Assembly: GCA_965202585.1 (NCBI GenBank)
Contig: OZ241829.1
Span: forward strand, 68,696,001 to 68,760,000
Origin: Thalia democratica
Taxonomy: Eukaryota
Length of the DNA: 64,000 nucleotides
Reading direction: 5' to 3'
Part shown: piece by piece, positions 1 through 64,000 of the stretch
How positions within the stretch are numbered: the first letter of the stretch is position 1
Layout: every line of letters begins with the position of its first letter
The notes under the pieces: generated by a model
Told to the model about the DNA's origin: nothing
Seen by the model: the letters and a program-made list of their open reading frames with translations, nothing else
Database searches by the model: none
Program-made: the position numbers and the translations under genes

Positions 1-463
1 TTTGTGCACCGTGAAATCCAGTTCTGCCGGGAGATATCGGAAACATTGAGTTAGGAGATATCTGCCTACTTCTATTTGGCAAATTAGGTGGCGGTATATG
101 TTTCAGATAACTAGGTATCACTGGTGCATCCGGATACTGATTCCTCGTTAGTTTTTGATGAAAGTTAGGCATCATCCTGCTGGGAGTGTTGGTCATCGCT
201 GCTCCGTGGAAACCTGATACGTTTGCCGAGTTTTTCATCGGATAACTAGGCATTCTGACCTGGTGATTATCCGTCATCAAAACGTGAGAGCTTGTATTGT
301 TGTGGCTTTGATTCACGTTCTGCAGGCTGAGATTATTAAATTCATCCGCCAAATTGCCAGGTGTACGTGACGAACTGGGGTAGCGAGGGTGATACGGCAC
401 CCTAACATACTGTGGCGATCGGACAGGAGGAGGTGAGGGCAAGCTGTTGTTGGGAATTGTCAT
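1..463 (-). CDS. CAF1: 5' part (low-complexity N-terminal extension) of a second CAF1/CNOT7-8 deadenylase paralog; runs off the window start
   Basis: ATG at 463-461 opens a stop-free frame to base 1: MTIPNNSLPSPPP...YPMKNSANVSGFHGAAMTNTPSRMMPNFHQKLTRNQYPDAPVIPSYLKHIPPPNLPNRSRQISPNSMFPISPGRTGFHGAQ. The last 81 codons match the N-terminus of the CAF1 at 52375 at about 70/81 residues. The nuclease domain lies outside the window, so the identity is inferred from paralogy. Confidence 0.8.
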   Translation of the reverse strand, partial: MTIPNNSLPSPPPVRSPQYVRVPYHPRYPSSSRTPGNLADEFNNLSLQNVNQSHNNTSSHVLMTDNHQVRMPSYPMKNSANVSGFHGAAMTNTPSRMMPNFHQKLTRNQYPDAPVIPSYLKHIPPPNLPNRSRQISPNSMFPISPGRTGFHGAQ

Positions 464-969
464 ATTTTATTAGTTTTGATTATCTGTAAAAATTTATAGC
501 TTTTACTCTGCTTAATGGTTGTAATAATCAAAGATGATGAGCTTTTTTTGATGAAACATGAAGAAAACTTTTTAATAACTTTTTGAAAAATATATTAAGT
601 ATTTAATTGAGTAAATAAGCATTGGTCTAGAAAATGGTTCTTTTTTTTGATTTTTTTTTATCAGATCAAAGATAATGAGTAAACAAACATATAATTTTAT
701 AAATATTAATGCAAACATGACGCAATCATATATTCGTTTAAGTTTTATTTTTCTAAATTAAAGACACTTGTTTTGTTTAAGTTACCCTTTTTTACATAAG
801 CTGCTCAATTACAAAAAAAACGTAATTGGTTTAGTTAAAAGTTAGTAAATATTTAGTTAAAAAAGGGTTAAAACATTCTTAATTCTGTAATGTAAACATT
901 TTAATATATAAATTATCTAAAAAAAAAAAGGTTTGTACCTTAAAAATATAAATTTATAAATTACATAAT

Positions 970-3615
970 TAAAAAACAAATAGGTGCTTGTTTAATTTGT
1001 TATTTTGTACAAACAAAGTAAAATCAGCTGTAAGCATTTTTCTACTATTATGATTTTCTTTGTTAAATTTAGAGACTTACTAACACAGTAATACTTAACT
1101 AAAAATTGCAAATGGTTGATTGAAAAATTACAAAACAAACTGACTAATTTATTTTTCTATAAACATCTAATGTAGAAAGTTTTACAATAATAATTTCTAT
1201 GAATTTTAAGGCTTTTAATTCAAGACTTTCATAGTTATTATAAGTTAAATAAAATTTAACAAGGTTGCCAAAAACAGCAAAAAGGAAAACAAAATTTAGC
1301 ATTTAAAAAAATTTGTAACAAAAAAACTTGAGTAATGTTGAATTTTAATAGTTTTTATACAAAAATAATTAAATTTATAGTTCAATTGATAATTTGTCTA
1401 TCATATACTATAATTCTTCAGTGTTAATTACACTTTAGAAACATTTTTAATAAACATTATAGTATAATTCTATATTTTTATACTATTAAAAATAAATTTT
1501 AATGAAAATTAAATTTAAATTAAAACTGACTAAATTAACTTTCACATTTAAATGTCTGAAAATTAACTTTTTTTAACTTTGACAGTTTTGAAAATAGATG
1601 TTTATAATGAAATTACAATTATATATAGCAGAACAGAGATTTATACCAAAAAGAATGTATGAACTTTAGAAACTGTAATATTCATATGTGTTTATATATC
1701 AAATATTGATTGAATAATTATGATTAAGCATCTTGAATTATTAGATGTTTTCAAGTATAATTTAATTAAGTAATTTTAAAAATTTACTTCTACCAATCTA
1801 TAGTAATATTTCTACTTTCAACGTTATAGACAAAGTGTTTTTATTTTTTATGTTCATTTATAAAAACATTTTTCAATCATAATCTTCGTCTCAATGAAGT
1901 TGTTTATTTTGTTATAATTTGTGAATCTTACCAGCTTAAAATTTTCTGAATTTTCGTAAAAGTAGTTTTTAATTCAGAGAAAAAAACTTAAAAATTTTAG
2001 TTACGCTTTATCTTAAAAAAATTATCTTAAAGTTTTTTTTTTTTTTTTTGATTGAGCAGTTATTACAAATAAAACATACTTTTAGACTTCTCTACTTTCT
2101 TTATTTTTCTAATAAATTTTTACCAAAAAAAAAACTTTGATTTTCTCAACCTCCTTAAATAGTGCAGCCAAAACTCAAGTATACGATATGTAAAACAGCT
2201 ATAAAAACTTTTTGCTTTTAAATAGTAAAATTTTATGCTAAAGTGTTTAGTGGCGATTTTCCCAACGTAAGTTTGGCAACTGTGCTGTCATAGTTTCAAG
2301 ATTTCTATTAGCAAGATGCCACACAAAACTCAACGTTTACAACTTTACTTAAGACAAAAATAAAAAGTTTGTCGCATTTAAGATTCTTTATTTTTAGTAT
2401 TCTTGCAACTCATATGTCAAGTACAAACACTTAATAGAAAAAATACTTCGGCAAATATCATCGTGTTTGCCAAACTGCATTAGTACATTGAAAAATGTTT
2501 GATTACAGAAATTTATTCGCAGACTTAGTCTTGTACGGTTATTATTGTATTGGTAAAAAGGTATTTATGCAAAATTAGTAATTGAGTGCTGTAAAAAATG
2601 TGTTCATGAATCAAATGATTAATAGTACAAGCGGCATTAACAGAAATAATTAGAAAAAGACTAATAAACCAAAAGAACAAATATTGAAAACTTTAAAATT
2701 GAAACTTGGTTATTCTATTTTGAATAAAATCTTAAAATAAGATATTAAAAAGTTTTAATTTTAGTATTAGTAGTTGTTTTGTTCTGTAAAATTTAAATGC
2801 TTTTTTTTTTAGATTTACAGTGTTAATATTTGTCTCTGGTACTAAACAAATATGAAACAAATATCCCAAAGTTTTCATTGCACCATTTTTACTATAAAAT
2901 TTACTTTATATTGTGGCCAAACATTTTACTATTATAACTTGTTTGCTACATTGTATCAGTTTATAAGCTTAAATTTGAGCTAAAATTTATTGTACTTTTA
3001 GTGTTAGTTTTTTATCATAAAACTAAAGGTACAGAAATTATTCAAATGTAATCTGACTAGTTTAAGTTTTATTCAGTCTTAAAAAACAGCTAAATTAAAT
3101 AAGTAAATATAGTTATTTTTTTACCCATATCTAGCCTAAACCTACAAAAATGCCTACCATCTAATAAAACATCGTTGTTTAAATTAATATTTTATTAACA
3201 AAAGAAGATATGCTAGATCTTTGATATAAATCAGAAAACTGTTTTATACCACTTTATAAAATATCAACAACTTTACTTAGTTTAGAATTTAGATACAATT
3301 AAAACATTTTATGTCGGAAAAAAAGTTTTGATTCACTACCATTACTTTAACACTTATTTCATTATATTTTTTAGATTTTAACACTAATTTTTATGGCTGA
3401 AAATTACCTGAGATTTTTTCAAATTATATGTTGGTTATTCTGTATTATAGAAATTATTTTGATCTTAAGGCCACTAAAACTCGAATTCTATCATTTCACA
3501 TTTTAAAAATAATATTTATTATAAAAATAAACTTCTAATACTAGAATTGAAAGAATTATACAATTAATTTTAGGAACTAAGGTTATGGATTTTTGGTATA
3601 CTTAAAATTTTTTCT
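970..3615 (-). mobile_element. Dispersed repeat copy 1; decayed DNA transposon remnant, possibly P-element/THAP9-like
   Basis: Colinear same-strand similarity to 60460-63160 and 46325-47350 (for example AAGTATACGATATGTAAAACAGCTATAA, GTAAGTTTGGCAACT, ACAAGCGGCATTAACAGAA). Stop-riddled minus-strand translations across the copies give KTLGFLFHIC, KNRARLSIP, FLKDLAEELQEY and KIATEYFSMKFY, loosely recalling P-element transposase C-terminal motifs. The repeat is certain; the family is tentative. Confidence 0.6.
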
Positions 3616-3734
3616 GCTTATATTTCAGATATACGCGTTAAACTCTTAACCTTGGAACGATGTTATTGCACCAAAATCTTATAATTTTAATCCTTAGTAT
3701 ATAATATTTATTGAAAGACAAAAATAAGACACTA

Positions 3735-3805
3735 AAAATATTCGGTCCTAGGACCTGGTGCACAAAAAATCATTTTGGTTATCGAGTTGCACACCACTTG
3801 TATAC
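3735..3805 (+). repeat. Short dispersed repeat, probably a transposon end; related copies at about 5401-5515 (inverted) and 30665-30775
   Basis: Shared GGTCC(T/A)AGGACCTGGTG...TTATCGAG(T/C)(T/C)G(C/T)ACA motif. The 5401-5515 copy is the reverse complement and shares AAAAAAGCGCTCAA with the 30.7-kb copy. Confidence 0.5.
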
Positions 3806-6800
3806 CTTTTAACGTATATTAAGTTGTATATGTTTTACATTTAAAGTAAAAATGTATCTTGATGGGGGTTTGTTGTACTTTAATACCTTCACTACTTGTA
3901 GAGCAGTTTCTAAGATACTGTTTTTAAAATTTTCTTAGAATTTCTGTTTGTTAACTGCCTTTGATTACTTAAAACTTTTGCTGCCGCTTTAAAGTATTTT
4001 AGTTATTTTTGTCCTCAGTTAACCAATTTAAGATTTCTGTGCGTCTTTATTATAAATCATAAACCTATACTTCAACATGTTGTTTATACAAATAAACTGA
4101 TTAACAACATTTTACATTATATTATATGTATTTTTAATTAAGTAAAGTTGGTGATTTTTTCTTTATTTTAATTTTTTATTATTTTTTTTACTTCAAATGT
4201 GCAATCAGTTCTACTATAGTTTTCTATTTAAAAAAAATATATTATCAACTAAATGAAAGAATAGTTACAACATTTAATATAATCTTAATAAACAAAAGCT
4301 TTTTTGGTCGAGAAAACTTTTACATCATTAAACTTACCTGGGTTTTTCAGAAACAATGGTGACGTGAAAAATTAGCAAACAAGTTAAACCACAAGTGAAC
4401 AAAGTTATCTAAAAAGTTTGATGTTTAAAACCTTCTATTAAGATTAAGTATATCTTATTTTTTGGTACAAGAAATGTTAAAACGTAGTTATTCTAGAAAT
4501 CTTAAGCTGAAAATGTTTTACGACATAATTTAATAAGTGTTAGAAATGCAAAAAATTTTGATAGTTCATGTAATTAATTTTTTTTATGTTCAGTTCACTA
4601 AGGTTTAACTAACTAGACATAAAAATTACATTTAATTATAGGTGTTTTTACTTTAGCATAAAATAAAGTATATAAATAGTAAGTTAAGATAACTGCTCTA
4701 AGCAAACTAAAATTAAATTTTTTTTGAACACATTAAAAAAAATATATTCTCTTATATGTTTGCAAATGTTATTGCTTTGTAACATTACAGTTTAAGACTT
4801 GGACAAGTATTCAAAATAAAAAGTATATTTTTAAATAGAAGGAAATTTGTTTTTGTTAACATCATTGTTGTTAAAAATATTACTGTGTTTTTCTTTTTTT
4901 TATTAAAAGCATAAATTTTACAGTACTTATCTTCGAATTTTAATTTATAAAGTTTAGTTCAGTTATTGTAAAAATTATTTTTTAATAGTTATTTAAAAAA
5001 TTTTACAATAGTTTATCTAACTATTCAAATGTAAAAAAAAATTTAATTTTCAAGTTAAACTATCGAATAAAATAAAAATTTACTTTTTAGCACAAAATAC
5101 TTATAAAATTCTTTTTGTGAAAATATTACAGCTGGTTACATTCTATTTTCTTTAAAGAGGTTTTAACCTATCATTCAAGTATTTACACGTTTGTTATTAA
5201 TGTTGTTTATCTTCTTATAATCTAAAGTGATATATTTTTTTAGTTATTATGTTATAAAACAAGATTCAAAGTACATTATCAAACACTAAATTCAGTTAAT
5301 TTTTGTTTAGTTTTTTTTCTTTCATTTTTATTTTTGTTTAACTGATTGTTTTGTTACTAAAAATATTTTAATGATCAAAAAAACTATAGAAAATAGCTCT
5401 TAAGACGCTTTATAAGCACGTAGTGTACAACTCGATAACGAAACACCAGTTTCTTAAAACAAATTTTTTGAGCGCTTTTTTTATCGTTCAATGAGCAACA
5501 TATATATAGCACACATTAGAGTTCTCATTAACATTTTTATTTATAAAAAAAATGTTTCTCTGGCTCCCTGATGTTAGTTTCACTAATGTTTTTTTTTGTA
5601 GGATTTAAAATTAGTTAAGAAACACAAGTCTAAAGGTAGAGTTTCAGTTTAGAAAATCTAACTAGTTTTACTTAGGCATTTGACCTTTTATTTTTTTTTT
5701 ACTGTTAGCTCAAAGTATCTAGGGTAATTTTCAATTTACGACTTAGTGAACATTTATTACCCGTTTACTAGTAATGTTCCCATCCTTTGCTGTTTATAAA
5801 CATGTAATTGTTGACTTACTTATTTTACTAGTTTATAATTTAGTGTACAGTGAATTTTTTGAATATCCTTTCGTTTGATATTCAAAACTTAGAAGATTAT
5901 GAAAACGTTAGACGGACATATATAAATAAAAAATAAAAAATTAAGTATAACCACAAATTTTAATTGCTAAAGGACTAAACATAGTTTAAAATTTGTTTAC
6001 TTTGCACATATAAATTATTTTTATTTGTTTATCATTGTTTATCAGTCATTATGATAAAAAAACTTATTATTAAAAATAAAAATAATAAACTTAAATTTCT
6101 AATAAAACACCAATGAGGCCATATTATCCAAACTGTCAGATAGGCTTTTTGTTAGTCCCAAAACTAACAAAACTTGCTGTTTTTGCAATTCTCTTACAAA
6201 ATTAAATCTTAAAAAAATTTGAAATGTAAAGCATATCTTGAAAGAAAGGTGTAGTAACCTTAGCCGTAGTTAATTATGACGTCGAAAAGAAAAATTTTTC
6301 AGTCTCCATAGTTAACTTTTTATTATTGTACTTTTATCTATAGTTTTTAGTCAAATTGTTTTTTTTTACTATTTTAAATTACTACTTTAATAAAACTTAT
6401 TTTTTGAATTAGAACTTATTTTTTTTTAATTTTTTTACACGATTAAGCTAACAAAAAAAAAACGTACAGTAGTTTATAATTTTTTGTTTTTCAGTTTAAG
6501 GTAAAAAAATGCATTTCAAAACAAAATTACCCTTTTTTCGCACCTCTACTCAAGTATTTATGTTTAATTTACTGAAACCTCCTAATTTCATAATGCTTAT
6601 AATTTTCTAGTCCATTAACTACTAATACTAGCTTCAAACATTTTAAAAGGTCTTCTTAGTTTACCTTTTTTTTTAAATAGAACAATTTTTGCACTAGGGT
6701 TATAAAAAAAAATGCAATACAATTATCAGCTTAAAACCTTATTTATTTTTTGTCGAAACTATAATTGAAATATTTGAATGTATTCAAATACCGAACAGTT

Positions 6801-9536
6801 TGATTTTTATATTGTTGGAAATAGTTTTGTACAAAATATGCATTTTTTAGCTTAAGTATGTATGTAAATGTTGTTTAAAACCTATAGCAAAGTTTTCCGA
6901 AAATATTTTTATAAATTCTACTTTACTAATTACCGCCTCAATGTAGTTGTTATTAGAAATATAATGTAAACTAACTAATTTAATATGTAAAGTTTCTTTA
7001 AGAAATGTTTGTAAGAAAAAATATTTAAATTAAATAAAAAAGTCGAATACTAAAATCGCAATCAACTAATATTACAAAACCAAAACGTTGATAACAAGAA
7101 CTCATTTTTCTGTGCAGCAATAAATGGTGTGGTCATTCTTTACACCTGCTGTTCTTATGATTTTTATCAAATTTCAACCCTTTTTTGAAGATAATTACCT
7201 AGTTTACCACCAAATTTCAAAAATGTACTTAAGTTTTTAGAAAAAAACTAAATTATTGAATTTTAATGTTATTAAACATAAAAATTGTAAAAGTTTAAGA
7301 GTTTATTTAAATTTAAAAAATACAGTTCAAAACAATTATACTAATTAAAAAATTAATAAACCTTAGTTAACACAAATTTTATCAAGAAAATTTACCCCTA
7401 AAGCAAAATAATTTACATCCAGAGGTAGTTTATCCAATGTTAAGAATCAGTACTTTAAAATAAAAATTCTTAATAACTAAATAAACATATTTTACATTTT
7501 AACACAAATGGTTTGGTACAGACTGTGCTACCTCTGAAAAAAAAGCATAAAAACTTAAGCGTAATAGTTGTAACTTTTTTAAATACTAAATTGAGAGAGT
7601 ATCTAAATATTATAGCATTAGAAGAAAACATGCTAAAATCAGAAAAAATAACATTATATAATCCGATAACTTTATTTGTTAAAATTTGAATTTTCAAGAA
7701 ACAATTCATCCAGGCAATCAAAAAAAAATTTGATTCATTTTATTACTATTTAAAAAATACTTACGTTTTTAAGAACAAATTCAAACTTTATTTTTAAGGA
7801 AAAAATAAACTTTAACTTACAGTAAAAAATAATCTTACAATAGGAAACTTTGTTTTAAATTAAGATTAGACTGTGACAGTTTTAAATTAGTTGTTTAATA
7901 ATTGTAGGAGAAAAACTTATTTGAAATTACATTTGCTTTATTCATTTTTTTTATTTGGTTCTTCCATTAAAACTTTTTATAATTTCTAACTTTGTAGTCA
8001 TATATCTCAAAAAATAACATGAGTTTTTTAAAGACTACAGAATGCAACTGTTTGCTTTTGAACTTTATTTTTTCTTTAATTTCTTTTTAAAAGTTAATAA
8101 AAAAAAACTTTTAACCGCCACTCTGAATTTTAAGACGATAGATAATAACTTAAATTATATTAAAAAAATTATTAATATAATAGTTTCAATAAAGAAACAT
8201 ATTCAAGTAAGTTAAATAAATACTTGAAGCACAGCTGATTTTTAAATTATACTTGATATTTAGTTTTAGGTTATAGAAAAGAAGACTACGGCATATTTTC
8301 AATGGTATTTTAAGTAGATACGTGAACTTTTTAGTTTTTATTAAATTATAAGAATGAGAGCTTAAAAATAAGAAAATTTAAAATATATAAGCTAAATCAA
8401 CTATAGATAACAATCAAGTATATTTTTATTAATATTACCGTAGTTTATAAAATAACAAAAAGACTAAAGCAAATAAGTAATTATTTACTTTAGTCACTAG
8501 TTTATACTTTTTTACCAGATAATCTTTTAATAATCTTTCAATTCATTTTATTGCTTTTATTTAGGTTTTTTTAACATTTATAAGAACCTTTTGGTCTTTA
8601 ATAAAGCTAAATATATACAGAAAAGTTATTTTTTCTTATAATATTTTTTTTGTGGTAGTAACAAGCTGTTCTAAAAATAATGATGGACAGTGTTGCTGCA
8701 GATTAATTTATTAAATATTTTTGTACAGGGTCCGCTGCTTATACAATATTTTTTTAAGTATAACTAGTTAAATTATTTTTGTTACAAGCCTGGCAAAAAA
8801 CTGTGAAAAAACTATAAAATCTTTAAAATATTTGTCATTTTTACTCGAGACTTTAAAGTATGCTTTATAGCTAAACATGTTTATCATTTTATTAAATAAT
8901 AAACAGGGTACAATTTCATAACAGGGTACTGTATTACTAATTCTAAAATTTCAAAAAGTAGAACTTTAAGGTTAATAGTTAAATAAAGTTTGATTAAGGA
9001 AGACTATTAATAATAAATCACTAGCATTTCAAATACAACTGTTTTATATCAGTATAGTTTTTAGCATCTTGTACTAAACAAGCTTATCATCGCAACAACG
9101 TTTATTAGCAAGACAATATTAAGCTGCCTCATAACTGTACCAGGTATAATACACAGTTACCGTGCATAGTTCCCAAAAATTTCTGCTTGAGTACTTCCTC
9201 TGTCAAAAGTAATAATGCTAAACTGTTTTCGAATGACCTAAATTAAAATCGGAGCTTTGCGATAGTTAGACCAAGTTTATTCATTAAGTGTAATTTTTCT
9301 TAACTGGTACTTTGTTGTGATTTATCCTTTGTTAGTCGATTCTGCTGTCTTAAGAAATAATTTTGGAGACAAAATTTTTATTTTTAACAGCTTAAACTCA
9401 GATAAAATAGAATTATTATTTTAAAGAACATGTCACGTAGAATAAAAATTAATCACCTAATTTCTTTTTGTTAAATTTATTTAGCCTATAAAAAGACAGA
9501 TCTCTTTTAATTTAATTTCAGTTTAGTGTAGTACTT

Positions 9537-9910
9537 TGTAACGAACCACTCATTACATTTTATTTTTCTTTTTTTTTTGAGAAGAGTTGAAGTTAAAGAA
9601 TTTCAATGTTTTAAGTGACGTTACGATTGGTATTGAGTATAGAATAGAAAATGAGTAAAAGAAGCGTGAAGTAAATTTGAGAGAAAGAGTTTAAAACTTA
9701 GCTTGCAGACGCGAGTCGTGTGGATTACTGCCGGGGAGAGAACACAACGACGTGGAAACAGCACAACGACGGAGAGGCGAGTGAGCCGGCAAGGCGAATG
9801 AAGCTTATTTAAGACTTGTGTTAATTAAACGAGGATAGAAAACTTTATCGTCGGATCAATCTTCAATGTTAAACATATTCAAGAGAATGTTTAACACTTA
9901 ATTAGCGTGC
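9537..9910 (-). mobile_element. Probable solo LTR (Ty3/gypsy- or BEL-type)
   Basis: GC-richer island. Read on the minus strand it has a TATA-like TAAATAAG followed by CATTC, a pyrimidine-rich tract, AATAAA (9564-9559) and ends in GTTACA at 9537 (LTR-type CA end). The other boundary and a TSD were not resolved. Confidence 0.45.
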
Positions 9911-11509
9911 TTACGAGACTCTTAAAGAAGTTGTTGGTAGAATTTTTATAGCACTTTTTTCTCACATCTACTTCACTTATTTCAAAATGTTTATTAATTT
10001 TGTATATTTACATAAATCACGTGCACTAATATAACCAGTTTAAAAAAATTATTTTTATAGTAAGTAATAGTATATTAAATTAAGCCGACGTTCAATCTGA
10101 GCATCTGTAATACTTTAAATAACCGTTATTAGTAATCTTACTTAAAAGCAGCATAACCTAATCAAAACCCTAACAACATTGTAATTGAGGACGGCTACAA
10201 CTTTCTTAAAACATCTTTAAATTAACTTAGTTTTTAAACCGAGTAAAATTCTCAGGAAGAAACGAGGTATATCATCTTAATAAAAAACAAATCAAAAGAT
10301 TATTTTTAAAGTTATTAACTTTTTATCTTTAAAACAACCTAGATTGAATTTCAAAAGAAAAATCATGATTTGTTTTTTATTTAGATGATTGATTTAATAT
10401 ATGAATAAAACCAATTCTCATCAAAAAAGAAAAACCATAACTAAATACGCATGTTTCTTGAAATGAAAAGATAATCTTTCCAACAATAAATTATCTCAAT
10501 TATCATTAATAATTATTGTTTTACTAGCATGTTTTTATGACTTTCTACAACTACGTCATGATAATTTAAATTTTTGTATCAATCGTCAAAACTGTTCTAC
10601 AATTCATTTAAGTTTGAAAAAAAAATCGAGTAGGTTCGAACGGTTTTAAGTTTTAAAAAGTTTCAGAAAATAATAAATATATTCTTATTATATTTCAAGT
10701 GGTATGAAAATATAACAAAATTCCTTGTGATAATAGTACCACTAAAGAATAGTTTTTTACAAAGCTTTTGTTCCGTTAGTTTTGAATAAAAATTTCCTTT
10801 TTGAAGTTGTGCACTTTTCTAAATTATAAAACTTTAATACATTTTTTTACAAAAAGTTAAAAAGTCTACGTCATTTTAATTTAATTCTAAGTAAAGTATT
10901 AACTAAAAATTACTTGATCACAACGATTTAAGATATCGATATAAATTACATGTTAAACATTTCAAAAGATAACCAAATTCAATTGCATTTTTACTATGTT
11001 TATTCTAGTTTTTCAAGGGTTGCAAAGGAAACCAGTCAATGCTATTACAACTGGCCCCTGCTTTGCATTCTAGTTTTTGACTTAAAAAGTAGTATAAATC
11101 TCGGTTGAAAATACTTAATATTGCTCTTAAAGTCTAAAGCAAAAAAAAAAGTTATTTGATTAGGTATTGTTAAAATCAAGTTATTTATATATTGGACACA
11201 TATTCTTTCTAAGAAAAAAACTATTTTTTTAGTAAAAAGAGTTTTTATAATTAAACGTGTAAAGATAAATCATATTATAATAATATTAATAATTTTTTAT
11301 ATTCATTTAATATTTTTCATTCAAGCTCTTGACTAAAAAAGTTAGGTTTAGTAATTGACTAAAACCTACTAAAATGTTCATGCTTCAAAACATAAAAAAA
11401 AACACTTAATTAATAAATATTGAATTTTCGATTACTAACTTAACTTTAAGAATTTAACTAAATATGCTATACAAGCATAAGTATAAAAATACTAACTCAG
11501 TTTTATCTT

Positions 11510-11830
11510 TTTTTTATTTAATACTGCGAGACATACAACAAAACGATTTAAAAACACACAGCACAAATAAACTATTTAGTGCTGGTACAAACAACATTCT
11601 CCTCGGACGTTAACATTTTCTTCTTTTTTTTCAACAGTACAATCGCAGAACTTTTTTTTGGAGTTTTTTTCTTAAACTATTTTTGATGAGTTCTTTTCTT
11701 ATAAATTTTTTCTGATGATATGAATTTTTTTTAGTAAAATTTAAGTTAATCATAAGTGATATGGTGAACTAGTAAAAAAACTAGTACCACAAATTAAAAA
11801 CATGCTACTAATAATTAACTACAAGTTTAG
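11510..11830 (-). mobile_element. Highly decayed piggyBac-like transposase C-terminal remnant
   Basis: Fragmentary minus-strand translations: WY*FFY*FTISLMIN, KKFIRKELIKN, and RGECCLYQH*IVICAVCF, which resembles the Cys-rich C-terminal domain. Multiple stops and frameshifts. Confidence 0.25.
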
Positions 11831-12153
11831 AGGAAATGTTTATTTCTAAGTTTTTAAGAGTACATAACAGTAGATATTATAAACTCTATAAGAGTAGCAG
11901 AAACTTACTTTTTAGAATTATAGTATTTAAAAGTTAAAGGTTAATAAATAACAATATATTAAACTAAATACATACTAATTTAATAACCACAAACAAACTG
12001 TTGTCAGACAGACATCATTACATAAATTAACAGGTAACTAACCTAAAAAAAAACTAAACCATTAAATCAAATATCTATTTAAAAATTAATGCTTAGGTTG
12101 TATAGTGTGTTACATAAGAAAAGACTTACTTTTTTAATTTTTTTTTGTTGGTT

Positions 12154-15100
12154 TTAACGCCTAGTTTTGTGTTTGTAAGAACGATATTTTTTGCTGCCAC
12201 GGTCAGCACCAGAACTTCTCCTTTCACTTTGCTGATCGTTCCTGGTTAGTTGCTGGATGCTGTGTGAAAACAGTCTGGAATTTTGTAGACGTCTATGAGA
12301 TTTCTTTTTGTTATCTTTCTGATTTTCATCAGAAGAGTTTCTTTTATCTTCCTTATTTTTATCAGGAGAATCTCTTTTACGTTTCCTAATGTCATCATAA
12401 GATTTTTTTTTATGTTTCCTGCTGCTTCTATAAGATTTTTTTCTGTATTCCTTATTGTCATCATAATAACTACTTTTTTGTTTCCTTTTGTCTTTAGAAT
12501 AAGTTCTATCTTTCTCATTATCATCGAAAGAATCTCTTTTAAACTTCCTACTGCTATCATAATAATTTCTCCTTTCTTCCTCATTTTCATCAAACGAATC
12601 TCTATTACGTTTCCTACTGTCATCGAAAGAATCTCTTTTACTTTTTCTAATGTTATTAAAAGTATTTATTTGATATTCTTGCTTGTTTTCTAAACGAATT
12701 TTCTTCTTTTGCTGGTTGTTATCAAAATAATTGATGTTAGGAAACTGGTTGTAGCAGTTTAGACACTGTTGGTTTGCATAGTTGTTCTGTATGTTAACAA
12801 AAGCAGGTGCGAAATTGTGCATGCTGTTTGGAAAAGATTGGTTGTAGTTTGGCGGAGGCACGGTTCTGAAAAATTCCTGCAATTGTTGTTGTTGTTGCAA
12901 CATATGCAGTTGTTGCTGGTACAATTTTTGCTGTTCATTTACCTGTATTATGAATTATTTCAGTAAACAGCTTAAAACAAGAGGTTTAAAAGCATTAAAG
13001 TAGTCTATCTAGAATTAGAAAAGGAATTTAAATTCTGTAAATAAACAGTTTGTAATTGTACGTGAGGATTTGTAAGCTGATTTTAACAACTAATGAAGTA
13101 TTTTAAATATAAAAACTTTTATATAATGTAGCACCGAAATATTACTTAGAACATAAAACCAACCATTTGCTGTTGTTGAACATAGGTTGGGTTGATTTGG
13201 AAAGCAGAAAAGTTATTGCCAGCGACCTGAACATTGTTGTTAGCGTTCTGTACATTTTTAGTACCAATGACTGGTATTTGACTAGTTTCCTTAGCAACAA
13301 AGTTGTCAGAATTCTCCGTAGCAACAAGGTTACTACGTTTCCAAGGAGCTTGAACAGGTGAGTTACCATTCCGTAGAGATGTTTTCAACTTGGTAGGGTA
13401 GTCTGATTTTTTCTCTTCTGACTTGCTGGCTTTAACTAGCTCTAAGTATTCCTTTCTAAGTTCAAGTAATGAAGTTGGAGAATTGTTTTCACCCTAGGTA
13501 GTATAGTTTGTTTCAATAAAAGAGTTCACTAACTTATCAATAAACTTATTTGGCATAAAACAATTTATCAATTTAATTTTGTATTTTTTTAAAACAACTA
13601 CTCTACTTTATAAGAAATTACAAAATTCTATTGAAAGTTTTTATTAGAAAAAACTATGAGCTAACTTATGACAAACAATGGTTAGTTTTACTTTCCGTAT
13701 ATAAAATATATAAAATTAAATGAAAACATACCTTATTTTCGTTGATAACTTCTACTTGTTTAGCAATCTCTTCAGGCAAATGATCTCTAATTGTATCTCT
13801 TTTGCATTGATCACATATGATCTGTTTATGATAATTGTAAGTAAAACAAAATATACTCAGAAATGATCAAATGTTTAAAACGCACTTATGTATGTATAAA
13901 AGTATACGATCTATTAAAATCTATTATTCCGACCCTGATTTCCATTTATAATAACCAGACATTTTATAAGACCATTGTTTTGAATATTGAAGCCTTTATT
14001 AGTCAAAATTGTTAAAGTATTAGTTATCATAAGCACACAACGTCTGAAACATTGTCAGTAAAAGTGTTAGACCGAATTTAAATAGTAAAACTGTTTTATT
14101 TGAAGCGGTTGTAAGCGTTCTAAACCAGCTGTGCTGTAAAATGAAGCCTTGTAGCTTTGAAAGTAAAGTTAAGTTTCTAGTGATGTCAACTTTATCGACT
14201 TTTATAAGACAAAACTAATAACTTAGTCTATGGTAGGAAATGTTTTTGATATTCATGGAGTTTAAGAATATTTATTTTATTTATGAAAAATCTAGCACTA
14301 CTGTAAATAATCAATTTATAAATATTAGTTTTTATTCTTAATAAGCATTGACACTAGCAAAGTTTAATTATCAGCTTAAGTATGCTGAAATACAATATGC
14401 ATATTTTACCAACAAACCTTCACTTGACATGGATCGTAAAACTCGGTTCCACCGTTTTCATTGGTTCTTTTGTATCCAGTGGTGAGTTTTTGCATGCAGA
14501 TTTTAATCGCACCCGCAAGATTGATCTCTTTTTTAAACTTGATTCCCATAAACCATTTCTTTAAATACCAATCGGAGCTGATAATTAATTATTGTTTTAG
14601 CTATCTTGAATTTTTCGTTGAATTTTATAAACTTTAACTATATATATAATGTAATGATACAACTATATATTCTTTATACTTTTTTGATAACTTTTTCATT
14701 AATTTTTTTTGGTGTTGTTTGAAGTTCACTTAGTTAGTATTTAAAAGCTAAAAAAATCAAATATTAATAAAGCTCTAAATAAGTGATAAGTTGCAAAATG
14801 TATATTTTATATTCTGAGCTCACGTGTCTTACACATTAATTAAATTTATTGTCGTTACTTTTTAAATCTTATACTACAAGCTAGATATACATACTCTTCA
14901 TCTTTAGATATTTGGCTGCAGTGCAGATTAATGTGAGCTTCATCAACTACATCATACATCTCATCCAAGTAGTATACTATTGTCCTTAGCTTTGATTCTA
15001 CATATCCTTTCCTGTGTCGAGTTTTATTTTGTAAAATTATTTTATGAAAACAATTAAAACATTTTAAGAAACCATTATTTTTTGACTAAAAAGGTTAAAA

Positions 15101-18100
15101 ACATAAATACAACTCTTCTACATACATCATATAAAGTAATTAATTAGAATAAAAATCACTAATATCGTATTAACACTTGAAATAATGTAAATTATAGTAT
15201 ACGTTACAAAATAAGTTTATCCAAGCAAAAACTATATAATACTAAACATTAGGTTATAAAATATTGTCAGAAATTATTTTAGTTTTTTTTATCTTTAATA
15301 TTTATGCATCAAATAAATCTGTTAAAAATACAAATCTTACCAAGACTCAAAACGTTTTTCATCCTTTGCAGATATGTTAAAGACAATGAAGTGCTCATAC
15401 TTGTTAAAAAATTCTGCTTTTTGAAATAGTTTTTTCCAGCTAGATTGTGTTAATAATATTTCTTTTAGTACTTCAAGTCCTCTTTTAAACTCCTGTATTT
15501 AAAATAATTGATTGTTTTAATTGTAGATGTGTTGCGTTAGTTGTACAACTTACTATAAAATTAAATTACTCTTTAATAACTAAATTTAAAGTAACTTTCA
15601 AATTTAAATATTTAACAAATTTCATTAAAAAAACAAACTTGTACTTTACACTTAGTTTAATATCGTATATTTATATACGTCCATAAAGAACCATTAAAGT
15701 TATTTTTGCAGATTATTTATACACAAACAATTATCTACAAAAGTTATTTTTTAGATATTACGTCTTAAAATATTTTTATTATAGTCTTAGAAATTGTAAA
15801 CGGACCTTGCAAATTATTTTTTTCGACGAGTCACTGGCGTTGTACATGGAGTTTATTTGAGGGTAGGCTGGTGTTATTATCGGGAGAACCCCCTCAAACC
15901 CATCCCAAATCTTAAAACCCAAGTTTTCGTCTTCTAACTCTTTCAGTATCAAAGGTTTTGGCCATATCCTGTTACATTGGTATTAGTACAATGTCTTTAA
16001 ATATTAATCATACAGTGCAGTATTAGATGATATTTGATATTTAGATAATCTTAATAAGTCATGAAAAAACTTATAGTTTAAAATATCTCTTACCTTAATT
16101 AGTTTCAGAGTTTTAAGAATATTTCAAAATTAAAAATAAACCAGTAAAACGCATTTCTTTAGAATTTGTATAAATATATGAACAAAATTACTATTTAAAT
16201 AAGGTTTGTTAAATTGAACAACTATAAGTTGATTTGTTTTAATATTCTCACCAATTACTGAAGATGTTAAAGAATTGAAACATGAGTACATTAGCAGCAG
16301 CGTCTGGAAAACTCATGCAAATTTTCGCTACAAGCATAGCGCATTGAATACCTCCCAAGTATCCCATCATGTTATTGTATATTCCCCTGTCTGTATGTTA
16401 TAAAACATTTATTTACATATTAGTTTTAAAGGTTAGCTTTTTTAATTTTTGGTAATTCATCGTAATGTGTTTACATGTTTTTCTAATAGATATAAAAAAA
16501 TAAGTTGAATTTACTTTAGTACTAAGTTTTAAAATTAATAAGAATATAAACTTTTTTGTTTTTATGACAGCTAACATACTACCTCTTTTACATAAAATAT
16601 GTTTTGTTTATACAAAATAAAATGTGTGAACTGAAATATACTTTACGTATAATTAACAATTTCTAGTTTTCTAGGAAAATAATAAACAATTGATACTAAA
16701 TTGTGTTTTAATATCTTTCTTGAACTAATATTTTGTTCAATATTTGGAGTCTTAATTTTATCATTATTTTTTTCATTACTACAAACTATATACATACTTC
16801 AAATTTCAATCCTTATTTAACCTAGTTTTTTAATTTTTCAAATAAAGTACAAACTTTTAGCCCATAGCTTGATTGCTCTCAGGGTTGTTCTGAATTGTTC
16901 TTTGTTGGGAACGAGACTCAGTATTTCTTCAGTGTTTCTCAGTCCATTAAGACTGTTAACGCACGTCTTGTCCATTTCAGTCAATATTTCGTTGCTTTTA
17001 AGGCCCAAATCATCACTTATCTCGGTTTTGTCAGTTTGCGCAAACAGAATATCAAGCTTTAAAATTTAAGTGGTTAGGAATCGGTGATACAAAAATTTAA
17101 TACCATGAAAAGTTCAACAGTTTTTTTAATATTGCAACTAACTAATTAAAAAAAAATCGTAAAATTTGTTAACTACTTTGTACAAGTTTTAGATATTTAA
17201 ACTTTAAAATTGAAAAAAAAAACATCTATATAATTTAAGAAATGAAACCGAATTTCAGTTAGAGTAAAATTATAAACTACTTTTTTAATATATAAAAGTA
17301 GTTTAATATATTTACAATTTATAACTTAATAAAAAAAGACAAACAATTTATCTTACCTCTATTCCGTCGAACACAGTCTTTATGATTGGCACAAAAGCAC
17401 TTGCTATAAGCTGTAAAAAATTTAATTTAATTATTATTAACAAGTCAAAAAACACTAATGTGATTAATTTTAAAGTTTAGTAAAACAAAAATAACTTTTT
17501 ATTAATTTTACATTGATTACACTACTTATATTAATTGTCAAGTCGGTTGTTTGACTTTATAGTTAAAAAACTACTTTTAAAAAATATGACATTAAACTAT
17601 AAATAATGTTTCCTTTTAATTATAAACTATTTATTACATTCATAGCAAAACTCTTTAATAACAACTTACAGTGATCGAGGTGGTTTCAGGTCTTTTTTCG
17701 AGCATTTGAAAGAACTCTGTGTTGAAGTCTTTCCTGCAAATGTGCTTCGGCACCACGAGTACAGCATCGATATCTGAACTTTTACCTGAAACTCCCATCC
17801 TGAAGGAACCAAACGGCATCAGTTTTCCTTCGATTGGCTTGTCTGAACTTTTTGTTATGTTCTGTAAGACAAAGATTGAGTTAAAAAAAAGATACAAAGT
17901 ATCCGAATTTACAAAAAAAAAATGAAAAGAATCTTGATACAAATCTAAAAGTAGTGGAAATGTTTACTAAATCCATTTAGGTGAGCAAAAACTCAACTAA
18001 AAATAAGTTTTTCATGTTACTTATCTTTAAAATGTTTTATCAGTTAATATGAACTTATTATATTTATTCAATATCAGTATATAACATGTTTTAGTAAACT

Positions 18101-19133
18101 AAATTAGATAAAAATTTATTGAGTGTTCTAACTTAGACAAGTTACTTATCACTTTATACTTATATTGTATTAAAAGACGTTAAATAGAGTATGACATTGA
18201 TTACATTGCGCTTAAAATAAGTCTAATGAATCTTATTATTAAATTGTAACATTGATAGATGCATCAAATAATATAGAGCTTTTGTTTAAAAATCGGATTT
18301 TGTTGAAAAACTAACCTTTTTCATAGACATATCTTTTACAAACTCCTTTACTATTGTTTCATTGAGTTTTTCTAATACAGCTGTTTTAGCTTCAGTTGAC
18401 TTTTCATCTTCAAACACGGAAGTTGATCTCAAAAGCATGCACAATTGCTTAGTTTGCAGTGAATCTAGCTCTGTGTATTTAATTAGCAATAAATTAATCA
18501 TTCTAAAACAGGAAGATTATGTAGTTTTTTTTTTCTCTACGATAGTTGTATTCTTTATTATGTTTTTTTTTTCAATATTCTTAACAAGCGACTTCTTTTT
18601 TCACCTCCCAACATTAACAAAAGAAAAGTATTCATAAACTACTTTGTACTAAAAAATTTGTCAAAAATTCCCAGCTTTATGTTTTATTCAAATATTTATG
18701 TTCAAATATAACATCAAGTCACGGGCCGTACTAAACTAACTAAAACTTTTTATTTTTATAAAACCAAACTACGATTTATACTTTATTCAATTTTGTTAGC
18801 TTTTTAACTGTATTTTATAACAAAAATTAACTATTCATAGTTTAAAGACTACAACCGTTATGATTACAAGTAAATTTGAAAACAGTTGTGCGCAATACTA
18901 TAAAATAATTTAACAAAACATTGAAAAAGTTAAACTATTGTAGAAATAATAATTGAATTTTTTAGACATTATTAGCTGTAATATTTTACACTTAGTTAAA
19001 ATGATCAATACTTAAATGAATGTTGATTTTGTAAACTACCTGAAAATATTTTAGAGTTTGTTGATTCAGATGCTTTTTTGTCATTGACATCAGTTTTGTC
19101 TTTAACATCAGTTTGTTTTTGGTTCGGACTCAT
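12154..19133 (-). CDS. PAPOLA: Canonical-type poly(A) polymerase (PAPOLA/PAP1 family), divergent, 13 exons, about 878 aa, with Q/N-rich and mixed-charge C-terminal tail
   Basis: Exons (minus): 19133-19040, 18470-18316, 17861-17670, 17410-17357, 17056-16855, 16390-16252, 15968-15806, 15492-15341, 15011-14895, 14577-14418, 13821-13732, 13493-13164, 12942-12154. All introns are GT-AG and phase-compatible; total 2637 nt. Motifs: GKLMPFGSFRMG..SDIDA (catalytic DxD), AFVPIIKTVFDGIELDILFA (third Asp), SLNGLR, TLRAIKLWAK, IYNNMMGYLGG, LPIITPAYPQ, EFKRG, W-GYVESKLR. The exon 1-2 and exon 12-13 junctions are the least certain. Confidence 0.93.
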
Positions 19134-19552
19134 TTTCAAATTTTGTTTTATTACTTTAAAATTCTAAAAAAATTAAATAACAATAAATGTTGAGGCAAAA
19201 AAATTTGGATTAATGTGTACGTTTACGTTAATGAAGCATTTTAGTACAAAAAACTGCTTAACTATTTTATAGCATATATATTACTTTGACTAACTTATTT
19301 TTTTTACGTAATAGTTGAACACAGTTTTTGTATATATTATGCTTTTAATATATACATAAGCTCAAAAATCTATTTACAAAATAATAATAGAATTCATGAG
19401 ATTATTAAAAAAATAAAGTAAGAGACCTAAAGTAAAGTGCTTAAAATTTTAAAACTTATAGTAGTAATTTCTATAAAATGATGTATGTTTTTACCTTTAA
19501 AAAAAATTATCTTTTCTACTTAAAAGAAATTTCATTTTTTACAAATGAGAAC

Positions 19553-20172
19553 TAAATAGAAAGCTCATACCTAACGAGTGCGTACTAAATATAAAATTTG
19601 TACCTAACAAGTGCGTACTAAACAGAAAGCTAATACCTATCAAGTGCGTACTTAATAGAAGCTAATACTTAGCAAGTGCGTTCTAAATAGAAAACTCATA
19701 CCTAACAAGTGCGTTCTAAACAGAAAGCTCATACCTAGCAAATGCGTACTAAACAGAAACGTCAAACCTAGCAAGTGCGTACTAAACAGAAGCTACTACT
19801 TAGCATGTGCGTACAACACAGATAGATCATACGTATCATATGCAAACTAAACAAAAATCTATTACCTAACAAGTGCGTTCTAAACAGAAAACTCATACCT
19901 AGCAATTGCGTACTTTACTGAAAGCTCATACCTAGCAAATGCGTACTAAATACAAAACTTATACCTAGCAAGTGCGTACTAAACAGAAAGCTAATACTTA
20001 TCAAGTGTGTACTAAACAGAAGCTAATACGAAGCAAATACGTATGACACAGATAAATCATACGTATCAAATGAAAACTAAACAAACTCTTACCTAACAAG
20101 TGCGTATCAAACAGAAAGCTCATAAATAAAACTTCTTACTAAACAAAAAACTCATAACTAAAAAGTGTGTGT
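19553..20172. repeat. 33-bp minisatellite, about 19 units, with a 7-unit (230-bp) higher-order repeat
   Basis: Consensus TAAACAGAAAGCTCATACCTAGCAAGTGCGTAC. A distinctive variant unit (ACACAGATA(G/A)ATCATACGTATCA) recurs at 19815 and 20045. Some units are 32 bp. Confidence 0.92.
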
Positions 20173-21725
20173 TAAACTGCAAGAGTGTGAATTCTAGTTT
20201 TGTAATATTTATTGAAAGTTAGAAACAGTTTGTGTGTTATGTCTTATGACGTAACTAAACGAGAGAGTAGAAAAAGAGAACAAACTTAAGTTTAAAAATA
20301 AAATTGGAATTATGAATAACAAAAAAAGTTATTAAAGTAAAAATAAGTGTTTTGTGTATCTGTTTCAAATTTTTAAATATTTATTTACTAAATAAAATTA
20401 TCAAAAAAGGTTTGGTTTAAAAACCATGTTAGGTACACTAGGTAACTACATCTTACAAAATAAAATATTGTAACAGCTTGATAATTATTGAACAATAAAA
20501 TAGAACTTTAGCAGATATACTAAAATTATATTGTGGATAAAAAATTTAAATTTAAGTGTTATACACTTTAAATTAACCTGTATTAAAAACATTTATATTA
20601 GTTATAGTTTTCTTCACATCTATTAAGAGTAGTAGTTATTAAAAAATTTAGAAAGTTTACTTTCTTTTTTCACATTTAATTTAAGTAAATCCTTTTAAGT
20701 ATTAACTTTAAACAAAAAAGTATAGAGTAGTCCAGATAGAAAAAAGTGATAAAAAGTTTTTTTGGTAAATTCTGATAAAAAAATAGTTTCAAGTTTTAGT
20801 TTTTAAAAAACAAACTATACTACTCTTTATATTAAATATTTACAAGTTTTAGATCTTTTAACTTTCAATTGAGCTGTAGATTTTTTTTAGTTTTATTCAC
20901 AATTATGAAATAACTTTTTAAAGATTAGATTTATACTAATAAGTTTTACTATATAATAAACAACCTTATCAATAGTAGTAACTGTGCAAAATAAATTTAT
21001 CAAATGTTTTATTCTTTGAAAACAAAAGTATGTTATTATTTTTAGTTTCAGTTTTGAATTAAAAATTTTAGAGTAGTTATTAAAGAAAAATACTTTTAAA
21101 GTTAAAAATTTTTAGTTAAAATTAAACAAACTGAACCTTTTACTGTTAATGCTATTCCTTAAAAAAATTGTTTCTAGAAAAGTTTAAAGTTTTAGTTTTA
21201 ATTACTAAAAACTAAACTTAGGATTATAAGATACATTTTCAACTTGCCATTTAAAAAATTAAGAAAATCTGTATATTTTACAAGGTATTCTTTATAGCAG
21301 TTTTAGATTCATTCAAATGATTTGATTTTTATCTATTATAAGACATGCAATGCATATAGTTGTTTATTTAAGTATATAAATATATAATTTAAGAACATAT
21401 AGAAAATATAATATTATTTTATGAATTAAAAAGAAAGTAAAAAGAAAGTTTTCAGTAGTTAACAATTTTTTTATATAGATTTATAATACCTAAATTTCGA
21501 ACTAAAAGAAGCTACCTATTTTTTTAAATTTACCACTATTGTTTCTTTTTATATCTAATGCTTTATCATATGAATTGATACTTGATCGTCATAGTTTAAA
21601 TTTTTTAAAGATTACGTAAAGTATTTTTTTCTGTTACAGTAGTAAAGATCGTGAATACATCATCACAGACTATAGAGAGACGAACTACCGAATGAACTCA
21701 CTGTTATTTACAGGTTTGTTAAGTT

Positions 21726-22110
21726 AGTACAATGGTCGGCAGGCAATTGATGCTCGCGGGCCAAATTAAAAGTTTTAAAATCTTCGCGGCCGCAGTTTTA
21801 GTTTTATTCACAATTTTATAATCTATTGCTTTTAGTTTTATTCACAGTATATCTTGTATTTAATTATTTAAATAACTAAATTAAAGCTACACACAGAGGA
21901 CCTACCTTAATTAAATTTTTTTTATATACAATTTTATAATCTATAGGTTTTAAATTTATTCACAGTTTTCCTCGTATTTAATTATTTAAATAAATTAATT
22001 TAAGCTACACACAAAGGCCTATTTAATTTAAAATCTTTGTTGGACTAACGTACCAGGTTTTAGAAAATTGATTACTATCTTAACCACTCAACACTAGCTG
22101 GCAACCCTAT
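21726..22110 (+). mobile_element. Terminal fragment of the hAT family found at 39373-42608, followed by a tandem duplication of about 120 bp
   Basis: GGTCGGCAGGCAATTGATGCTCGCGGGCCAAATT is the reverse complement of the element end at 42573-42607. 21800-21915 and 21920-22035 are tandem copies (ATTTTATAATCTAT...AAGCTACACACA). Confidence 0.65.
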
Positions 22111-24588
22111 AACAAAACATAAAGGTTTTTTTAACTTATAAAAGAAAACAAGCCTGATTTTTTTTAGGAAACTAATAATTTTACGGTTGGAAACTGATTT
22201 AAATCGTTTCATTTAAGTATTGATAATATAATAGCCTGAGTTTTTTAAGCTAAACTTTAAACTAGTATGAGTTTGACTGAATTTTACAAAGTTGCAAGTC
22301 TGTAGTAGTCTTAGTGTGTATCAACACTAATAATTGTGTGTTTTTTTAAATAATCTTGCAAAACACAAAATTGAACATAATTATTTTTTCTCTTAATCAA
22401 ACAGAAAACCAAAACATAAGTCTAAAAAGTCACAAAATATATACTAATTTCAACCGTATAACTAAATAGTTTTTTAGTCTATCAACTTTTTTTTTAGTTT
22501 TAGTGTCTAATGTTTTAGTGTCTAATTTCAATTTAATATTAAGTTTAACGTAAAAAACTGTGTGAAAAAGTTAGAAGGCATTAAAAGATATTTTACATAT
22601 ATTTAAATGTGATTTTAATAATAAAGCATTATTTGTGTTCACAATTTTTTTAACCTATACAATGAATTTTTTGTTTCTAGGATCAATGTATAGTTGTACT
22701 AATTTATATTTTGCAGGTTTTTTTAACACAGTAACTAAATGCTAAAAAACTAGTATACTTAGTTTTAAAATTATTTCATTTTTATTTTTGTAAAAGTAAA
22801 GATGAAATTATTAGTGTAAATTATATAACAAATGCAATTTAAGATACAGTTATTACAAATATACTTATTAAAGATTTTCTTAGATGTTATTCTGAAGCTG
22901 GCTTCTTTAAAATGACTAAAAAAAAAAAATTAAAGATGTTAACCTTTCAAGATTTCAAAAATTAGTTTAAAGGACAACTATCAGGGACAAATGTTTTGAA
23001 TTATTGATTAAATTTTTTGTTTAACAAAACTTTTATTTCATCTATATCAACAATTAACTTCAAAAAAATTTTTTTTCAATTAAGTAGGCCTATTAAAGAT
23101 TTTCTACTTAGTCCTATATCTTTGAAAAAACAGAAAAAATCTAAAACGAAATAAAACTAGTTTTTACATGAAACTCAGCTTTGTTTTAAAAAAAAAAAGT
23201 AAAAGTAAAGAAATAATGTTTTCATTCCAAAATTTGATAAAAAAAATATTTACTAAAAAACCACACTTATACGACAAATTTGGCCTGCATTACACCAAAA
23301 TTAATCTGAGTCAGCAAAAATTTAGATAAAATTAGTTTAAAAAACTATAAAAAAGTTATCCATAATATACAGTAAATTTTTAACAAAATACTTATAACAA
23401 ATACCATTATCATTCTTTTTTAAGTTTATTTTTAAGTTAATATAGCCTTAAATAAAACATACTATCCTGACCCTGAGTTTTGCCTTAAACCGCAAATAAG
23501 CACGAAGTTTAATAAATTTTTAAGATTTTAAAAGAGTTACAAATTAAAACTGTAAAATTCTTATATAGTAAGAAAACTTACATCCTACACCCAAAAACAA
23601 AATCAAAAAATAAACTTCTTTTAAATTTTTGAAACCACACATTTAGATATTATACATGCAATATAAGTAATGAAGCATAAGTATCAAATAAAATTTTAAA
23701 GAAGCCTGAATTTTATTTATTTTAAAGTTTTAAAACAACAAAACAAACTTATATTTCATACACAAGAAAAAAGTTTTCAAATCAATGCTTTGAAACAAAA
23801 TATTGAAAATAATATACCAGTAGGTATTAGTAAAGAAATTAAAGAATTTTTTCTTGCTATTCTCTTAGTTTTTTAAAGGAGAAAAAATATTTTAATTTCT
23901 CAATAAATAAAGTAAACATTATGTTTGTTATTACACTAATGAAACAAACTATATAAAGTTTTTAAATAATAAAAATGTAAAATTTTAAAGAAATGGTATA
24001 AACAAAAAAATATTCTGATAATAAAAACAATATTGCTAAACTTTTTTAGTTGCTTTTTTAACTAGCCTATTTAAAAGAGCTACCAGATAATAACTACATT
24101 ATTAAACATATATTTTAGGTGCTAAAACTTTAAAATTAAAAACACTAATTTTAAAGATAAATATCAGGGACAAACTTTTTAGACTATTGGTAACAGTTTC
24201 TTGTTTTTCAATGAAATTTTGTTTTAGTATATGACTTATTTCTTTAATTTGATATAACGTAACAAAATAAAATTGATGCGAATAAGTATTTTTTGATGTT
24301 GTTAAATAAATTTTAAAACTGAAATACTTAAAAACTGTTTGTACTACTATTTTTTTATAAGTAAAACTGAACCAAAACATTTGAATTAGTCCCATCCAAG
24401 ATTTTTTAAAGCTAGGTTAGCACAGATAAAAGACCATGTAACATCTTTAAGTGAACTACTTTTTAAAATGAAATAAGTACTTATTGTTTTTTTATTTATC
24501 TGAAAATTTTAACTGGTAACAATAGTAAGTAATGAGTTTTATCATGAATAATTTTGTATATTTATCTTTGACTTCAGTTTGTTTATTT

Positions 24589-24930
24589 GAAGGTTGCCAC
24601 TCGTTTATTCCAAATGTTTTAAATTTCTTCCAGGTTTTTAAAAATACACATTTTTGGGTCTACTTTTAGTTTTAAGTTAATATCTATATAAGAAACTGTG
24701 TTGAATAGTACAAAAAACATTGAAAAAATACGGTAAAATTACTTAAATTGTGTTTTTAAATAAAGCATTTTTATTATGATGACAAAAAAGATCTTATTTA
24801 TATCAAAGATTTTTTGTTAAAAATAAAATTTTACTACTGAAAATATTAAATCTATTAAAAATTACAGGTTTTTTTCGAAATTTCTCAAATTCCAGGTTTT
24901 TCCAGGTTTCCAGGTAAAGTGGCAACCCTG
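24589..24930. mobile_element. hAT-type MITE with CAGGGTTGCCA-like TIRs and TTCCAGGTTT subterminal repeats
   Basis: Left end GAAGGTTGCCACT, right end AGTGGCAACCCTG. Three CCAGGT subterminal repeats. The flanking 8-mers GTTTATTT and TTATATTT are a possible degenerate TSD. Confidence 0.65.
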
Positions 24931-25715
24931 TTATATTTAAAGTTTAAAAATGTATACAAAATTGAACTTTGTATAAATTAAAATATTAATAAAAACAACT
25001 TGATATATTACTACTGTTCACCAAACTTATCTTAACACACTTACACCTTTAAACTTGAAACCTTTAGAACAACATATTTCAAAAAACTATATAACAATAT
25101 TTTAGAACAAAAATTACTAGATTCTAAATTAGTCTTAAATCTTAAGCTGTAAGTCCTATATCATCTAAACTATAATTGTTTTTTTCTAAACTCTTTCTAC
25201 TATATCATATTTCTGACCACAGTTTCTATTTACCGTCAATTTTTGAATTACTGAATTCATATCAATTTATAGTGATGACGCTTCATGATGACTAACGAGT
25301 CTTTAAACTTAAAGTTTAAAAAATTCAATTATACTTAACCTATAAGCATTTTTTCTAAGTTTTAACACAACTGCATACTTTAATATATGAAACATTAACA
25401 CTTTAAGTCCTAAAAATCCTGTTTAAAAAAAATGTATACGCAACAGTGCTCAATTGGTATCAAAACTCAACAAATTTAAAAAAAATCATTTTGTTTGCTC
25501 TGCCGTCCTTACGCCTCTGGTAAATATATAATCTTTTATTCAATAACTAACTAATATTTAAAGATACAAAATAAGATATAACAAAATAAATAAAAATAAA
25601 TATTCCTGTAATAATTTTAAAATAAAAAGTCAATAATACTACCAAAGTTTTCCTATACTTAGGATTAACTTAGTCTAGTCTAAAACTTTCTTGGTTTTTC
25701 ACACTTTCAAAGTAC

Positions 25716-26100
25716 CAGGGTTGCCGAAAAAGCTGAACTACTGAAAAAATATGAAATTTGACTATTTAGGCTAAAAAAACTGGTAAATCCTGAGTTTTTA
25801 TAAATTTTTAAAATGCCTTTAATTTTGACAAAAATCATTAAAAACCAAAAAAGATTTTTTTTACATGTATAGTAATAAAATTTAGAATAGACACAGAAAT
25901 CAACCATAATAATTTTTTTATTCAGCATAAAAAGTTTTTTTATTAAAACCACATTTGAAGTAGCTTTAGACAATTTTTAAAAACTTGAAACTAAATTTAA
26001 ATTAAAAATAGACTCAAAAAATATAACTTGTACCATTAAAAACCTTAATTACATTCATAAATGTTGAAGAAATTTCTGAAAACATTTGGGAACTATGGAA
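25716..26100. mobile_element. Diverged copy of the CAGGGTTGCCA MITE family
   Basis: Starts CAGGGTTGCCG; internal AAAATAGACTCAAAAA block shared with the 63.4-63.8-kb copy and, inverted, with 24589-24930. Confidence 0.5.
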
Positions 26101-27299
26101 CATGTTTTATACTAAGAATAACACAAAAATTGATAGTTTTGAAGTATCTGTTTGACTCTGGCCAGTATGATTTTTAATTTTTTAGGTTACTTTTGTTTAG
26201 ATTATATAAATACTATTAGTATAACTCTTAAAAGAGATTCAGCTGTTTAACTGTTAAGCGAGATTTATGTTCAATTTTCAATACTAAAACACTATATAAC
26301 CATTCTTTGAAAAAAACTAGATTGTTTTTGAAAAGTCTAAAAAATTTATTAAAGATGCTTTTAGGAAGTTTTAAAAACTCAGGACAACATAATTATCTAT
26401 AGTCTCTTAAGATAGTTTTTTGACCCTAAGAAAAACATCTCAATTTTTTAACATCTCAGGTCAACTTAAGCTCAGGGATGCTTTTTACTCAGGGTAATCC
26501 ATAAACTAAAAAAAAATTGAAAATCTCAGGATTACTTAGTATAAGTCAAGATATTTAAATATGTTTTTTAAAATCAGAATAGTTAATTTTCACAAAACTT
26601 TAAATTTTCTGAACGCCTCAAGCTATTTCTTTAGTTACATTTTTAAAATATTTATTAATTTTAGTATTAGTATATTGTTATTTTATTAACAACTTTATTG
26701 ATAAAACTTATTTTTATTGATTTAAAAATGCTTTTAATTTTTTATTCAAATTTTAAAAAATCATAATAACTTAAGATAGTTTAAGGTCACTCAAGACGAT
26801 TTTTTAATAAGATTTGTTTAAAATTTTATTTTGAAAAAAATTTCTTTTTTTGTTCTAATTCTGTTGTTATATAGTAAAATATTATAAAATAATACTTATA
26901 AAATAGTTTTTACTGAGTTTACTGTTTATACTTAATGACACGCCATCTACTTCTGAATTTCTACTAGAATTCTGGACGCCTGACAACTCAGTAGGACAAG
27001 AGGTTATCTCAGTTGAGATCTTCCCTTTCATTTTTTTTGAAGCAGGTCACTTGCTTAAATATAAGGTAAAGTATCATATAAACAAATTAAAAATTTCAAC
27101 TGTTATGAACTTTTAATTTTAGAATTAATGTGTTGTTTATCTTAAAACATACCTAAAATTTACTCAAAATAAGGTTTGTCGAGAAACTTAGATTAGATTA
27201 GTGTTAAACTTTTAAAAGCTCAGACCAACTTAAACTAGTTTGCATTTTACAAGACTTCAGCTTGAATTAAGCTAGTTTTTACTTTTGTAAAAATTAGGC

Positions 27300-27960
27300 T
27301 TGTTTTGATATATTTTTAAATCTCTGGCTTTACTTTTTTTAAATTTAAAATGCCTTTATTTGATATGTTTCATCAAATAATATGATACTATTTACATATT
27401 TTTAATTATTTGAGGTAAGATTTTTGTCAAATAGAAAATATTAAATGCATTTTCCATTTGTTTTTATTAAAATAAGAGTCACGTTATATGCAATATAATT
27501 TTACATTGACAAAATTTTTGGCAAATTGAAGCAAGCATAACAAATTTTGGTTAACATTTACATTTGAAGTTTTGTCCATGATTTTGATACTCATTTAGTT
27601 ATTACTTGCAATTATGGCAAACATGTAGTAGTAAATTTTGAAAACATCTACATTTACATCTTTTGTCTATGATAAAATAGTTTGTATATATTAGTTACAT
27701 TAGAAGCTTTTAGGAATAGTCAAGACATGGCTCAATTTAAACCTTAGGTAATCATTGTTTTCAATCAAGTTCAGAAATAAAATTTAAATAATTAGAAAGA
27801 GAGCCTATTACTAACGACCAGGTTGAAGAGTGGCATAGAAGATTCCAGACTTTGTAATCATGCAGTAATCTTATTTTTTACTTGTGTTTAAGCATTGAAA
27901 AGAGAACAGATAAACACTAATAACAAAGTCAACAGACTTCAAGCTGGCTTTTCGGTATAA
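27300..27960 (+). mobile_element. Decayed Mutator-like (MULE) transposase remnant
   Basis: 27804-27850 translates PITNDQVEEWHRRFQTL, matching the MULE motif RTNNxVEGWHRRF. Upstream fragments H*QNFWQIE and NFENIYI resemble FHLxQNFWRKI and YFEDTYI. Many stops. Confidence 0.6.
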
Positions 27961-28257
27961 AAAAATAAAAATAAGTATATTGTCTGTAATAACCAAAAAA
28001 GCAGTTAAGGACGGGAAAAGAACTTTGATTAAATTTTTACAAGTTATTTCTTGTAATTACAGTTAATTAAACATAAATAAATTACTTTTTTCTTTTGTTA
28101 TTTTGTTATTAGGGGTGCACGAATTTAATTTTTAAAATTACACTAGATATTCTGGCTAGTTTTCGAAACTTATACTAAATATTTCCGGGTTTCTTGATAA
28201 AGAGCAAAGTAAAAATATTTTAGGCATTTTATAAAGTTTTTTGAAATTTTAGCTAAG

Positions 28258-28575
28258 TAGTGGTCTTTTCTGTGAGCAGCCATGCCGACTAGTGTACACA
28301 TAGTTTATATTTTGCTCCGCGAGAACAGAGTTTTAAGATGCCTCGGAAAGGATGCACAAAACCTTCTTTGAAACTTACAGTAGATATTTTGGAGTTTAGA
28401 AAAAACAGTAAAAAAGAATGTCTCAAGCATACTTCCAAACTTACACTAGATATTAAGGGTAACTTTTAAAAATAGTCACTATACTTTTGTGAAGTTTTTA
28501 GCCTCGATTGCGCAGTTTTTTTTTTCTAATTTAATGTGCAAAGTTTTTAGTTACCGTGAAGACTAAAGACCACTG
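28258..28575. mobile_element. Small non-autonomous hAT-like element
   Basis: Inverted ends TAGTGGTCTT and AAGACCACTG with GC-rich subterminal motifs (CTCCGCGAG, CTCGATTGCGCAG); no clean TSD. Confidence 0.4.
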
Positions 28576-31500
28576 GTCTAGGAAATTGACGAACAATAGG
28601 AACTCAAAAGAAGCTCTTAACAAATTATCAACAACATGTAGAAAACTTTACCTACAATATTCTTTAAAAATACACACAGTTATAATCTACTAGTAATTTG
28701 TTGTACATTTTTGATAAACTCACATTAAGGTTATCAAATCTTTTATTATAGAATAAATCTCTATAAAAAACAGTTGACCTGAGATTTTTAATGCTAGTGT
28801 TGTTTGACATTTTGATGAGATGCTTCAATACTTAAAACTAAGAACTCTTTGATTTTGTTTTTACTATATTTTCAAATATTTGCACTGTAAGGGTTTTAGC
28901 AACTTTACAAGAATTTAAAGCAAACTCTTAAATTAAATAAAATGTAATTAAAAGATCTTAAATCTAAAGGTTTATTTGTTAAGAAATAAAAGCATTTTTG
29001 CGTATTAAAAATTGTGCATTAATTATTTCTTGTTCTACTTTAGACACTTATAAAAAGTTGTTAAACTGTTTTTGATTTTTCCAAATTATTCTGGCTACAT
29101 TTATTGTTTTTAGTATGTTCTTTTTAAATAATTAGCAATCGATTCTCCTTTTAATTATAAAAGTCTTTATTGAAGTACTCGATAGTTTTGAGACATCTTT
29201 TTAGTTTAAGTTAATTTACTGTGTATAAAATTGTTTTAGTTAGAGTTAATGTTCTAAAACAGATTTATATACAAAATTTGCATAAAAAATTTGCATTAGT
29301 GGATAAAAAAATTATAAAATTTTGTATAGACTATTCAAAAGTAATAAAAATTAACATAACATTTGATTTTAATTAGTAGCTAACAGTTTCCGAAAATTTT
29401 TGGTTAAAAATTATTAGAGTTATAAAAATTCTAAAAATAAGTTAATGTAAATTAATCATCGAAAATTAAATCGTGAGTAAAAACTTAAGAAAATCGTTCG
29501 CTACGTTTTATTAAACAAATATTAGTTTCAGTTATTTTCTTTTGTTGTAAAACGAGAAGAAAGTTTCAAGTGCGTTTTTTTTTTGTTAAACTGTCATAAC
29601 ATGGAAAATTAATATATAAAACAGGCTGTTGTACAGAGTTGTGGGTTAGTTAATGAAAAAAAAACATATAAAAGTGTTAGAAAGTGTAAAAGTTTAAAAC
29701 AAAATCAATTTCAAGAAAGTTGTCTTTCTTTCTTAGAAGCTTAAGGTTGAGTTTTTTAGTATTTTCTTATAAAAAACTTTATTTTATATTTACTGAAAAA
29801 ATTTTTGGTAAACTATTTTTAATATGGTTTTTAAAACTAAATAAAGTAAAAAAGTTTAGTTAATTCTCTAATAAGAAATAATAAGTAAACTTCACAGAAA
29901 ATGATAAAACATAAAAAAATTTGTTTTATTCGATTTTTAGAACAATTTTATCGGCTAAAAATACTTTTACTTTGTATTAACTAAATACTCAAGTAATTTT
30001 TTTCTAGCTTCAGTAAAGTAAATTGGATCACATTTAACAATTATTTATTTAATTTTCAGATGTAACTCTGTTCTATTCAGAATGTTCAATTCTCTAATAA
30101 CTCAATATTTACCACGAAATCGAGCTTAGTACCTATTTGTTTTGCGACTGATGATATTTTAGGTTAATTAATATACTCAATCATTTTTTTTACTGCTTTT
30201 AAATACATAATATATTGCTTAGTCCTAAAAATATGTATAAAATGATATAGTAGAACCTATAAGAATTTTAAAATAAGAAAAACTTTGCTAAGTGATACTT
30301 AAAAAGATACGGAATACATTATCTGTTATGTTTTGTGTTTTTTTTTGGAAAAAAAAGTACTCTGATTAAAAGAAACTTGTTTTGTAATACTTAGTCACAC
30401 TTTTATTTTAAACTTCGAACCAGAAGTTTTGCATAATGTTAAAATATTTATCAATAATTCCTACTTTTCAAAAACTTATTGTTTATGTATCAGAACTGAT
30501 GATAAAACACAATTGTGTTAAAAAGTTAAACTTTAAATGAATTTCAATATATGTTAAGAAAACTATCAAGAAATAATTAAACAATTTTAACATATAACTA
30601 TTTACAAAACAATTTTAATAGTATGAAAAAGATAATCAGTGATTCAACAACTTTGTTTAGTAGTTAACAACATGTATATTGTTTATTAAACGAAAAAAAA
30701 AGCGCTCAAGTATTTGGTCCAAGGACCTGGTGTACGAAAACATCTTACGATTATCGAGCCGTACATCAGGATACAGTTTAAAGTCATGTCCAGGACAAGT
30801 ATAAGTAATAAGCAATATTTCTTTATACTTAAATAGATTCTGAAGATAGCTTAATCGCCAAACACTAAACTTAAAAAGTTTGTAATAAAGTTTTTGTGTT
30901 TACTTTAAACATAGAGTACATTTTAGTTATACACAACTATAACTTGAATTAAGTAGCATAATGTTTCATATCACAGCAAACTTAAACATATTTATAAACT
31001 TTGTGTTGATTAAAATTACTTCATTTATAAACGTTACAAATTTTTAACAGTATACCAGTCGTTTTTACAAAATAGACTATGCTAATGTTGATAGTGCTAA
31101 AAAGAAAAAAAAAGTAATTTTTATTTAATTTTCTTAAAAGTTATACTCTTACTAAGCTGAATATTCAAGTTTTCCAGTATAAACTTAATTTGGCACAAAA
31201 ACAAACCATAAAACCAAACCTTAACTGTTTTATTATTAGTTATAACAAATGAGTGAAAAATTAACTCCAAGGCCGGATCCGTCCCGTCAAAAAAATTATT
31301 GCGACCCGCAACTATAAAACACATAAAATAGAAACAAGTACTTTAAAAAGTGCAACTACGGTTTCAGACTGATTCTAAATAGTATTTTTATGCTAATTCT
31401 TAACTTAATCGTTATAGTATTGCAGTTGGACAAATATTATAAAAAGTTTTTTATTTAGATTACGAATGTTAATATGCTTGATAAATTGTATGTCTAGTAA

Positions 31501-33329
31501 TATTTTTGAACAAAAGACAGCAACAATTAAATCTCTTACTAAAATTTTCCCGTACCTCAAATATAAAGTCAATGGACAAAACTTTATTGTCATTGTAAAC
31601 ATTTATCTTAAAATATGAAATATTCATACTACTAGCGACAGATTTTATTGCTGACAGTTAAAAGTCCGACTTTAAAGGTCCTTATAAAAACCAGTAAAGT
31701 AAATTTTATTACCTATATCAATAGAACATTTATGAAGAAAGTTTACAATGTAAAAGTTGTAGGTACTTAACTTTAACACTTGAACAAGTTTTAAATCATT
31801 TTTAAAACAATGACTCGCTAATAAATTTTACGTAAATATGAAAAGTTGTGATACTTTAAGAATTTAATTTATATAACTTCAAGCACAACTTAAACTGATT
31901 ATATTTTACAAAGTCAGTTTGTTTGTTAAACCAACAATTAAAAGTTTTAAGATAAAGTTGTAGCAGTCTTTTTATTTAATTTTCATTGCAGTTCATTATG
32001 TTAAAAACATTATTTTTTTAAGTTAAAATTCATTAAGTATATATGTGTAAATCATTGAATTTTTTTTTGTAATACAAACGTTTATTTTGTAAATTGAAGT
32101 CAGCTTAGCTAAATAGTTAATTTTTACTGAAATTTTAATATTCTTCATAGAAAATAATATTTAAAAGTTGTCACTTTTATAAAGATCAACAAAAGTATCT
32201 AAAAGATTAACAATGAATTCGACTTTTTTAATGTATGTGTAATTTAGATCTTAGTAAATATTTCTACGTTTGATACTTAAAAACTAACAACAATTAATAC
32301 TAAGACCTGTGTTTTAAGTATACTTTTATTAAGAAAACCAAATTGTTTTTTTTTTATGTACCTAATGAAATCTAATATTGAGTTTTTGACTTAGAAGACT
32401 AAAATAGAAATTTTGTTTAAAACTGCTTATTAGTGACAAAAAAAGGTTTTAGAAACTTGAGTTAACTACTCAGGCAAATTTTTAGGTAGTTTTTCGAAAA
32501 CGATGATTTGCGCATAAACTTAACTCAATGAAAAACGTTTTTTATTCTCTTCGAATTTCAAAACATATAATTTTTTATAAAACAAATATACTAAAATATA
32601 ACAATTTAACTGATAATTCCTTTACTTTTTTTAGTAGTGTGTTAATCTGTATAACTAATAAGCGATGTTATCTGATAGATTCATTTGTTTAACTAATTAA
32701 GACTAAGTAAAACTTGTCAACTAAACTTGTTTTTAAATCGATCGAAAAATTAACCAGTGTAGTACAGTTTGAGTTAAAGTTTACAATTTTCATCGTTTTT
32801 TTAGATTTAATTTGTTATTTTCGACTAGTCTTAACTCTATACTCGTGAAATTTTCTTTCCAGTATTATTAATGTATGTAGAATTAATTTTGGTATTGCAA
32901 TTTTTGATAGTCAAAAGTAAGAAAAAGTTTATTTAAAATTGTCTAGTGTAACTACAATAAAAAACCTTCAAAGACAAAAATATATTTTTATAATTTCCAA
33001 ACCAGTTTTTGCAAACGGATAAATATAACTTTTATCTTAATTTGTTTCATTTCGAAGTTTTCATCATAGCTAAACTTTAAGTCAATATATTTTTGTGAAG
33101 ATCAATAATAATACTAAAAGTTAAGAAACTTTAAAGTTTTTTGGATCTTAGTAAACATTGTTACATTTCGAACATTAAATAATTAATTGATGATTACTAA
33201 TAACAAGTTTTTGATCTTATTTTTGTCTAGAAATATTGATTTAACTTTGTTTTAAGTGTTGTTATTTCTTAAGCTAAAAATACAAAAAAATTCTTGAACA
33301 GAAGTAGAGTTCAATGGTTATTTAGACTA

Positions 33330-35199
33330 GTTGTGCGGAAGAATTGAGAAGGCGGGAATACCTAGGTGGATAAACTTGAAGGTATCAGAAGCGCCTTATA
33401 GTTGTAGCAGACACTTTACTTTAAGTAAGTATTTATATTGATATTTGACTAATAGTTAAAAATACTATTATATATAATAAATTTAAATGATTATGTGTAT
33501 ACACTTTTTTAACATTCTTTTTAGTGTTTGGAGTGCAATCATATTTAGCTTTGGAATTTTAAATTGGTAGAATTATTTTAGATAAAATTAAACAGAACTT
33601 GATAAACTAGCATTTTTATTGTGCATTCGATTTTATCTTAACAAATACTTTTTACAATCAAAATTATATATTATAGGTGGCGAACATCCATGTGTAATCA
33701 GAAGTGATTACAATGAGATTCAAATTTGAGATTAATAAACTAATTGAAAGAAAAACTAAAAAATTTCAAATTTGTTATTCACACCCATCGCAACATTACT
33801 AGAGATATTAATTTCATTGAGAAATTTTTATCACAAATACATTGGTTGGAATTGGGCGCTTTCGGTTTAAATTCAAAAGATTTAAAGATGATTGCTGCAG
33901 TTTTGACAAAATCAATTATCAAAGTTTGTTTGCATATTTTGTTTAATGATTATCTTAATTTTAAACTATATTGTTTGTTTAAATATCTTTGTTTACGTTA
34001 TATTGGTTTGAAAGTATTTACTAAGTATGATTAAAACTTTGCTTGATAAAAGTCAGACTTTTTAAATGCTAGCATTAAAAATAGTAATAAGTAGTAAAAC
34101 ATATGAAATTTGTTTACATTAACTTATCTTTATTAAATGTAAATTGTTTTTAACTAATTTTTTCATCGCAAAAAAAAAAACTAGTGTATGTTATAAAGAA
34201 ACTGTTAAGTGAATTTTTGGGTTTAATTAAACTCAAAATATATGAAAAAGTTATTAACAAACAAACAGGTTAACGAGTTGAGAATCTTTCTTGTAAAAAA
34301 ATACGATAAAGATTTATTTACAAATTTGTTCGATATAACTAACAAAATTGATCTTGAAAAAATATTTATTAAATTGCATTATGATTTGCCTAGTAAGAAA
34401 GAAGTAAAAAATATCTGTGCGAAAATTGAGAGCAAGATAAAAACGTTCAAAACTGAAAACATGCTTTATAACAATGTTAGTTTGTTATTTAAGCACTTTA
34501 AACAAAGTGATCAGCTTATGTAACAAATTTATTGGTGATACTAATCATTATACTGGTAAATTATCAAAAACAGATTATGGTTGATGTACAAAATTCTATT
34601 ATATCAGGTAATAAAACATTACTCGCAGCAAAATTACGTAAAGGAAAATCGCCAATATTTCTTAACCGGTTCGTTTATGTTACTTTGTTATGTATAAAAA
34701 CGATTTTGTCAAATATTGTTATTTAGTTTTATTAATACATTAATTAAACATGTATTTAAGTATTTTAAAGAAGACAATCCATCTAACATTAACAATTATT
34801 TTAATATTTTGACTTTAAGAAGTTAAAAAAAGAGTTTAAACAAACTTAATTCAAATTTAAAATAACACCGAAGTAAAGTTTTCTTGAAAACAAGTTGTTT
34901 TTAACAAACAGAAGAAAGAACGATTGCTAAAGATATGTGAATACCATAAAACTTTATTTCTTAAAAACAGACTACAACTTTTCAACATGTATTAGTCTAC
35001 TCTGATAAACTTTAAAAAATTTTGACCTTGCATATTGTCTTAAGATACAGAAAAAAACATATTTTTTTAAATATTACAACAATTTGTTTTCAGGTACTTT
35101 GAAAGTTCGGACTCAGACTCGAATGCAGGGGCGTGTTTTGACTGTTTTCCTGTTTCCTGTGAACCCCCTGAAAAAAAAATAAAAGAACAAAGAAAATAA
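33330..35199 (+). pseudogene. Spliced pseudogene (or mis-assembled gene) encoding an LRR-like/helical-repeat protein
   Basis: Phase-compatible GT-AG junctions join ...LSQIHWLELGAFGLNSKDLKMIAAVLTKSIIK (donor after 33923) to VNELRIFLVKKYDKDLF... (34269-34607) to YFESSDSDSNAGACFDCFPVSCEPPEKKIKEQRK* (35094-35199). Lesions: +1 frameshift at 34521, TGA at 34582, and stops at 33705, 33714 and 33741. Upstream candidate exons are 33330-33424 and 33525-33566. Confidence 0.5.
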
Positions 35200-38100
35200 T
35201 ATTTTTAGAATATCACTAGAAACGTTGTTTATTGACTTTTGTTGGTTATTTGATAAACTTTAAATGATAAATATTGAATTTATAACTCTGAAAGATTATA
35301 AGTTTCCGTAACAAAAACTGCTCGTTTTTGCCTAGCTGAAAAAGATTTCCAATTAAATTTTAATTTTGACGTGATAATACGTAAAAGTTTTAAAGCAGAA
35401 TTTTTTTTCTGGGAAATTTTACTAAGATAATCTTAGTTTCTATTATAAATTGTTACTTAGTGAAATAGTTTTTTATTAAGTATTGTTTTTCAACTAGTAA
35501 GTATACTTTTATTTTAAAAATATCTAATAAAATCACTTAAATTTTATTTTACTTAGTTGATTGTATATAGTAATGCTGTGTGAAGCTTTTAAACCTTAAA
35601 AAGTAAAATTGAGAGTTTTTAAAAACATCTTTAGACAACTACACAACTTGGCAATTTATTCTTTTATCAATTAATAGTATTTTAATTTTTTATTTAAGTT
35701 GTTTTATTGTTGTATATCCGTTGGCCACAAAATTGATTCTTGATTTTTTAAAATGTTCAACTCAGAGAGATTTTAAAACCTTCATTAGAGTCCCTGCACC
35801 ATCAGGCAAACATTTAATTATAATTTAAAGACTATTTGATTTAATTGTACAAGTCTAAACATTTTTTTTAGTGAAATTTTAATTTCAATAGGTTAAATTA
35901 CTTGATAAAAATATTTTTATTTTAAATATATATATAAATGTATAAAATTTAAAAGAAATATTTGTAAGAACTTCATCTATACTAACATTTAAATCAAAAT
36001 TTGTAAGTTTATAACTTTTTTCTGGTTCTTTTAGTTTTAATTTATCTAACTTTTATACAGTATAATAAATAAAAAAAATATAATATTATTCTATTACTTC
36101 TTATATGCTTTTTATTTATTTTTAAGCAGAAGAAAGCAATTTAAACACTGAGTTTTTTGGCTAAGTATTGCGTACTTAAGAAATGTGTACTTCAGCAGGA
36201 AATTATGAACAAAAAAAAAGTCTTGACACACTGTTCTAATGTAAATACAAGAACAGTTGTCAGTAACAGTTGTCAATTGAAAAAAGTTAACAATTGAAGA
36301 AAATAGTCATCAAACAAATAACTGCGTTAATTTTTGTAATTGTGTTATTCAATAAAAAACAACACGTAGTTTTATTATATTAAAAATTATAATGGTATAT
36401 TTATCAAAGTTTAGCAATTTCAAGGTTATTTTATACATACTTAATACTTTTTGAACATTATTAAGACTTTTCCATTTAAAGTTTTTTTTAACTATTAGTA
36501 ACTTCATTTTCATTATTTACCTTACATAAAAACTTTTCACAAAACAACTTTACTATTAACTTTCTATAAATTTTTGTATAGCTGTTTATACTCAAAATAC
36601 ATTAAATTAAAAATGTTTACTTTATTTAGCAATTTTTTCCACGGTCTTCCTTGATAACTGTGTTATTTTTTTTTGTCTTCTATTTCCATAATGAATACTT
36701 TCTTATATAAAATTGTTTAGTAATTTTTAGTATTTTAAATTTATTAATTTGTTTGTCTGCTTATTAGCAGCAAAGTTTAATAAGCAATGATAAGCAATTT
36801 AGAATGAAATTTTCTACATTTAGCTAAGCTAAAGCTTATAATTTGTTTTTTTGTTGTAATTGTTTTTCAATTATTTTTATATTCAATCCAAGGTATTATT
36901 ACGCTTAAGTTATAAAAAGGCTTTATTTAAAGATTTTACAAATAATTATTTGAAATAATTCTTTTTTTTCTTTTTTTTTGTTTTACATACTTCCTCAAGA
37001 AAACAGTTTCACGTTTAATAGTTGTTTTTTCCCTTAGTCTATCAAAAAATTGCATGATTTAAACATTAATTTTAGTAGACATCATTGAAATTCTTATTTC
37101 TAAAGGTTCAACGTTTGACTAATAGATGTCATGTACTTTGATATTGTATTTAGATACTTTTTTATACACCGTGTCTTGCTTTAATGTCTTGCTGTTTTAT
37201 GCAATTAAAGTACTTATTATTCAAAAATAATTTGATTTTTGTCTTATTTTTTGAAAATACCTTAAAAGTGTTATTTTATGAGTATTATAAAAGAATTATA
37301 AATATTATAACGATATTTGTGAGAGAAGAGTTGAAGAATTTTAACACTATTATGTACAAATACATCCAATTAATTTAAATCACAAAAGATCTAACGTCAT
37401 AAAACCTTGTTACCTTATAAAATTTTATTACTTCGTAAAACCTAGTTACAACATATAAACTCGTTACGTCATGTAGCCTCGTTACTTCAAAGTTATAACT
37501 GTATAATGTAATGCAGATCGGTATGTTGAAAGTGGTAATAGATTCTTAAAATTAAAAAAAAAAACGTTTCGATAAGTTGAAATTTAGAGCACTTGTTCTT
37601 AAAGTGTGCATATGTAAAAATAAATAACTTTTTGGTGTGAATATAAGCTGTGATTGAGTAACAAAAACTTATCCAAACTTGTTATGCTTTATTGTAAACA
37701 ATTACTAAAACTCGTTTATTGTCGCACAGCAAAGTTATTATTTATTATTTATTTATTTTAATTAACTATGAAAAGTAAAAAAAAAAACAAATAAAAATAG
37801 GGATAAACTAAATTTAAAACTTTATCGCTAGTTTTGTAGAGAAGTTTTTATAAAATACTAAGTAGAGCAGTATCTAGAATAATCGCATTAATTTCTCAAT
37901 TAACAAAGTACACCTTTATTAAAAAATACTTTAAGTAAGTATGTTTGAAAACAAAAATTTTATTGACATGTTTTGTTAATTAAAAATAACACAATAGGTG
38001 CCTAACATTGGGCCCACCTTCGAGACTTTACAAAATTATTTATTTGATGATTTTGTTGTAGAAAAATAAAAAATATGATGTTTAAGAGGCAAGACACATC

Positions 38101-39372
38101 GTTTGAATACTTTTTTGTAATTTACTCTAAACTCTTTTGTTGATATCTATAAAAAATAAAAACATAAACCTTAACTTAAACTTAAAGTCAATAAAATATT
38201 TGTTAGTAACAAAAAATATATAAGAAAAAAACATCTAGCTGCCTTGAACAACTCAGTATAGTCTGTACTCACCCAAACTAGCTTTTTTGCCTTAAGGCAA
38301 CCTCTGTAATTTTATCAAATTTAAATTAACATACTTCAATTATTAATTTTAGGAATAAAATAAATTTTACATTTTTAAGTATTTAAAACACAAAATCAAC
38401 ACTCAATATAGAAATTTATTTTTAATATGAGACTTAAAAAGTATTTTTAATGATGCATTTCTGTAATAAATATTGTTAAAGCTCAAATCTGTATTTAAAG
38501 GAAGGTAAGATTAATGATTACTGTGAACAAAAAAAAATAAACAACTTTTTATAAATCGTTTTTATAATATAGTAACATTATTTAACTTAAAATAATTTAA
38601 AATTTAATTTACTCACTTAATGTATGACTTAAATTTTTTTATATAACAATCAAACGATTTTTTTGAATTTTTTTACTTTAAAACTAATGTTACATAAAAA
38701 TTCAAGAATAAGTAAGGTTAAATATTAATAGAGTGCTGCCACACCTGAAATAGTTTTTAAAATGATCATGTTTACTTAACTTTGTTTGAAATTCACTTGC
38801 AAAACTCATTCTTGAAAGGTATGCCAAGTTAGTTTTTATGACTTAAATTATTATTTTTTTTTTACTAAATGTATAGTAATTTGGCTTCACTATTATAATT
38901 TTAGTTGTAAGTAAATTTTTTAACTATACAATTTTTTTATTTTTATTTTTTTATTAAAATTAATAATTTCAGTATGACAAAGAATTCTACTTAGGCTCTA
39001 AGGAAGAAATTTTTGCATTACAGTGTGTTACGCATTAATATTGTATTAAACACAATATAATGTTTTAAACTACTTGTAAATATTTTTTTCAGTATAAAAT
39101 GTAAACTTTTTTTACATTAATAGATAGAAAATTGTCATTTAAATTAGTTTAAAGTAACCTAAAAGTTAAACACTATATTTGTATTCAGAGCTAACTAAAA
39201 AGGATATTTTATTACTTTTTCTTTGCTTTAAGGTGGACTCTTAATTTTAGTAAATAACTTTGAAATAATTTAAAATTATAAATTTTTAAAATTGGTTTAG
39301 TAAGATTAAAAGCAGGTAAAACCATGTAGTTTATTACCAAACAGCTATGCCACACATTAAGAGTAACTACAA

Positions 39373-42300
39373 CAGGGGTCGGCAAACTTGCGGCCCGCGG
39401 GCCAATTGCGGCCCGCGAAGGGTAAATCTGTTGCCCGCGAGCACGTTTATTTTTTGAATGGAATGCGGCCCGCGAAAGAAAATTGTGTGGCCCGCAAGCA
39501 TGTAAATGTGGCCCGCTGGGCAAAAACATATGATTAGTCAATTTTTTTTGCTAGTTAGATTTAATTTGATTACTTTCGTTTTAATTCTATATATAACATT
39601 AAAAAAAAGATAAAAGACTTCATTACTTTAGCTTAAAAATGTTGAAAATTTAGATTAGCATTCGTTTAGTACTTTTGTCACAGATTCATAATAACTTTCT
39701 TCTTATAACAGCAAGTTATTATATAAAACAGAATGTAAAGAAGGTTTAGATTTAGTAAGTTATATGTTATGTACTTAGTTTTTAAATAAACTAAAAGCAC
39801 TTTTTTTTCATTATGTACAAGAGTGATGCACAGTAATTAACTAAAGTTTCATTTCTTTACAAATTAAGTATTTGGCTTAACATGTAATTTATACCTATGT
39901 TTCTCTTATAAATGTTTTATAACTGTACGTTGTATTTAAGTGCACACGAATACATTGAAATTACATTATTATAAAAACTCAGGTTTTCTTTTTATTTTTG
40001 TTAAGACAAATTTTGGTTTTTTAAAAGTTTTTTGTGCACTTTAAATTATACCCTATGCACACAAATGTTTTCAGATGCTCATTTTTTGACAATTTTTTTT
40101 TAATGCTTATTTTGGATAAAACAATATTTAGTAAAATTTAAATAAGTTTAGAAATAGATTTTTATTATCATTTTTTTTATATATGACAAAAATTAAAATA
40201 GTTTTTGTTAGGTACATATTTTCATTTTAAACTATATTTTTTGGAATATTTTTATTTCATTTGCCATTTTTTCGCGTTCTTTTTTAAATTATAGTAATCC
40301 ATAAATTACAAAAAAACTATTTTATTCATGCTATCGCACGTATTAAACTTTGGTTGTAAATGTGCGCTACACTTTAACAAAATACTTTTTTATTGGAAGT
40401 TTTATAGGATCTGAATTTATTTTCTTATAATTAAGGGTCATACAATCGTGTGGAAAATTCTGCTGTAAGTTTTTAATTTCATCTAAAAAAATCTATTTTT
40501 TATTTGATGTTTTTGAAGGTTGTTTAATTTTGTATATTTTTTTGTTTCTTTTATCTAAAACCCTTAAAGTAATAATATTGTACCATATCTCATACAATAA
40601 CTTTCGTAATACCAAGTTAGGTTTTTAAGTTGTGATATAAGAAATACCAAAAATTCTAAAAATAGTGTTAAGTTTTTATCTTTAGAAGCAGTAATAGTTA
40701 TGTTTTTACTTTTTAGAAAAATCACAATTTTATTTCTTAACGCATAATTTCGTCATAACATCAAAAATAAAGCTTAACAAAAGAAAAATCCAAAAGTAAA
40801 CTAGGTCAACGTATTGACTTTTTGTTTTGTAACTACTTTTAGAAACTTTCGGTGGTAAAGTTTGTTTGATAAAATTGTGTTCACTCCTTAAATTGTAAAT
40901 TTTATAATTTTTTTTATGTTTGTTGTCTTCGCACATAATGCTATCTGGTTCATTACTAAATGAAGTAAATTAATAAATAACATAAGTCCAAGGTCTGGTT
41001 GTAAAGAAAATGATATTACCAACATATATTTAGCAGTAATTGCAGTAGCAACATTTTTTACAAAAACTTTAAATCTACACTCATTGAACTAGTTCATTGC
41101 ACCTTAGCTCTTAAAATGTCTTTATTTATTGTTGTGCTTTGCACTGTTAATAAACCTAAAAAATCTTCTAAATTTTCAAAGTCAGTAAAAAAATTCTTAG
41201 ATGAGCAATATCTGTTGTATCAGTGCTCTCATCATAAGAAAATGGTTAATGTCCTAATTTGAATTTTGCGGCTTTATAATCTTAGACATCTTTTAAACTT
41301 AAATACTTGTTGTCATTGAAGAAACAAACAAAAATCTTTTACTACCGCCAACACATTTTCTTTAAAAAATTCTTCAAAATTCTTTAATTTTTTATACTTC
41401 GTTTCTCGCAATAATGTTTAACAATTAATTTTTAATTCTTATTGCTCGTTTTAGATTTCATATTCACTCTTTATAAGAGCAATACTTTATTGCAGATAAA
41501 GCATTGCTATAATGATCTATAAAAAATTGTTTTTTTTTCATTAATGGCTTAGTATTTTTTTACTTTAATTAAAATTATCTAAGAAACTTAATTGTCCATT
41601 TAAGCAGACTCATAATATATATTTTTAAAGATATATTGATAAACTTTGTTATTGTTTTATTATTTTAACTTTATTCAAAACAGCGTTGCCAAACAAACAG
41701 GCTAATTTAAAAATTTGAAAAACTCAGACTAGGTTAAACCTGTTTATGACATTTTTAAAAACTCAGATGTGTGTAAATCTTTTATTTTAAACACTTTGAA
41801 TAAATCTTCGAATTCTAATAACAGTTTTTATGACTGTAGTATAGTTTAATGATTATAAAATTTTCTTCTACCCTATTTACACTATATATTTTTTCATAAT
41901 GATGATATTATTGTTAGGTATTTAAGTATGATTAACAGCAAGTTTTAAACTATTTCAATTTTTAAAAAGCTTAAAATGGTTTAATATAACTCAGTCATTT
42001 TAGCTTTTAAAGTTAAAGTATGGAAAAGATTAATTTATCATTAATTAATTATTTTTTTAAGTATTTGAGTACTAATTATGTTAGAAAAAATTTCTTAGTA
42101 TTTTAACGATGTAAATAAATATAAACTTAGTATAGTTAACTAATTAATGAATTTTTAAAGAGTAAAAACTAGTTAAAGAGCAAATAATATTTTCAAAAGT
42201 TATTATTTTTTTAAATTTGGAAAAGCAGTTTATTATATAAAAATTGTATAAAAGTGCCCTAAAAATGGTTTTCAAGCTTGATTTTCATAGAAAACTAGAA

Positions 42301-42608
42301 TGTAAGAAAAATAAAAAAGTTTATATATTATACTTATCTAGTGTTAAAAATAGTACGTAGTTTATTAAGACTTTAGTATATTAATCAATGTAAATTATAT
42401 TTCGATAAATATGTATAATTTAAGTAAGTGTTTTATGTAGCTAAAAGTCACTTAAAATAATAAAGTCAATTAAGTAAAACTTTCTTTAGTGCGACTAAAA
42501 CTAAAACCAAAATATTATTTAAAAGTCACTAAAACTAAAACTGCAACCTAGGAAGATTTTGGAAACTTAAAATTTGGTCCGCAAGCACCAACTGCCTGCC
42601 GACCCCTA
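39373..42608 (-). mobile_element. hAT (Buster/Charlie/SPIN-like) DNA transposon, 3236 bp, decayed transposase
   Basis: TIRs CAGGGGTCGGCA (39373) and TGCCGACCCCTA (ends 42608). Perfect 8-bp TSD AACTACAA (39365-39372 and 42609-42616). GCGGCCCGC subterminal repeats. Minus-strand translation near 41100-41250: TISYDESTDTTDIAHLRIFF...EDFLGLLTVQSTT, matching the first catalytic Asp motif DESTD. A nested MITE end CAGCGTTGCCA lies at about 41681. Confidence 0.9.
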
Positions 42609-44536
42609 AACTACAACTAAATAAGATATTCTGAAAAACTAAGCCTGACTATACTTGTTTGTTTTTTTTGTTAAACACAGGTTAGATTTAATAATTTTCT
42701 TTACTACCCTAAAATGTTTATTTAAACTATTTTTCAACTTAGTATGTAACAAGTCCTCTTATATTGTATTGAACAGCAATGTATTTCAAAAATAGTGGCT
42801 TATACTTGTGTTAATTTTTTTTTTTATGTTTTGTAAATATATTGATTTTACAACTAATCTTTTCCCTACATAGACTAAAGTTGTAAAACTATTTTGCTAT
42901 TCTAAATTTAAATTTAATTAGTTTCAAGCTTGTTATTCTTTGAAATGCAATAATTATATTACCTTACATTTAGGATACGGAATGAGAAGTACCAAGTGAG
43001 TGCAGTATCGAGTAAACAGACAGGTAGTGGGACAATAAAAGATGACCAGTAAATGCAGCTTTCAATGAACAAAAATTTTATAATTGACTTTATTCTGTAT
43101 TTCACTTTTTTATTCAAACTAATTCATTATCAAGAAAAGAAAGTAAATACAAATTTAATGCGTATTAGTTTATTTATTATGTATTATTACTAAGATGAGT
43201 TAGTATCAGTTTAACTGTTAAAATACTTTTGCTAAATTGATAATTAAGCTAGCAGTGTGTAACTTATTTGTTCAGTGGATTAGATTTGGAAAATAAAATA
43301 TTTTTTCACTGGTTAATACATTTAAAATTTTTTTTTAATTTACTGTGCACAAACATACTTAATTTACTTTTCCCGAAATGCTTATTCTCTATAATTATTT
43401 TCAACTATTAATCTTTTAGTTTTCCATAAGTAAGACCCAAGAACTTTTTTGTATACATTTTTATTTCCGGAGTTTCTAATGTAAGTTTTACCTCTCACTG
43501 TAAATATATTTAGATTGGTAATTTACTTTTCGTAGTCCACTCGAGTAAGATTTAAACAATAAAAATATTATTGTGAAAATAAGGTTAATAAAACAGCTTT
43601 TACTGGAAACATAAGGAATTGCAATACTTTTTGTAAGTTTTGCATGAATATTAAGCTAGTTCTAACAACAAAGTGCAGAAATTGCTGAACTTTCCTTTAC
43701 AGAACATTATAGTCATTTGTGTGTTTCTACCGCTAGCAGCGCAGTTTAGAAACACACAGAAATTGTTTTATGCAATTTAGTGTGCATGGATCTTTATAAG
43801 CTAGACGACCACTGAATTAGAGTATATTATACTAAAAATGATTGGAACTAGTTATTATAAAAAAGATAACTTAATTTTGTCTGTTTAGGTTTTGTTTTTA
43901 AGTTTAAAATATAAGCTGTTTACAACTGAAGTTTAGTATTAGAGATTAAAAAATTAAAACATCTAAATACAACATAAAAAACATTTTTTGTAGTGAAACA
44001 CTCAATCACTTCAATTCTTATTAAAAGCAGTAAAATAAAAAATTTGATAACTGCGTAAAGTATGTTTTAGGATGATTATATTTCAATATTTTAAGACTAA
44101 CGATTGTAAAAAAAATTTTAAGTATTTTCATAGACTTAAGACGTATAAAATAAGTTTAATAAACTAAAGTTTAAAGATTTTTTTTAATAAGTTTATTTAA
44201 AATATCTTCTTTAATTCTAAAAGTTTTACCTTAATATTCTTATCTTCAATTTTAAATTTTCAAATCCGCTTAATTATCAATTTTAACTATAAATGCAATT
44301 AATCTCAATTTTGTTTAAAGAATTAGGACTAAAACTAGTTTTCAGAAATAATCAAATATCTTAAACTTGTAATGAAAATATTAAAAGTTTTTTTTATAGA
44401 GTTTAAAAACCATGGCTGTGTTTACAACAATCTTATTAAAATCATGTTTTTGTTTACTTGGTTTCTTTTATTTCCTAAAATTCTTTATAAACAATGAACT
44501 TCACCGCACGATCATCAACAACAGCATCCGAGACAA

Positions 44537-44579
44537 TCCTACGACCGGTTTCGTCCTAAATAAGACTCATCAGGCAGGA
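44537..44579 (-). ncRNA. Type I hammerhead ribozyme (canonical core, GUC cleavage site)
   Basis: Minus strand: UCCUGC-CUGAUGA-GUCUU(AUUU)AGGAC-GAAA-CCGG-UC/GUAGGA. Stem I is 6 bp with one G.U, stem II is 5 bp, and stem III is the palindrome ACCGGU. Predicted cleavage between 44543 and 44542. Confidence 0.88.
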
Positions 44580-45280
44580 ACAGTCGCGAGAAACCGCTGT
44601 TGTGATCTAGCCAAGCGGGCTTAAGTATGAAGCAGTGAAGCGACCGTTTGTGGGTAAAGTCCGAAAAAATTTGTTGATGATGGCCGAAATAAATACTGGC
44701 TAAAACTGATAAAACGAGCGTGGAGAGTAAAATCTCACATTAAGCTGACTATGTCTAAGACGTTGGGCTGTGAAGATTTGCCTGCATCAATTTTTCCTAA
44801 AAACATCTCAACTTTGTTGATGATGGCCGAAATAAATACTGGTTAAAATCTTTTAAAGTGTTTCATTTTGAAAAATATATTCAAATTATTTAAAACCTTG
44901 CATGATAAATTTAATAAGATGTTAAACTAACATATCTCTTTAATTTAAATTATTTAAATGGTTGTATCATAGTTTTAGATAAAACTTTACAAACATAACT
45001 TTTAAATATTATTTATAATGAAATCTCAGTAGCTTAAATTTCAAATCATATCATCAGTTATTAAGGACTTTAAATTTGGGAAGTGTTATAAACTAACAAA
45101 TGCTTAAATAATTAAAAACGCAATTTCCAAAAAGCATGAGAAATCAGATTTTCCTTTAAAAAAAAGATTTGTATAGAATGACAAAATTTGTATTAAAGTA
45201 GTCACATCTAAATAAAAATAAAGGCTAGGTTAACTTTTATAACATACAAAACTTAGTAAAAACTGTCTGATATATACTTG

Positions 45281-45805
45281 TAGGGAACAGGTCGAAATTG
45301 TACAAAAGAAATTTTGCACCAAGGGTCAATTTTGAACAAGAGTAAAAAACAGAACAAAAATGTAGAAAAAAAAAATAAAGAAAATTTAATAAAACAAAAG
45401 AACAAAAAGTTACTGATTCAGGGTAAGGGTTAGGGGTAACAGTGATAGTAGAAAAAAGTTAGTTAAATAAAAATAAATTAACGATCGAGGGTAAGGGTTA
45501 GAGGAAACAGTGATTTTAAAAAATACATATTAAAAAATAAAATAAATAAAAAAGAAAATGAAAAGTAAAAATAGATTGATAAAAAAAGATACCCACCTAG
45601 GGTAAGGGTTAGGTGTAACATTGGTAGTAAAATCAAAAAATGAACTAAAAAACAAAAATTATTAAAGAAGTTTTAGTAAATGAATAAAATAAAATTTAAA
45701 CCCGTGAAAAAAAGTCTCTTTGCAAAATTGTCTGCAAGTGCAAAAGTGACCCTGTTAACAGAAGTGTCTTCGTGCAATTTTGTCTCATCGTACAAGTTTT
45801 AGGCC
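45281..45805. mobile_element. MITE-like element with imperfect long TIRs and three internal GGGTAAGGGTTAGG motifs; related end fragment at about 52070-52165
   Basis: Left end AAATTGTACAAAAGAAATTTTGCACCAAGGGTCAATTTTG; right end TGCAAAATTG...GTGCAAAAGTGACCC...CGTGCAATTTTG. Telomere-like motifs at 45421, 45489 and 45599. Confidence 0.55.
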
Positions 45806-46324
45806 ATTATTTTGTAAGTTTCTTTCAAATGAGTGTTTATAAAATTGAGTTTAGGAAACCTTAGAATAGTGTAACAAAATATTAGTCCAAACATTAAAAA
45901 AGAATGAATCAATACGGTTTAGTAAAATTCCCAGTATTACGTTTACTACCTTACTCATCAATTTTGCTATTTATATTTTAGTTAGAAAATGCTTTAATGA
46001 TACTTAAATGTTTCTTTTATACTTTAATTCATTTTGTTTTGTTTAAATTACATTAAAAAATAAATTTTAGCAGCTTACTGTGAGTTTACTTTAGTGGCAA
46101 TGATCACTAAACAAATAAATGAAGTATTTTGTTAGATTAAATTAACAATTGCTTAGGGTTTAAGTTTCTGATATTTTCTAACACTTTATGGTTTTAAAAA
46201 TTAAGAGTTAATCTCAGTTAGTAAGTTTTTACCAATTTAAGATATCAATAGTCTCATTGTTTTCAAACAAATATAAAAATTTAAAAAATATATTTATATG
46301 TATATTTATTTTTATTTATATTTA

Positions 46325-47350
46325 GGTATTCCTGCAATTCTTCTGCTAGGTCTTTGAGAAAAGTACTTGTGCAAAGATCATCGTGTCTACCAAACTGTTT
46401 TAGTTTGGTAGACAATTGTTTGACTGTAGAACTTTACGAGGAATACTAAGTCTTGCACGGTTTTTACTGTAGTGGTAAAAAGATATTTATACATAATTAG
46501 TATTTGAGTACTATACAAAACTATATTCATGTGTATAAAAATTATTAATATAAGCGGCATTCCAGAAATTTAAAGATATATACTAATAAACTGAAAAAAA
46601 AGTTAGAAATTTTAAAATTTGAAATTATTTAATTTTATTTAAACTAAAGCATAAACTGAAAATTAAAAATTATGAATTTAAAGTTAAAAGTTGTTTTTTA
46701 TTGTGAAGTTTGAACGTCTTTACTTTAGTTTTCAGTGTGAATATTTGTCCCTGGTACTAAACAAATATGGAACAAAAGACCCAAAATGTTCAAAGGACCA
46801 TTTTTACTATAGAAATCCTAACTTATCATAGTAACCATTCATTTTAATATTAGAAGTTTTTTGTAAATTTTATCAATTAATTAATTTAATTTGAGGTAAA
46901 ACTTAAAACATGTTTTGTGTAAGTGTTTTATATCATGGATTTAAAGGTAAAGAAATAATATAAAAGTAATCTGAATAGTTTAAGTTTTATTTAATCTTAA
47001 TAAGTTATGTGCATTCAAATCAAAAAAGTCTAGTTTTTAAATAAGTAATTATAGTATTTTTACTAATATTTACCGAAAATCTAAAAAATTCTTAGCATAA
47101 AATTGTTTGATTAAATTTATTTATGATGACCTATTCTATTATCAAAATTAGCTATGCTAGACTATAAATATTAGTTAAAAAATTGTCCTATACAATTATA
47201 TAAAAAAAAATCAGCTTACATAAACTTAAATGAATATTAAGAATTACTAAAAACTTGATTAAATTTTTTTAAATTATTAGATTGCTTAATGATAAATGCA
47301 GGAAAATTATAGTATTTAATGTTATACTGTGTCAGCAGATTTCCACATAC
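46325..47350 (-). mobile_element. Dispersed repeat copy 3 (partial) of the 970-3615 / 60460-63160 family
   Basis: Shares ATCATCGTGT, GTCTTGCACG, AAGCGGCATT and ATATTTGTCCCTGGTACTAAACAAATATG blocks in the same order and orientation. Confidence 0.65.
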
Positions 47351-47414
47351 ATATAAAATAATGTATATGTTGCATAGTGTAACTCAGGCTTGTTATTTAT
47401 TTGTTTTGTTTTCA

Positions 47415-50400
47415 GGATGATTCAATCAAGTATGGTGTTATTTAGAAAAAAAGGATAATTTTAGGTATTCTTAAAAACCTTAGTCCATTTTTTGATCTCT
47501 GAATCATAAATGAGATACTGTTGTTCAAGTACAATAATAAAATATCTGATATTCAAATTTGTTTATAAACTAAATTTTTAATGTTATTAAAAAGTTTTTA
47601 GATTTATAAATTTCTTAAGAAATATGTAAAGGATTAAAAAAAATAAGGATGACTATGTATTATTAAATATTGTTTTAGGTCACTCAGGACTGGTTTAAGT
47701 GAGTTTGCCAATCACAAAAGATATCAGAGGATAAATTTTATCTGTGAGGATTGGTTTTTGGACATAATTAATGACAATCCTCTTATTTTTAAAACTGAAT
47801 AAGGGCAGAAGACTCATAGAAATAATCATGTATATTTTTTAAATAAGTTTTATTAATAAAGTTTAAGTTTACCTAAATCTAAAATCGTTATTGTTATTTT
47901 TGTTTACCTAATATCATTCCTAGAGTCTGCCATTGCATAAAAAAAGTTAAATTAGATTCACCTAATAGATAGTTTAACCAAATACTACACTTATGTTAAA
48001 AGAGTTGCTACTTCAAGTTTTTTTATTTCGTGGCAGACTCTAGGAATGACTCAAGGTAAACAAAAATAACAATAACGATTTCAGATTTAGGTAAACTTAA
48101 ACTTTATTAATAAAACTTATTTAAAAGATATACATGATTATTTTTAAGAGTCTTTAGCCCTTATTCAGTTTTAAAATTAACAGGATTGCTATTAGTTATG
48201 TCCAAAAAACTAGACTTACAAACAAAATTTATCCTCTGATATTTTTTGTATTTGGCAAATTAAGTTAAATCAGTCCTGAGTGACCTAAAACAATATTTAA
48301 TAATACTTGGTCATCCTTAAGTTTTTTAATCCTTTACATATTTCTTAAAAAGTTTATAAATCTAAAGACTTTTTAATAAGAACAAAAATTTAGTTTTTGA
48401 ACTAATTTGGATATAAGATATTTTATTATTGTACATTGAATAAAAGTATCTCATTTATGATTTATAAATCAAAAGATAGATTAAGGTTTTTAAGAATACC
48501 TTAAATTACCCTTTTTTTTCTAAATCACACCAAACTGGCTTTAATTATCCTAATTGTAAAAAGAACTTGCCAGATTTACACTGAGACTTTAAAAATTTTC
48601 AAAATTTCCTGAGTATCTAACTTTTAATCAACCCTATTTCAGAATTGTTGCTTAAAGCTATACCAATTAAAATTGATTAAATTGAAATGAGGTAAAACCT
48701 TTTAGCCTGTAGTTATTTCAATAATCACTATTAACAAAATCATCTAAAACCCACGAGCATTTAATTTAACACAGGGTTGCCATTGACTGTAGGCAAAATT
48801 TCTCCAGGTTTTCAAATTTCTTCAAGGGTTTTTTAAGTTCTTGTTTTTAGGTCTACTTTTAGTTTAAACTTGAGTTTGAGATAAAAAACTGTGATAAATA
48901 ATATTAAATTATTAAACCAAAAAGTAGACCCTTGAAGAATTTTGAAAACCTGGAGAATTTTTGGCTACAGTCAATGGCAACCTTGTGTTAAATTAAATGC
49001 TAGTAGTTTTTAGATGATTTTTTTTATAGTGATTGTTGAAATAACCACAGGATTAAAAAGTTTTATCTCATTTCAATTTAATAAATTTTAATTGGTATAG
49101 CTTGAAGCAACAATTCTGAAATAGGGTTGATTAAAAGTTAGATTCTAAGGATAATTCAAAAATTTTAAAGTCTCAGTACAAATCAGGCTAGTTTTTTTAC
49201 AATCAGGATGATTAAAACCAGTTTGGTGTTATTTAGTAAACAAAGGATAATTTTAGGTATTCTTAAAAACCTTAGTGCAACTCTAATTCTCTAAATCATA
49301 AATGAGATACTGTTGATCAATGTAAAATAATAAGATATTTTACAGCCAATATTGTTCAAAAAATTAATTTTTATTGTTTTTAGAAAGTCTTTAGATTTAT
49401 AGAATTTTTTTAAGAAATATGTAAAGATTAAATAAAATCAGGATGACTAAGTATTATTAAATATTGTTTTAGGTCACTCAGGACTGATTTAAGTAAGTTT
49501 GCCAAACACAAAAGATATCAGAGGATAAATTTTATCTGTAAGTCTAGTTTTTTAGACATAATTAATGACAATCCTGTTAATTTTAAAACTGAATAAGGGC
49601 TAACGACTCTTAAAAATAACCATGTATATCTTTTAAATAAGTTTTATTAGTAAAGTTTTAGTTTACCTAAATCTAAAGTCGCTATTTTTATTTCTGTTTA
49701 CTTTGAGTCATTCCTACAGTCTGCCATTGAATAAAAAACTAAAATTAGATCCACTAAATAGATAATTTAACCAAAAACTAAACTTATGTTAAAATAGTTT
49801 CTATTTTACTGGAATCCTAGAAAAACCTGTTTTTTGGCAAATCATGAAAAAATAGGATAAAACCTGGAACTTAAAAAATTTTGAAAAGACCTGGAAAAAC
49901 CTGGAATTTTGAAAAAAAGTCTTTCAAAAACCTTGAATTTTAAAAATTTATCAAACGTAGAATTATTTTTATTTGACACAAATTAATTACCATATAGATG
50001 AAAATTTTGTGTCCTCATTTAAATTGTTTAAATCATAAAACATATTTGAACTGCGTTTCCACTATCCTTTTAATAGTCTTATACTATTTATCACAGTTTT
50101 TTACCTTAAGCTCAAGTTTAAAGTAAAACTAGACCCAAAAACAAGTATTTTAAAAAACCTGGAGAAAAATTACCTAAAGTCAATAGCAACTCTGTGTTAA
50201 ATTAAATGCTCGTGGTTTTTGGATGATTTTTTTAATAGTGATTATTGAAAAAACCGCAGGATAAAAAAGTTTAATCTTAATTTAGTTTAATCAATTTTAA
50301 TTTGATAGCTTAAAGCAACAATTCTGAAATAGGGTTGATTAAAAGTTAGATACCCAGGATAGTTTAAAATTTTTAAGTCTCAGTACAAATCAGGCTAATT

Positions 50401-51600
50401 TTTTTTACAATCAGAATAATTGAAGCCATTTTGGACATAATTAATGGCAATCCTGTTAACTTTAAAACTGATTAAGGATTAAAGACCCTTAGACATAATC
50501 AAATGTACTATCTTTAAAAAAAGTTTTTCTTAATTATGTTTAAGTTTATCTAAAGCTTAGGTTGTGATTTTTTTACTATTTAACAATTTTCTACTATTTA
50601 ACAATTTTTTTATCCTTAAACTCAAGTTAAAACACAAGTTTAAGATCCAAAAACAAGTAGTTTAAAAAACCTGGAGAAATTTTGCCTAAAGTCAATGGCA
50701 ACCATGTTTTAAATTAAATGCTCGTGGTTTTTTGATAATTTCTTTAATAGTGGATATTGAAACAACTTTAGGATAAAAAAGTTTAATAAACTTTAATTGG
50801 TATAGCTTGAAGCAACAACTCTGAAATAGGGTTGATAAAAAGTTTGATACTCAGGAAAATCAGAAATTTTTTTAAGTCTCAGTGTAAATCAGGCAAGTTT
50901 TTTTTACAATCAGGATGATTAAAGCCAGTTTGTTGTTATATAGAAATAAAAGGGCAGTTTTAGGTATTCTTAAAAACTTAAGTCTTTTATAATTCTTTAA
51001 ATATTTAATGAGATATTGTTGTTCAATAAACAGTAAAAAGATATCTTATAGCCAATTTTGTTCAAAAACTTAGTTTTAATTTTTATCAAAAAGTCTTTAT
51101 ATTTATAATGTTTCTTTTTAAATATGTAAAGGATAAAAAACTAAAGGATGACTAAGAATTGTTAGATATTGTTTAAAGTCACTCAGGACAGAATTAAGTA
51201 AGTTTGCCAAACACAAAAAACATCTCAGGACAAATTTGGTCTGTAAGGCTAGATTTTTGACATAATTAATGGAAATCCCGTTGGTTTTAGAACTGATAAG
51301 GATTAAAGACTCATAGAAATACTCATGTATACTATCTTTAAAATAAGTTTTGCTCAATGATGTTTAACCTTTACCTAAAGCTTGGGTTTTTTTTTGCCTG
51401 GAGTCATTCCTAGAGTCTATCATTGAATAAAAACTAAGATTAGCTTCATAAAATAAATTGTTTAATTAAAAAAAAACAGTTTATTTGACAATTTAGGCAT
51501 AAAATAACTGTAAAAATGTAGAAGCTCCAAAAATTTTAAGAAGACCTAGAAAAACCTGGAATTTTGAATAAAACTCACTGAAAAACTTAGCATTTTTAGT
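47415..51600. repeat. Fold-back / mixed-orientation array of a unit of about 0.8-0.9 kb (flank plus MITE end); orientation > < > > >
   Basis: 47415-47935 pairs inverted with 48031-48555. 48031-48860 pairs inverted with 48920-49730. Further direct copies lie at about 50120-50560 (internally deleted) and 50620-51430. MITE TIRs at 48772 (CAGGGTTGCCA), 48975, 50184 and 50695; ACCTGGAA-rich MITE bodies at about 49810-50195 and 51510-51600. Confidence 0.9.
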
Positions 51601-52374
51601 GATTTTACATATATTTTTACTGTGGAATATAAGTTTAATTTGACATAGTAATTTGTAATTCATTTTAAAAATGTTTAGAATTTTCCTAGAATTCAGACTT
51701 CTTTGCAGTTTTAGGGAAAACTCAGATTGTTATCTTTTTTTTAAACTAAATTTATTAACGTAAAATAAATTTAAGAAATAATTGTTTAACATTTCTTATA
51801 TACATTTTGTTATATATTTAATATTTAACATTTTTTTTTTAAAACTAAATATTATTTTTAATTTTGGCTGACTCAGGCTAATTTTAGTTTAATGCTGACT
51901 ATATAATAAATTTTTAATAAATTTTTGAATTCAAATGTTAATTTTTAAATTTACTCCTTTTTCGCTTTAAAAAACAAACTTAGGTTGCTTGTAAAAACTA
52001 CTTTTATAAGCTTTAAAAAAATTTTTACTGATTTTTTTTTCAAAGAAAGTAACACTTTTTTGAATTTTTTAATCCTGTTCAAAAGTGGAACTCGTGCAAA
52101 ATTGACCCTTAGTGCAAAATTGGTTTCGCGCAATTTTGTTCTCGTGCAATTTAAACTCGTTTCCTTAACACTTACCTGTAATCAGATAATTGTTGTTTTA
52201 GTTTCAAAAGAGTTTTTCTAATGCTTAAACTGTTGTCGTTTAAGTGTCTTGTAACAAGTTTGTTTAACAGTATTACTATACTAAATTGCTTTCATTAGTG
52301 ATAAAAGAATAAAGTGAAAAAAGAATAATAAATAATACTTTAAATCTTTACAGATATTTTCGTGCTAATAAGAT

Positions 52375-54490
52375 ATGTCAAATTACAACAACAACTTGCC
52401 TTTGACGATGCCTCCGAGTATCCATCTTCACCCCAGTTCGCCACATGGACCTTCGGATGCAAATTTGTCAGACCAGTTCAATAATCTCAACCTGCAGAAT
52501 GTAAACCCAAGCCACCACAAGACGAACTCTCACGTTTTGATAGCTGGTGATCACCATGACAAAATGCTTATTTATCCGATGAATAACTCGGCAAACGTGA
52601 TGGGTTTCCACGGAGCAGCGATGACCAACACTCCCAGCAGGATGATGCCTAACTATCATCAGAAACTAACGATGAATCAGTATCCGAATGCACCAGTGAT
52701 ACCCAGTTATTTGAGACATATACCGCCACCTAATTTGCCTAAACTAATTAGGCAGATTTCTCCTAACTCAATGTTTCCGATATCTCCACTTAGAACAGGT
52801 TTTCATGATGCGCAAATGGCGAAAAACGTGATGCCTTACAGGAATATGATGATGCCAAACCCTCCTGGTATGATGCAGCCAAACTCTGCTGGTATGATGA
52901 CGCCAAACCCTCCTGTTATAATGACGCCAAACCCTCCTGTTATGATGCGGCCAAACTCTCCTGGTATGATGCATGACTCTCCTGGTATGATGCCGCCAAA
53001 CTACCAGCAAAGAATGATGAGTTCTCAGCCCTATCACCCTAACAATACAACAAATCAACTGGCTAATGAGAACGACACGACCTGCATTGAAGTGTGGTCT
53101 CAAGATCAGGAAAGAATGTTGAATCGCGTCAAACAACTTGCAAAGACGTACAAGGTCATCGCTTTGGACACGGAGTTTCCGGGTGACCCGTTAGGGAGCA
53201 ATGATAACTGGGCGAAAGCATCAACGCAAGAAGCATACGGTTTCGTCAAAATGAACGCTGATTGTTCGAAGATGATTGCATTGGGTAAGTATATAGTTTA
53301 TAATTATATTTTTCTATCTACAATACTTTGTTTACATTATCTTCAATCTAAAATATTATTCCCATTCTAATTATTTAACTGATTTTACAAATTTCTATCA
53401 AATTAAACACAGGCTTGTCTTTTTCTGACAAACACGGCAACAAGCCGCATCCTCACACTTTCAACTTCAACATGAGGTTCAATTTGGTCGAAGAAGAGAA
53501 AAATGATAAATCTATTAGCATGTTGAGGAACAACGGTACCGATTTCGATAAGCTGAGAGATTACGGATGCGATCAAGAAGAAGTGGTCGGTGGTCTCAGA
53601 GATTTGTTCAGAGACAAAACTATTGAATGGGTGACTTTTCATGGGTGATTTGTTATGTTTATTTTGTTAATATTAAAACAAAACTGTGAGTATGACTAAA
53701 TCGGCTTTAATTTAATTTGAAATTCAAATATGGTTGTTTGAAGTTATCAAACAGTTTTATTTGATTTATGAATATGACATTTTATCTTTTCATTCGATAG
53801 TTTAAGTATTCTTAATTTTTAATGATAATAATTATTTTTTTTTAATGGCAACCGTGGATTTTATTAAGCACCTCTTCAGATGTTTCTCTATTTTATACAG
53901 TGATACCTATATATTTGTTTTTACCTTGGCTTAACTATGTTCAAAGTATAGTTTTAAATAAGTAGTAAATTAATATGAAACTCTTTATAATACTTTACAG
54001 ATGCAAAGATCTTGCTTACGTCATCAAAGACTACAGGAAGTCCAAACTTCCAAAAAGCGTCACCGTTTTTAATGGGTTAGTTAAACTTATATGTAACACT
54101 GTTAGTTTGGCTAACAAACAGATACTTTTTTCAACTCAAGTAACAGAGTAAAGCTCTGAAGTAAATACAATAATTTTAGCTTACTCAACATGAAAATTCT
54201 TAAGTAATAATTGGTAGGATTTTTTTATAATGCATACAAACTTCAACAGGTTTGTCAGATTGCATTTCAACAAAATTTTCGACTTGAAGTTTTTGGTGAC
54301 TCGTCACTCCCATTTCGGAGGGGTGAAACACGCTGGGCTGATGAAAATTATGAATAATGTCGGTTTGGAAGTAAAGAAAGGCCATCACGGTGGAAGAGAC
54401 GCTGAAATGGCGATGGATCTTTTTTTCTACTGTGCTAAGAATGTTCCAGACTATCGCGACTACGAGAACCAGCTTTGGAGTTTGTGCTAA
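52375..54490 (+). CDS. CAF1: CAF1 (CNOT7/CNOT8/POP2 family) DEDDh deadenylase, 4 exons, 485 aa, with a Pro/Met/Asn-rich N-terminal extension of about 235 aa
   Basis: Exons 52375-53284, 53413-53644, 54001-54075, 54250-54490 (1458 nt, GT-AG, phases 1/2/2). Motifs: EVWSQD, VIALDTEFPG (D, E), YGFVKMNAD, IALGLSFSDKHGN, TFNFNMRF, GTDFDKL, WVTFHG-KDLAY (D), IFDLKFL, GHHGGRDA (H, D). All DEDDh residues are present. Confidence 0.93.
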
Positions 54491-57084
54491 GATACGAAGA
54501 AATAACTCTCAAAAATTATTAGGATGTTTATAGGAATTTTTGTTGTTCGTCTAATAAACTTTATTAGTAAATAGAAAAACTTTTAACAGTCATTCTAAAA
54601 AGTGTCAAGTAAACTTAAATAATGTTTTAGTTTAGATATATGTACGAATTCGGTCTCTGATAAGAATTTAAACAGATTAATTTATAGAATTAATTTTAAT
54701 TTATAAGATGTACTTTTGGATTTATACAGGGTTAATTCGTTGTTTAGTAACCTTCATGGTATAATTGTAGACAATTGACAGTAGTAGACAATTGTAGAGT
54801 AGTTTTTGTGTAAATCCAACTTTTATAACTAATCGAGTAAATACTAATGTTAAATTTCAGAAAAATCAAATGTCTGCATATGATGCTAGTTTGATATTTT
54901 TAATTGTATGAATAAATTTGTTGCAGAAACCAAAATGTAATACAGCAGTACAATTCATTTGCTGTTTAGCTACTGATCTAGTTAAAGTTTAACTTGTTTA
55001 GTTAAACGCACTTCTTTTAATTTAAACAGTTAATTTAAAATTAAAAAAATAATTACCTAATTTCAAACTTAAAGGTGTTTAAGTACCAAAATTTAGTTAA
55101 GCTAAACTAAATATAATTTAACAAGAACCCAATTAGTTCTTATAATTTTTGTTGAACATTAAAAGGACAACTTTTAAAATGCCTTCAACAGTGAATAAGC
55201 TGAATAGTTTTACTATGAAATTAAGATCAAGTTACTTGATTTATTGTTGAAAATTAAAATTTTTCTTCTCAACGTGTTTCACAATTATCATGACACGAAG
55301 ATGGCGGCTCAGTAAGAAGATCAAAACTGTTCTAATTACAATAAATATAATAAAGCTTTAATTGTTAAGTATATAAAAATTTAAGTTTTATGATAATATT
55401 TTTCTAAAATTAAGTAGAAACTTAATGTTTTACTGCAGATGCTGTTAACTATAACACTAACATAAGAAAATAGTGAGAAAATTTTTATAAGCTAATAGTA
55501 TTAATTATAAATGTTAAATACGACATATATCCTATAGCAGTGGTCTTCAAGCTGATAAAATTATGTGGACACTAAACTGCGTGAAATTATTTCTGTGTAC
55601 CCCTAAACCTAAACCGCTATTGGTAAATAAACGTAAATGACTTTAATTTCTTATATAAGGATACTGCAGCTGTTCCTGCATTTTGTTTTTAAAACTTAAC
55701 TAACTTATTCATGGAAAACTCCTACAAACTTATACATTACTTAATTTTTCTAATAATATAAGTTATTTCATAAATCTTATCTTTACAAAAATATTCTTAT
55801 TTATATCACTCAATTTTTATTTAAGAAATCACAGAGAAAATAACTATTCTGAAAATACTTACTGTATCTAACTTTATTCCGGCCAGCGATAGGTAAAACT
55901 TAGATTACTCATTCTAGAACTATAATGCATGGAAATATCTAAAAATTAACTTATTGAAAAAAATACTTCATAATTAAAAAATAAGTCATATATAATTAGC
56001 ATTTGGCAAAAATAATTCACTTATTTTGGTGTACAAAATAAAACTTAAATGTTCTGGCCAGCCAATTATTTAATTTTTCTACATCTGGTCCGCTGAAATA
56101 AAACGCTGCATACCTCTAACTCAGATATTAATCTAGTAAAAACATTTCAACAATTTAACTGGTACTTGGTCATCTTAGTATGCATAATTAACTAAAAACT
56201 TGGCATTTAATTTTCCCTTATTTTTGGTTGATTTTTATTTCATATAAACAAACAAAAAATACCAACTAAAAAACTTCAGTCTATTGAAAGCTGTATTTTT
56301 TGGTGATCTTTTGATTTGTTTTATGTGACAACTGTCCTGGTATATTTATCCGATGCTGCGCTGGTATGATACTTCTCATTCAGTTTCCTAAATGTTATGT
56401 GTTGTAGCTTTTGAATTTTAAATTATGTTAAGTTTAAAAATAATTAATGTTAAAGTTAAAGATAAAATTAATTTTACAACTTAAATATTGATAGAAAACA
56501 ATATTTGTAAAATCAATAAATTTATAAAATTTTAGACATTTTATACCTGTATTTCAAATAATATATAAGCTTTGACTTTTCTGATGCATTTTGCTTTCTA
56601 TAACATTACGACAGGACTTGATACATACCAATTCAAAAAATAGTCAGTAGAAACCTGTTAAGGATGTTTAAGATAATTATCAAAACTGTCCTGTGTTTTA
56701 CATAAGTAAAACAAGCCTAAGATTTATAAGTTTTTAACTAGTCTAGTCTAATTTATACTGAGTGTGTGGCAAAACTGTTTGGTAATAAAATAAACCTTTT
56801 TTTAACTTATTTTGAAGTATATATTTAAGTACTTAAAATAATATTAAAGCAAAAAAAATCCGCAAGTTCAAAATATATATCTTAAATTGTTTAGTTGAGA
56901 CAAAAAAAAAACCTTAATTTTATATAACTTGCCTGATTTTTGAAAAATCAGGTTTTTGTATAGAGTCAGAATAACTGTTTTAAGTGATCTTGAACTGTTC
57001 AAGTAATCCTGAGTTTTAAAAACATAAAAAAAATCGTTTAAAATTACAAGTTTGCCAAAGATCTTAGAAAATAAACTTCAAGGT

Positions 57085-57425
57085 TATTAGAACTTCTTTC
57101 AGGTTTTCAAGAGTTCATGTTTTTAGTGTATTTTTACTATGAATTAAAGTTGAAGGTAAAAAAACTCTCTTCAACAGTATAACAGAATTGAAGGAACACT
57201 GTAAACTTAATTTAAATGTGTCTTTAATTGTAAAAAATAGATAACAAAAGATGTACATATAAAATTTTTTTGAAGTTTTGGAATTTTGACACTATACATA
57301 AAAAATTCTTTAAAATTCCAGTTTGTGAATGTGTTCGAAAAATAAGGTTTTTTTTTTTAATTTTAAAATTCCAGGTTTTTTAGCCTAGATTGACAAGTTC
57401 TAGGATTCCAGGATTTGGCAAATCT
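57085..57425. mobile_element. Diverged copy of the CCAGGTTT-subterminal MITE family
   Basis: TTTCAGGTTTT near the left end; AATTCCAGGTTTTTT...TTCCAGGATTTGGCAA near the right end, in the same layout as 24589-24930. Confidence 0.45.
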
Positions 57426-57873
57426 AAAACTAACAAATGAAATAGTTTAATTGTCAAAATAAAAACAACCAATTATTGAAAAATATCTCTTATTTCTGTG
57501 AAATTATATATTATTAATTAAATTTAAGAAAGTTTGAAGTTAGAAAAAAATTTAAAGCCAGCACAAGGTTTGCAAGACATAAAAAAAAACTTAGGCAAAC
57601 TGAGTTATTCATAAAAAAACTCATAACTTTAGAGTAGCTTCTAGTTGTGGCAATTTTGTATAAATTTTACAAAATAATTTTCCATTTTTTATTTCACTAG
57701 TTAAAATAATAAAAATGAAAAACACTAAAATGAATAAATTATATTTAATAACATTTTTCTAGAAAATGTGGAAACTAAAACATTAAAAAAATACTCTAAG
57801 TGTGAAACTTTTTAAACCTTAAGAATATTTCTTAGTATATTTTTACAAAGTATATTGCAAACAAACAAAATAT

Positions 57874-57920
57874 AAAATAGAAGTACTTTTCGGACACGTT
57901 CTTCAGTATTTTTTCGTGTC
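57874..57920 (-). ncRNA. Minimal type I hammerhead ribozyme in the 3' pLTR (UUC site)
   Basis: Minus strand: GACACG-AAAAAAUA-CUGAAGA-ACGUGUCC-GAAA-AGUACU-UC/UAUUUU. Stem I is 6 bp and stem III is the palindrome AAGUACUU. Confidence 0.7.
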
Positions 57921-58062
57921 AAAACAAGCTGAAATAATGATTAACTGATAAAACTAAGTATTTAAGCAAACAAATTAAATTTAACACAATAGTAAAAATT
58001 AACAAATTAAGGCAATCGTTTAATCAGAAATAATATAAATGTAACACAACTTTACTAATCAA

Positions 58063-59091
58063 CTAATTTAAGTTCAACGAATTAAACAAAATGGTCGAAT
58101 AAACAAATTTCTTTTGTTTACAGAGTTCTGGCTTTAAGCTTAAAATGTATATAGCTTCTAGAGTTTTTAGGTGAAATTCATTACGAGCAACTGATATAAT
58201 TTTGAAGTTGTCCACTTTATAGTTTTCGACACACTTAGGATTAGTAATCAGGTGTTGGCCAATCGCTGAACTACTATTTAGTTTTTCCAAATCATCAAAT
58301 TTCTTTTCCTCGTTACATGACTTAATCTTGTTTAAAAGGTTTTTTGGGATGTGTTGGTTGATTCTTGTAATCGAATTGTTACTCGTTCTACCCACGTATG
58401 TTTTTTTGCATAAACATACAAATTTATAGATTACATTGCTGGTGTTTAGGGTGGGTAATTTATCTTTGTTTTTAATCTGAAACAGTTTATTGGTTGAGTA
58501 TACTATTCGTAAATTAACAGATCTATAGCCATTTTCTACTATTTTCTTCAAATTATTATGCAAAATTGTATTCTGATTGTATGGCAACTTAAGGTATACC
58601 GGACACTTTTTTGGACCAAATTTTATTGACTTAAACTTTGTCTTTGTTTTTTGTATTGTTTTCTTTATTATGTCTAGAGGGTAACCTAAAGTCGCAAAGA
58701 TTCTTTTCACATTTGATAATTCTGTTTCTAAATATTTTTCAGAACAAATTTTCATTGCTTTATATGTAAGGCAACTGATTAGATTTAGTTTTTGTCTCAT
58801 TGGACTGTATGAATTATAAGGGACATAGTCCCCACTGAAGGTACTTTTTCTAAAAATGTTCGTATAGAACATTTGATTCTCCCTGTTGACCATAACATCT
58901 AAGAATGCTAAATTGTTTTCAGTTGCTGTTTCCATAGTAAATTCGAGGTTTGTATGCATGCTATTCAGTTTTAATAGAAATTCATCTCTGTCTTTATCGT
59001 CTGTAAAGATGGCAAACGTGTCATCTACATAACGTTTGTAATAAATGGGAGAGATATCTTTTATGAGTTGTTGTTCATGGAAACCAACAAA
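58063..59091 (-). CDS. Penelope-like element polyprotein fragment (RT C-terminal half, thumb, GIY-YIG endonuclease), no start codon
   Basis: The frame extends upstream of the listed ORF to FVGFHEQQL...YYKRYVDDTFAIF (YVDD at 59031-59020), then LAFLDV, FRKSTFSG, LGYP, YLKLPY, NVIYKFVCLCKKTYVGRT...RINQH, SAIGQH and LEAIYI. No internal stops. Confidence 0.9.
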   Translation of the reverse strand, partial: FVGFHEQQLIKDISPIYYKRYVDDTFAIFTDDKDRDEFLLKLNSMHTNLEFTMETATENNLAFLDVMVNRENQMFYTNIFRKSTFSGDYVPYNSYSPMRQKLNLISCLTYKAMKICSEKYLETELSNVKRIFATLGYPLDIIKKTIQKTKTKFKSIKFGPKKCPVYLKLPYNQNTILHNNLKKIVENGYRSVNLRIVYSTNKLFQIKNKDKLPTLNTSNVIYKFVCLCKKTYVGRTSNNSITRINQHIPKNLLNKIKSCNEEKKFDDLEKLNSSSAIGQHLITNPKCVENYKVDNFKIISVARNEFHLKTLEAIYILSLKPELCKQKKFVYSTILFNSLNLN

Positions 59092-59254
59092 ATTTCGTTG
59101 AACTTAAATTAGTTGATTAGTAAAGTTGTGTTACATTTATATTATTTCTGATTAAACGATTGCCTTAATTTGTTAATTTTTACTATTGTGTTAAATTTAA
59201 TTTGTTTGCTTAAATACTTAGTTTTATCAGTTAATCATTATTTCAGCTTGTTTT

Positions 59255-59301
59255 GACACGAAAAAATACTGAAGAGCGTGTCCGAAAAGTACTTTTATTT
59301 T
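59255..59301 (+). ncRNA. Minimal type I hammerhead ribozyme in the inverted pLTR (UUU site)
   Basis: Plus strand: GACACG-AAAAAAUA-CUGAAGA-GCGUGUCC-GAAA-AGUACU-UU/UAUUUU. Confidence 0.65.
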
Positions 59302-60459
59302 ATATTTTGTTTGTTTGCAATAAACTTTAATGTAAAAAAATTGTGATTTTTATAATGGAAAAACCATTATTTCAACATTTTACAAAGTAGTGTTATTATT
59401 ATACTCTAGTTAAATTTAAAGTTCACAAAAACCACCTAATTTTACATCTAAGGTTAGTAATTTTAATTTAGAATTATATTCGAAATTAAATATCAAAATA
59501 GTATTTGTTTTTAGCTTTGATCCAAAAAAGATAATTTATAAATGTTTAGTTACTAAAGTAAACTACTTAGTATTGATTATTTCAACTTTTAGAAATTGAT
59601 TCTACACAAAATAATATTAAATTGTTTTTGAACAATTGTTACAGTGTTGCCACTTATTAATAGAAAAAAAACTATTTTAAGTGACTGGAAACTGTATTGA
59701 ATTACCTTAAAATCTCTTAAGTCATAAAGATTTTATTTCAATTCTTTAAAATATTTTATAATGAATAGATAAAAAATATCATCAAACTTTTTAAAACAAC
59801 ATGAATCAAGTTTTTGAACAAAATTAGTTATAAAATATTGAAACATTAAAACTAGAACAACTAAATCTCATTCAAGATTTAAAAAAACTAGCTTGTTAAA
59901 TTTAATAAACTTTAAAAATAACCTCAGTTTTAAGTAAAATAACCAAGCTGGCTTGTCTTAGTACTAAATTCTAAAACAACTTGAGTTGTCCTGAGAATTT
60001 TAAATTTTTCTACTATACAGGTTTTTCCTAACTATATTATCATGAGTGTGTTACAACCCTGTGTAACTAGAAACTAAATATTTTTTACTTTTTATTTATA
60101 TTAATGCGTTTAAAATAAGTTGTAAAATTAGTTAACAAAGATATTTAGAATTTATAAAAAAAGTTGTACAAGAGTAATTAGTTAAGAAAACTAACCAATA
60201 TTATAGATATCCTATAGGTTTTACGGTTGCCGTCTTGTTTGTGACTGATTTTTGGAAGGTCCTGTGTTTAGCTCTCTAATTTTTAAATGTAAATCGGGTA
60301 ACAATAATTTTTCTTCACTATTTAACATCTAAAATCCAATAAACACAATAGAAAAATTAAAAAAACGTGTAAATGTTTAAAGATTTTAGTATTTCAAGTT
60401 ATCAAAACATAATCTAATAAGCCTTGTTTCTTTAAAATACACGCTTATATTAAACAAAA

Positions 60460-63160
60460 TTAAAAAAAAAAGCTGCTTTTTTAGTTTGTTATTTTAAAAC
60501 TAAAACTTGCAATTGGTTGATTAAAAAGAAAACTTCAAAACAAACTACCTAATTTATATTTCTATAAACATCTAATGTAAAAATTTTTTAAATTATAGTT
60601 TCTATGAATGTTGAAAATTTTAATTTAATACTTTTATTGTTTTAATTACTAAAATTTTATCCAACTTATTATGAGTATAGGGTTGCCTAAAAAATGCTTA
60701 ACCCTGGAAAACCTACAATTTGGCATTTCAACCAAAATGGAGAAAAAAACTGGTATTTTAAAAATTTATAATAAAAACACTTTAAGTAACACGGAGTTTT
60801 GAACATAAATTAATAGAAAACCTTGAATTTTAAACAGCATTTATACACAAAACAATAAAGTTTAAAGTTCAATTGATAAATAATTTGTCATATACAATAA
60901 AATTTTTAGTTTCATTTATATTTTAGAAAAACTTTTAATAAACAATACAGTATATCTTTTATATTTTTATACTGTTCTTAAGTAAAATTATAAGAAAAGT
61001 TAACTTTATATTAAAAATTGACTAAAAAAACTTTTACATTTTATTACTTGAAAAATATTTTCTAAAAACTTTGACAACTTTGAAATTGATGTTGACAACT
61101 TTATTAAAATTATTCATAGGTAAATAGATTTTTAAACATAACTAAATGTATAAACTTTTGAAACTCTAATACTCATAAGTGTTTATATATCAATATTAAT
61201 TAGAAAATTATGATTAAGTTTCTTAAACTATTAAATTTTTTAAAGTTATTTTAAATATTTACTTCTACTAATCTATAGTAACATTTCTACTTTCGATGTT
61301 ATAGACAAAGTATTTTTATCATATTAAAATCTTCGTCTCAATAAATTTATATGTTTTGTTATAATTTGTGACTCTTAGCAGCTTAATTTCAGAAATTTGT
61401 AAAACTAGTTTTAATTTAAGAAAATAGCTTAAAGATTTTAGTAACACTTTATCTTTAAAAATTCATCTGATTTTTTTAATTTTTTTAAATTTTTATTTTA
61501 AATTGGGTAGTTTTTACAATTAAATACATACTTTTAGACTTCTCTATTATTTTTATTAGCCTAATAAATTTTTACCAAAAATTAATTATTTTAATTTTCT
61601 CAACCTAGTTAGATATAGCAGTTAGATATCAAGTATACGATATGTAAAACAGCTATAACAAATTTTTGCTTTTGAATCGTAAAATTTCATGCTAAAGTAT
61701 TCAGTGGCGATTTTCTCAGCGTAAGTTTGGCAACTATGCTGTTATAGTTTCAAAATTTTTATTAGCAAGATGCCTCACAGTAGTCAAGCATTAAATTTTT
61801 AGTTAAGAAAAAATGAGACGTTTATTCGCATTTAAAGTTCTTTATTTTTGGTATTTTTTCAATTCTTCTGTCCAGTGCAAAGACTTAATCAAAAAGTATA
61901 GGGCAAAACTTGGGCAAAAATCATCGTGTCTGTCAAAAGGCATAAGTACATTGAAAATTGTTTGACTACAGAAATTCAATCATAGACTTTGTCTTGCACG
62001 ATTTTGTTGTAGTGGTAAAAGGAATATAAACGAAATTAGTAATTGAGTGCGGTAAAAATTATTTTTATGTATAAAATGATTAATATCACAAGCGGCATTA
62101 ACAGAACTGCCAAAAAAAAGACTAATAAACTAAATTAAAAAATTATTTAAATTTCAAAATTCAGTCTACGTACTTTTATTTTAAATAAAATGCTTAAAAT
62201 AAAATAAAAAAAGTATAAATATTAATGTTAGTAGTTGTTTTTTACTGTAAAATTTAAATGTCTTATTTTTTAGTTTTGTAGTGAAAATATTTGTCCCTGA
62301 TAGTAAACAAATATGAAACAAAAAACCCAAAGTTTTCAATTGACCATTTTTACTTTATACTACTAGAACTTGTTTGCTATATTGTATAAGTTTAGAAGCA
62401 TAAATTTAGCTAAAACTTATTGTATTTTTAGATTAAGTTTTATATATTATAAATTTAAAGGTACAGAAATAGTATGAAAGTAATCTGGTTAGTTCAAGTT
62501 GTATTCAATATTTATAAGTAACAGGCAGTCAAATCATGTAATTATAGTATTTTTACATAGATCTGAGATCTGTCCTAAAACTTAAAAAATCCTCACTATA
62601 TAATGAAGAAATTGTTTGTTCAAAGTAATTTTTAATGTTTTATTATACTAAGAAAAGAAGCTATTCAAGAGCTATGATATAGATTTAAAAATTGTCCTAC
62701 ACATCTTTCTAAACTATACTTAGTTTAGAATTTGGATACATTAAAACATTTTAATGTACAGATAATTTTGATTTACCACCATAATTCTTAAAAATTATTT
62801 CATTAATTTTTTATATTTTAAAATTAATGTTTATGACTAAAAACTATCTGTGAATAAAATTGATTAAAAAGGCACTAAAACTTAAATTTTGTTATTTCAC
62901 ATTTTTAAATTCAGATATATTACATAAATAAACTTCTAAAAATGGTATTTAAGGAGCTATATAAGTAATTTAATGGCTAGTGTTATGGAAATTCTGGTAT
63001 ATTTCAAAATTTTCCAGTTTGTACTAACTTTAATAATTATTTAGTAACATTAAGAACTAAATTTAACATTTTGAAATTATTAGAATAGTTAATAATAAGT
63101 ACAGGAAATTATAGTATTTAAAATAATATTGTTTTAGCAGTTTTCACACAAATATAAAAT
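60460..63160 (-). mobile_element. Dispersed repeat copy 2 (longest) of the 970-3615 family
   Basis: Colinear with 970-3615 over about 2.6 kb, including a shared MITE end (TAGGGTTGCC at 60678; AAGGTTGCC at 1261), and with 47280-47350 at its right end. Confidence 0.7.
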
Positions 63161-63399
63161 TTTAAGTCAATAACTATATTGCTATTTCAATGTAAGGTTA
63201 GCTACAAATGATCATCCTTATTAGCTATTAACCATATTAAAGTATTAAATTTTGTCATTTTTTCATTTAAATTTTTATAAGTTGAAATGACACTATGGTA
63301 AAATCATCAATTTTAGTTTTTTTTTTGAATTTTTTATTATCATTTTGCAATAGATTTATGCTAACTTAAATTTAAATTAAGTTTTCAGAAAACTGATGA

Positions 63400-63760
63400 A
63401 AGGAATACCAAAAACCTTAAAAAGCCTGGAATAACCTGGTAAAACCTGGAATTTGACAATTTACGCTAAAAAACCTAGAAAAACCTGGAATTTAAAAAAG
63501 CTTTTACATGTTTATTAGAAAAAAAATTATTTGACACTAAAAATCCACCTTATAAATAAAAAATGTTTTCATCATCAAAAATATTTTTAACTAAAAATAC
63601 ACATTTAAAGTAAATTTACAGTATCTTTCCAATGTTATAACACATTACTTTAGCTAAAACTTGACTTTAAACTTAAAATAGACTCAAAAATGTGTTTTAC
63701 CAAAAACGAGGAGGAATTTTTGAAACCCTGGGAAAAAATTGCCAAAAACATTTGCCAAAC
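63400..63760. mobile_element. Copy of the ACCTGGAA-subterminal MITE family
   Basis: Five AAAACCTGG-like repeats, then ATTTGACAC and AAAATAGACTCAAAAA blocks, as in 49810-50195. Confidence 0.55.
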
Positions 63761-64000
63761 CACTGCAGATGAATAATTGAAGACTGAAGGCTGATTATCT
63801 ATTATCAAATTTGTACTTAATGAGGTAAGTAGTATTTAAGATAAATTATGTTATTTTCTGGAACACAAGTTATAATATAATTTTCTTGCACATATATATA
63901 AATATTTAAGTTTTTTTTACTTCTTTTCTGTAACTAGGGTAAAAAAAATAATAAAAAATGCTTCTAAGAAAATACTATAATATAAAATCTCTTTTTTTAT

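Follow-up and report, generated by a model that had tools for sequence, protein, structure and literature searches.

The window, a stretch of 64,000 nucleotides from Thalia democratica, holds a poly(A) polymerase (PAP) gene and two CAF1-type loci, with one CAF1 locus at its left edge on the reverse strand (CAF1(-)), PAP on the same strand and a four-exon CAF1 gene on the forward strand (CAF1(+)). The explanation held as the best, with moderate confidence, is that these are the lineage's canonical-type PAP, one CAF1 member and the head of a second member, and that the gene order is most simply a coincidence. The PAP would be the nuclear enzyme of a very AT-rich, fast-evolving pelagic tunicate, with an intact catalytic core, a very long branch and a long low-complexity C-terminal region typical of its clade. 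CAF1(+) would be a complete gene of a CAF1/POP2 (DEDDh) deadenylase family that is lineage-specific and multi-copy, and CAF1(-) the first-exon head of another member. The order CAF1(-), PAP(-), CAF1(+) described in an earlier note is made up of three real loci, but of the left CAF1 only about 154 head codons lie in the window. The features are collected in Table 1.

Table 1. Positions of the PAP and CAF1 features in the window
Feature	Position	Strand	Remarks
CAF1(-), 5' part of first coding exon	2..463	-	start codon 463-461; runs off the window start
Polypyrimidine-ACAG acceptor-like site	481..492	-	ahead of the CAF1(-) start codon by about 20 nt
PAP gene, 12 coding exons	12154..18501	-	all GT-AG, frame closed, product 857 aa
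PAP exons 1-6	18501-18316, 17861-17670, 17410-17357, 17056-16855, 16390-16252, 15968-15806	-	
PAP exons 7-12	15492-15341, 15011-14895, 14577-14418, 13821-13732, 13493-13164, 12942-12154	-	
PAP exon 2	17670..17861	-	FGS...DID with the first two catalytic Asp; HMMER alignment with yeast Pap1 and bovine PAP
PAP exon 4	16855..17056	-	starts with LDILFA (third catalytic Asp); clade signature SLNGLRNTEEIL
PAP exons 11-12, low-complexity C-terminal region	12154..13493	-	N/S-rich linker, Q/N-rich block, K/R/S/D tail
CAF1(+) gene, 4 coding exons	52375..54490	+	all junctions GT-AG, product 485 aa
CAF1(+) exons 1-4	52375-53284, 53413-53644, 54001-54075, 54250-54490	+	
MMxPNxPG-type repeat insert in CAF1(+)	52846..52965	+	motif scan
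CAF1(+) exon 2	53413..53644	+	covers the helix that stands opposite the NOT1-contact helix of Pop2/CNOT7 in the alignment
AATAAA poly(A) signal	54553..54558	+	63 nt 3' of the CAF1(+) stop codon, read directly

Single PAP exons match the Pfam domains PF20750 PAP_NTPase with 47.0 and 51.6 bits (cut-off 27) and PF04928 PAP_central with 38.9 bits (cut-off 27.1), and yeast and bovine PAP structures are matched at 45-47 bits. The Asp triad is kept, with GKSSDIDAV opposite GPGSDIDTL of yeast Pap1 and LDILFA opposite IDILFA of the gar and Ciona PAPs, and so are K and Y in the LRAIKLWAK...IY segment. The closest relative is P0012, from an intron-free mRNA contig of marine origin and with full PAP architecture including PF04926 PAP_RNA-bind, to which the window PAP is 49% identical over 505 aa. 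The region of the window PAP equivalent to PF04926 is split over exons 7-10 and is collinear and about 45% identical with that of P0012.

PAP_NTPase, PAP_central and the triad are shared with the canonical nuclear PAPs (vertebrate PAPOLA/B/G; ascidian and Oikopleura PAP), as is a long non-catalytic C-terminal region, which is usual for the family. The window PAP differs from them in carrying SLNGLRNTEEIL in place of the universal SLNGCRVTDEIL, and in a short deletion ahead of the PIITPAYP motif. Its C-terminal end also departs from the canonical S/T-rich tail and consists of a Q/N-rich block (aa 596-672, Q22/N19%) and a tail (aa 673-857, K18/R16/S14/D12%) with repeated (R/K)DSFD(D/E) units, four motifs in all when written as (R/K)DS(F/P)D(D/E/K); the exon 11/12 junction in this region (GT..AG, phase 0) is a model only. 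P0012 has a Q/N/Y-rich plus basic C-terminus as well, so a long Q/N-rich tail is not special to the window PAP. The N-terminal segment of about 24 residues seen in P0012 was not found, and a tblastn search with the P0012 N-terminus gave no convincing upstream exon; completeness of the window PAP can be claimed only from its first ATG onwards. The genes had been called complete, which fits the four exons of CAF1(+) and the 12 in-frame exons of PAP, but not the PAP N-terminus. Their long low-complexity additions are likewise real by composition.

The phylogenetic tree places the window PAP and P0012 within a clade of 100/100 support together with Oikopleura, Styela, Phallusia, Ciona and Clavelina. 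Relatives of the window genes were found only in Tara and other marine metagenomes and metatranscriptomes, which points to a pelagic tunicate as the host. The strong divergence remarked on earlier is borne out: identity to canonical PAPs is 37-45%, compared with 60-66% among the ascidian, gar and amphioxus proteins and 54-56% for Oikopleura. Branch lengths are 1.72 for the stem and 1.86 for the tip of the window PAP, against 0.82 for the P0012 tip. The RNTEEIL signature and the acceleration are common to the window PAP, P0012 and the metagenomic loci L005 and L009, and this shared acceleration agrees with a fast lineage and less with a one-off PAP paralogue. L005 carries an exon related to PAP exon 4 and 79% identical to it (dS 0.51, omega 0.25).

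The window PAP is probably the nuclear PAP of this lineage itself, at the end of a very long branch. It would be orthologous to the tunicate PAP gene, but an old lineage-specific duplicate would occupy the same place in the tree. A specialised, fast-evolving paralogue, comparable to testis PAPOLB or the germline PAPs and with a conserved PAP elsewhere in the genome, is the less likely but still serious alternative. The tip, twice as long as that of its sister P0012, and the missing N-terminal segment are compatible with such a paralogue, to which can be added the unusual periodic K/R-D/S tail and the RNTEEIL clade, for which marine data contain at least four distinct members, some of which could be paralogues. 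Set against this, P0012, which is mRNA-derived and has full PAP architecture, sits on the same long stem, the gene has 12 exons and is no retrocopy, omega is low, and no conserved-type PAP of this lineage was found among the matches examined, which is a weak negative.

The CAF1(+) product comprises a low-complexity head (aa 1-235; P16/N14/M12%) and a nuclease domain (aa ~236-485). Similarity to the CAF1/POP2 DEDDh nucleases is significant for the C-terminal part of exon 1 and for exon 2. In a PDB sequence search the former matched CNOT8 (E=1.8e-5), CNOT7 (E=2e-4) and S. pombe Caf1 (E=4.9e-4), and the latter Pop2 (E=1e-8) and S. pombe Caf1 (E=1.3e-5); the Pfam CAF1 domain (PF04857) reached 15.8 bits on exon 1 alone, under the cut-off of 24.2. 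The first two catalytic residues (DxE; human D40 and E42) are present, ALDTEFPG of CAF1(+) being aligned to AMDTEFPG of CNOT7/8, and the D-x-E motif is invariant in all eight CAF1-family sequences compared. The candidate third Asp (human D161) lies in FHGCKDLAYVIK of exons 2/3, and the candidate H-x4-D (human H225, D230) in GHHGGRD of exon 4. These later residues rest on inspection and spacing, since exon 4 has no significant match in the PDB sequence search; its language-model neighbours, with scores <0.9, come from the C-terminal parts of DEDDh nucleases (PAN2, RNase_T, CAF1) and are a lead only. Retention of the catalytic residues, as claimed for PAP and CAF1(+), is seen in alignment for the PAP triad and the CAF1 DxE, and the later CAF1 residues are candidates from inspection.

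Comparison with CNOT7/8 and yeast Pop2/Caf1, the DEDDh subunit of CCR4-NOT, places the window CAF1 with them in the RNase D-type DEDDh fold family. Its D-T-E-F-P-G motif can be aligned and its exon 2 corresponds collinearly to Pop2 residues 80-159, but identity to CNOT7/8 is only about 30% in the alignable part and the C-terminal third is unrecognisable. The score against human CNOT7/8 is 21-28 bits, several times lower than would be expected of an orthologue. The family is multi-copy, in contrast to CNOT7/8, which are single-copy, or two-copy in vertebrates. The N-terminus of S. cerevisiae Pop2 is Q-rich. Both it and the window CAF1 have a long low-complexity N-terminal extension, but that of the window is P/M/N-rich, not Q-rich. 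The MMxPNxPG-type insert is specific to CAF1(+) and missing from every relative in the family alignment. A PAM2-type PABP-binding motif in the head was ruled out by inspection because the L/F spacing does not fit.

Besides the two window copies, the CAF1 family comprises seven further 90%-clusters in marine metagenomes (among 5.8 billion proteins). Whole-exon and region-restricted searches retrieved the identical seven exon-1 ORFs and no annotated or transcript-derived family member, and a scan of JGI metagenomes with the CAF1-family profile gave one weak, unrelated locus only. Omega is 0.13-0.18 in the nuclease part, as measured against two relatives, and 0.38-0.51 in the head, and the N-terminal part of the nuclease is 71-84% conserved across the seven relatives. 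One of these, L002, carries a TAA in frame, two codons ahead of the exon 3 catalytic Asp. The duplication of CAF1 within the lineage, suggested in the earlier note, is upheld by the two window copies and the seven further clusters, with purifying selection, and the data support lineage-specific duplicates, which would not be single-copy CNOT7/8 orthologues.

The open frame of CAF1(-) runs for about 154-155 codons, all of them P/N/S-rich head. Its nuclease domain, intactness and catalytic residues are out of view, as only these head codons lie within the window. The two heads, in inverted orientation, are 74% identical over 129 aa and 84% identical over 387 bp of nucleotide sequence, with dS 0.55 and dN/dS 0.38, and the copies would stem from an old inverted duplication. 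Their flanks have no non-coding sequence in common beyond about 25 nt of 5'UTR. The acceptor-like layout ahead of the CAF1(-) start codon recurs before the CAF1(+) start codon and in five of the metagenomic relatives, and it may represent the acceptor of a 5'UTR intron or of a spliced leader.

The hydrophobic residues by which human CNOT7 contacts the NOT1 MIF4G domain are not kept in the three family members compared. In the HMMER alignment to Pop2, VVGGLRD..LFRD of CAF1(+) stands opposite FSQLLMDSGLMMDD. Arg occupies the Met position equivalent to M141, an equivalence that rests on this alignment to the yeast protein with a 2-residue gap nearby, as well as on human LLMTSG, which is taken to be equivalent to yeast LLMDSG. 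Arg is also found at the L147 position under either placement of the gap. The corresponding residues are K and R in L002 and K and K in L006, so the hydrophobic contacts (human M141 and L147, with A137/E138) are replaced by Arg or Lys in the window CAF1 and both relatives; a co-evolved NOT1 is possible. In human CNOT7, M141R alone abolishes NOT1 binding (PMC3510486). The basic residues at the M141-aligned site suggest that NOT1 binding would be lost in the family, which may therefore act outside CCR4-NOT. The family would be enzymatically active. Its most likely role is that of a 3'-5' poly(A)/RNA exonuclease without the canonical docking on NOT1, and the P/M/N-rich head would provide other contacts.

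The gaps between the three loci are filled with repeats and transposon debris, a palindrome array and a tandem array. None of the ten longest other ORFs of the window has a credible Pfam domain, so no other host gene is recognisable, as the earlier note had it; this negative is weak, given the small exons and the GC content of 24%. Published tunicate GC contents are 28.0 to 42.7%, and Pegea sp. has been called AT-rich (PMC13746493). Rfam gave nothing at gathering scores in the window and there were no tRNAs; one hammerhead was seen below threshold. The sequencing runs that contain the locus also contain its introns (share 0.79-0.92) and look like DNA, and run X2 covers PAP uniformly in a DNA-like manner. 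Runs from the same samples had a PAP share of 0.00, and X8-X10 gave only chance matches of 18-26 nt; these runs may be other than RNA or may lack the organism.

That three poly(A)-tail genes stand alone in 54 kb is a genuine coincidence, and it is countered here by argument. The trio had been proposed as a lineage-specific, co-regulated writer/eraser module of PAP and two CAF1 paralogues, for example in germline or maternal mRNA control, with targeting to condensates by the extensions. Shared chromatin or enhancers would then drive all three genes, and the disordered extensions would lead to the same condensates. Such a module is unlikely. It draws on the common substrate of all three recognisable genes, on the divergence and low-complexity regions of PAP and CAF1 alike and on the inverted CAF1 pair that flanks PAP. 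The spacing is nevertheless not operon-like: PAP lies 11.7 kb from CAF1(-) on the same strand and 33.9 kb from CAF1(+) in divergent orientation, with repeats and palindromes between. Compared with the spliced-leader trans-spliced operons of the tunicates Ciona and Oikopleura, PAP and CAF1(-) do share a strand, and PAP and both CAF1 genes each have an acceptor-like site close ahead of the start codon, but genes in those operons are tens to hundreds of bases apart. With such gaps and one divergent pair the trio is not an operon, and PAP and the CAF1 pair have neither a shared transcription unit nor tight spacing. The module is further opposed by the CAF1 flanks, which share so little non-coding sequence, and by the PAP tail, a feature of the whole clade. 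The multi-copy state of CAF1 also makes a locus near a poly(A) gene not very improbable; about 0.07 such neighbourhoods are expected per genome, an illustrative figure that assumes a 500-Mb genome with 10 CAF1 loci and 30 genes of the poly(A) machinery, and +/-60 kb, and it stands beside a survey of windows numbering in the hundreds of thousands. The relatives are known only from contigs of 1-2.6 kb. A functional linkage of PAP and CAF1 would then be absent, the co-regulated module is left unsupported, and targeting to condensates through the extensions is pure conjecture. The position of PAP between two CAF1 copies would most simply be a coincidence of gene order.

That the CAF1 copies are decaying, functionless duplicates with catalytic motifs as mere leftovers is hardly credible: exon 4 is unrecognisable by sequence search, L002 has its in-frame TAA, and transcripts were not found in the family searches or in the runs compared with PAP, but the 485-codon frame is intact over four exons, the splice sites fit the consensus, an AATAAA signal is present, the nuclease part shows low omega and high conservation among the relatives, and the acceptor site upstream of the ATG is kept in all copies.

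The boldest combination of these observations is that a multi-copy CAF1 family private to pelagic tunicates carries out CCR4-NOT-independent tail shortening, with the DEDDh active site kept, NOT1 docking lost by a natural M141R-type change and a head gained, and that its inverted pair flanks PAP and is co-regulated with it, which as a whole is very unlikely. As part of it, the CAF1 head would carry a few conserved short motifs, and regulation together with PAP might take place in, for example, the alternation of generations, oocytes or embryos. The physical PAP/CAF1 cluster would matter only given conserved linkage and co-expression; at present it is an unexplained neighbourhood, and its reading as a working unit rather than chance finds no support. 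If the family is as described, a CAF1 that has multiplied, is under selection and has its M141 site replaced would be a natural experiment on NOT1-independent deadenylation, and it would show the speed at which core mRNA-decay and polyadenylation enzymes may evolve in thaliacean-like tunicates.

The mean GC content of the window is 24%, there are no runs of N, and the coding exons coincide with GC-richer islands. Three loci of poly(A) metabolism were found, and CAF1, PAP and CAF1 are the only recognisable genes, in the order given by the earlier note; small-exon genes could escape recognition. No credible Pfam domain was found in the ten longest remaining ORFs. The left CAF1 had been counted with the others but consists, within the window, of the head only.

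Coordinates and structure of the genes and repeats
Feature	Position	Strand	Description
CAF1(-)	463..2	minus	open frame, 154 residues, at very start of window
Dispersed repeat, ~2.5 kb	1097-3611, 46359-47205, 60498-63013		three copies, ~70-72% identity; adjoins CAF1(-), also downstream of CAF1(+)
PAP(-)	18501-12154	minus	12 exons, all GT-AG, in frame, 857 aa
Tandem array, unit ~33 bp	19517-20183		~1 kb upstream of PAP
Large nested palindromic and direct-repeat array	47412-51600		arms 85-86% identical; 0.8-5 kb upstream of CAF1(+)
CAF1(+)	52375-53284, 53413-53644, 54001-54075, 54250-54490	plus	4 exons, GT-AG borders, frame closes at 485 codons
Penelope-like element fragment	57837-59341		fragment at 58.1-59.1 kb within this span; minus-strand open frame of 346 codons (58066-59103)

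The remainder of the window is made up of repeats. The open frame of the Penelope-like fragment has a C-terminus that is GIY-YIG-like by eye and gave no Pfam match; the fragment lies between inverted repeats of 248 bp with 97% identity (57837-58081 and 59341-59094). Nothing in the window reached an Rfam gathering score. A weak match to the hammerhead ribozyme model HH9 is located in a GC-richer island at 44520-44591 on the minus strand (25.4 bits against a gathering score of 52, E=0.053).

The model of CAF1(+) was obtained by reading the sequence 52200-54800 and splicing it by script; an AATAAA is found 63 nt past the stop. Over its last 72 residues exon 1 is similar to CNOT8, CNOT7 and S. pombe Caf1 (E from 1.8e-5 to 4.9e-4), and exon 2 has its best match in yeast Pop2 (38.8 bits), with a weak match to human CNOT7 (21 bits). 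The catalytic residues, earlier described as retained, are supported by alignment for DTEFPG in exon 1 and by inspection for the rest: FHGCKDLAYVIK and GHHGGRD correspond in sequence and spacing to the third-Asp and H-x4-D motifs. Exon 4 had no significant sequence match; in a protein-language-model search it neighbours C-terminal DEDDh nuclease fragments, which is a lead only. The frame of CAF1(-) leaves the window ahead of any nuclease domain and its CAF1 label therefore rests solely on paralogy of the head, in which 74% of the residues are identical to CAF1(+) (84% of the DNA over 387 bp, in inverted orientation).

Judged by sequence comparison the CAF1 paralogy is clear, and the duplication proposed from the window extends beyond it. 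In addition to the two window copies, seven further 90%-identity clusters were found among 5.8 billion proteins, all of them first-exon ORFs on marine metagenome contigs and none of the seven annotated. Among family members the identity of the nuclease part of exon 1 is 71-84%, with an omega of 0.13-0.18; variation is much greater in the head (omega 0.38-0.51). The head holds conserved islands, for example YPNAPVIPxY and ISPxS..P.SP...GF.GAQ; the MMxPNxPG repeat is found as an insert in CAF1(+) alone. The best-conserved island, (N/S)L(S/A/L)(D/N)(Q/E)FNNL(N/S)LQN (52459-52494 and 361-396), is kept in both window copies and in the metagenomic relatives P0001 and P0002, and agrees, purely as a pattern match, with the class 1a type of leucine-rich nuclear export signals (hydrophobic-x3-hydrophobic-x2-hydrophobic-x-hydrophobic). 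The Tara contig L002, which carries the gene of relative P0006, has an exon 3 homologue (1960-2091) with an in-frame TAA two codons ahead of the catalytic Asp, F*DIAYVIRDY compared to CKDLAYVIKDY in CAF1(+). Exons 1-2 of this copy look intact, and the stop codon may mark recent pseudogenisation or an error in the contig.

The end of exon 2 of CAF1(+) was aligned to Pop2 by HMMER, giving …EEVVGGLRD--LFRDKTIEWVTFH for CAF1(+) and …FEFSQLLMDSGLMMDDSVTWITYH for Pop2. The Pop2 Met, which we take to be equivalent to human CNOT7 M141 by way of the LLM(T/D)SG motif, is aligned with an Arg in CAF1(+), and the position of L147 is Arg under either placement of the two-residue gap. The corresponding residues are Lys/Arg and Lys/Lys in the two relatives whose contigs reach exon 2, L002 and L006 respectively. 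The hydrophobic contact of CNOT7 with NOT1 is centred on M141, with L147 also taking part, and M141R by itself abolishes NOT1 binding (PMC3510486). Thus hydrophobic residues are needed at the NOT1 contacts of CNOT7, whereas basic residues are conserved there in the window gene, L002 and L006. From these residues we infer that the CAF1-family enzymes would lack canonical docking on NOT1, unless NOT1 itself co-evolved with them.

About 20 nt before the ATG, both window CAF1 copies have a polypyrimidine tract that ends in ACAG (52340-52374 and 464-492), and the same layout is found in all five CAF1 relatives with upstream sequence (L001, L002, L006, L007 and L008; GCAG in L007). PAP has TTTTAG one base ahead of its ATG (18502-18510). 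Spliced-leader or 5'UTR-intron acceptors are a plausible reading of these sites in a trans-splicing tunicate; if this holds for the PAP site, it would favour the ATG at 18501 as the genuine start.

Single PAP exons gave Pfam matches above gathering for PAP_NTPase (47.0 and 51.6 bits) and PAP_central (38.9 bits). The catalytic residues are retained as first noticed: the G-S...D-I-D motif of exon 2 is conserved in alignment with yeast Pap1 and bovine PAP, and the third Asp is in LDILFA at the start of exon 4. Contigs from the DNA-like run X2 cover the gene (12510-18509) in similar numbers at 99+%, 95-99% and 90-95% identity, which points to very high heterozygosity, or else to a pool of individuals or to related individuals.

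Relatives of PAP were obtained by exhaustive search with exon 4 as query and by local BLAST and, like those of CAF1, they occur only on short contigs from Tara and other marine metagenome assemblies. The best full-length relative, P0012, is found on a 2.6-kb contig of a JGI/IMG sample, taken to be mRNA-derived since it has no introns. P0012 likewise has a terminal Q/N/Y-rich block and, behind it, a basic tail; a long low-complexity C-terminus is therefore a feature of this PAP clade, which also speaks for exon 12 being part of the gene. The extension pointed out earlier is thus real but not peculiar to the window copy. The signature SLNG(L/V)RNTEEIL is common to the window PAP, P0012 and two metagenomic contigs, L005 and L009, where nearly all other PAPs show SLNGCRVTDEIL. 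L005 is 79% identical to exon 4 of the window PAP (dS 0.51, omega 0.25) with introns still 71% alignable. The more distant L009 (a Tara scaffold, 28% GC) is 53% identical and has the counterparts of exons 2 and 3 fused in one ORF (198-912), so that intron gain or loss has taken place in the clade.

P0012 has its best single-domain relatives among the PAPs of ascidians and Oikopleura. The maximum-likelihood tree placed the window PAP and P0012 inside the tunicate clade (support 100/100), grouped with ascidians and not Oikopleura (89/81). Together with the marine origin of the CAF1 and PAP relatives, this placement makes the host a pelagic tunicate. In the catalytic region, identity among the canonical PAPs of Ciona, Styela, gar and amphioxus is about 60-66%, and their identity to Oikopleura PAP is 54-56%; the window PAP is 37-45% and P0012 43-49% identical to all of these. 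The stem of the two is 1.72 substitutions per site and the tips 1.86 (window) and 0.82 (P0012), compared to about 0.2 for ascidian tips, in agreement with the strong divergence first read from the sequence. The gene may be a specialised paralogue, with which its long tip branch and the failure to find a counterpart of about 24 N-terminal residues of P0012 would be compatible; the simplest reading is that it would be a fast-evolving orthologue of a fast-evolving lineage.

The earlier note interpreted the neighbourhood as a co-regulated, condensate-targeted module. The 3' end of PAP is 11.7 kb upstream of the start of CAF1(-) on the same strand, and 33.9 kb separate its 5' end from the start of CAF1(+), in divergent orientation; no operon-like arrangement was found at the locus. 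The CAF1 flanks share about 25 nt of 5'UTR and nothing else, and dS between the two copies is 0.55, similar to the distance between PAP and L005, so the duplication is old. Since CAF1 is multi-copy and poly(A)-related genes number some dozens, to meet one neighbourhood of this kind in a genome is improbable, though not exceptional; about 0.07 are expected in an illustrative estimate from assumed numbers, and very many windows were examined. Given the wide spacing, the old duplication, the unshared flanks and this estimate, the linkage is probably coincidental and a real functional module is improbable. What stands of the proposal is part of the observation, with the divergence and the duplication; the module is unsupported.

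The more interesting remainder is the CAF1 family itself rather than the gene neighbourhood. As read from its sequences, this family appears to be private to pelagic tunicates, under selection, catalytically intact as far as visible and altered at the NOT1 interface.
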